Origin: Hydrolagus affinis
Taxonomy: Eukaryota
Reading direction: 5' to 3'
Assembly (NCBI GenBank): GCA_012026655.1
Contig: JAAILG010000585.1
Location: 1-64,000 of the forward strand
Length of the DNA: 64,000 nucleotides
In this document: piece by piece, positions 1-64,000 of the stretch
Layout of the letters: each line of letters starts with the position of its first letter
Numbering within the stretch: the stretch's first letter is position 1
Position numbers and translations under genes: made by a program
The notes under the pieces: model-generated
Database searches by the model: none
What the model saw: the letters and a program-made list of their open reading frames with translations, nothing else
Told to the model about the DNA's origin: nothing

Positions 1-420
1 GGCTGGGGGGGTGGGAAGGGAGAGAGACAGCTGGGGGGGTATGGGGGAGAGAGACGGCTGGGGGGTTGGGGGGAGAGAGACGGGGTGGATGTGATAATAT
101 ACAGATAGATAGAGATGGGGGGGATGTGAGAGAGACACAGACAGAAAAACACAGAGATGGAGAGAGTGAGAGACACAGAGAAAGATATTTACCTCCTGAG
201 GAGATAGGCCCCGAATGCGCGCGCACCCGGAACGCGCGCGCACCCGGAACGCGCGCGCACCCAGAACGCATGTGCACCCCGAATGCGCACGCACTCCGAA
301 TGCGCGTGCCATGCGCGCATGCGCAGTATGAAAAACCCGAAAATATCAATATTTCGGTATATCTCGATATGAGCCCATCGATATATCTAAATCAGAAAAT
401 TTCCATTTCGACAGACCCTA
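1..420 (+). mobile_element. hAT-type MITE, copy A (left end outside the window), with internal simple and tandem repeats
   Basis: Ends ...ttccatttcgacaGACCCTA like the copy at 18652-19107; internal CCGAATGCGCGCGCAC-type units. Confidence 0.75.
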
Positions 421-1508
421 GTATGTACCTTTGTCTGCTATCTTGGAATTCAAGCAAGAAAACAAGCAAAGCACACCTCCATTTTGTGAATCATGGACTA
501 TAACATTTTTAACCTGGGTAGCTGATTTACAAATAAAGTCCAACTCATAGTATGCTGTACTGTCAGCATTGTAACAACAAAATTAGGGCAGTATCATAAC
601 TTAGGAAGACATCCAAGAAACTAATCAAATTTCCATGGCGTTAACTTGTTGACCATAGACTTTATGTAGATGAAGAAACAACTATAGTTTTACACAGAAG
701 CATATGATGTAAATGCTTCTTTAATTAAATACATCTAATGAATTAACAGACGAAGAATTACATGCGTCTGAAATAATGATATACCTCTGCACAATTTCCA
801 CTTTCAATAACCAATACCAATCAATAACAGCTATAAAGTCAGAATTGCATTAAAATAACCTAATATTTGCATTCTGAGACATGGAAATATTACTGCATCC
901 TACATAACCATGCTTCAAATTCTGAATTATTAATTTAAAGATTTTAGACATTAAGGTTTCAAAAATATGGGAAGAGTTCAATATAAAAGTAATTTTGGAT
1001 CAGAAACATCGTCATGGTAACCTTCTGTGCACAGCGAATTGGTTTGGAAGAGTTTCTAGCTACAAAGATTCCGGCTTCATCTCACTACCCTGTACTTAAC
1101 CTTTAACCATTCTATCATAGTACTGAACTCCATCTAGTGGTCTAATCAAGAAATTGTCCTGGAGTATTTATCGTTCAACTTGGTAATCAACAGTGCTAAT
1201 CACTAAATTCCAGTTGCAAATGCAGTTTGCTCTCATTCAGAATACTTTTGAAATTGCAATGTCAAAACATCTAAAGCGTACCAATACTCAAATTTAATGC
1301 AATGCATTGATGTAAAATACAACTTAAGTTTTTTTCTCTCTAACAATTCTTTGATACAATAAAAAATAACTTGTACAGTCAATTTTTAAGTATTGACATA
1401 AAATTGCATGATATAAAGCAATGATGAAAAAGTGCTTTGCAGAAGCACTGAAATCATTTAAAGTTCTTTCCCTAGAATTCAAAAGTGATCAATATTTAAA
1501 ATATCTGA

Positions 1509-1514
1509 TTTATT
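1509..1514 (-). terminator. Candidate polyadenylation signal AATAAA of the JAZF-like gene
   Basis: tttatt on the + strand, about 200 nt past the stop codon; actual use unknown. Confidence 0.4.
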
Positions 1515-1720
1515 AGCAGCGTTTGATTGCCATCATGGGAAACACAATTTTCGAAATAACACAAGATTTCACAGAAAACAATCATTTTTTAAAAAAAGGC
1601 AATACGGAAAAAAAATCCCAGTATCAAGACCTGTAACAGTAAATCTTGAGAAAAAATTATTTTCATTGACGAACACTCGAGTCTATAATTACCAGTTCAG
1701 TTATGTGCAGGAGATACCCC

Positions 1721-1897
1721 TCACAACTGCATCTTCCTTAGCATGTCCACTGACACCGGTGGGTGGAAGTTGATGGTATGATGACGAAGTCCATGGGCAG
1801 TTTTGTAGCTTTTTCCACAGCGGCACTTGAAAGGCTTTCGAACACGGGTTTGAGTGCGATGGCCATTCTTGGCGTGGTACTTGATGCCGTTCACATT
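1721..1897 (-). CDS. JAZF1: JAZF-like coding exon 5 (end of finger 2, finger 3, stop)
   Basis: NVNGIKYHAKNGHRTQTRVRKPFKCRCGKSYKTAHGLRHHTINFHPPVSVDMLRKMQL-TGA; acceptor cctattag|AAT. Confidence 0.95.
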   Translation of the reverse strand, partial: NVNGIKYHAKNGHRTQTRVRKPFKCRCGKSYKTAHGLRHHTINFHPPVSVDMLRKMQL

Positions 1898-4800
1898 CTA
1901 ATAGGAATAGAGAATGTTTAGAATTACCTCAGTGAAAGATCTCAAGTTATACGTCTCTAAAACTGAGATTTTTTTCAAATTGTATTGTGTAACCTTTCCG
2001 GGAGAAAAACAGCAATTAAGCGCTTGAACTTAGATACTGCTGTCGCATTAAAATGGAAGGTTATTACAATGCCATTAAGGAGCTGAAATTTTTGTACTAC
2101 CTTGCTTTTCACTGGAGATAATATGGGGTTGAATGATGTGGCTATTGTAATTTAGAACTTGGCATTTCAAACATCTGCTCATTTTACATTTTAAAAAGAT
2201 AGGCAAAGAGTGTGTATAGAGTCCAGAGACTTCTAGTAATTACAAGTTTACAACAAAAGGTATTTACGATTCTAGGACTATAAAGCTCTTCTATCATATC
2301 TACTTAATCAAAGTACAAACACTGATTAAGTAGAAGCGACCAGTACTGTGAATTTACTCAAGTATGCTTTAAAATAACCAAGTAGACTGAAAAAGAATTT
2401 AGTTGATCTAAGATAGAAACCTATTTTGATGGTGTCTGAAAGTTAATGTCAGTGTATACCTAAACCATTAAGGTTTAAAAATTCACAAGTGTAACATTTT
2501 CCCTTCTCATTTCAAAAGGCATGTTAATTTTTGAGACCTTACATCATCTTTCATCACTCAACACACATTGAAGCAATATTCACCTTGTTACATCATTTGT
2601 TAGAATCTAAACCATGAGTATGAATCTGCATTACTGCCTTAAAAGGTACTTTAACAGTAATTTTCAGACTTCATAACTAGATACACGATTGCATCTACTG
2701 CATTTATTTACATGGATAAATAATTTTCTGCATCACTTTTCCCAGGTATATTTTGCATTGAACATATTTAATGAGCAGTAACCCTGTCAACTCTACAACA
2801 CAGGGTTCTAATAGATTTAACTGCAATGGTGGGTGGGCTAAGCTTTACCCTGTAACTGTCATTAAATACTTGGAATTCAAGCACCCCTTAACAGTTATAC
2901 TGTCAAGGAACCAGACAAGATCAAGTTTCTCTGCTGTCCAATGAGGTGTTCCAATTAACAAATTGAAGAAAAATGGAAGCGGTTCTGATTTCCTTACTCC
3001 CGTACAAAACAATACATTTAGAAATGAAAAGCAATAAAGTTTAGTTTGAAAAAAGAACAAAATATCAATCAAGAATACCAATGAGTAAGATGTCCAAGTA
3101 AGAATGCTGAATTCAAATCACTGGATAAAATACAAAATTGTGGCATGGCAACATAGATTTTTTTCCATTAACTCGCTTAGATTAAGTTAATTGTTCAATT
3201 ACACTACATTCAGTTGGTCATATGAATTGGGAACAATCCAATAAAACCTATTTGAAGCTTCCGATGCCCACAAGGTTTAAAATCACTTTTAGGTTTTAAA
3301 CAAAAACCACAGTGTTCATTTGTGTTGCAACTAGTTATAGACACTATGCTCAAGTTCACATTCAGAATGGGTGAACCAGCATTTCTTAGACTGCATCATG
3401 CAAGAGATGTCCAGATTCCCATGCAACATCAAAGTACAAAGTGTATCACTATTTCAAATACCACAATATCGTGTTTATATATTTTTGACAAATTTTATAA
3501 GCTCATAAAGGTTATAAAATCTATAAAATTTGTACACAAAATATAGTACAAATACAGTTCAAAATATTCATTGACAGAGCATGCATTAACATGAGCATTA
3601 AACCTTTTTCACAGTACCAAATATGTTCAAACCATTGGTTACATAACAAAATTCAGACAAATACCAAGAAAAAGGGGATATGAAACTATTACAATATAGA
3701 AACAGCTGTCACCACTTAAAAGTTGAATAGCCAGTGGTTGTTAAGCAGAGGATGGCGTAGGGGGAGGAGAGTAGACAGAATAACTGTAAAACTTCGATCC
3801 AAGCACTAGGTAATTAAAATGGAAAATATATCTTGCTTAATTTCAGTGCTGCGTGTCGTTTTGTTTAAATGTTTATACTGATATGTTGTCGAAACACAGA
3901 GGTAATCTTTGCTCATGTAAAATATTAATTCAGCATTCAATCAAGATGAATTGGAATTAAAATTTGGAGAAATCAGCATTCAAAATAGTTAACCGTTTCC
4001 TACACGGTTAGACATCAAATAGATTTTCAAGTCTGCCTGTATTGACTCTAACTCAGTCAAAACTTGCCAGATTCCTAATGCAGAAAATCTGCTAAGTTAG
4101 TTAAATGTGAATCCGTACAACCATTTCCTTCTCAGTCACATAATAGCAGCTCATCAAAAGAGTGCAGGTTTGCCTTGCATTATCCCCTACAGAGGCTCTG
4201 GTCTATGCTTCCATCTATACCATTACCCTTTATTTGTTGTTCCCTCCATTCTACCAGGCATTCCAAAGACTATTAATCTGCCGAGTCTGCCTGCTCTTTC
4301 AATAATGATGTTTGAGCAATTCAGCTGGACGGCTCTTGTGCTTCAGACATGAAGCCAGAAAGATTCCAGAACAACACAGAATAGCTTTGTTATACTGGTA
4401 ATTAAGACAGGACTGACATTCAAACAAGACCAGGACAGGATGTGGCAAATTACTGTATTCTTTGTGTGAAAAGCTGCTCCCACTACGGTTTGTCTGGCCT
4501 CCGGGGAACTCATCATCTTCACTAACAGTCAGAATGGGATTTTGTACCCTCTATTCCCTCAACAAACTTCACTCTAATAAACATTTCTGATTCCTGGCAA
4601 TACTTGGGCGAGAACTTGCTAATTTGTAAAGTTGTGAAAAATGAAACCTCTGAGCTCAATTTCTATTGTGGGGCTCTGCAAATAGAAATATCACCTTTTG
4701 TTTAAATGCATTTTTATTGACATTTCCAAGGATAGCTTGTTCGCTGGACGCAACACATACCTTGTACCTCTTTTTACAGCCAGGTACAGGGCAAGCAAAT

Positions 4801-7800
4801 GGCTTCTCATCATCCCCGTTCAAGCACATTGAGCTTAGAATAGTCTCAGAGCTGATAGCACTTTCTGTTGTCCATGATTCGTCACTGTCGGAATCCTCAC
4901 ATTCAATTTCTTCTTCATCTAATTCGCTGCCTGGAAATCAGGAGAAAAAACAAGGGTAATAAAGTAGGCACATTGAAAAGGTTAAGATATATTTTTTAAA
5001 AAGGATCTATATTTAGATAAATTGCTTTAATCCAAGATTCTTGTCCGATTCTTTCCTTTGCCTCCCCTTTGAAGCCATTATAGATAAATGGCATTCAAGA
5101 CAACTCTCTACGCTCACAGCAAACACACTTGTGTTTTCAACTGCCAAAGGCATCCTGGGTAATTAGCCATTACAGTTCTGTCACAGAGAGTTCCACAGTC
5201 AATACAGAGATAATTTGGGCAATGGTGAATGACAGTGCTGTCCAGACTTTTGGGATGATCAAGGACACATCCAGCTGTACCAGACATCTGTCAGGGCCAT
5301 GAATCATTTCAACTAGCAGCACAGTAACCAAGCAGCTGAAGCAAGAACAAACATTCAACAAGCACCACACACAGAGGAAAGAGGAATCCACAGTGAAGTG
5401 CAAAGAAAAAAAGGTGAAATGTGGAAAAAAAAGGGCAAGCACCCACCCCAAAAAACCCCACCAATTTTCATAGAAAGCTGCAAAAATAGCTACTGTGTGA
5501 CAAAGTCAACAGGAAGTAAAAAATACCAAATGTAAAAAATGAAACCATCATCACATCTTCCGCCTAAAATAGTTTCAATCGATTAAAGAATTAATAACCA
5601 AATTATCTGGAAAATCACCATTCTAAAGAACGTGTTATACACATTTCATTAAACTTCAGCATTTGATATTTTTGGACTTTAGTTATGACCAGTAAAAAAA
5701 ATTACTGGCCACAACTGTAGTTTCTATTATGTAATTGCTAATTCATACAAGATGCAAGTACAAAAAAAAATCTAGTACATTAAAATCTAGTTATGTGTGG
5801 ATTGAAAAAGCATTGTTGCAAACAGTTTGCATCTAACTCCCAAATCCATGCAGAATAAGCTTCATTAATATCTTATTGGTGGCATGGTGTAGTAGAGTTA
5901 ATACTAGCCAAATATGGAACTGAATCATCATCTTGTTCAGTCACAGAACTGTGCAAAGTGTCTGCTAACATTCCTCTTAATTAAACAACACATAGGGGCT
6001 CTTCCAGTTTTGCATATTCTAATGGTAGAACATTGATACTCATTATTTTCAGGCTTCAAACGCTGAAATCGTGTCAAGAATGCATCCATCATAAGAAGGC
6101 AAATGATAGCAAAATTTTCAGCAGCATCAGCAAATTTTACATTTACAAATTTTATAAGTGACTTTTATTGGGGCAAGATCATTTTTAAACAAAATCATGA
6201 GTTTGATGCTTTGTTGCACCTCTTAGCAGCCTTACCTAATGACAGTAATTAACAATCTGCAATTAGTATCCACTTCAGAAGGCATTCAAATGTTAATTTG
6301 CCTTCACTAATGTGCTGCACAGCTGTGTAACAAGATGCATGAAACTGCAAGTCTGATCTTTTGGCTCAAATCTTGCCTGATAACATCAAGCACAGTGTAT
6401 AAAATAGAACTTTGTACCAATGCAAAGTTCTGGAAATAAACTCGATATCAAACACAGACGGGGATGCATAATTACTCTGTTATGTTCATTTGTACAACTA
6501 GTATCATTTACGTAAAACAGCTTTTACGAAACATAAATTAATTATGAACATGACTAGTTGCATTCAATTTATAAATCACACAATCTGCACAGCAGAAGTT
6601 ACACTCTTCAGAATATCTAATTTACTATAATTTTACAGTACCTCAAGTACAACTTTGCGTGCAAGCATTTGTGGCTGCAGCTCTCAGCATGGCGATCAGA
6701 TTACAGCCATATTAAACCTCTGTAGAGCAGCACCAGGTCACCCCCAGGGCTTCCATCTGCCCCACACAGTGCACCTCCCTCCTGAACACTTTAACACAAC
6801 TTTGTGTGGGACCAAAATGGACTGCTTTAAATTATCAGATTATGTCAAACATATTTATTAAACTGCTCCCTTCATGCTTTGACTGTTGTGATTAATCAAG
6901 GCAGGTATCGGTAATTTACTGAGCAATTAATATCTCATGTTAATCATCGCTTCCTTCAAAATGAGTTAGGAATTTGTTGCAATTTTTTGTGGAGAAGGAA
7001 AATAGTATGTATTTCGCTAATTTAAAAGTACGAGTTTAAATTTAATTGTTTTGCTCCAAAGAAGAAGCCTAAGCATGATCCAACTCGGTTTCATTTTTTT
7101 TAAAAAAAGGCACAATACAAATTAAAAGCTGTTGTAATAATTTTATAAAATCTTACATAAGAACATTTCCCATAAAGGGCAACATGATTGTTTCTTAGCA
7201 GTTATTCAATGCTGCAATTTTTGGAAATAGTTGGTTATTTCTAGGGATTAACTCTTAATAAAACATATAAAGGTGGTATGTATTCAATTAAAAATAGTAT
7301 AAACCGACATTCTTTTGTGGTGGTAAAACTCCATCTCCCCACACCCGATTACAAATAACTCGTGAATGTCAAAAACAGACTGGTAAAAGTGCAATTTATA
7401 TTGCTTACTTTTTGAAATACCATATAATGTCCTTTAAATTTAACACCATAAGTTTTTGAGTGTTGATATCTCTTTATATCAATAAGTCCTGTCAAATTCC
7501 TGATGCAAACAGGTAAGCAAAATAGGGATATGGCCCTTAACACATTTTATCATTTTTCTAATTCCTTCTGTTGTACTATTATATTTTGCTTCTCTATTTA
7601 ATTGTTAGTACCTTTGGCTTAGATTGTCTCAGTTTCTCACTCTTAGGCTGGCTTTCTAGTTCCAGGTTGGGTTTGTATACAATGAGCATAGCCAATCTAG
7701 TAATTCTAGGCAGGCAAAAGTTAAAGGTCACTTAATGACCAGATTTCTGCCAGCATGCTTCAGGCGCCGTTCATAGCAAGCCAGGGTAGTTATTCAGTTC

Positions 7801-10800
7801 AACTGACTTTTGTAACCAAAATAAAGTCACTAGTGTGCCATAATTTATGGCTACGTAGTGCTACACTGCTAGTAGAGTTCAGTCACATCGATTTAGTTTT
7901 GAGGGAATCAAAAAGAGTTTTGTAGTTTGCAGCTTTTAATCAATTTTCAATATTTCTTCTTCACTGCACTTAAATGGCAAATGTTAATCCCAGTGTAATA
8001 GATATTGTGCACATTTCAAACTCAATTTACACATTGTTCAAATATATTCACTGCCATTGTATTGAGAGCTTGCATAAATCTCAGGAGTAAAACAATAACC
8101 TAACACAAATTGCTAAAACCTGCAAGGTAATTACAGTTCAGTGAACTTTTCAATTTACAGAAGCTCGGAGCATTATTGTATAAAATATATACCGACCAGT
8201 TGGTGTACCACTGCAGGCAGAAGAGGATGGTGTAACTGGTGGGGTCCCGGGAAATGCTGAGCTTCCATTGCCAGGATGAGGTGATGCGGGTGTTCCCCCT
8301 CTTCCCACAGGGCTGGAAAGAGCTGGGATTAACTTGGCCTGATGCCTTTTTCTCATCTGCTCACGTTCACGCCGAGCAGCATCAGTCATAAACCTGTATT
8401 AGTTCCAGGAATGAACACCAAAGCAAAATCATAAGGGGAATTAAAATGGAATGGCTTATTGAGCCTGGAGACTAGGCTGAAAATTCCAAAATAGCTAGGT
8501 CCTACTTGTTGCTGGTCACTTTAAATATCAAAGCATTTAATGCATCTACAAATGGAGGTTAAACATGAAAGATCTTATAACAAGTCTGTGGGGGTGCTTC
8601 TCGTGTTACTGGTTAGCTCTGTGGGGACCACCACTTTCAAGGCAAGATGAAACAAAACAAGTTTGGAAAACCCTCATGAGCTATGTTCAAAGGCACTGAT
8701 AAGTTCTGACTGGATTAGCATTTATTGACTGTTCAAGATCGTTTTTCTTTCTTGCTGGACTACAGCTGCACTAAAGATAACTGGCTCACAAAACATAACT
8801 ACCAAAATTCAAACTGTAAATTTGCTCCATGCTTGATGCTTAACTGATGACTATTCAGTTTGTAATGACAAAGCAAATTAAATAATGTTCGGATCTTATG
8901 AAACAACTAGTTTGCTTTGAACTGAAGGTTAAGCTGCTAGATCCATGCACAAAAAACACTTATTAACGGTTTATGCTGAGATAGCGTTTTTGTATTGATT
9001 TTATGATACACAGGTATTATGATTTATGGAGTGGCCATGTCAGTTTAACAAGCTGAAGGACACACAATATCTTCAACATCATTAAAATTCAGAAGCCTCT
9101 GGAGCTAACTTGCTACACTGTCATGCACTATATTTGGACAGCAGAGGTCCTATGCTTATGGAATATCACAATTTTCTACAAAACTTATTTTTAAAAAAAT
9201 AGGTTTTGTTCTCAGTTTAAGAATGTACAACAGGGACAGAAACACCACTAGCAACTGGGAAGCTCCCTTTCCCTTACAAATAATCAAAATAATAATATAT
9301 AATTTAATAATAATTTTAATTTCCAAAATTCATCCTGAATTAATAAAGGGTCATTCAGTGATGCATCAGAGACATCTGTGGATTATCATGAGAAATAAAG
9401 ATACAATATCGTTCAACAGCACATTTAACTGGCAGCATTTCACTATCTGTACATACTTTATGGAATTATCAGCATTTTAACAATTACTTGGACTATTTAC
9501 TATTAGTGTGCAAAATATACACAAGTAGAATTTTGGAAATACATAGATTAAAAAGGTAACGATCCTAGTAACTAATGTCATTTTACAATTATGAAATAAT
9601 TAAAAATATAACTAATATTAGCTAGAAATAGCTGGAAGCCAAGATGGGCCTACTGTATAGTTATATTACTTCCTTCTCCCAATCAGATTTTCCTTCCAGA
9701 ATATTACTATGAACTATTTTCGGCCAATCACTTTCCAAAAACTGCTCCATAATGCAACAACACTGACCCACAAATAGTCACCAGGAGGCAGAATCTAAAA
9801 ATTATGCAAACCTATCACCACCTATTGTATTTTAGCCCTAACACCTTGCTATTGTGCGGGCTCCATCTAGTGGACCAGACAATCCTATGCATTTGAACAA
9901 AAATGACTTGTCAGAAGTCTCAAGTGAAGTTTCAGTTCACAAATACAGATTAGGAATACTACAGTGACATTTTTGCATCAAGTTTTGACAATTAACTCTG
10001 AATATTATTTCTATATTGAATTTTATTCAAACAGAATATTTCTTATAAAACTGTTTTAAGTTGAATCAATTATTTAACAAATAAAATTTGATTTCAACTC
10101 AGAAATTCCCAAGTTGAAGGCTTTGAATTCTTTAAGCAGAAATTGTTGCGAAACCTTTTCAAAAAGCATCTTTAGTTTAGGATATTCATTAAATAGATTT
10201 GGAACTCATAATCTGAAAAAGTTTTAGTAGTGTTTGCTAAATTATATTACACTTTAATTTGTTAATCAGAGATTTTACAAGAGCTAATGGTCTTCTGCAG
10301 TTTTATTGAAAAGGGGCCACAACAACATGTACTTCAATAGTTGGACAAATATCATCTATCTAGCATATGATGTTCTCTCTAAAGGTTTAGTAAGATTTAA
10401 AATTTTAAACAATTAGATCTATTTTTTGTAAACAAAATAGGCTCTACAGAAAACCCAGAAACGAAGAAATAGACAAGATTTTTAAATATATAAATTCAGA
10501 ACTTTTGAAATGGTCAGTGTCAAATCAAAAAGGTGACTTATGGTAACATTACCCAATTGGCAGCCATGACTGGGTTGAAAAGATTTAAAAAGGAAGAAAT
10601 GTTGCACATTTCCACTACTACCAGACAGCCTGCTACAATATTGGTATCTCCTGCCAACTAGCAGAATTGACCACAACATAAATGCCAAATTGTTCCTATG
10701 GAGTTTTGGCCAGTCTACTCATGTCTGAACACTAATTACGTGCATGCAAACCTCCATAAACCTTAATCCCATTGAGTATGTGCATACTCCTAAGGTCCAA

Positions 10801-13800
10801 CTGTGACTTGGCATAATTCAGCAGACAGCTGGAGACTGGGAAAATGATTGGTGCCAAACACTAGCTGTACTGGGTCTTACGACACATTTTATTTCTGCAA
10901 CTGGCAATAGCCAATTAAGACGGTCTCCTTCCTGCTACTATTGTTTCTCTAAATTGCAAATTCTATCCTTCTGAAAAAGGTGTAAAACATAAATTCCTAG
11001 TTAGTTTGTTAACTGACAAGCAAAATGATTATGAAAAAGCACACAAAAAATGTGGGAAAAAAAGTTAAGATTTTTTTCCCAAATAATAAGTGCTAATTTG
11101 AATCCACTGCTGCCCATTGTTCCAGAACTACAGCTATTTGCCAAAATATCAAATTAGCATTGTAAACATTGAAATCAGACATTTCAAAATTCAACCTATG
11201 GCCCAATTTTCCCTTTGATCTTAGCTTAATCTCAATTCATCAATAATGTACACTTATTATGGGATTTTGACAGCAAGCAACAGCTTTTGATAAATTATAC
11301 ATCTCAAGCTAGATTTAAAATTTGAAGCGCAAGTGCTAATTATCTATACAGGCCTAGTTAATAACGAGATTTCTTGTTGAGTATCCGATCACAGCATGGG
11401 TGTCATTTGTCAAGAATGTTCAAGTCTACCTTAGAGACCAGTTTCTGTAATTCTCCCATGCCTACCATATGTAAAATTGGGATCTTTGTTTCTATAATAA
11501 CCTTTTATTAGGAAACTGACATAATGATTAAGTTCACTGAAGACACATACAATGAATTAGGCGATTACCCTTGCTGCTTTAAGCTACTCAGGATCGTAGC
11601 AAGACAAAATAATTAATATTGAATTTTAATTTGATGTGTTCCACATTTAAACTCCAATTTGCAAAGTACACCTGGAAAGCTGCCACTGTTTAAGCTGATG
11701 AAAGAAAGGTTCCTGCAGTTTGAAGTACAAGAGCACAGAAGGCACAATGCACCATAACTGCTTCTCTATGGAGCAAAGAATATTCAAGCAATAATTGAGA
11801 AGGTAATTACTAAGCCCCAACTTTATTGTCTTGCCACAATATGCACACAGGTCTTCAAATTTTATTGCATCAGTGATCCTGCTTTGTTTCCCCCCCACCT
11901 CCCTCCCACACTCCACCTCTCATCCCAAAAATAAACTACACCAAAAAAAACAGCAACTTGTTTGTGACTATAATGAAATTCTCTGATCTATAATCTAATG
12001 TTAATGAGGAAATTGTTAAGATGATTAAATCATTATTTTATAATTATTAATCCAACATGCCTTTTCTTTATACTTAATTGAGATTTATGGATACACTAGT
12101 TGAAATCAATAACTTATAATCCAAATTCATCTTAAAACATTTTAAAAAAAAATTATACACAAACCGATCCAATAAAAAAGATTAACTGATAGTAACAATA
12201 ATCATAATTTAAAAGAGGAAGAAATACTACTTTGCAGGCTTCCTTAATAAACGGATAAGTACCAGCTTGCCATGCACAACCTTATACTGGCAGCCATTAT
12301 AGGGAAATGTTTTAAAAGATGTAAAATGATTCTTCTTTGAAAATTGACCATTATTAAAGTGGTTTAAATTAAATCAGTATACATATCAGTGTCAAATAGA
12401 GAGGTTAAGTAGTTCAGTGTATGGTGATACAAAATTCCATGCTACAGGTAAGATTTGGACTCTCAACTATATTTCTCAACATGGCCGTGGCAAGTGGGGC
12501 AAAAAGAAAAGATTCCCTTCCACAATTACAGTAAACTCTGGCTAACTCTTCACTCAAGGGAAAAGAGTTCAGTAACAAGTTATCTGGAGTGGCCAGTTGG
12601 ACACAAGTCATGGGGGGCACTTTCACTGTGTGTGTCTGTGTATGCTTGGTGGAAGTTGGGATGAATGCTCAGAAGCGTCATAGTCACCTCTGGTCTATTG
12701 GAGGATCTCTCGTCCTATCCAGACACAAGGTAGGGCAGCCAGCCTTCCAATAGATAAGAGGCCTCTGAGATGTATCATCGATGTTTACATGTATAATGCT
12801 CATCGAACCTCCTCCAAGTACCAACACCAGTTACAGGATAAGGCAAGAGATATCTTCAATGCAAGATATCTGATCAAATTTACACCTTAAGTACATCAAG
12901 ATTTCTCACAGATCACTTGCTTGATTCTCAGCTGAATTCACAAACTGATGTTCATAGGATTAAAGTGACTGCTCTTTGAAAATAAATTTTTCAATAGATA
13001 CTGGAATATATTCCTGTATTACAAAGGAGAGGCTTATTCTGCCACAATATACAGTCAATTAACTTTACAGTATTCTCTATGAAGTGCTTTTAAACTTGTT
13101 TCAAAATTGTGCTGACTTATTATTATTATAATATGTCTGCTGGACCCAATAGCTTGGAGAATGGGTTTTAAGCAAAACTCTTCAGATGCTGTCATTGTTT
13201 GCTGTGTGTCAGATCATCGATTGCTGTATATGTCCATTATGAAGTGATGTCAGCATTGCTTGCTGAGCAATAAGTGTGCATGTGCCATAAGTCATTTTGA
13301 CCATTTCTTAAGTATAGGAAGCCAGTCAGTTAGCACCAGAAGCTGGGTGTATCACACTTAAGCGACAAAAGCCCTATATAGTACCAGGGAAGAACGAGAG
13401 GGCATTATAACAGGTTTCTACTTTGAAGATCCACCTTCATTTACTTTCTTTAACCTATTTAGTCTCCCAAGCATGGCATAACAAAGTACACATTGGTTCT
13501 ACTTTTAGTATTTTCAAAAGGTTTCTCAATAGTTTCCATTTCTAAAGTATTTCCCTGTGGCCACATACACTTGAAAAATTCGGATTTATGATAAAATCTG
13601 AAATTTATACCTGTTGATATAACTTAATGCGATATATGATGGCTGCTGCTGTTCTTGCCTTTCCAAAACCTTGGGATCACTTTCTGTCAAAAGAACATAC
13701 CACAAAACAATTAATTCATTAACTAGAATGTTTTTGTTGATACCAAGTAGCTCATAATTATAATATGCCAATTTCAAGATTAGAATTGATTTATCAGAGA

Positions 13801-16800
13801 ATGAAATTATTTTATCTGGAGTTTACCTCCACACCATACTTAATCTGATACATGAATAGACATTAAAGATCCACTTACATTTTAGTTACTTTAACCTACA
13901 TTGTAGCCAGGTACTTTAATCAAATTTGTTACCTCACTTACAAATTTGATTCAAATTAAAAACAAGCTAGTTTCTGCAAGTGAATAATTTACCAATATAC
14001 AATTCCAAAAGAACCAATGAAATATTTTTCAACTCCATTACAATGAACATAAAGGTTTATCAAAGGAGTTTTTTTTTCTGTTCACTCTTCGGAACCAAAC
14101 TAGAATTATATAAATTACAACAAAGGATGACGCCAATTTGTCTATCGAGCCTACACTGGTGCTAATTATGGTAATGAAATGAAAAATTTGTTAATTCATG
14201 AGAAAGGGCCATTAGTTCCAACATAAGAGGCAGTCTCATAACTAGCATGCTGGATTTTTAACTCATGATTTAGGTTGAAAGTTCAGGTCATTGAAATGGA
14301 CACTCAATATCCCCAGGCTTGGTCTAGAAAAAATTGAAGAAAAATCTAACAGATATATTTCTCCTTGCACTGAACAGAATAGGTTGAAGCAAACAAGCTA
14401 TATTCTGAGATATCCATTATCTAGACTACCTAGTCCTACTTTCACTGAAGCATGTGAATGAGGGAGGAGAGAATAAACATTTTAAAACATAATACATTTT
14501 TGTGAATATGAAAATATTACTCCATTCAAAAAAGTATTTATGAAAATGTTAGTACTGTAAGTTACTTTTTTTTAAACAAAAAACTTGTTCTTAGTTGGAA
14601 ATAGACATTTATACAAGTTATACTAAAAGCGTAAAAGTTATAATTTAGTAGTACATGTACATTATATTCCTTTAAAACTTCAAAGGGTGGTCTGCTGTCA
14701 ATTAACGTAATCCTCAACCCAACAAAAGGACCATATATATTATTGACAGGGCATCAGTGAAAAAATCCCCATATGTACTTTGCATTAAATACCTCAAATG
14801 CCAAACTTTCCTTAAAATAGGCTCCATCATCAAGTGTCCTGGCCAACAAACTTGCAAACGTAATTGGTCACTTACTTCATAATTGTTTATGGGACACTGC
14901 TGTGTGCCAGAAAATAGCCAATTTTCAATAAATCTTATCAAGCACTAGGATACATCCTCCGAACTTACAAGGTGCTATGTCAAATTCAAGGATACTAATA
15001 ATAATATACATTTTTTAAACTGGATTGCTTATTAAGCACACAAAATGCAATTTAAATTTGACATCATCCACCAAGAAGATTCATTTGTGTTTGGAACAAA
15101 TGTAAGCTTCCTATGTAAATAGTAAAGCCCTAAAAAGGGAAATCAAGTATCACCTGGAACTCGCTAAATTCCTGAAATGTTGGTTCCACTCATTGCCACT
15201 GCAGGACTAACATAATTCTTCAATGATTAGTCCATTAGTCCAGCCAAACAATGAGCCAATGATAGCAGCAAAGTTCAAATTGTACTGTAGCAGGAATACC
15301 ATCCTTTCTGCCCAATGGGAAGTTTCTTCAGCAAGTGTCATACCTTTTTTTAAAAAAAATCTATAAATTATCACCATCATAAGATTCATTTTTATAGACT
15401 GCAAACATTAACAAACCCAGAAATTTATTGCAAAGCAGAAAGAATATTCATTTTAATTTTAAAAAAAACTTGTCTAAAAGCTGGTAGTCTAATGTTAATA
15501 TTGGAACTACATCTAGCAGAACTAGTTGCATTGACCTGATCTTCAAATATTCTATGTTACATGTATAGCATTCAGCTGCATAATTTTATAGCATTAGCAT
15601 CAATCATTTCATTCTCTTTTCTATAAATATATAGTTTATGTAAAACTCTTGATATAAGTTGCTCAATAATCATGCGTACTGGGTTTTACAGATGAAGCTC
15701 CTCTATATTTCTCTTGATGAAATATTTGCTGACTTCAATCACCTAGGGGACTTCTGTACTGATGAAGTCACTGATATGTGCCCCATTAGTCTCTGTGGAT
15801 TTCCCCTATCGTGCTTCTCACCTCGTTCTTGCCAATTAAGCAGACGAATTATGTATAATAGTTGGAGACACTTTTAGACCTGAGTCCTGGTATGCAGTAG
15901 AAGCTTTGACAGAATGATACTGGTGAATAATTAGAGTGATTTTTTAAAGCCCTGGAAACTTTGTCTTTCTTCTGCTCTACTACCTATTTTTAACTGAATC
16001 TTTTCAATAAGAGCAATGAGCACCGTACAACTAAAAAAAAACACACAGCTGAAGCATCATGGCTTTGAATTTAGTTGAAAATATTATATATACGCCATTT
16101 AAGTATGTTAAGCTAATAGTAAAATAGGTTCATTTCACGTTAATAAAGGCTGCTGATCATAAGATATGGAGTTAAACTTACCTTTAAACCCATTTTATTA
16201 AGCATGATCTGCAAGACTACTGTTTCAAATGCATTCCCTAATGAAGCTAATTTGTTACATATACTGTACATGCTATGGCTTGGACTATATTGGCTTGTAC
16301 ACCCACTACTGCCTTTGTTCTAGTTGCAGGCTCAAAGCATTAAAGGTATCATACACATGCAATGCTTCATGAATCAGACCACTTCAGTCTTTCACAACAC
16401 ATCTACCCATCACTTATTTATATAAACTGATAGCTGTTCACTTGTGGAAAAAAAGACTAAACAAACATCATAGACAATACACTGTTGCTCTCAGCAAACT
16501 TGAAGTTTCTGGCATTCAATGTAAAACAAAATGGCTACTCAACAACAACAAAATGATATAACTAGAGCACCTTTCAAGTTGAGAGGTTTGGTTTGGAATA
16601 CATGCCTTCAGTACTTAATTGAATAAACTAAATACCCCTTGTCAATGAATGCAAACAAAACAGAATTAATTTCACAATTTATATTTAAAAACTCCATAGT
16701 GATAAGCTAGCTGATCATCAAAACATGTTACACCATATTTCACAAGCAAGAAGTCCCATTGCAACAGGATAAACTACAGTTCCTGTGAACAAAATGTATA

Positions 16801-19800
16801 ACATAACATTTGTACAGCACCTTTCATAATGAAACAACCAATTTTGTTTGAAATAAATCAACCAGAATGTAAGCAAAATTCATATCAGAATGAAAGGTTT
16901 GAAACACAGCAGTTTTCTGAAAATAGTGCAGTGTGTAAAGTACTGTACACTAGAATCCTTTAAGGCATCAGATTAGATTTAATCTTTTCAGCTATTCACT
17001 AAACTTTCAGAAACGAGTATTGATGTACTTAACACCAATGTTGGTTTTAGGTTTCAACGCTGGAAATAATATTTGCTCACAATCATTCACTACTTTTAGT
17101 CCTCATTAAGGTGAAGGACATCAGTGCAGGGAATAGAGCAGGAATCCAGTACCAGATTCAAGCACTATACAGGTCAGCACAACCAGCTGTAACAAGCTTC
17201 TTCTCCCTTTTCTGCCCCAATTTTCACTAAACTTACAAAAGTTTTTCAGGGGATGCAACAGTCCTCGAATTTGAAAAATTGTGATTCTCCTTTATCTTCA
17301 AAGGAAAGGATGGATAACCCATCATGGCTGCTTCCATTGATGAGATGGTTTGTATTCAATATTATTTATGTACATTATATCTAACACACACAATTTCAAT
17401 GGAGGCCACACCACTGCTTTCTACCTCTTGTCAAACGATAGGTGAAAATATATATACATGATGCAATGCACGCCTATTTTGTATGAAGTAGATCAGTTAG
17501 AAAATTTTAGATTATGAAAATTGAGAAAAACAAAAATATAACTGCCCTCAATCAACAATCTCGTGCAATATCCTGTCCAATCCCACACTTTGCCCCAGGC
17601 CCAAAATTACATAATGCTATTATAACCATTTTTAGAACTCTGAAGTTACAGAGGTATAAATTTGCACAGAGTGAAGACTACCATGTGCGAGTTTCAATAT
17701 CGACCAAGGTTTGGAGCAATTTTCTAAAGATCATCAGTCCTTTGACACAATTCCAGTCAAAGCAGATGGAACTGAATTGTGTATAGTCAGCAGGAATGAG
17801 AAGTCGTAAAGTTACCCAATTTGATACTGTATATGGTCTTCCTCATTCTTTTCATGCAGTTTATCTTCCAATACAATTGAAAGAGGTCCATTATCCAATG
17901 GGGGTACTCAGGACACTGTCCCTTCTAAGAGCTCTCCCTTGTTCTAGCCTCATGAGAGCCAGGTTATCATCCCAGTTCCCATGCTGTATACATGGCCAGA
18001 TCTCGACTCCCTCACTTCTTTAATGGAGGTAGCTGCAGAGGACACCGTGTGTGAACAATGATGGAAAATTATCAAGCTCTATTCACTCCAAACCAGAGGA
18101 TTAAAAAAAGAGGAAAAGTTGGGCGGGAGCCATGTATGTGGAATACATTGAAAGAAAAGAATGAGGAAGAACACAAGGCAATTTGTTTTTACTATATCGT
18201 TATTTTTCATATCTGAGTCTATCATATCTGAGTTGGGCCACAAATTAAGGATGGGCTATACACTTCGTACACAAGAAAATATTTCAGGAATTAGTCAAAT
18301 CAAAATATATTCCCTCAGCAGATAAAACATAATGTATAAATTGTGAAGACTGTCCCAAGGGTAGCCTTTCAATGATCTATTCAAACATTGACAAAAAGAT
18401 GTCCACAAGACAAAGATTTTTTTCTTAACCAAATGTATGGCTTAAAGAAGTATGTATTTATTTTGAGTGATGTTGCGCAATCAAAACTTGAGCAAGTGAT
18501 GGAACATAGCTCAACAATCCACTGCATGCTAAGATCAGGTTAAATTCATATGCAAGATGGCAAGAAAAAGTCAAATGCTTCCCTATAAGAAAATTAAAAT
18601 CAAACTCAACACAAACCTGTTGTACCTTTTCTTGCCAATTCAAGGAACTACTAGGGTCCGGCGATATATCGGTTATAGATATAATTTTTCATATCGATAT
18701 GCTGATATCGGAATTTAAAATATATCGATATATCGTAAATATCGGTATATCGTTTCCGGCGATATATCGGTATTATCGGTATAATGCGATCTTTTCCAGC
18801 TTACCTTGTCACCGGCATTGCAACCTCCTGGGCCTAGAGCACGGAATGCACGCGCACATCCGAATTCACGCGCACACCGGAATGCGCGCGCACCCCCAAA
18901 TGCGAGCATACCTCCGACTGAGCGCGCACCCCCCCCCCCAAATGCGCGCACACCCCGAATGCGCGCTCACCTCCGAATGCACGTGATCCTCCGAATGCGC
19001 ACGCATGCACAGTATTAAAAAACCTGAAAATATCGATATATTAGTATATATCGATATGAGCCCACTGATATATTGATATTGGAAAATTTCCATATCGATG
19101 GACCCTAGGAACTAGTAAGATATTAAGCAGAGAATCTGGGTCAGTAGGATTTCTATGTCAAGTTAGGTGACCAGAAACAAAGAAAAAAATTAGAGACAGG
19201 AGTATGGATACATCCATATAGAAATGGGGTCACTCAATGTTTTGCCAGCAAAAGCAACCAGATATAATTTAGCCTCTTTAGTATGTTTGCAAGGACACTG
19301 GGCCATCAGTGCAGGGAAAAATCTAAATTTAGAAGCCAAGTGGGTGGAAAACAATCAGGTACTATAATTTCTTGAGAAATTAAATTCTAAACAATCTGCA
19401 TTCCTGATGGCTCCCGACAACTGTTCTCTCCAAATCCTCCAGAAAATCTTAAAATCTCATGAATTCAGACTGAGGTTCCATTCAACATGAACAAAATTAC
19501 TTTCGTAAAGCACCTTTCACATTGGGAGGACGTCCTAAGGCACCGCCATTGAATCTGTTAAATGTTATATAATGGGGGGCGGGCGGGGAGACTGTACTGC
19601 AAATCACGTTTAACCTAGGCAGTGTCATTTTGCATTAAGAGTTAGACATCAGAACATTTATGAATTTATTGCTACTCAAGGATGGTTTTCAGTTTCTCTG
19701 AACATCTTTGATCTTCTTTTAGTTTATTTGGCGACAAAATGCCAAAAGCTGCTAGCTTTGCCCGAAAGACAAGTTGATCAGTCTCTTAGCCGGCTGTCTG

Positions 19801-22800
19801 GATAGCAGGATATGCTCAACTTGAATACATCATCATGTTGCAATAATAAGGCAGTCTGTAGGAGGCTATCCAGGTAGAGCAGCAAGTTATCTCACAGTAA
19901 CAACAACAAAATTACGCTTTTCACGTCAGGAGGAAATCCCAAGGCGCAATAACTGGAGAACCAAACCCACAGTTGCAATACAATTAACAGGTTAAGTATG
20001 TACATCATAATGTAATGGGGGGGTGGGGGGGAGGAAGGGGGCAGATGTGATCGCATGAATCTTGCAAAATGATCAAATTAAAAATGCACTATGTCTGACA
20101 TGTTATTCGTGCATTTCTATAGTATAAGGAGGAATAAGTGAGAGAATTTGCGAAGATGATGCAGGATTCAACACAACATGCACATCCACACTATTCCATT
20201 GTGATTTAGTTTGCTGAGGCATCTTGGCAGTGTACGTTATTTCTTATATAATTGGAATATAAATGGGCAATTATGACCAATGTTTCTTTACAATGCAAAA
20301 ACTAAATTTTGAGAGAGGGATTGAATGCAAAATTTACCACCAAAAAGTAATTACAAAACCACCATAGAGCTAATAATCCTTTTAATTAAAGGACAAGGCT
20401 GTATCGAACCTTGCTGCAAATCACAAAAAGGATTTACAGTGAAACAGACACCCGAGCAATTACACTGATGATTAAAGGCTTAAGTAGAGAACAGAGATCA
20501 AAGCGCTCATTGTGCGCAATAAAATTCATATAGTTTTAAAGATTCAAAAGCTTTAGCTTGTGCTTTATTAAGTACCATTTTAGGTGTACCCATGATAACT
20601 GCAAATACTCTTTCCCTGAAGAAGGCACAATGAGAAACTGTAACAGCTGTTCCTGCAGAAAATGGTGCTTTACACACACATTACTACCTCAGATACAGTA
20701 ACATTTGAAATCATCAAATAATGATGCCAATAAACTTTAAATCTGAACAGTTAATGATCTCCAAGGATGGACAAGGCGAGTTTAAAAATAAAAATCAGAA
20801 CAATACATTTACAGTTATTATAATCATTAAGATGGAGTCATATCATGCAATTAAAATGGGCATATGGGTAAGATATTTGGGAGAGCTTTTTTGCATTCTT
20901 GTATACAGCAGTTAAGAAAGTAATGAACCAGCTGCAGCTGTTAATCATGTCTCTTCAGGATATTTCATATTTGTAATAGCATTGCGCCACCTACAGAGGG
21001 TGTTAATCCCTATTAAAAGTAGCCGGAGACATCTCACTTCAGCCATTATTGTACTACAAATTACTGGATACAGCAATATAGAAGCTGTCAGACAAGGTTA
21101 GTGAAAGATTGGGTGAGGAAACAGACCATTCAGCAATTCATCACAGTATAATCCACCACCTCTAAATTGAAACCTACAAAAAAACAACATTAATATTCTA
21201 ACAAGGTGATGTTGCCTTCCGTGGCAGCATTAGCTGAAAAAAGGACAAGTTTAAATAACTGCTGAAGTAGGCTACATGCAGCAAGACAAATGTGTGTACA
21301 TTAACAAACATGTTTGTTCTAAATGCTACAGAAGCCTTATGATTTTACTAAGCCATTTGTACAGACTAACAGATTTACACTGATAAGTTTTACAAACTGG
21401 TTTCCAACTCCAGTCATAATTTGTGAGATTTTATAATGCTAAAATATACTATCCACTCATAATCTTGTCTTGAATACAAAAACACTGTATTCATAATTGA
21501 TAAGGGATACAGTATAATGGAATAGCTTATTGGATGAATAAAAATGTACCTTTGAGTGAGTTTATCAACACATCATTTGCAAATACAGAAAATTGAAAGT
21601 TAACTTTCCAAACTCATACAATTAATTGAACAATTACATTTGTTACTGTTCAGTCAGAGATGAACATCTTAAATTAGATTTGACCAACAAAAAGACCCAG
21701 CTTGCATGGTTATTGAAAGTGCTGTATTGGGGGGGGGTTACCAGAATGATACCAGGGCTAAATTATATGGATAGGACGAATAAACTTGATTTATATTCCT
21801 CGGAGTTCAGAAGGTTGAAGGGTGATCTGATCAAGGCATTTAAAATTATAAAAGGATTTTTTTTTGGTCAGCCAGGCATCTGATACATGTGGAAACCCAT
21901 CACCATGCTTAATCGTATCCAAATTAAGTACCATGCATCTCACCCATACATGAAAATTGCAGAGATTTTTATTGGAATGCAATACACACTCTCTCACTGG
22001 TACCTAATTCTGGAAAATATTAGGGCTGGTTGGAGAGAGCCAAGGATGGGCACCACCAGTATGTGCGTGTTGGGTTACTGCTGGAGTCTAACCAGCTAAA
22101 ATCATATCACTTGCCATTGAGAGCACTGCCCAGCAAGCTACCACTGAGGTCTTTGGCTTGCAGGACAAATGGGAGCTGAGTGGAAAGAGTCCTTGTCCTC
22201 AGTGACTGCTCTGCCTTTCGAAGACCTGCAAATCAGCCATGCTGTACTATCATGAACAGTGCCCTGAAGAACTGCAGACCCTGGCTCAGGAAGCAAACTA
22301 TAGAGACCACCACAGAGGATGGGCTCAATCTCCACATTCCGTTGCCAAACAGAGTGAGAAAATGGCAGTGAGATGAAGGGCTTCCTCTGCAAAAAAAAAT
22401 CTGTTCTGCATAACAGATAAGAAATTACCCAAATAGAAAATCTAATTTTTCTTGATAATTTTGAATAGCTCAATGAGATCTGAAATATTCAACATGTTGG
22501 TTACTTGTAAGAGCAATCCTCGAATGACTTGAGGTTTAGAATTTCAAGGTTACCAATTCTCATGATAAATTTTACATTCACTAAGAAATGCACAACATGA
22601 CAAAAAAATCCTAAAAACGACATACATCTTTTACTTTCCCAAAATAGAAGCTTCCTAAACACATCTACCAAAATATTGACTCTTAAAGCTAGTCTTTGTT
22701 TTCTTTAAAAAGCAAGCAGCTTTGATTTAATGTGTACAGGATAAATGGAAAGTTTAAAAGTAATTTAGGTCTACATCAGTGGGTTAAGACCATCATATAT

Positions 22801-25800
22801 CGCTGATTCAGAATAAATGATGGTCGTATTTTTAACCCATTTGCATTATAGCTAAAGCAATGTAGCTCAGTGGAGTGTTCAAAAAAAACATTGTGGTATG
22901 ACACATAGCTGCAAATAAAAATCATCCTTCTGCTTTTAAGAGAAATAGTGCATACTGTATGCTGTGATTCATGTTTTTGTTCATTTCAAAATAATGCACC
23001 TATTACTTGGAAGCTGAATTATTCAATGTCACAGTCCTGGTGCATTCCAGAATCGGTAATTAGTCGCTATTGACATTTTGCTGTTGCACGACTTACTGCA
23101 AAGACCAATTTTATTAGCCAACTGAACTAATCAAGCAACCAAGGTCAAACAAGAAAACTAGACACAATACTCTTGTGGGGTCTCGTGACAAATATCAAAA
23201 GAAGCAGATTCCTTAACAGTTACATTGATAGGTTCGTAAACACAATGATACATAAAGGAATTAAATAGAGTACTGTACTGGTATATGACATTTTTTCTGC
23301 AAAACAAACAGGTAAAACGTACAGAGATTTATTGTAAGTAAGCAACTTATTAGAAAATTTAGACATTGCATCAAAAAGTACTCATTATTTTTGAAAAATC
23401 AGCTATAAAACATCTTAAGAAATTCTAAGCAATTTGATTATTAATCTGGATGACCTTGACAATTAAGTAAGTACAGGGCCTTAAAGCAACAAAAACTTGC
23501 ATCTATACAGTTAGCTTCATACAGAGTACAGTGTCAGAGTGCTCAACAGTGGTGAAGCCTAATGCCGAGCCAGGGAGGGAGGTGTCCGCAAGCACAGTGC
23601 CGAGGAAGGCATTATCTGGAAATGCGGAAAGTGTAGGCAAGGGAGGAATCGAAGAGAGAGTTCAGCTGTGAGGAAAGGCTAGAGAGGGCAGATTTATTCT
23701 CATTGGAACAGAGAAGGTTGCGAGGAGACCACATAGAGGTTTTTAAGATCATGAGGGGATTCGACAGAGGAAAAGTGTTTCCACTGGTGGGCTTATCGGT
23801 GGTCACAGATTTAAAATAGTTTCAAAAAGAAGCTGAGGAGAAATGTTTTCACTCAGCGAGTTGTTTGAATTTGGAATGCATTGCCTGAAAAGGTGGTGGA
23901 GGCCGATTCAATAACAACTTTTGAAAGAGAGGTAGACATTTATTTGGGGCGGATGGGTTGCGCAGTTATGGGGAGAGAGCTGGGGAGTGGGATTAAATTT
24001 CTCTTTTTAAAGAGCCGACACAGACTCGATGGGCTGAATGGCCTCCTTTTGTGCCGTAAAATTCTATAATTCTATGAGTTCCAAAGTTTCAGGGCATAGT
24101 GGTTGAAAGCACGCCAAGGGACAAATAGGAGACCATAGCCTCCTGAGTGTAGTGAAGAGTACCGTACGCGGGTGTGAGAGATAGGGAGGTACTAATGGTC
24201 ACAGGCTAAACTAATATCACTTGTGTACCTACATTCACTCAAAAACAGTCTTAACAGAAGTGGGAATTATCAATTGGACACTTAATATATCATGGAACTC
24301 TATTATGGTCATCCACAACTGCATGATAAAGTGGCTATGAATCAAATAATCCTTCGATAATTTCAATGGGCATCATTCATGGTTCAAACAATTCTGTGCA
24401 CAGGTAATGCAAACTAAATCTGCAGTTAAGTGTTAATCTAAATGAGTTTACTAAATTTTGAAATGAAATCTCAAACTTTTCCTTTGGTGGCATTGTTGAT
24501 AGATCAGATACAATGACAGGCTTAATATAATAATAATCCCTCCTTCAAGAAAAAAAATAATAAATTGGTAATTTCAATTCACGACTGTTTGTGTGGGACA
24601 CTGCTGTGCGCAATTGGCTGCCGCGTTTCACCCACAAATATACAGTCAATTCACTTTACAGTATAACCTGTGAAGTGCTTTGAGATGTCTAAAAGATGTG
24701 TTAAGGCACTATATCAAATGCAAGGATTATTATTAGATACAGTGCTTTAGCGTGTCTTTGAGATGTCTCAAAGCACTTCATAGAAGATACTTTGTAAGGT
24801 TGGCCAGAAAGAGACTTTACCCAGTGTGAACGATAAATCTTTTATTATCATATACAATTCAAAGGCTTTAACATATGTAATTATTATATTGTTAAGTTCC
24901 ATTATAGCAGTAAAAATCAACAAACCAATATTACCCGATTTCATGGGAGAAGTCACTGACCACCAGCTGTTCATAACTGTTCCTCCTATGATGATTCCAA
25001 TTATTCCAAAGTTACATCTTTCTTTTCTGCATGTCTAACTCCATCTCCCCTTGTCAGTGACCTTGCGCAGGCTGCTTTGCAGGGAGAGTAAGAGAGTTAT
25101 GGACAGCTTTTTGGGCCGATTCTGTCATCTCCCTGTTTCTTAGTCATAACAACAAATATAATCTGCAAAACTATTATAACTGCATATTTGTTATAAAGGA
25201 ACATTTTCAACAAACACCAATTGTTATACGGAAACATGAATTGTTATAAAACTTGAAATGTTATAGAAAAGATCTTTAACCCAAACATGAATTTGTTATG
25301 GGAAAACCTCTTCAACTACCTCATTGTTAACACAACACTTAATTAAACATGATTCTTGTAGTACTGGGACTCCTCAATTAATATTGGGGATATGTTCTTG
25401 AAAAGTGCGATTTTAAGTGAAAACGTACTGTATAGCAAAACCTAAATTAACATAGGTCCTAATGCTATCAATAGGGATTAGGTTCCTTCAGTACATTTCT
25501 AGTCTAAATTTTCTTACACTAATATTAAATAAAGAACAAAACAGCAACACTAGTACAGGTAAACCTCTACTTAGGACGGGGTTGTGTTCCTGAAAAACTG
25601 TATCTAGATCAAAACGTCCTAAATCGAAATGCGATTTCCCATGCAGTCCCATTATATAACCAGAGATGTGTTCTTTTCACAAGATTTTCGAACCTTAAAC
25701 CCACTAAATAACACACAAAACCACACAATATAACACACAAATTAACACACATAGGCAAGAAGGGATACTTGGCGTATCTATACAGTATTGTACTTTAACA

Positions 25801-28800
25801 CTGGCAAACTTTAATACAGTATACTACTGGCAAACGTTAATATTTGGTAGTGTGACAGTGGCAGTGGCACTTGCAGCTTCCCCACTCATCTTGATGTTGT
25901 GGAGCCCATAGCATCTTTTAAACCACCCTCTGCTAGCAATGAAAGATGGTGCAGTTGAGCCTTCTCCTTCCTGATCATTTAACTCCCAAAACAATGATTT
26001 TGCCTTCTCTTGGATAACCAGGGTGTTGAGTGGTATATTACACTAGTTCTGATCCTCAATCCAGACACTCAGCATTCTTTCCATGTTTTCCATCACATCA
26101 TTCCTATCTTTTGCTAATCCGCTTGCACCTGTAACTGTAACACACCTTGAACTTGCCAGTATATTATCCTTATTCTGTTTTATAATAGCCACCGTTGATC
26201 TAGCTAGCCCTAAAGCCCTCCCGACGTCCGTACCTTTTTCACCAGAATCGATGCGCTTTATCATCTCTAATTTGGTATTTAAAGTGATGACTTTGCGGGG
26301 TTTCTGGCTGGTAGCGGTATTACCACTGCTCATTTCACTTAGTATAAACTTGCTATAAACACATTAGAGGCTGTAAATCGCTCGAAGATGCTCGGGAATG
26401 TTTGGAAATTACTGTAATACTGACGTGGTGCGGTGTCGCTTCAAAATCAGATGGCTTTTAAACAATGACTTGGCGACATGCTATTGGCCTGTTCAAACGC
26501 TTGAATATCAGGTGCGAGTGCGATTTACACTATGGACTGTGCGTATGGACAAGTATGGAATGCTTTACTGGTAAGTATTCATACAATATTCTGTTATTAT
26601 TTAGTCTATTATTAATATGATACATTTTAAAATAAGTTAATTTTTTGTGTAGGATTATCAGCAACTTGCCGCTCGAATATCCGGCATATTTAATTAACCA
26701 GCAAAGGTCAGGTCCTGAGGGTGCCGGTTAACAAAGCTTTTACTGTATTTATTAATTCACCAACAAAGTATAATCGAAACAATGCACAGTAAAAGCCCAT
26801 TTATCCGTGACCTGATCAACTGTAACTTCCGTATAACCGGCACCTCAAAAAAAAGGTCCACATTCGATTAACTGGAATTTATCCAGCACAATCCATTTTT
26901 TAAAAACTTTTTTTGTGTTTTCAGTCAAATATCCGGCACGTGCTGTTACCAGCATTGGCCAGGTCCTGAGGGTGCCAGATAAACAGGCTTTTACTGTATA
27001 TTGGGACAACAAATAGAGTTAATGACCAATTTTTATTGAGTTTTTTTGGACAGATTATTATTAACAGGAATAATGACAATAATCCACTAGTTTCCTTACA
27101 TGCATTGTTCATTATACAGAATACAGGCTTTACATAATTCCTTCTCACATAGCTTCCTATCCCTGCTCCGTTCCAAATTGCATCATGTACACGATGACAA
27201 GAGCCGAGGGTTGTATGCACTGGGGTACTACTAGTGTTTCACCACCTGAAACCACATAACTTACCATTGAACGTGCTGTCTGGCATGCTGCACACTTGTC
27301 CAGATTCAACCATCCAACCCATTCAGACTTTGAAAGATTCCCCACCCCCAGTCTGCCACTCCAAGTCTGCCAATGAACCAGGCTAGCTGGTATGTTATCC
27401 GCAGTACCCTGGTGCACTAGTTCAGGAATCAGACTATCTAGACCACCACAGAGTGTTGACTCTACATCTTGTTGGCAAGCTCCAAAGGGACCCTACTTAC
27501 CTTCCGCACAAGGAATGCACTATTCCCAAACCATACTGCAATGGATAAAGCAAAAAAAAATTATACATACCAGTGATACACAAAAACAATAGATGGTTTT
27601 TACACATACCTGGACACACTAGGCACATTGTCAAAATGTGNNNNNNNNNNNNNNNNNNNNNNNNNNNNNNNNNNNNNNNNNNNNNNNNNNNNNNNNNNNN
27701 NNNNNNNNNNNNNNNNNNNNNNNNNNNNNNNNNNNNNNNNTTGATATAGCGCTTTCCACATCTTGTCAACGTCCCAAAGCGCTTCACAGAATATACTGTA
27801 AAGTGAATTGACTGTATATATTTGTGGGCGAATCGCGGCAGCCAATTGCGCACAGCAGTGTCCCACACACAGTCGTGGATTGAAATGACCAATTTTATTA
27901 TTGTTTTTTTTTTGGGAGGGAGGGATTATTATTAGGCATGTGGAGTAAGGAAACTTGCCCAAGGTTTCGCCCTGACCTGCCTGGATTCGAACACAGGTCT
28001 CCCCAGCTTGGTCTCCCCAGCTTGCAAGACAAGTGCTCTAACCACTGAGCCACAGGAGCTCCAATTTAGCCAATTTGGAGTGTAGCCAATTTAGTACATT
28101 ACTGTATAAGATTAAAATTTTGTAAAGCCATTCTGAATAGGCCACATGCAGTGTACATGCTGCAGGCAGCAAATTCAATTGCTCCAGTCTGCCTGCTAAT
28201 TTGGAGTAATATACATCATGCAAAGCAATTTTCCAAAACCACTTTGTTACATTTCTGATGTGGTGCTTTATTTCAACAATACAGTATATCACAATTGTAA
28301 AAAAAATTCTCTTCATTTCCCACATGGAGTTTTTTTTTGTTAAAACAAAAAACTTCCTACAGTTGTTCCTAAAGTGAACTGAACATTAATTAAAAAGATG
28401 CAAATAGATGCAAACAACTGTATTCAAACCAAGACAATTGTCAATGGGCTCCATCTGCTGGTAATAAAAATAGCTTCTAAAAATTCCAGGAGTAATCCTA
28501 CTGGTAGCATTAGGAATAGGTCCAGCACACAGATTGAAGCTAGAATTATTAAGATGACCTTATACTTACTTGCAAATGGCTAGCATGCTTAAAAGACTTT
28601 CTGTGCACACATTCTAAACCACTTCTGTTTAAACTCTGCCAAGCATTTACTTTTGTAATGGAATATTTTATGACTCATTTGGAACTGTAGCTCATTCAGA
28701 AGGCTGCTGCTGTGCAATATGCAGTTAACAAGGTAGTGGCATGAGGAGAGAAAGCTCATTTGGACTTCTCTTCACTATATATTTTGGCAGCTGCTGCACA

Positions 28801-31800
28801 AAAGCCAACCAAGAAACACATTTATGCATTAGGCAGATAATCTTCTACCAAACATGGTGCAGAGTGTAGCACCACTATCATGCCAGCTGTGTCAAGACAA
28901 TTACTATTAACATGATTTGTGTGCACTTGGTGCAGTCTTTTTCACATGGCCAAGACAGCAAAATACAGAACTCAAGCTGAACCTAACCAAAATCAAAAAC
29001 GCTTAACCATGAAATACAGGGCAATAGAGAAAATCTGGTTTTGTGGTTATTATGAAAGTCAGCATTAATAATAATAATCCTTACATTTGATATAGCGCCT
29101 TATCATGTCTTCAAGATGTTTCAAAGCTCTTCACAGTAATATACTGTAAAGTGAATTTACTGTGTATTTTGTGGGCAAAACCTGGCAGTCAATTGCCAAT
29201 AGTGTCCCACAAATAGTCTTGGATTGAGTGACCAAATTATTATTAGTATTATAATTTGAAGGGATTATTACCCCCAGAAAAGTGATCCGCCAATCAACTA
29301 ACCAGATGCCTCATTCATTCATACACAGTCACACAATCTTAGCCAAGTTTTGTCCAATTCTAAGTGACATTGCATTTAATAATTTTTAAAATACAGAAAA
29401 GAAAAAAAGTTCAAATTTTGAAGACAAGGTATTATAATCAAAATTACTTTAAAGATCAACATTCAAGCTACAGTCTGAAGTGGGGAATCTTCCTTTCAGG
29501 CAGCCATCCATTCTGAACATTTGTATAAAAAAAAACTAATTTCCACCTGTGCTTGATTAGGACTGATCCCATTGCTCATTAAAACGTCTTCCACAGAAGA
29601 CTCTCTCTTGGAAACTCCTCCCAACTTGTCGCACAAAGGCCAAATCAGTACCACTGATAAGAGCTGCATCAAGCAAAACCATCCATTCAAAACCACAGGA
29701 GTATATTCCAACACAATGTTGATTAATAAACAGGATCTACACTTTTCAAAACTGTGCTATACCAATCTGCTGCAGATGACCATACATTATAAATATTGTC
29801 AGACAAGATGTATAGAACAAACTTTGGTAAAATTCAGATTTGTGGAGTATGGGGTTCGGGGAGGATTGGGAATGTTTAAGTTTTCATTAAAGCACTTTTT
29901 GGAAGCGAGTTACAAATAGAGTAGTTTTACCATCCAAGCAGCTCAAATAGATGTAGTGACAAAGTGTAGTGGCAGTGTATTTGTACTTATCGACAATAAA
30001 CAAAAAAAGTAGACAATCCTTTAAACCCTTCGCACCTGCATCACTTCCCTCACGATTTTTGAGACAAAACAGGCCCTACCAACTAACACAACCACAAAAT
30101 TCCCATTGAAGATCTAATGAAGCCTTCTGGCTATGATTTCTAAACTAAAGTTTACATGTCATGAACAGAACAGTTTCCTGAAAGCTATATTTTTATTTAC
30201 AACTGCTCTTGAAAGCCTTAAGTGGCGCTGTAGAAGGGGGTCCTTTTCTATAAACTCAATTTAAATTAACTTCACAGTTCAATTACAAGACTATGCAAGA
30301 CTACTTAGTGTTGAAGGTTGTCTTGTTAGTTTCATCCTTAATTCACAAATGGCAGAGGTAGCAAAAAGCCTATGTAGTTACTGTATCAAGAAAGCGAATG
30401 CATAAAAATGCCTCTAAACAACCCCAGATTGAAAAGTGAACTACCGAATAAGAAGAAAGCTTTGTACCAGTTCAATTAGTTACAATAATATAATAATAAC
30501 AAAGACCATCGAACCAATAAGTAATTAATGTTTTCCTAATTTTTTCAACCACGTTGAAAGTACTGAGTGCTGCTAAACTAACTGTGCATGAAGGATTCAG
30601 AGAAGCTTTTGTCCATTTTTAAAGCTGGAGCCAAGTTCAAATTGGCTATGATCGTAAAGCAATTAAGGAGTGGGAAGTGTTTCTACTTCCCACCTCCAAA
30701 TTGCATTCAGCTCTGTATATGTGCAACCCCATACAAAGCTCTATGAATCCGTATTAAATAAGTCTTTTTTTCTACTGTTAATAATAACAAGCCACTTACT
30801 TGGCTAACTCTCACACACAAAATGCAAGGTTAAAGCAATTCATCCAGCCTGCAGCAATGTGTAAACTATCAGCACCAGAACCATACGGTTTTATCAGGCA
30901 TGCTTCAGCAAGATGTTCTTTGCCATGACAGTACCAGTACTCAAACAGAATAGGATTTGGTACCACTTGTGGGTTAGAACCACGTATAAAACAGATGAAC
31001 ATAAGAAAAATCGCTTTCAATAAACAAAAAGGGATGGGGGGGCTTCCTTGTGAAACAGCATTGAAATTTGTTCTTTATTTTATAATTATAAATGTCAAGC
31101 TAGTTCAATATTAAGTGTTCCATTTTCCACCCTCAAGCTTCACCGGAAAAGATTAAAGAGTACAACAACAACAACTTGCATTTATATAGTGCTTTCCATG
31201 CTAGGCAGCGTCTCATCGCGCTTCACAACGGCAGAGTCTGAAGCCGAGCCAGGGTGACCGTAAGTGCGGTCAAAGAGAAAGGTCTTCAAGCACGACCTGA
31301 ATATGGGAAAGGAGGGGATGCGACAAAGGGGTTGACGGAGGGAGTTCCAAAGTTTCGGAGTGTAGTGGCTGAAAGCACGGCCGCCAATGGTGGAGCGGAA
31401 GATTCATAGGTCTAAGAGGAGGCTGCCTTGCTCTAGCACTTCTACTCAAACCTAATTTTATTTTGAAAAACCCCTCCCTCTACTCAGTGGGCTTCAGCCT
31501 CCTTCACGTCCCACACCTCACCCGCCCCAGATTGGTGGGCAGGCCTTCAAACACTGCCCCCACCTTCTGGAACTCCTTCCCCCATAACCTCTCCGTCTCA
31601 CCACATCCCTTACCTTCTTCAAGAACCACCTCAGAACCCTGCTCTTTGATCCCCCCACCCTCTCTAATCCCAACCCCCAGCTTTGATCCAAAATACTGGC
31701 TGTCTAGCATCTTGAGACACCTTCCCAATATGAAAGCGCTATACAAGTATAATTTTGTTGGTGTTTTTGTAATCCTGTATCACCCAGTGTGTTTTTGACA

Positions 31801-34065
31801 CCCTGTATATATCTTCACATTCTCCTGCACATTTAATTTATTCTGACTGACACCAGCGGGCACCACAAGATGATCCATTTTCATATACATGGAACACACA
31901 ATTTGTTGTTCTCTTGAATACTAGTTAGTACAGTACAACAAAAGCATTAGGAGGCATCATTTTGTATGTGACAGGATATTTTGTATGTGACAAGTTTGTT
32001 CCCATTATTGAAAAAGGCCGCAAATAAGCATTTTAGTGACCCTTTCATTTCAGTAAACAACCCACGTTTATAGAACATAATAATACAATACAAAGCTCCT
32101 AATGGGGCCTTTTCGTATATAATATGATTACTACACTACTTGGTTTCAAAAATAGCCACTAAATTTTACAAAGCACTTGAGATGTTATAACAAAAAGATA
32201 CTATAAAAATGCTAAACGTTACTTCTGTACAATAAGTCTTAGTGTTTCACAATGAATAGTCTTGACAAGTATTGACAAGTTCTACAGTACTGCTCCTAGG
32301 TATACAAATGAAGCAAATTATAGGTACAGATGTATACTTTACATATAGCAAGGAATCCACAATTTTCCATAATACTCATGGATTATTTCTAAATTGTGAT
32401 GTAGGTCATAGAAAGGAACTACATTTCCCTTACAGTGATTCCAATGAATGTAACAGGATTGTGAGTTTGGACTAGCCTGGAAGTGCCAATCCCAGAAAAG
32501 CATAACACAAGCGACTAGACAGGAATACACAGGAGGTGCTGTGCTTTCTCAGATTCAGATGAATTCAGATCAACTCCTAGGTTGTGTGAAGTGTCAATCC
32601 CAAAACATACAACTAGGAAATCTCCTTAAATTTCAGCACTGAAGCAGCCTATGAACTAAAGCAAGAGATCTCAATAACAAAATTTCTTTCCTGCAACATT
32701 TTTATGATGCGATCACCCCACAATACCTAGAAGAATATTCTGAATAGAAATAGCTCCCTCTAAATTTCTTATCCTCTAAAGCTAACATATTCAAGACTGA
32801 GATTGACAGATTTTTTAAAACTAAAGAAATTAAGGGATATGGAGATAGGGTGGGTGCAGGCTCGAGAGGCTGAATGGCCAACTCCTGCTCCTATTTCTTA
32901 TGTTCTAAGCCTTTATTCTGGAAGATACAGCAATAAAATAAAGTAAATTCTAGAGTCAACTTTCAATGACATCTGAAGATACTAGCACCATTTCAGTGAT
33001 ACACAAAGAAATGACTCTGTTATTGATCCCACTTGACACAATCTCAATCGAATTTTCATGAATAAATATAACCTGCAACAGTATTACTTTGGGTTGGGAA
33101 TTTACCAACATCAGCAAAGTTCTGCAGCAATGTCCAACAAACCGCCATGAAGCAGGAGAGTGATCAACTTTGTTTATCTGATAGATTGTTGGCCAGGACA
33201 AGGGTGAAATTCCCTTCTGTTTTTGAATAGTGCCATGGGATCCTACATTCATCTGAAGGATGGTAGCTGTGATAAAGCAGTGCCCCCTCCACAGCATTGT
33301 ACGCTCAAACCTCCAACTTGAACCCACCACCTTCAGACTCAAGTGGCTGTTAGAGTGGTACCAACTGAGCCAGGTTTATACCGAGGGAAGGCAGTACAAA
33401 CATCCTTGCAGTTGCAACCACTTTATTTCTTATTTTCTTTCCCTGTTATCAAGAAAGCTCCCATTCCACCAGTTGATGAGCAAAATACTCATGAGAAGCA
33501 GCACTGAGGATAGGTGAAGGAGGGTATGGTGGAGGGGGGGAGGGGGGTAGAAGAGGAGAGAGAAATAAATGAAAATAAGAGGTGATGGAGAAGAGGAGCA
33601 GGTACAAGGTAGAAATGGTACCTAAGAGCATTGCAACCCCCTACCGCTGAATCAGAGGCATCACTGTTCCCTCCTTCACCTTCTCCATGCTACAGTTAGG
33701 AGATAAGATAAGCATCGAGATCCAGACAGACGACAGACAGATGCCTGATCCGCAGTTTGGGGTCAGATAGACCAGACAAACACATACACATACTGTCTGC
33801 ACCCAGAGGCAAAGCGAGTCAGTCACGAGGAGGCCGAGAGCGGGGCACAGGTAAAGCCGGCTCCTAGGCCCGGCTCAGCTCGGCTCCAACGTGAGTGACA
33901 GCTCGCGTGCCGGCACCTACCCACCCCCACCACCCCCCTCACCCACCTACCTATGTGGCTGTCTTCAATGTGTTCGATCAGCTCCGCCAGAGTGTTAAAG
34001 GTGAGGCCGCAGCCGCCGAAACTGCAGGCGTTGGAGAAGAAGGATGCGGCGGCTAAACCGGTCAT
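1721..34065 (-). CDS. JAZF1: JAZF1-family C2H2 zinc-finger protein, complete 5-exon CDS join(33951..34065,13611..13683,8197..8393,4761..4930,1721..1897), 243 aa; probably a JAZF1 paralogue
   Basis: Five exons with GT-AG boundaries (115+73+197+170+177=732 nt) splice into one open frame: MTGLAAASFFSNACSFGGCGLTFNTLAELIEHIEDSHIESDPKVLERQEQQQPSYIALSYINRFMTDAARR...DSDSDESWTTESAISSETILSSMCLNGDDEKPFACPVPGCKKRYKNVNGIKYHAKNGHRTQTRVRKPFKCRCGKSYKTAHGLRHHTINFHPPVSVDMLRKMQL*. This is recognisable JAZF1/TIP27 sequence with three C2H2 fingers. Confidence 0.96.
4761..4930 (-). CDS. JAZF1: JAZF-like coding exon 4 (acidic region, start of zinc finger 2)
   Basis: (G)SELDEEEIECEDSDSDESWTTESAISSETILSSMCLNGDDEKPFACPVPGCKKRYK; acceptor tgatttccag|GC, donor AAG|GTATGT; missing from the ORF track. 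Confidence 0.95.
8197..8393 (-). CDS. JAZF1: JAZF-like coding exon 3 (Ser/Pro-rich linker)
   Basis: (R)FMTDAARREREQMRKRHQAKLIPALSSPVGRGG...TPPVTPSSSACSGTPT; acceptor aatacag|G, donor ACTG|GTCGGT. Confidence 0.93.
13611..13683 (-). CDS. JAZF1: JAZF-like coding exon 2
   Basis: (E)SDPKVLERQEQQQPSYIALSYIN(R); acceptor ttttgacag|AAAG, donor ACAG|GTATAA; phases 1/2 fit. Confidence 0.95.
18652..19107 (+). mobile_element. hAT-type non-autonomous DNA transposon (MITE), copy B
   Basis: TIRs TAGGGTCC...GGACCCTA; 8-bp TSD GGAACTAC/GGAACTAG; ATATCG-rich subtermini; CpG-rich internal tandem array. Confidence 0.88.
21730..21860 (+). mobile_element. CR1 LINE RT fragment
   Basis: TRMIPGL...LYSSEFRRLKGDLIKAFKIIKG. 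Confidence 0.7.
21865..22380 (-). repeat. Unclassified old interspersed repeat; other copies at ~39905-40730 (+) and ~42070-42568 (+)
   Basis: Shared blocks CTTGCTGG..AGTGCTCTC.ATG.CAA and ATGGGTTTCCACAT.TG.CAGA....AGCTGACC. Confidence 0.6.
23664..24075 (+). mobile_element. CR1-clade LINE 3' fragment inserted into an older L2-like fragment (23487-24180, minus)
   Basis: RT C-terminal remnant (LFSLEQRRLRGDHIEVFKIM; WNALPEKVVEA), tail GATGGGCTGAATGGCCTCCT...(ATTCTAT)2; flanked by GAGTTC direct repeats at 23658-23663 and 24076-24081. Confidence 0.85.
24528..24735 (+). mobile_element. SINE 3' part, same family
   Basis: GTGGGACACTGCTGTGCGCAATTGGCTGCCGCG...ATCAAATGCAAGGATTATTATT. Confidence 0.8.
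25556..26520 (-). mobile_element. Tigger/pogo DNA transposon remnant, internally deleted (right boundary approximate)
   Basis: TA|CAGGTAAACCTCTACTTAGGACGGGGTT Tigger-like terminus at 25556; CENP-B-like transposase remnant inside. Confidence 0.8.
25870..26333 (-). pseudogene. Decayed Tigger/CENP-B-like transposase N-terminus (HTH_psq + HTH_Tnp_Tc5)
   Basis: RKVITLNTKLEMIKRIDSGEKGTDVGRALGLARSTV...MERMLSVWIEDQN*CNIPLNTLVIQEKAKSLF...FIASRGWF, then a frameshift to GLHNIKMSGEAASA; no DDE domain seen. Confidence 0.85.
26787..26996 (+). mobile_element. Tc1/mariner-Tigger-type MITE (~210 bp)
   Basis: TIR CAGTAAAAGCC..TTTATC / GATAAACAGGCTTTTACTG, TA on the right flank; a partial sister right end lies at ~26660-26745. 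Confidence 0.8.
27641..27740. other. Assembly gap (100 N)
   Basis: Run of N; true length unknown. Confidence 1.
27741..28062 (-). mobile_element. tRNA-derived SINE with L2-like tail, near full length (tail cut by the assembly gap)
   Basis: Head GGAGCTCCTGTGGCTCAGTGGTTAGAGC (A box)...GTTCGAATCC (B box); body shared with many local copies. Confidence 0.85.
29066..29270 (-). mobile_element. SINE 3' part, same family
   Basis: Reverse complement of the family body and (ATT)n tail. Confidence 0.75.
31162..31765. mobile_element. Two L2-like 3' fragments in opposite orientation (31162-31410 minus, 31480-31765 plus)
   Basis: Both share the GG(C)RAFS/N..AP.LWNS-type segment and an AAATGCAAGTTGTTG-type tail. 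Confidence 0.65.
32760..32906 (+). mobile_element. CR1 LINE 3' tail
   Basis: GAGATTGACAGATTTTT...GGCTCGAGAGGCTGAATGGCCAACTCCTGCTCCTATTTCTTATGTTCT. Confidence 0.7.
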
Positions 34066-34470
34066 GATAACCCGCGGCTCCTCCCTCCGGGCACCGGCTT
34101 TACCTCAGCACCGACCCCCCCTCCCTCCCTCCCCCACCGGGTGCTCAGGACGCCGACCTTGTCACACACACCCACACACCCACCCGCTCGCGGGCCCTCC
34201 CTCCGCTCTCTCGCCTTTCTCTCTTTCTCCCTCCCTCCCTCCTTCCTTCAGTCAGTCAGTCCGGCACCCTCATGGCGACCCGCCACATCAGCGTTTTAAC
34301 GTTAATAAACAACGGTCACGGCGGCAGAGCATCTCAGCTGGGGACCGGGCGTCAGGAGGCGCGAGCAGCCGCCTCTACATGTACCTCAGGTCCGCCCGCC
34401 GGCCACGTGACCAAAATAAGCATGTGCGCTCACTATAGAAACGGCTCGAGCGGCGGCGCCAACTCCTCCC
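33820..34470 (-). promoter_or_regulatory. CpG island / promoter and 5'UTR of the JAZF-like gene
   Basis: GC/CpG-rich block spanning exon 1; GGTCACGTGGCC E-box (34401-34412), GC box near 34391, YY1-like CATGGCG (34271-34277). Confidence 0.8.
33951..34065 (-). CDS. JAZF1: JAZF-like coding exon 1 (ATG, zinc finger 1)
   Basis: MTGLAAASFFSNACSFGGCGLTFNTLAELIEHIEDSHI+G; donor ATAG|GTAGGT; lies in a CpG island. Confidence 0.95.
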
Positions 34471-35060
34471 CCTGTAAACACATCCCTCACCCTGTATACA
34501 CACTCCTCCTCACCCTGTATACACACACCTCCATCTCCCCCTCCTCACCCTGTATACACACACCTTCATCTCCCCCTCCTCACCCTGCATACACACACCT
34601 TCATCTTCTCCTCACCCTGTATACACACACCTCCTCCTCACCCTGTATACACACACCTCCATCTCCCCCTCCTCACCCTGTATACACACACCTCCATCTC
34701 CCCCTCCTCACCCTGTATACACACTCCTCCATCTCCTCCACCTCACCCTATATAGGCTCTAGAAGCGCTCTGAGACGCCATCCGGCGTGGAGGGCGCTAT
34801 ATAAATCAAAGTCGTTGTATACACATCCCTCCACCTCCTCCTCACCCTGCAAACAAACTCCTCCTCATCACCCTGTAAACACACTCTTCCACCTCCTCAT
34901 TCTGTAAACCACAATCCTCCACCTCCTCACTCTCCAAACACAATCCTCCACCTCCTCCTCATCACCCTGAAAACACACTCCTCTATCACCTCATCATCAT
35001 CACCCTGTAAACACACTGTCATCTCCTCCTCCTTACTTCACAGTCACCCCCTCTTAAATT
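34470..35060. repeat. C-rich minisatellite (unit ~CCTCCTCACCCTGTATACACACACCTCCATCTCC), degenerating rightward
   Basis: More than ten visible CTCACCCTGTA(T/A)ACACAC cores with variable spacers. Confidence 0.9.
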
Positions 35061-38000
35061 GCCATATGCCCCCTCACCCCCATCCCTCCTCACCCTCATT
35101 ACAGACTGTCACCTCCTCCCCACTGAATGTCACCTGCTCACTCTCACCCCCACCCCCCCACAATCCCAACCCCATGAAAGTACTCCTCATTCTCGACTGC
35201 CAACTCCTCAGTCTGAATATTATCTGGGCATTCCAGGTAAGCACTTCACCGACTACCTGCATTGCAAAGGTATTCAGCATACAACTATTTGTCTAAGGCC
35301 CTCATATGAAGACCTGAATTAAGCAGCTGGTGGCATTAGATTTCGACGTAAAGAACATCAAGATGTTGGATGTTGCAAGCTGTCTTTTAAAGGTCCCCCC
35401 ACCACGCCGAAGCTAGATGTCTTCCAGATAGGTGATGAGGAAACTCTGAGGCTTCCAGCGACAGCTCCTGCAAAGCGTTACCTTATGCCGAGTTCTTATA
35501 TTCTGCACCCAGAATCTACCTTGATTGTCTTCTGGAGAGGTAAGCAACTGCTGGTCAAACTTTGAACCTCCAACTGGTGGAACCATCGCTCAGTGGAAAG
35601 GGACATGTGCCCAATCTACAGGAAGATGCTGGTAATGTTCTCACACGTTGAATCCTGATCTGTGTTGCCCACCAGGAAGCTTGAATGGAGCTCCTGGTAC
35701 CCACAAATCACCAAGTAAGAGCTCCAACTAGATGTCAAACGACTAACTAGTGACTATACTCGAGGGGGGATGGGGGGGTAAGCCACGTCTCCATGGAGAC
35801 AAGGAATTTCGGAATCCAGCCAGCAATCTTTACCAATCTTCGGTAGGCAGTGTTGCAGGCCAAGTACTTCAAGGCATTGCCGATGATAGCACAGCCAGCC
35901 TGACTCATCGGCAGGACGTGAAAGGGCAGACCAGTTTCTGAGGAAAGGAATCTTCTTGTTCAGTGAAAAATTTCTATATATATTTCATCAGTTATTTGGC
36001 CTCATTCCGTCATTGCCTCACCTCTCAGGTTGCCGAACCACTCATACACACATTCATCACCTCAAAGGCTCGATGGAAATTACCCTAACTCATCCAGCCA
36101 CAAGCTCCAGATCATCCAGAACTCATGTTCTCTCCTGCACCAGGCCCCGTGACCCCATCACCTTTGTCGGGCTCCACTGGCCGGGCATTCCAGTTCCTTC
36201 AATAAGGTTCCTGTTCTTATATATTGAAATATAGTTGTGTCTTTTTTAAAAAACTCTTGAGTTGCCTATATACAAATAGCAATCTAAATGCATTCTGGTC
36301 ATATCACAATGATATTTTAAAAAGAGCTGTGGGGTTGGGTCTAAATAAAACATGTACAGTATTTATCTTTCTCCGCATAAACAGAAATCAAGACATTCTA
36401 CTCCTTGAGCTATGGCAGTACTAGGCCCATTTGACCACGAGGAACTACACAAGAGAACTATGGGGTAAATACCTTTTCTTCCCTTCACCATCTCCTTCTT
36501 TTGGATTTGCTTAGCCACCTACATCAGCACAACAGATACCAAGAACTCAGCAGATTAGGGGGTCAAATGTTGATTTCACCGTTCTGGTGTGCTATGTGTT
36601 GGTATTCCAGTATTGTATGTAGCAATGACATATCAGAAAATGAGTTGGAAACCTGAATGTCAATTCTCAACTAAATTATTTCCCAATAACTTATCAGTGA
36701 AGATGGTATGAACATTAAATCTTTGTTAAATTTTTGTCTTCTCTATTTCTGAAATATTAGGAAGAATGATTTGGGAGAGGAAGTTTACTGTTTGGGGTCT
36801 ATTGTTCTAGAATGATGAGTGTCATGATATAAATGCAATTAGTATTCATCCATGTGAATGAAGGATGAAATGAGAGATGTGAACTGGTTGCAGGAAGTGC
36901 AACTGAGTCCCAGTGCTACTGCAGGTGTGGCAGCTAGATGGCCAGTTCTGTAAACGGTGTTGGCAATCTTTTGACAAATCTTGTAACTTTTTTGTGTGAT
37001 AAATTGTGAGATTAACAGAATATGAAACATGATTTTAGTCAATCAAAATACTTTTATTGATCAAATACATTTAATTTTTTCATCAGTATGAAATTACTCT
37101 TGTGCTCTCAGGTCATACAGTGCCTGGAATTGAGGGTCCACCAAGTCCTGCCAATGAGCCAGACTGGCTGATTTGTCAGTATGATTTTAATAGAACAATT
37201 GCAATCTTGTGCTGCATTTGTTAAAAATCCAACAATGTTTTCATTTATTGCTTCATTGGTCACCGAGACCCTGCATTGATACTTGGTATGACACAAGGAT
37301 CACACAAAGGTTACAATTTAAGTTTTAATAGGTTTTGTTTTATGTACAAAGCATTGCCTGAAACAGAAGCAGTTTCTAATAGTGCAATCTTGCATTTTTC
37401 CACTTTGAAGCTTTGAGGCTGCTTTATTTCATAGGGGCTTTCCTGATCATACTTTGCAATGTGAACTTCGTTATTGAACAGATTAGCATTTATCACAGTA
37501 AAATTATGAATTACATTTGCAGTAAATCCCACAATTATTTGTGTTGGAAAAAAATACATTTCATTATTGTTACAATCAATCCTAAAAAAACTAATGTGTA
37601 ATTTATTTTCATTTTGGCCTTCAGGGTGAAAAAATAAAAGTTGTTGTGGCTTTTGTATTAACTTCAAATACCTGGCGATGGTAGTCAGAAATTAAAATAC
37701 TTTTGGTATAATTAAATTAGTTAATTAAAACCAAACTAGTGTTAAAACTCCTTGCTTCAAAACCTTTTACATTTGCTTCATTTTAGTTACTTCCCTGTAA
37801 GCAGAACTAGTAAGCTATTTGAAACAATAAGGTCTCCAAAACAATGGCATACGGTTCCTACAATGGACCTGAATAAAAGCACATCTGGAAAGATTTATTT
37901 CAACTAAGGTTGGCAAGAACATCCAACAATATTGTTTCCATACAGAGTATAACCAGGAAGCTTAATTCAACTAGGGTAAAATGCAGGTTTCATTTATATC

Positions 38001-38379
38001 AACTTTCCAGATATCCATTCAATAACTACATTACATTTTCCGCCAAACCAATCCCTCCCCTTGATGCATGTCCTCTCCCCACAGTAGTCTACTCATTGAA
38101 AAACAGCTTAGTTTCAAAAATAAATCCCTTCCATGGGTTCCATTTACATGATTGTACATTCATGGCAAATTACTGTATTGACTTTCAGCTGCAGGAAGTT
38201 ATTATAGCTCACCCAGGACTTGATGTCAAATTAGGCAGTCAGTCAGCAACAGTACTGGAATCGAGGTAATAGTAGAATCAAGTACCAGTAAAATATACAG
38301 TAGTCTAATTTACACAACAGATTGGGGGGGAAAACAAAGTCCACGAATCACAAAGAGACCAAATAAAACATGTTGAGGG

Positions 38380-39000
38380 ATGTGAAAGCCAATGGCTGAG
38401 AGCAACGCATGCGCACTGGTGCCAGAGTTTGGATATACGGGGAGAGGGAGGGGGCCTGGGAGCGGCACCACGTGATATGATGACGCGAGCGACTGCACGA
38501 CGGAGAGTGGGGAGGGCTGGGACCAGCGGCGCGTGACGTCATGACGCAGAACGAGAGCGCGCGGAGGTGAGGGGCCTGAGACTACGTGACGTCATTACGT
38601 AAAAGGAGAGCGAGTGAGGGAAGAGAAGAGGCGCGGAGCCCGGCGAGATCTCGCGAGTTGTGGCCAGGATCCCGTGCGATTGGCCCTCAGTGAGAAGTCG
38701 CCCTGGTGGTAAGTTTGTAAACAACGTTAAAGGGCAGAGAGCCGCGGCCTCCGGGGAGGCGAGGGGAGAGGGAGTGTTTGTGTATGATAATGATAGCCAG
38801 CGGCCGGTATCAAAACATCTGCACCGAACCGAGCAGCAAGCAGAGGGCCCGGAGGTGGGTGTGTTCGCCGACGTTTACATGTTAATATGGCGACGCTCGG
38901 TTGTTGTGGTGGTTAACTCGGTGCCGCCGACAGCTGCACTGCAAAGGATGTCTGTACCGTCCGCCCCCCACTTCGTGCCTCTGATGAAAACGGCGGAGGT
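38380..39000 (+). promoter_or_regulatory. ATF2: ATF2 CpG-island promoter
   Basis: CCAAT 38389-38393, NRF1-like ACGCATGCGCA 38405-38415, CACGTG 38469-38474, full CREs TGACGTCA 38534-38541 and 38587-38594, TTACGTAA 38595-38602, TCTCGCGAG 38649-38657, YY1-like AATATGGCG 38884-38892. Confidence 0.85.
38610..38708 (+). other. ATF2: ATF2 non-coding exon 1 (start approximate)
   Basis: Consensus donor GTG|GTAAGT at 38709 just downstream of the CRE cluster; TSS position inferred. Confidence 0.6.
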
Positions 39001-39181
39001 TTGACTGACAAGGCAGACCTGTTTTCAAGAGGGTGTATGTGTGTGTGATCGCGGTGCTATCACGTTACAAACACAGACAGGTACATCTGTTTGTATGGGA
39101 TGAGCGGCCTAAATGAGCGAGAAGCTGGCCTGTGCCCCGTTTCCGAGGCAGCAGCAGACTGTGAGCATCTCACTCCTGGTG

Positions 39182-39350
39182 CAATTTGACTGTTTGTGGG
39201 ACGTTGCTGAGCGCAATTGGCTGCCGCGTTTCGCCCACATAATAATATACAGTCACTACAGTTTATACTGTAGTCTGTGAAGCGCTTTGAGACGTCTCCG
39301 AGATGTGATGAGGGGCCATATCAAATGCAAGGTTTATTGTTCTTATTATT
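39182..39350 (+). mobile_element. SINE 3' part, same family, in ATF2 intron 1
   Basis: GTGGGACGTTGCTGAGCGCAATTGGCTGCCGCGTTTCGCCCAC...ATCAAATGCAAGG. Confidence 0.75.
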
Positions 39351-40192
39351 AATGTTATTTAATTGTAGGGAGAGATGGAGCATTATAAGTGAAGACTTTT
39401 TTATGAGAGCAGGCAGTCCTCCCTCCCACCCCCTTCCCGTGCTACAACGAGCATTATTTGTATTCCATGGTACTGTATTCTATACAATGTGGTTACTGAG
39501 ATTGAAAGTACAGTATTGTAGATGTTTATTAGGAAATTCGTTAGCTGTTGCTGTTGGGTATATATGTTGTCTATGCATGAAAGCACATGAGAATGGAATT
39601 AATTTATGTTCTCCAGAAAGTAAAAAATATTTTAAAAGTATATATTTCTTAATCCCCAACAAACATTTGTGAGATATCTTTATGATTCAAATGAATGCAT
39701 TACTGTGATTGAAATCGTATATCATAATTTAAATTGAGAATCTAAGCCAAGTAGCTGACAATAAATATGATGGACAGCCAATATAATAGAAACTAAACGG
39801 TGCTTTTTTGAAGAAAAATTGTTTTTTGAAAACAGGCTGCATATGATCTTTTTCCTCTCAAAAAAGCCCTATGTACTATGCACTATATCTTTGTTTGCGC
39901 AATGACTGCCATTCGAGGAGGGAGGCAAGTAGGGTCTCTTTGAAACCAGACTGGCAGTAAGGTGAATAGTGCATCTTAATTTAAATCCTTGTTGGACAAG
40001 CAGTGGGAAACTTGCTGGAAAGTGCTCTTCATGACAAGCTGTGTGATTTTTAGCTAGTCAAGCTATAGCAATATCCGAACACAAAATCTAGGGACTCTAA
40101 GCTTTGTTTCTTGCCAGCATGTACCAAATGCACTCTGGAATTAAACAAGGTGTGTACCTCTGGGGGAAGAGAGTGTGAATTCTATTCTAGAC

Positions 40193-40597
40193 TAGGGTCC
40201 GTCGATATGGCAATTTTCCGATATTGATATATCGGTTTGCCCATATATATCGATATCGCGTTTTTTTCTGTCATGCGCACACGCATTCCAGTGTGCGCGC
40301 GCATTCGGATATCGACAAGGTAAGTTGAAAAAGTCTGCATTTTACCGATATATCAATATATCGTTGGAAACGATATATCGATATTTGAGATATATCGATT
40401 TTTTTTAGATATATCCAATGTTTTGATATATCGATATTTTTAAAATTCCGATATCGGCATATCGATATGAAAATTATATCGGATATAACCGCTAATAAAA
40501 TTATATTGGAAAGAAGCACTCTGAGCTGCCGTCCGGCGTGGAGGGCGCTATATAAATCAAGGTTGTTGTTGATATTTTGATATATCGCTGGACCCTA
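40193..40597 (-). mobile_element. hAT-type MITE, copy C (inverted relative to A and B)
   Basis: TIRs TAGGGTCC...GGACCCTA; perfect 8-bp TSD TTCTAGAC; contains an inserted LINE-type tail. Confidence 0.9.
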
Positions 40598-42582
40598 TTC
40601 TAGACACATGGATATTTCTGTGTACAGGTGGCATACATATATGAAACTCTCAGACTGGTTTGGATACTCATGCATGGTAATGGGTTTCCACATATGTCAG
40701 ACATCAAGCTGACCCCCAAAAAGTTTGCATTTAAAAGTATTATATGGCCTGATTTTTTTTGCTCCCACAGGTTCAGATTAAGTAGATGAATTAACTTGTT
40801 GGATAAATCTGTTCAGAATTTAGTAATGTGACCTTAGGCCAACAGTACCCTTTTTATTCACTAAAATACATTACATTTTCGACTTTTGTTTTACACAGTA
40901 ACTGAAAGCTATTGGTCTTGTGCTTGCACAAAACTCTTTACCATAGCTTCAAAGTATGACTTGTCTGAGTACATGAACACAAGGTCTTGTCCCACAGTAT
41001 GTACCTTTAAAATCGCATATCTTATTTAGTGCACGAAAACAGTTATTATCTGACTTCTAAAGCTATTTTTAAGATGAGAGCACCCAAAACTGCCATGGAA
41101 TGCAACATTTATGTACAACCACTTGGGAAGACAGAGAATCATGACAATCTATGGTACTCCGGTAGTAATGTAAATCCACCTTTTAAAAACACAGCCATCA
41201 TTAATAAACTGAAATGTTCAGCAAATTGTCAGCTTGCAAGAATCAGTGGATTTTATTTAACCTAATTTGACAGATGTAAATATTTTGTCTGAATTTGTTA
41301 ACCAATTAAATAATGTATATAGCTGCATAACAAATAACATTTGTACAGCTTTGGGATGTCCACCTTTTTTTGGCTAGAATGCAGTACAAGATAATATATC
41401 AGGAGTTTTTTTTGAAAAAAACTGACAGACTTGTTGAAAGGAGAGAATAAAATAGGATTTGTTGTGACTTCAACTCAACATTGTGGCTAGCAAAATAAAT
41501 CTACAGATTTAGGTTTTGTGTCATCAGACTATATCTTGTATGGCTTTTATGTAATTTATCAAAGAAATTGATTTTAAAATACTCAGATTTGTTGTCTTGA
41601 CATGCAATTTGTATGTTTCACAATTTCTTCCTAAGTACTGTACAGTATATTGTGCAGAAATAAGTTGCTATTTATACAGAGAACGTATTCAGATACTGTA
41701 TATTGAATTAGGACAAAACAAAAGGTCCAATGTGTTAGATTGTTGGTCTTGTAATCTCAGTAGAACATAAACATCTGTCGCTTGTCACAAATAACAGTGC
41801 CTGTCATTTGGTCTTTCATTAGTTCCAATTATTAGCATTGGAACACACTGTGTCCTCTTATGACTGTTAAGCTATTTTATTAGTGTCTTCCTATCAGAAA
41901 AATGTACTGTATAGTTCAAAGGAAAAGTTACAACTTGCAAATATTTAACATGGAATGTTTTGTACAATGTATATCGGTGCACGGTATATTGATGCCCTAA
42001 CAGTCTATTGAACAGTGTGGGAAAATACTAGTTCATGCTCGGAATTACTTCCCACACTGACTTCCCGATTTAAGCCATTCCGCCGTTGAGAGGTGGCAAG
42101 TGGAAGCTGAGTGCTTCTCTGCAGGAAGATAGTGAAAATTGGAGTCACCTATACATTTACTTAATGGGTAGAGCTCCATAATTGCCCTCAGCACTTTAGG
42201 TTACAGAGGGAAAATTACTCCCGAGTTCTCATATCCAATGACCTCTGCTGATATGTGCTAGCTAGACAAACAGCAGGAGGCTTGCCGGTCAGTGCAGTGC
42301 TCTCAATGGCAATCTATGCAATTTAGTTGGTTAAACCCAATGGGGTTCCTAAGCCTTGGCTAATGCCAATCTGCGCCTAAGCCAAATACACTCCAGAATC
42401 ACTTAAGTCGGGGGCGTCCCTCCAGGAAGAGTGTGCATTCCTTTCCAGATACAGGCCAATTCAATGTAGAAGTGCACATGTGGAGTTCTGTCTGGTTTAG
42501 CTCTCTTAATCGTGATAATGGGTTTTTGCATGTGCCAGACACCCAGCTGACCCAAAAGAAATTGCATGAGGTTAAGATTGTA

Positions 42583-42795
42583 CAGTAAAAGCCTGTTTAT
42601 CCGTGACCCAATCAACCGTAACTTCCGTATAACCGGCACCTCAAAAAAAAAGTCCCCATTCTATTAATCGGAATTTATCCGGCACAATGTATTTTTTTAA
42701 AATTAATTAATTAATTAATTTTTGTGTTTTCGGCCGAGTATCGGCACACGGCATTGGCTAGGTCCCGAGGGTGCATGATAAACAGGCTTTTATTG
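42583..42795 (+). mobile_element. Tc1/mariner-Tigger-type MITE, second copy
   Basis: TA|CAGTAAAAGCCTGTTTATC...GATAAACAGGCTTTTATTG|TA; colinear with 26787-26996. Confidence 0.82.
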
Positions 42796-43456
42796 TACTT
42801 GGTTCTTTCCTTTCACATTTGTGTACATCATGTTGAGACTTATTGATCAATATCATATTGAGACCAAAAATGTATGAGAGAGTTGAAGAAAATTGTAAAT
42901 AAGATAATTACTTCATTATCATGCAGATCTAATCAAATGCATAAGGCGCATTCATCTAGATTTTATTTGACTGAGTAATAAATAAGCCACATACAGCGGT
43001 ATTTTGTGCTGACTAAACCAGAAAATGGATCGATTTGCTACAGTTGGGCACATTACTGTGGATTAGGTAGAAAAACATTTCTGATCCCTTTCCAGCAAAA
43101 CAAAATAGTACTGGCAGCTGATCCGATTTTTTCACTCTTTAGAAATTGTAGGGGATTGCAGCGTGGGTTAGAATGCGTTTTTACATTTGGGCTTATCATT
43201 TGGGACAGTATCCAGACGAGACTGACTTAATATAACTTTTCCTTTTGCTGGCACTAAGGACCCTACAAATTTCCAAGTGGATCTGGACAGTTTCAGTCCA
43301 TTTCCTAACCAGTATGAGTCAATCACACAGAAGTGTTTATATATTGTCAACAATTGGATTGTGTATCTGTTTTTAATTGCAAGTGGTTTCCATATTTTTT
43401 AAGAATACGCTTATGTATTGAATTGTTAATACAGGTGAAACGAGGATTCACTGAAC

Positions 43457-43504
43457 ATGAGTGATGATAGACCCTTTGTATGCACCGCTCCTGGATGTGG
43501 CCAG
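43457..43504 (+). CDS. ATF2: ATF2 first coding exon (exon starts 43435, ATG 43457)
   Basis: MSDDRPFVCTAPGCGQ; acceptor aatacag|GTG, donor CAG|GTAGTT. Confidence 0.93.
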
Positions 43505-46500
43505 GTAGTTAAAGATTTTTTAAATCTTTAATCCTATAATGGCATGTAAAATGGAATCATAAGATAAATGCCAATTTTATAAAGCTATCCCACACCCTCA
43601 AGTTTCATGGATAGTGGATGTTTACCATTTTGTTTCTTTTTTCATTGTATTTTACTTCCACGTGTGTAATGTATGTGTCATTCTAAACATGTTTAGTAAC
43701 AAATAAGAGAGATCTGGTTGTCAGAGGGGGTGGAATATTGTCCTCTTATTTTTTGAAACTTAGCTTTCAATTCAGCACAAACCAATGGAATAAAATGGTC
43801 TGTCAGATAACTAAAGACTCAACAGTATGTGAATTATTTCATATTTCTACACCCTTGTCTTAGTGGGAAGCCCACAACACAAACATTACTTAATTCATAA
43901 TATTTAATTGGTAGTTAATTTAATTGAGTGACCATACATTGCAGCAAACAAGAACATCACATTTGGGGCAGTTTTAAAGGTGGATGAATAATTTTATACC
44001 ATTCGGATAAAACTTGTTTTGTGTCAAAATCGCCCTGTTAAACTGTCATCGTTAAAACCAAAGGCTGTAAAAGAAGAATCTGTAATGTGTTTTAACATTT
44101 TGAATGGTTGATTTAAAAAAAAATTAAGGATTTTATTGAATGTTTTGTGTGGATTGTTCTCTGAATAAATTAAACTTGTTCCAGCGCTTCACGAATGAGG
44201 ATCACTTGGCTGTTCACAAGCACAAACATGAGATGACATTAAAGTTTGGTCCAGCACGTAATGACAGTGTCATAGTAGCTGGTTAGTATCCATTTATTTT
44301 CCACCGTGCCCTGTACCATAAACTCTAAAATAATGATCGGTTTAAACAGCACCAAAATTACACTTGTATAGCCCCTTTCACATCAGGAGGATGTCCCAAG
44401 GCATTGTTTCAGACCCGAGCTGGGGAAGGTTGAGGGAAAGTGGAGGGGGGATTTGGGGTGATCGATGGGACCATCGAAGAGGAGGGTCTTGAGGCGGCAC
44501 TTGAAGGATGCCAGGGAGGCGACAAGGCGGAGGGACTGTGGGATGGAGTTCCAGAGGTTGGGGGCCGAGTGGCTGAAGGCTCGCCTGCCATCGGTGGAGC
44601 GGGTGGGTTGGGGGATGTGGAGCAGGCTGGGCAGGTTGGTAGGAGGTTACGAGGTCGCAGATGTAGGGTGGGGCGAGGCAGTGGAGGGCTTTGAATTTGA
44701 GGACCAAAATCTTGAATTGGATCCTCTGGGTGATGGGGAGCCAGTGGAGTTGGGGGAGATGGGGGACACGAAGCTTGGAGCGGTAGAGGACATGGGTCGC
44801 AGAGTTCTGGATTATCTGCAACCTATGGAAAGAGGAATTGGGAAGGCCAACAAGCAGCGTATTGGCGTAGTGGAGCCGGCATGTGATGAAGGCGTGAATG
44901 AGGGTTTCAGTGGCCTTGGGGATGAGGTAATGGCAGAATGGGCAATATTGTGGAGGTGAGGGAATCACATACATCGATTATAGATGTTAAAACATAAATA
45001 TGCTTCTCATATGGCCAATGATTTACAGCTAGTAAATTTTATGGAAGTTTATTTTTATATAACGATAATAGTAATCCGTATAATTTAATTTGGCAATCCC
45101 ATCCATTGTGCAACATAATGGTAAATATTCAAGACTGATACTAATCATTTGTTACAGAATCCATAGTATTACAATACTGTCTAAATATTATGATAAAGCA
45201 AGTTTGATGAAACGTAATTGTAGAGGAATTCCTTTTGTGATGTAAGGACCATTTATATTGGTTTCTCATATGCATTTATAGCAATGCATTGTATTTTAAC
45301 ACTTGCTACTGTGTACTGAAAATGGTGCTAAAATAAACGTGTGCTGATTTATCTTTGTAGACCAAACTCCAACTCCAACTCGTTTCCTTAAGAATTGTGA
45401 AGAGGTAGGGTTATTTAATGAACTGGCAAGTCCATTTGAACATGAATTTAAGAAGGCTTCAGAAGATGACATCAAAAAGGTGTGTATCGGAACTGTGAAA
45501 ACATGTTTGAGTTTGGCAACTTTTGTTAATGTTCAGAATTAATTCAGTGGTGATTAATTCACTCGTGTGGTGAGTTGTGGTTTTAAGCCCCTATTGGGAC
45601 TTGAGTTTATAGTTGTGGCTGACACTGTAGTGCATTACTGGGGGATTGCTACATTATTGATGGAGTTGTCTTTTAGATAAAGTTTTGTTTGCCTGTTCTT
45701 CAGGTTGATGGTAAAGGAAAGGGAACTTTTCCTGGTATCTTGAATAACACTTCTCCAGAGTAATTGGTCACACCATGCTATATATTGGAATTTACTGGCC
45801 TAATTTGTCTATATATATCAAAGTTGTTGTTGTCTACAAAACAGGTTATCAAACACTTGACAGTAATTACCTGTGAAGAGGTTTGAGATGTTTCAATGCA
45901 ATCAGGAGTCTCGCCATATAAAGCCACTATAAAAATGCAAGTTGTTGCTTTGTTTTTTTCTGAATTCACAGATGCCATTGGATATGTCACCACTTGCATT
46001 ACCACCAATTAGAGCTAAAGTAGAGGAAACAGCCACTGTGGAAACCACTCATCAGAACAGTCCCCTGCCTCACCCGGAGTCAACCACCAATGACGAGAAG
46101 GTCTCAAATTTTCTTCTATAAAAGTCAAAAATAGAAAAAAGGGAGTTACACTATTTCTCTTATAAAACAGATTGGGTTCAGTTTACAAGAGAAAAAACTG
46201 TGAAGTTCAAATATGTGTTTCTCAGTGCAAAACTAAGGACAGTAGAGAAGATCAGGAAACCGATCAAGGCTAAGTGAAGTGTAGTCAAATAATATCTAAG
46301 ATTGAACATTTATGAAATGGATGTACTTTGCAAGAATCAAATGCGTATACTTTTCAGACTACATTGACATTGTTTATAGCAGCAGCTTGATTCCCAGATG
46401 TGTCTTCTGGAAATGAAAATGTTTCATTGGAAATCCCATATAAAAGAATTCTGTAGGGTTTAATTTATGTGTCTAAAAATGTTGTTGACATTGGTCGTTA

Positions 46501-61500: not shown

Positions 61501-62885
61501 TGACAATAATAAGCAAACTCAAATGCCACATTTGGCTGGGATTGACCACAAATATAACATTATGCATACTATAACAATAGAGGACTTGCCATGATGTGAA
61601 TTCAACTGTAATAACTTCCTGAAGAACAAACTGAGCATACCATTTGTACCATTTGCATCTTCTATTCAAATCAAACTGATACAACTTGGATTACAGGTTA
61701 AATTGCTGCTTTTTTTTTTCCAGAGACTGAAGGCAGCTTTGACACAACAGCTTCCTCAGATTACCAATGGTAACGGTACCATTTCTCAAACGAGTGGTAT
61801 AGAGAGAACCCAACCAGAGGAAACACATCCACAATCCTTGCAGCAGGCTGCAACCTCCACAACTCAACCAGTGGTAAGTGAACAGTTGTTCCCTTGTTCA
61901 GTACATTTATTGGGATGAAAAATGCGATGTGATGTGAGAATTCTTGCCAGTGATGACACATCTCAGGTTTCATTCCCATAAATGTCTCGATCGATATCTG
62001 GCTAGGATGAACTCTAGACTTTGTCAAAATGGTTAGATCTCAAATTCAGTGATCTCTAATCTCTCGTGTCTTTCTCACTTCTACTGCTGTTGGTGTTGTG
62101 CAGAGATGACACATAGGAAATGATTTCCAACATTTTCTGTTCTTAGATTTGAGTCATTTCTTATTGTTGATATTTCTATCGCTCGCTAATGTATCAATAT
62201 GTTCAGTGGGATTAGTTGGAATAACAGATTCATTGCTTGTATGATGTGATATCATAATTGGCCCCATTTACATGCCAACTGCAAATAATTATTTATTGTG
62301 AAAATATTTATGGGTTTACTGCACTATTAAGTTAATTCTGGATTAAAAATACAAGCTATAGTTTAAAACTGACTGACTCTCAATTTCTTTCCAATTTCTT
62401 TTCAGAGCTTTTAAAGTTGAATTGAGTTGCTATCCCTGGAACCAGCACTGAAATGCCACGATCTGCTAACTTCAATGTTGGCAACAGGCCTAATAGTTCT
62501 CACTAAGCTGAACAAATCTTGGTTCCATGAAAAAAAAATGGAATTGAACTGAGATGTACAGTGCTTTAAAAAATATATATATATATATTTATTCATAGAG
62601 GTTTAAGGTTAAAACTTTATTTTTAGATGCATGAGGTTTTGTCTGAGGAATGGTGATTGAGTGCTGGTTTAATTGCAGGGCTCCCCAGCCCAGCCAACAC
62701 TGCAGAACCAGAGCGCTGGGGGCAGGCGGAGGCGGGCAACGAACGAAGACCCAGATGAGAAAAGGCGGAAGTTTTTAGAGCGTAACCGAGCAGCTGCATC
62801 AAGGTGCAGACAGAAGAGGAAAGTCTGGGTGCAATCTCTAGAAAAGAAGGCAGAAGATCTTTGTTCAACAAATGTACACCTGCAG
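43457..62885 (+). CDS. ATF2: Cyclic AMP-dependent transcription factor ATF-2, partial CDS join(43457..43504,44185..44281,45361..45479,45972..46100,48457..48632,50532..50646,51508..51615,61724..61873,62679..62885), continuing beyond the window
   Basis: Nine exons (1149 nt, 383 codons) splice in frame: N-terminal C2H2 finger (CTAPGCGQRFTNEDHLAVHKHKH), MAPK sites DQTPTPTR, ATF2-type ASEDDIKKMPLD, ETTHQNSPLPHPESTT and bZIP basic region DPDEKRRKFLERNRAAASRCRQKRKVWVQSLEKKAEDL. Confidence 0.96.
44185..44281 (+). CDS. ATF2: ATF2 coding exon (zinc finger / MAPK docking)
   Basis: RFTNEDHLAVHKHKHEMTLKFGPARNDSVIVA; ttccag| ... G|GTTAGT. Confidence 0.95.
44350..44975 (-). mobile_element. L2-clade LINE 3' fragment
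   Basis: ETLIHAFITCRLHYANTLLVGLPNSSFHRLQIIQNSA...LHWLPITQRIQFKILVLKFKALH, typical L2 ORF2 C-terminus, plus 3' tail. Confidence 0.85.
45361..45479 (+). CDS. ATF2: ATF2 coding exon (TPTP phospho-sites)
   Basis: DQTPTPTRFLKNCEEVGLFNELASPFEHEFKKASEDDIKK; ctttgtag| ... AAG|GTGTGT. Confidence 0.95.
45972..46100 (+). CDS. ATF2: ATF2 coding exon
   Basis: MPLDMSPLALPPIRAKVEETATVETTHQNSPLPHPESTTNDEK; ttcacag| ... AAG|GTCTCA (weak donor). Confidence 0.9.
46748..46900 (-). mobile_element. CR1 LINE 3' tail
   Basis: Reverse complement of the same tail type (ACATAGGAACAAGAGTAGCCATTC...AGATCATGGCTGATCTG). Confidence 0.65.
48457..48632 (+). CDS. ATF2: ATF2 coding exon
   Basis: DASLQQTAQSTSTIRSASLQVPNLLLANSEASVVIQHTLPSPTSTSVITQVPSTNRNI(V); atacag| ... 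GT|GTAAGT. Confidence 0.92.
48705..49110 (+). mobile_element. Deu-domain-type tRNA SINE (SacSINE1-like); sister copies at ~45560-45947 (+) and ~33030-33376 (-)
   Basis: CCTGGCTCAGTTGATAGGACTCTTGCCTCCAGAGTCAGAAAGTTGTGAGTTCAA head; GCTGACAC...GGGAGCACTGCATTGTTGGA core; family name from memory. Confidence 0.65.
50532..50646 (+). CDS. ATF2: ATF2 coding exon
   Basis: PVTGSVPLLLQLPNGQTMPVTIPASLSNPSVRILTIVP; ttttcag| ... CCA|GTAAGT. Confidence 0.92.
51508..51615 (+). CDS. ATF2: ATF2 coding exon
   Basis: IVRPVTMVPNVPGIPGPPLNNTEPLSPQPLQSEAKL; tactcag| ... CTG|GTAAAG. Confidence 0.92.
52955..53072 (+). mobile_element. SINE tail fragment, same family
   Basis: CCCACAAAATATAAAGTCAATTCATTTTACAG...GGATTATT. 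Confidence 0.65.
59010..59145 (-). mobile_element. SINE tail fragment, same family
   Basis: Reverse complement of the family 3' half. Confidence 0.7.
60366..60676 (+). mobile_element. tRNA-derived SINE, full length, same family
   Basis: GGAGTCCTGTAGTTCAGTGGTTAGA...GGTTCAATTCC head; body ACAGTCAATTCACTTTACAG; (ATT)n tail. Confidence 0.85.
61724..61873 (+). CDS. ATF2: ATF2 coding exon
   Basis: RLKAALTQQLPQITNGNGTISQTSGIERTQPEETHPQSLQQAATSTTQPV; poly-T ccag| ... GTG|GTAAGT. Confidence 0.93.
62679..62885 (+). CDS. ATF2: ATF2 coding exon (bZIP basic region, start of zipper)
   Basis: GSPAQPTLQNQSAGGRRRRATNEDPDEKRRKFLERNRAAASRCRQKRKVWVQSLEKKAEDLCSTNVHLQ; ttgcag| ... CAG|GTAAGT. Confidence 0.96.
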
Positions 62886-63556
62886 GTAAGTTTTAGCTTA
62901 TCTTTCCATTTATTAAGTGATTAGTATATAATGCTTTAAGCGGTCTTTTTGCTGTCTTTTCTTTTAAATGCTTCGTTAAGTATATCTTGTGCACAACATT
63001 TGAGTTTGGAAAGAAGGCTGCTATGTCAAATTGAGAATTCAGTTGAATTGTAACAGCGATTCCGGTTCATATATGTTCAATATGTGCTGGGTTTGTGAAG
63101 ACTTTGCTGGCTCCACTTGAACTAATATTAATGGATTTCAAGAATGCCTTGACTGACTTCGCTCAGTCTTTCTTAGCCAGAAGCAAAGCCGTAAAGTATG
63201 CCCACCCATTATGTCTGGTACTGAAAATTGAATGTCAAAGAAATAATTAAACTGTACTTTATATGAACCCATTAATCAATCCTGAGGTTCCTTTATAATT
63301 TCTCAGCTGACATTCAAGCACAGCTGATCAGTGCAATAGGTTATAATGAAGCATCATTGCTTTTACATTATTCTAAATTGTAGGTCTGATATGTGTGAAG
63401 AGACTGTCTTAGGACAGTACTGTGAGGTTAAATGTAAGGACTGAGCAGATTATCTTTCTCTGTTGATGGACTTTTTTTTATTAAAAAAAACAAGAGGGAG
63501 GGAGGTTAAAGACAACTGACTTGTTAGAATGGATAAAAGTGCCCTCATGAGATTGT

Positions 63557-63670
63557 AATAATAATAATAATCCTTTCATTTGATATAGTGCTTTTCATGT
63601 CTTCTAGACGTCTGAAAGCTCTTCAGAGAATATACTGTAAAATTAATTGACTGTCCAATTGTGGGCGAAA
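63557..63670 (-). mobile_element. SINE tail fragment, same family
   Basis: (AAT)n-CCTTTCATTTGATATAG...AATATACTGTAAAATTAATTGACTG. Confidence 0.7.
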
Positions 63671-64000
63671 GTATAGACTCTGGTCTTCTGAACATAATGC
63701 ACATTCTGAATTTTATTTGTATGTAGCAGATTTGTATTCAAACAGAGGCATTATCTTCTGATCAACAAATTCATTATTTTAATTTTTTTTTAATTTAAGT
63801 ATATTTCATTGATTATAAAAGTACACTTTTCTGTATGAGCAAGTATTTCTGTTTGAAAATACTTGTACTGACTTGCTCTCAAAGATGTAGTGAATCTGTG
63901 GCATGAATGCCTTATGTACATTTCAGATTTTTCTACTTTATGCTGCATTTTGCATTGATTTCTTTGTGCCAGCAACTGTAAGACCGCAGTTGTCACAGTG

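Follow-up and report, generated by a model that had tools for sequence, protein, structure and literature searches.

Gene content of the locus

The window analysed, the first 64,000 nucleotides of Hydrolagus affinis contig JAAILG010000585.1 (C585), carries a JAZF-family gene, here called JAZF2, and the bZIP gene ATF2 in divergent orientation (Table 1). JAZF2 runs on the minus strand from 34065 to 1721 and comprises five exons (732 nt) encoding 243 amino acids plus a stop codon. The reading frame has no internal stop, all four introns have GT-AG boundaries and the gene spans 32.3 kb, in agreement with the original prediction of an intact, compact (~32 kb) and fully open JAZF gene; that it is made as a protein is predicted with near certainty.

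Table 1. Features of the JAZF2-ATF2 locus (positions in the window unless marked as contig positions).
Feature	Position	Strand	Basis
JAZF2 coding exon 5 (finger 2 end, finger 3, stop)	1721..1897	-	exon model
Non-coding element, JAZF2 intron 4 (~200 bp)	4272..4479	-	also in JAZF1 intron 4, C4378:2923-3136, same orientation
JAZF2 exon 4 (acidic stretch, finger 2 start)	4761..4930	-	exon model
JAZF2 exon 3 (TR4-interacting segment end; paralogue-specific Ser/Pro/Gly linker)	8197..8393	-	exon model and JAZF alignment
JAZF2 exon 2 (TR4-interacting segment, first half)	13611..13683	-	exon model and JAZF alignment
100-N scaffold gap in JAZF2 intron 1	27641..27740	.	sole gap in window
JAZF2 coding exon 1 (start codon, first C2H2 finger)	33951..34065	-	38/38 identical to P0133
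CpG island at JAZF2 5' end, putative promoter	33751..34750	.	GC 0.58-0.64, CpG o/e 0.73-0.92
Possible penultimate ATP5MC exon remnant (weak)	36873..36990	+	12/500 shuffles reach score, rank 4 of 308 bins
Decayed ATP5MC (ATP synthase subunit c) last coding exon	37346..37464	+	ATP5MC3 position and strand; frameshifted, acceptor AG lost
CpG island, putative ATF2 promoter	38251..39250	+	two CRE palindromes at 38534, 38587
ATF2 coding exons 1-9	43457-43504, 44185-44281, 45361-45479, 45972-46100, 48457-48632, 50532-50646, 51508-51615, 61724-61873, 62679-62885	+	483/496 identical to C. milii ATF2 P0222
ATF2 last two exons, beyond window	contig 65502-65607, 68638-68873	+	exon model

The complete ATF2 model has 11 coding exons, nine of them in the window, and encodes 496 amino acids, with GT-AG boundaries at every intron. 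Its product is 97% identical to C. milii ATF2 by comparison with about 50% for CREB5 proteins (236-258/496); the proteins nearest to it carry the ATF2 name in five species, and human ATF2 bZIP chains were its sole PDB matches (27/27 and 37/42 residues identical). The ATF2-diagnostic segments named earlier are present at 44254, 46041, 46059, 62754 and 62820; the ASEDD segment is split by the intron separating the exon that ends at 45479 from the one that starts at 45972, and so did not appear as a single match. The bZIP gene is therefore ATF2, as predicted, and not CREB5, which lies elsewhere in the genome (C1426). We also considered whether the locus could be the HoxC copy (ATP5MC2-ATF7) rather than the HoxD copy, given that ATF7 also follows an ATP5MC gene in Xenopus and turtle (PMC9976460 supplement) and that a bZIP-exon search (2 matches/6 candidates) found no ATF7 in this genome. 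The ATF2 names of the nearest proteins, the identities to the human ATF2 chains and the location of skate Jazf1-2 on the HoxD chromosome (PMC10115646) make this highly improbable.

No N occurs between JAZF2 exon 1 and the end of the contig, so that exon 1 and ATF2 share one gap-free stretch and their divergent arrangement is independent of the gap in intron 1. A scaffolding artefact at that gap, or a misread JAZF1-CREB5 locus (the JAZF, bZIP, TRIL-like order is also that of the HoxA locus), can be practically discounted: a single C. milii protein accounts for exon 1 and exons 2-5 alike (242/243), the bZIP gene has the ATF2 and CREB5 identities given above, and JAZF1, CREB5 and TRIL lie on separate contigs. 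The possibility that unrelated contigs were joined at 27641 is ruled out, as the exons on both sides belong to the same paralogue.

The start codons of JAZF2 and ATF2 are 9.4 kb apart and the two CpG islands are separate, about 4 kb from each other; one short bidirectional promoter shared by the pair was therefore rejected. The CRE palindromes in the putative ATF2 promoter are the sole two in the 92-kb contig. Of the head-to-head pairing originally proposed, divergent orientation stands but direct adjacency does not, the genes being separated by a decayed ATP5MC exon.

A decayed ATP5MC exon between JAZF2 and ATF2

At the DNA level this remnant scored highest among 612 windows with either intact paralogue, and its score was reached by 0/300 shuffles, and by 0/500 in a second run; a protein-level search was weaker (rank 3 of 308 bins, 1/300 shuffles). 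The remnant carries four indels, with 16-17 of 71-72 non-degenerate sites changed, and has a T-rich tract upstream with no spliced upstream exon abutting it. By these sequence features and its syntenic place it classifies as an unprocessed ATP5MC pseudogene exon. The weak match upstream, a possible penultimate exon, was not significant in other runs (235/300 and 64/300 shuffles), and no intact ATP5MC was found in C585. Contig C3313 was examined as a left neighbour bearing ATP5MC3 and rejected; with a CALCOCO-type finger upstream and a GC3 of 0.84 it is likely a HoxB or HoxC copy.

In hagfish the order is ATF2-1, ATP5MC2, JAZF1, EVX1-1 (PMC10972751 supplement), and the order JAZF2-ATP5MC remnant-ATF2 matches the hagfish JAZF-ATP5MC-ATF arrangement. 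The original head-to-head neighbour of JAZF was thus likely ATP5MC and not ATF2, going by this gene order.

A separate JAZF1 locus in the same genome

As the original prediction had proposed to check, the genome was searched for separate JAZF1 and CREB5 loci, and both are present on other contigs. The JAZF1-type locus is distributed over C34578, C14393 and C4378. Four of its exons were located, with introns placed as in JAZF2; no exon 3 was recovered from this genome. Exon 1 of JAZF2 agrees at 79% with JAZF1 exon 1 (C34578), and over 176 codons the two genes differ by a dN of 0.098 and a dS of about 2.4, near saturation. A TAX1BP1-type double finger converges on the JAZF1 locus. By its diagnostic sites, its ATF2 neighbour and the TAX1BP1-type neighbour at the other locus, JAZF2 is not a JAZF1 orthologue.

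A second TRIL-type gene follows ATF2 on C585, on the opposite strand, and is 36% identical to canonical TRIL, which lies with a Peptidase_S10 (CPVL-type) exon on C1750. CHN1 exons were sought to the right of ATF2 and none was found in 69/90 C585 frames, the others overlapping the TRIL-like frame or low-complexity DNA. In this assembly C585 is too short to reach HoxD and has no link to LNPK or CHN1; JAZF1, CREB5 and TRIL/CPVL-type lie on three separate unjoined contigs, and a comparison of contig ends showed no overlaps. The TAX1BP1-type/JAZF1, CREB5 and TRIL/CPVL-type neighbours are joined on the C. milii HoxA scaffold (PMC9976460 supplement). Paralogous neighbours are thus collinear at both loci, JAZF-ATP5MC remnant-ATF2-TRIL-like at one and TAX1BP1-type/JAZF1, CREB5, TRIL/CPVL-type at the other.

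JAZF2 is an intron-containing copy and not a retrocopy, sharing with JAZF1 both its intron positions and a non-coding element in intron 4. The two copies of this element are identical at 155/204 positions (E 2e-13), with a score of 85, whereas 100 shuffles gave no more than 39 and an antisense control 26; the JAZF1 copy matched only itself in a genome search. Rfam returned only Pinc for the JAZF1 copy (22.6 bits, below the gathering score of 60), which was taken as chance. The element is a candidate duplicated regulatory element.

The JAZF2 protein and its predicted function

JAZF2 is 242/243 identical to a C. milii (Callorhinchus) protein (XP_007888225.1/AGO04264.1) and 231-235/243 identical to 'JAZF1-like' proteins of sharks and rays, by comparison with 187-188/243 at best for JAZF1 proteins (about 77% to tetrapod JAZF1). 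The chondrichthyan 'JAZF1-like' proteins (29-member cluster of P0004; presumably also skate Jazf1-2) are the same gene, with ATF2 as neighbour by accession order, and differ in name only; databases do not mark them as a separate ohnologue. Pfam identified PF17017 and PF00096 in P0133, and all 33 aligned diagnostic sites of P0133, itself among the sequences that define these sites, are in the non-JAZF1 state.

With JAZF1 (TIP27; a TIP60/NuA4 subunit and TR4 corepressor) JAZF2 shares its length of 243 residues, its intron positions and, by comparison with mammalian JAZF1, all Cys/His ligand positions of the three C2H2 fingers; it differs in being a 32-kb gene at the ATF2 locus and at 33 fixed residues, of which 15 fall within the linker. 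Fingers 2-3 are identical at 62/65 positions and the TR4-interacting segment (residues 51-75) at 21/25, including 12/14 TR4 contact residues, the changes T54S and V56I being conservative. In contrast, the linker (residues 76-128) is only 26/53 identical to that of mammalian JAZF1 but 52/53 identical to that of catshark JAZF2. This conservation between holocephalan and shark exceeds that seen for the JAZF1 linker when shark and mammal are compared (43/53), which points to selection at the protein level.

JAZF2 is predicted to share both roles of JAZF1, that of a subunit in the TIP60/NuA4 chromatin complex and that of a TR4/TR2 corepressor; its three fingers and acidic stretch differ hardly at all from those of JAZF1. 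On the model of the JAZF1 crystal structure, residues 51-75 would grip the TR4 AF-2 helix and keep coactivators out; binding to TR4/TR2 is predicted with good confidence, and joining of TIP60/NuA4 is probable, slightly less firmly so. The distinct, frozen linker would supply partners or modification sites of its own.

Species distribution and probable linkage to HoxD

Seventeen of the 206 proteins scored were of JAZF2 type, all chondrichthyan, the homologue sets comprising the best 120 of 184 and the best 120 of 424 matches. Going by these 206 proteins, JAZF2 was apparently lost in bony vertebrates. Retention of a second JAZF gene in this lineage was correctly predicted, but it is not special to it, being common to sharks and rays.

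Linkage of the contig to HoxD, and of JAZF1 to CREB5, is supported by tables for other species and by accession order. In C. milii, Hypanus and Mobula the RefSeq accessions of ATF2 and JAZF1-like follow each other directly or almost directly, and in Chiloscyllium jazf1b adjoins CREB5 by the same measure. In a skate table (Leri_7C; PMC10115646 supplement), Hoxd4 lies at 21.73, Hoxd12 at 21.78, Lnpk at 21.82, Jazf1-2 at 22.33-22.38 and Chn1 at 22.65 Mb. This supports a second Jazf gene between Lnpk and Chn1 beside HoxD, presumed from its position to be JAZF2.

The gene is largely known, being annotated in sharks, and Acemel et al. 2016 reportedly treats Jazf2 and elephant shark. The name jazf2 is also already in print, for a mouse pseudogene reported in the Atp5g3/Atf2 region near HoxD, together with the label 'jazf1/2' (PMC9976460). 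That jazf2 has the same name and place as the gene described here, but is a pseudogene in mouse, whereas here JAZF2 is intact and ATP5MC decayed. Where the original prediction had no JAZF gene at the mammalian ATF2 locus, mammals reportedly retain a remnant.

Origin of JAZF2

We consider JAZF2 to be the HoxD-side copy from the first genome doubling, kept by cartilaginous fishes and with a predicted JAZF1-like function (probability about 0.9); ohnologue origin as such is very probable. An ancestral block Evx-(CALCOCO/TAX1BP1)-JAZF-ATP5MC-ATF-TRIL-(CPVL)-CHN would have been doubled, the HoxA copy keeping JAZF1, CREB5 and TRIL. The HoxD copy here would have kept JAZF2, ATF2 and the TRIL-like gene while ATP5MC3 decayed, and bony vertebrates would have done the reverse.

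In a tree built without six aberrant or chimeric rows (P0163, P0171, P0173, P0175, P0177, P0180), from a set with no invertebrate, lamprey or coelacanth JAZF, JAZF2 falls in a 12-row chondrichthyan clade (100/100) and the second locus groups with C. milii JAZF1 (95/85). The tree does not fix the date of the duplication: AU tests (18 rows) accommodate both JAZF1 monophyly (p 0.386) and a chondrichthyan-specific duplication (p 0.147), rejecting neither. The date is taken from synteny, which points to the first vertebrate doubling (1R). The original prediction of a 2R ohnologue holds for a whole-genome-duplication paralogue at ATF2/HoxD, but as the HoxA and HoxD regions are reported to have split at 1R (PMC10972751), '1R ohnologue' is more exact.

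Alternatively, JAZF1 may have been duplicated in the chondrichthyan stem, landed beside ATF2 and diverged fast. The exclusively chondrichthyan JAZF2-type proteins, the AU result for a clade of JAZF2 and shark JAZF1 and the long stem branch (about 0.4) are all compatible with this. However, the copy would have had to land at the paralogous spot of the hagfish JAZF-ATP5MC-ATF order, with a TRIL paralogue on its other side; of 34 diagnostic sites, hagfish JAZF agrees with JAZF1 at 19-20 and with JAZF2 at five; and the mouse pseudogene is reported from the Atp5g3/Atf2 region. We regard such a duplication as very unlikely.

A further proposal, compatible with ohnologue origin, is that JAZF2 was kept mainly as host of long-range HoxD enhancers, its protein being redundant with JAZF1. 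Mouse Jazf1 houses strong limb enhancers of HoxA (PMC3873244), the intron-4 element is common to both paralogues, and one table row links the skate Jazf1-2 bait to 21.80-21.81 Mb, the HoxD 5' end (PMC10115646). Enhancers have no need of an open frame, however, and the linker conservation points to selection on the protein, so that we consider this unlikely as the main reason.

Implications

It is conceivable, if doubtful, that the block is a near-intact relic of the ancestral 5' Hox neighbourhood with reciprocal losses, and that the intron-4 element is a pre-1R Hox long-range enhancer. On that reading one ancestral enhancer would be common to the 5' landscapes of HoxA and HoxD, contrary to the view that the two had independent origins (PMC3873244), and in mammals the HoxD gene desert would end in an eroded JAZF2 gene. 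JAZF2 preserves in living form a gene of which mammals reportedly retain just a pseudogene, on the margin of the HoxD limb-control region, and the history of this region can be traced from the intact locus.

The locus represents no new kind of system. Vertebrate ohnologues kept only in cartilaginous fishes are a recognised class, and JAZF2 resembles these in its differential loss after doubling and chondrichthyan retention; it differs in that retention of JAZF2 and the TRIL-like gene and reciprocal loss of ATP5MC all fall within 77 kb. The ATP5MC remnant and TRIL-like gene likely illustrate, on a small scale, how cartilaginous and bony vertebrates each lost genes that the other kept. Slow gene loss has been noted for this class (PMC10115646).

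JAZF2 keeps the fingers and TR4 segment of JAZF1 but has a distinct, frozen linker, and so shows which parts of the protein tolerate change. JAZF1 is relevant in type 2 diabetes and endometrial stromal sarcoma, and the linker belongs to the N-terminal half that is incorporated in JAZF1-SUZ12 fusions.

JAZF2 and ATF2 gene models

The contig carrying the window (JAAILG010000585.1) is 92,345 bases long, of which the window covers positions 1-64000. JAZF2 exons were placed by tblastn with database proteins and splice-site checks, giving a 732 nt coding sequence for 243 amino acids with GT-AG introns throughout. The protein is identical to Callorhinchus milii XP_007888225.1/AGO04264.1 at 242/243 residues and to shark and ray 'JAZF1-like' proteins at 231-235/243; the best identity to JAZF1 proteins was 187-188/243. 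The plus-strand neighbour is ATF2 as originally predicted, with 483 of 496 residues identical to C. milii ATF2 and 431-436 to ray ATF2, versus 236-258 for four CREB5 proteins. We considered whether the single gap in the window, inside JAZF2 intron 1, was a misjoin; because exon 1 matches the C. milii protein at every residue (100%) and the JAZF1 exon 1 elsewhere in this genome at 79%, the right pieces have been joined.

Features of the JAZF2-ATF2 region (L006 and L008 are stretches of contigs C585, which carries the window, and C4378)
Feature	Location	Strand	Basis or remark
JAZF2 coding exon 1	window 34065-33951	minus	tblastn, splice sites
JAZF2 coding exon 2	window 13683-13611	minus	tblastn, splice sites
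JAZF2 coding exon 3	window 8393-8197	minus	tblastn, splice sites
JAZF2 coding exon 4	window 4930-4761	minus	tblastn, splice sites
JAZF2 coding exon 5	window 1897-1721	minus	tblastn, splice sites
ATF2, 11 coding exons, 496 aa		plus	full-length protein comparison
Decayed ATP5MC last exon	window 37346-37464	as ATF2	similarity to both intact paralogues
Non-coding element, 208 bp	window 4272-4479 (JAZF2 intron 4); L008:2923-3136 (JAZF1 intron 4)
TRIL-like LRR-FN3 gene, single exon, intact	G000:C585:76518-74320 (L006)	minus, opposite to ATF2	732 aa from first Met

At 34470-35180, directly behind the JAZF2 CpG island, is a tandem repeat of low complexity whose plus strand is rich in C and A. Within the ATF2 CpG island, the stretch 38460-38610 contains two CRE palindromes, two more CRE-like half sites and one E-box, which suggest ATF2 autoregulation. 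A CpG-rich repeated element, alike at 190-420 and 40190-40490 and present again near 18850, creates false CpG peaks.

A separate JAZF1 locus

The original prediction of an intact second JAZF beside ATF2 was correct in outline, as separate JAZF1 and CREB5 genes were located, the latter on contig C1426. Genome searches returned exactly one other JAZF gene, split over contigs C34578, C14393 and C4378, with its exon 3 not found in these searches. It is JAZF1-type (95-100% identical per exon to shark JAZF1), and a TAX1BP1-type double zinc finger (PF18112; 137 frames scanned) converges on its 3' end. Intron positions match between the two genes, which differ by a dN of 0.098 and a dS of ~2.4 over 176 codons. 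Their intron-4 element is identical at 155/204 positions (0/100 shuffles) and has stops in all frames; in Rfam, the JAZF1 copy matches Pinc weakly, with a score below the threshold.

A decayed ATP5MC exon between JAZF2 and ATF2

The hagfish gene order in the supplement of PMC10972751 is ATF2-1, ATP5MC2, JAZF1, EVX1-1, with two uncharacterised rows interleaved and strands not given; after this order pointed there, the interval between JAZF2 and ATF2 was searched for ATP5MC. When 612 windows were compared with each of the two intact paralogues, a decayed last exon ranked first both times (scores 66 and 77.5 versus next-best 42.5 and 38.5); shuffle controls gave 0/300 and 0/500. It carries four indels and ~23% change at non-degenerate sites, versus 1/73 between the intact copies. 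A remnant of the penultimate exon is only suggested by a weak match (12/500 shuffles; 235/300 and 64/300 under other scorings). Two intact ATP5MC last exons were found in this fragmented assembly, from which a third could be missing; mammals have three ATP5MC genes. Given the remnant, the head-to-head arrangement is likely secondary: the genes are divergent as first described, but the original direct pairing proposed for them probably does not stand. On contig C3313 (5764-45836), a CALCOCO-type finger exon precedes, by 40 kb and in the same orientation, an intact ATP5MC; this is probably the block's HoxB or HoxC counterpart.

A TRIL-like gene beyond ATF2

Past ATF2, 10 kb outside the window, lies a TRIL-like gene whose two nearest Atlas clusters are both named TRIL (score 0.98). 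The genome has one full-length relative of it, TRIL on contig C1750 (36% identical), which adjoins a CPVL-type exon; a supplementary row of PMC9976460 groups CHN2, CREB5, TAX1BP1, CPVL, TRIL and JAZF1 on the C. milii HoxA scaffold. Besides JAZF2, the TRIL-like gene is probably another ohnologue kept in the JAZF2-ATF2 block. At the contig end, a GC-rich promoter-like stretch with a short ATG frame (L007:7860-8070, contig ~91860-92070) might represent the 5' end of a following gene, expected to be CHN1.

Distribution and dating

JAZF2 is already annotated and named. Database entries for the protein exist from many sharks and rays, labelled with JAZF1-like names. Acemel 2016 reportedly treats Jazf2. 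For mouse, PMC9976460, citing Montavon 2011, gives 'atp5g3, atf2, and the jazf2 pseudogene' and also 'jazf1/2'. Our literature search returned no description of an intact JAZF2, and nothing on it in the accessible parts of PMC3897358, PMC12198301 and PMC10506793. The ATP5MC remnant, TRIL-like gene and common intron-4 element add modestly to this, and we do not claim that the first two are unpublished.

RefSeq number order is indirect evidence for adjacency of ATF2 and JAZF-like genes in C. milii (XP_007888219-224 and 225-227), Hypanus (XP_059822683-686 and 690) and Mobula (XP_062908197-198 and 201), and of CREB5 and jazf1b in Chiloscyllium (XP_043545461-466 and 470). In skate, Jazf1-2 occupies 22.33-22.38 Mb of Leri_7C, with Lnpk on one side at 21.82 Mb and Chn1 on the other at 22.65 Mb; the Hoxd genes are at 21.73-21.79 Mb, and Tax1bp1-1 is on Leri_2C (PMC10115646 supplement). 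Scoring of 206 JAZF proteins at 34 sites diagnostic for the two types classed 17 as JAZF2-type, all chondrichthyan; 10 of these 17 had been used in partly defining the sites. Judged from these proteins, taken from the best 120 of 184 and best 120 of 424 hits, JAZF2 was likely lost in all bony vertebrates. In rajid skate JAZF2 (P0128, P0129), Cys replaces Pro before finger 3; P0128 has a further record from Logan assemblies, a hint that a spliced transcript exists.

A 36-row tree placed JAZF2 inside a chondrichthyan clade (support 100/100, stem ~0.4) and paired the second locus with C. milii JAZF1 (95/85), with hagfish weakly attached among JAZF1 rows. In AU tests on 18 rows, monophyly of JAZF1 (p 0.386) and a grouping of JAZF2 with shark JAZF1 (p 0.147) were both left unrejected, and dating therefore depends on synteny. 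According to PMC10972751, Evx1-HoxA and Evx2-HoxD separated at 1R and cyclostomes have no C/D-side Evx; since the hagfish JAZF adjoins Evx, it would then belong to the JAZF1 side, in agreement with its JAZF1 state at 19-20 diagnostic sites and JAZF2 state at 5 (scored on Myxine and E. burgeri proteins as proxies for the E. atami gene).

Predicted function of JAZF2

The p400/TIP60 complex and MBTD1 are found in purifications together with JAZF1 (PMC7826843), and residues 51-75 of JAZF1 keep the TR4 AF-2 helix in its repressed state via 14 named residues (PMC9943680; PDB 7XVA). JAZF2 retains 12 of the 14, the changes being T54S and V56I; further changes in this segment are M65L in sharks and D67E in rays. 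Fingers 2-3 are identical at 62/65 positions between JAZF2 and JAZF1. The JAZF2 linker (76-128) matches mammalian JAZF1 at 26/53 positions and catshark JAZF2 at 52/53, as expected of a segment that diverged early and then came under strong constraint. Judged by these residues, JAZF2 would share the core activities of JAZF1 and present a different regulatory surface.
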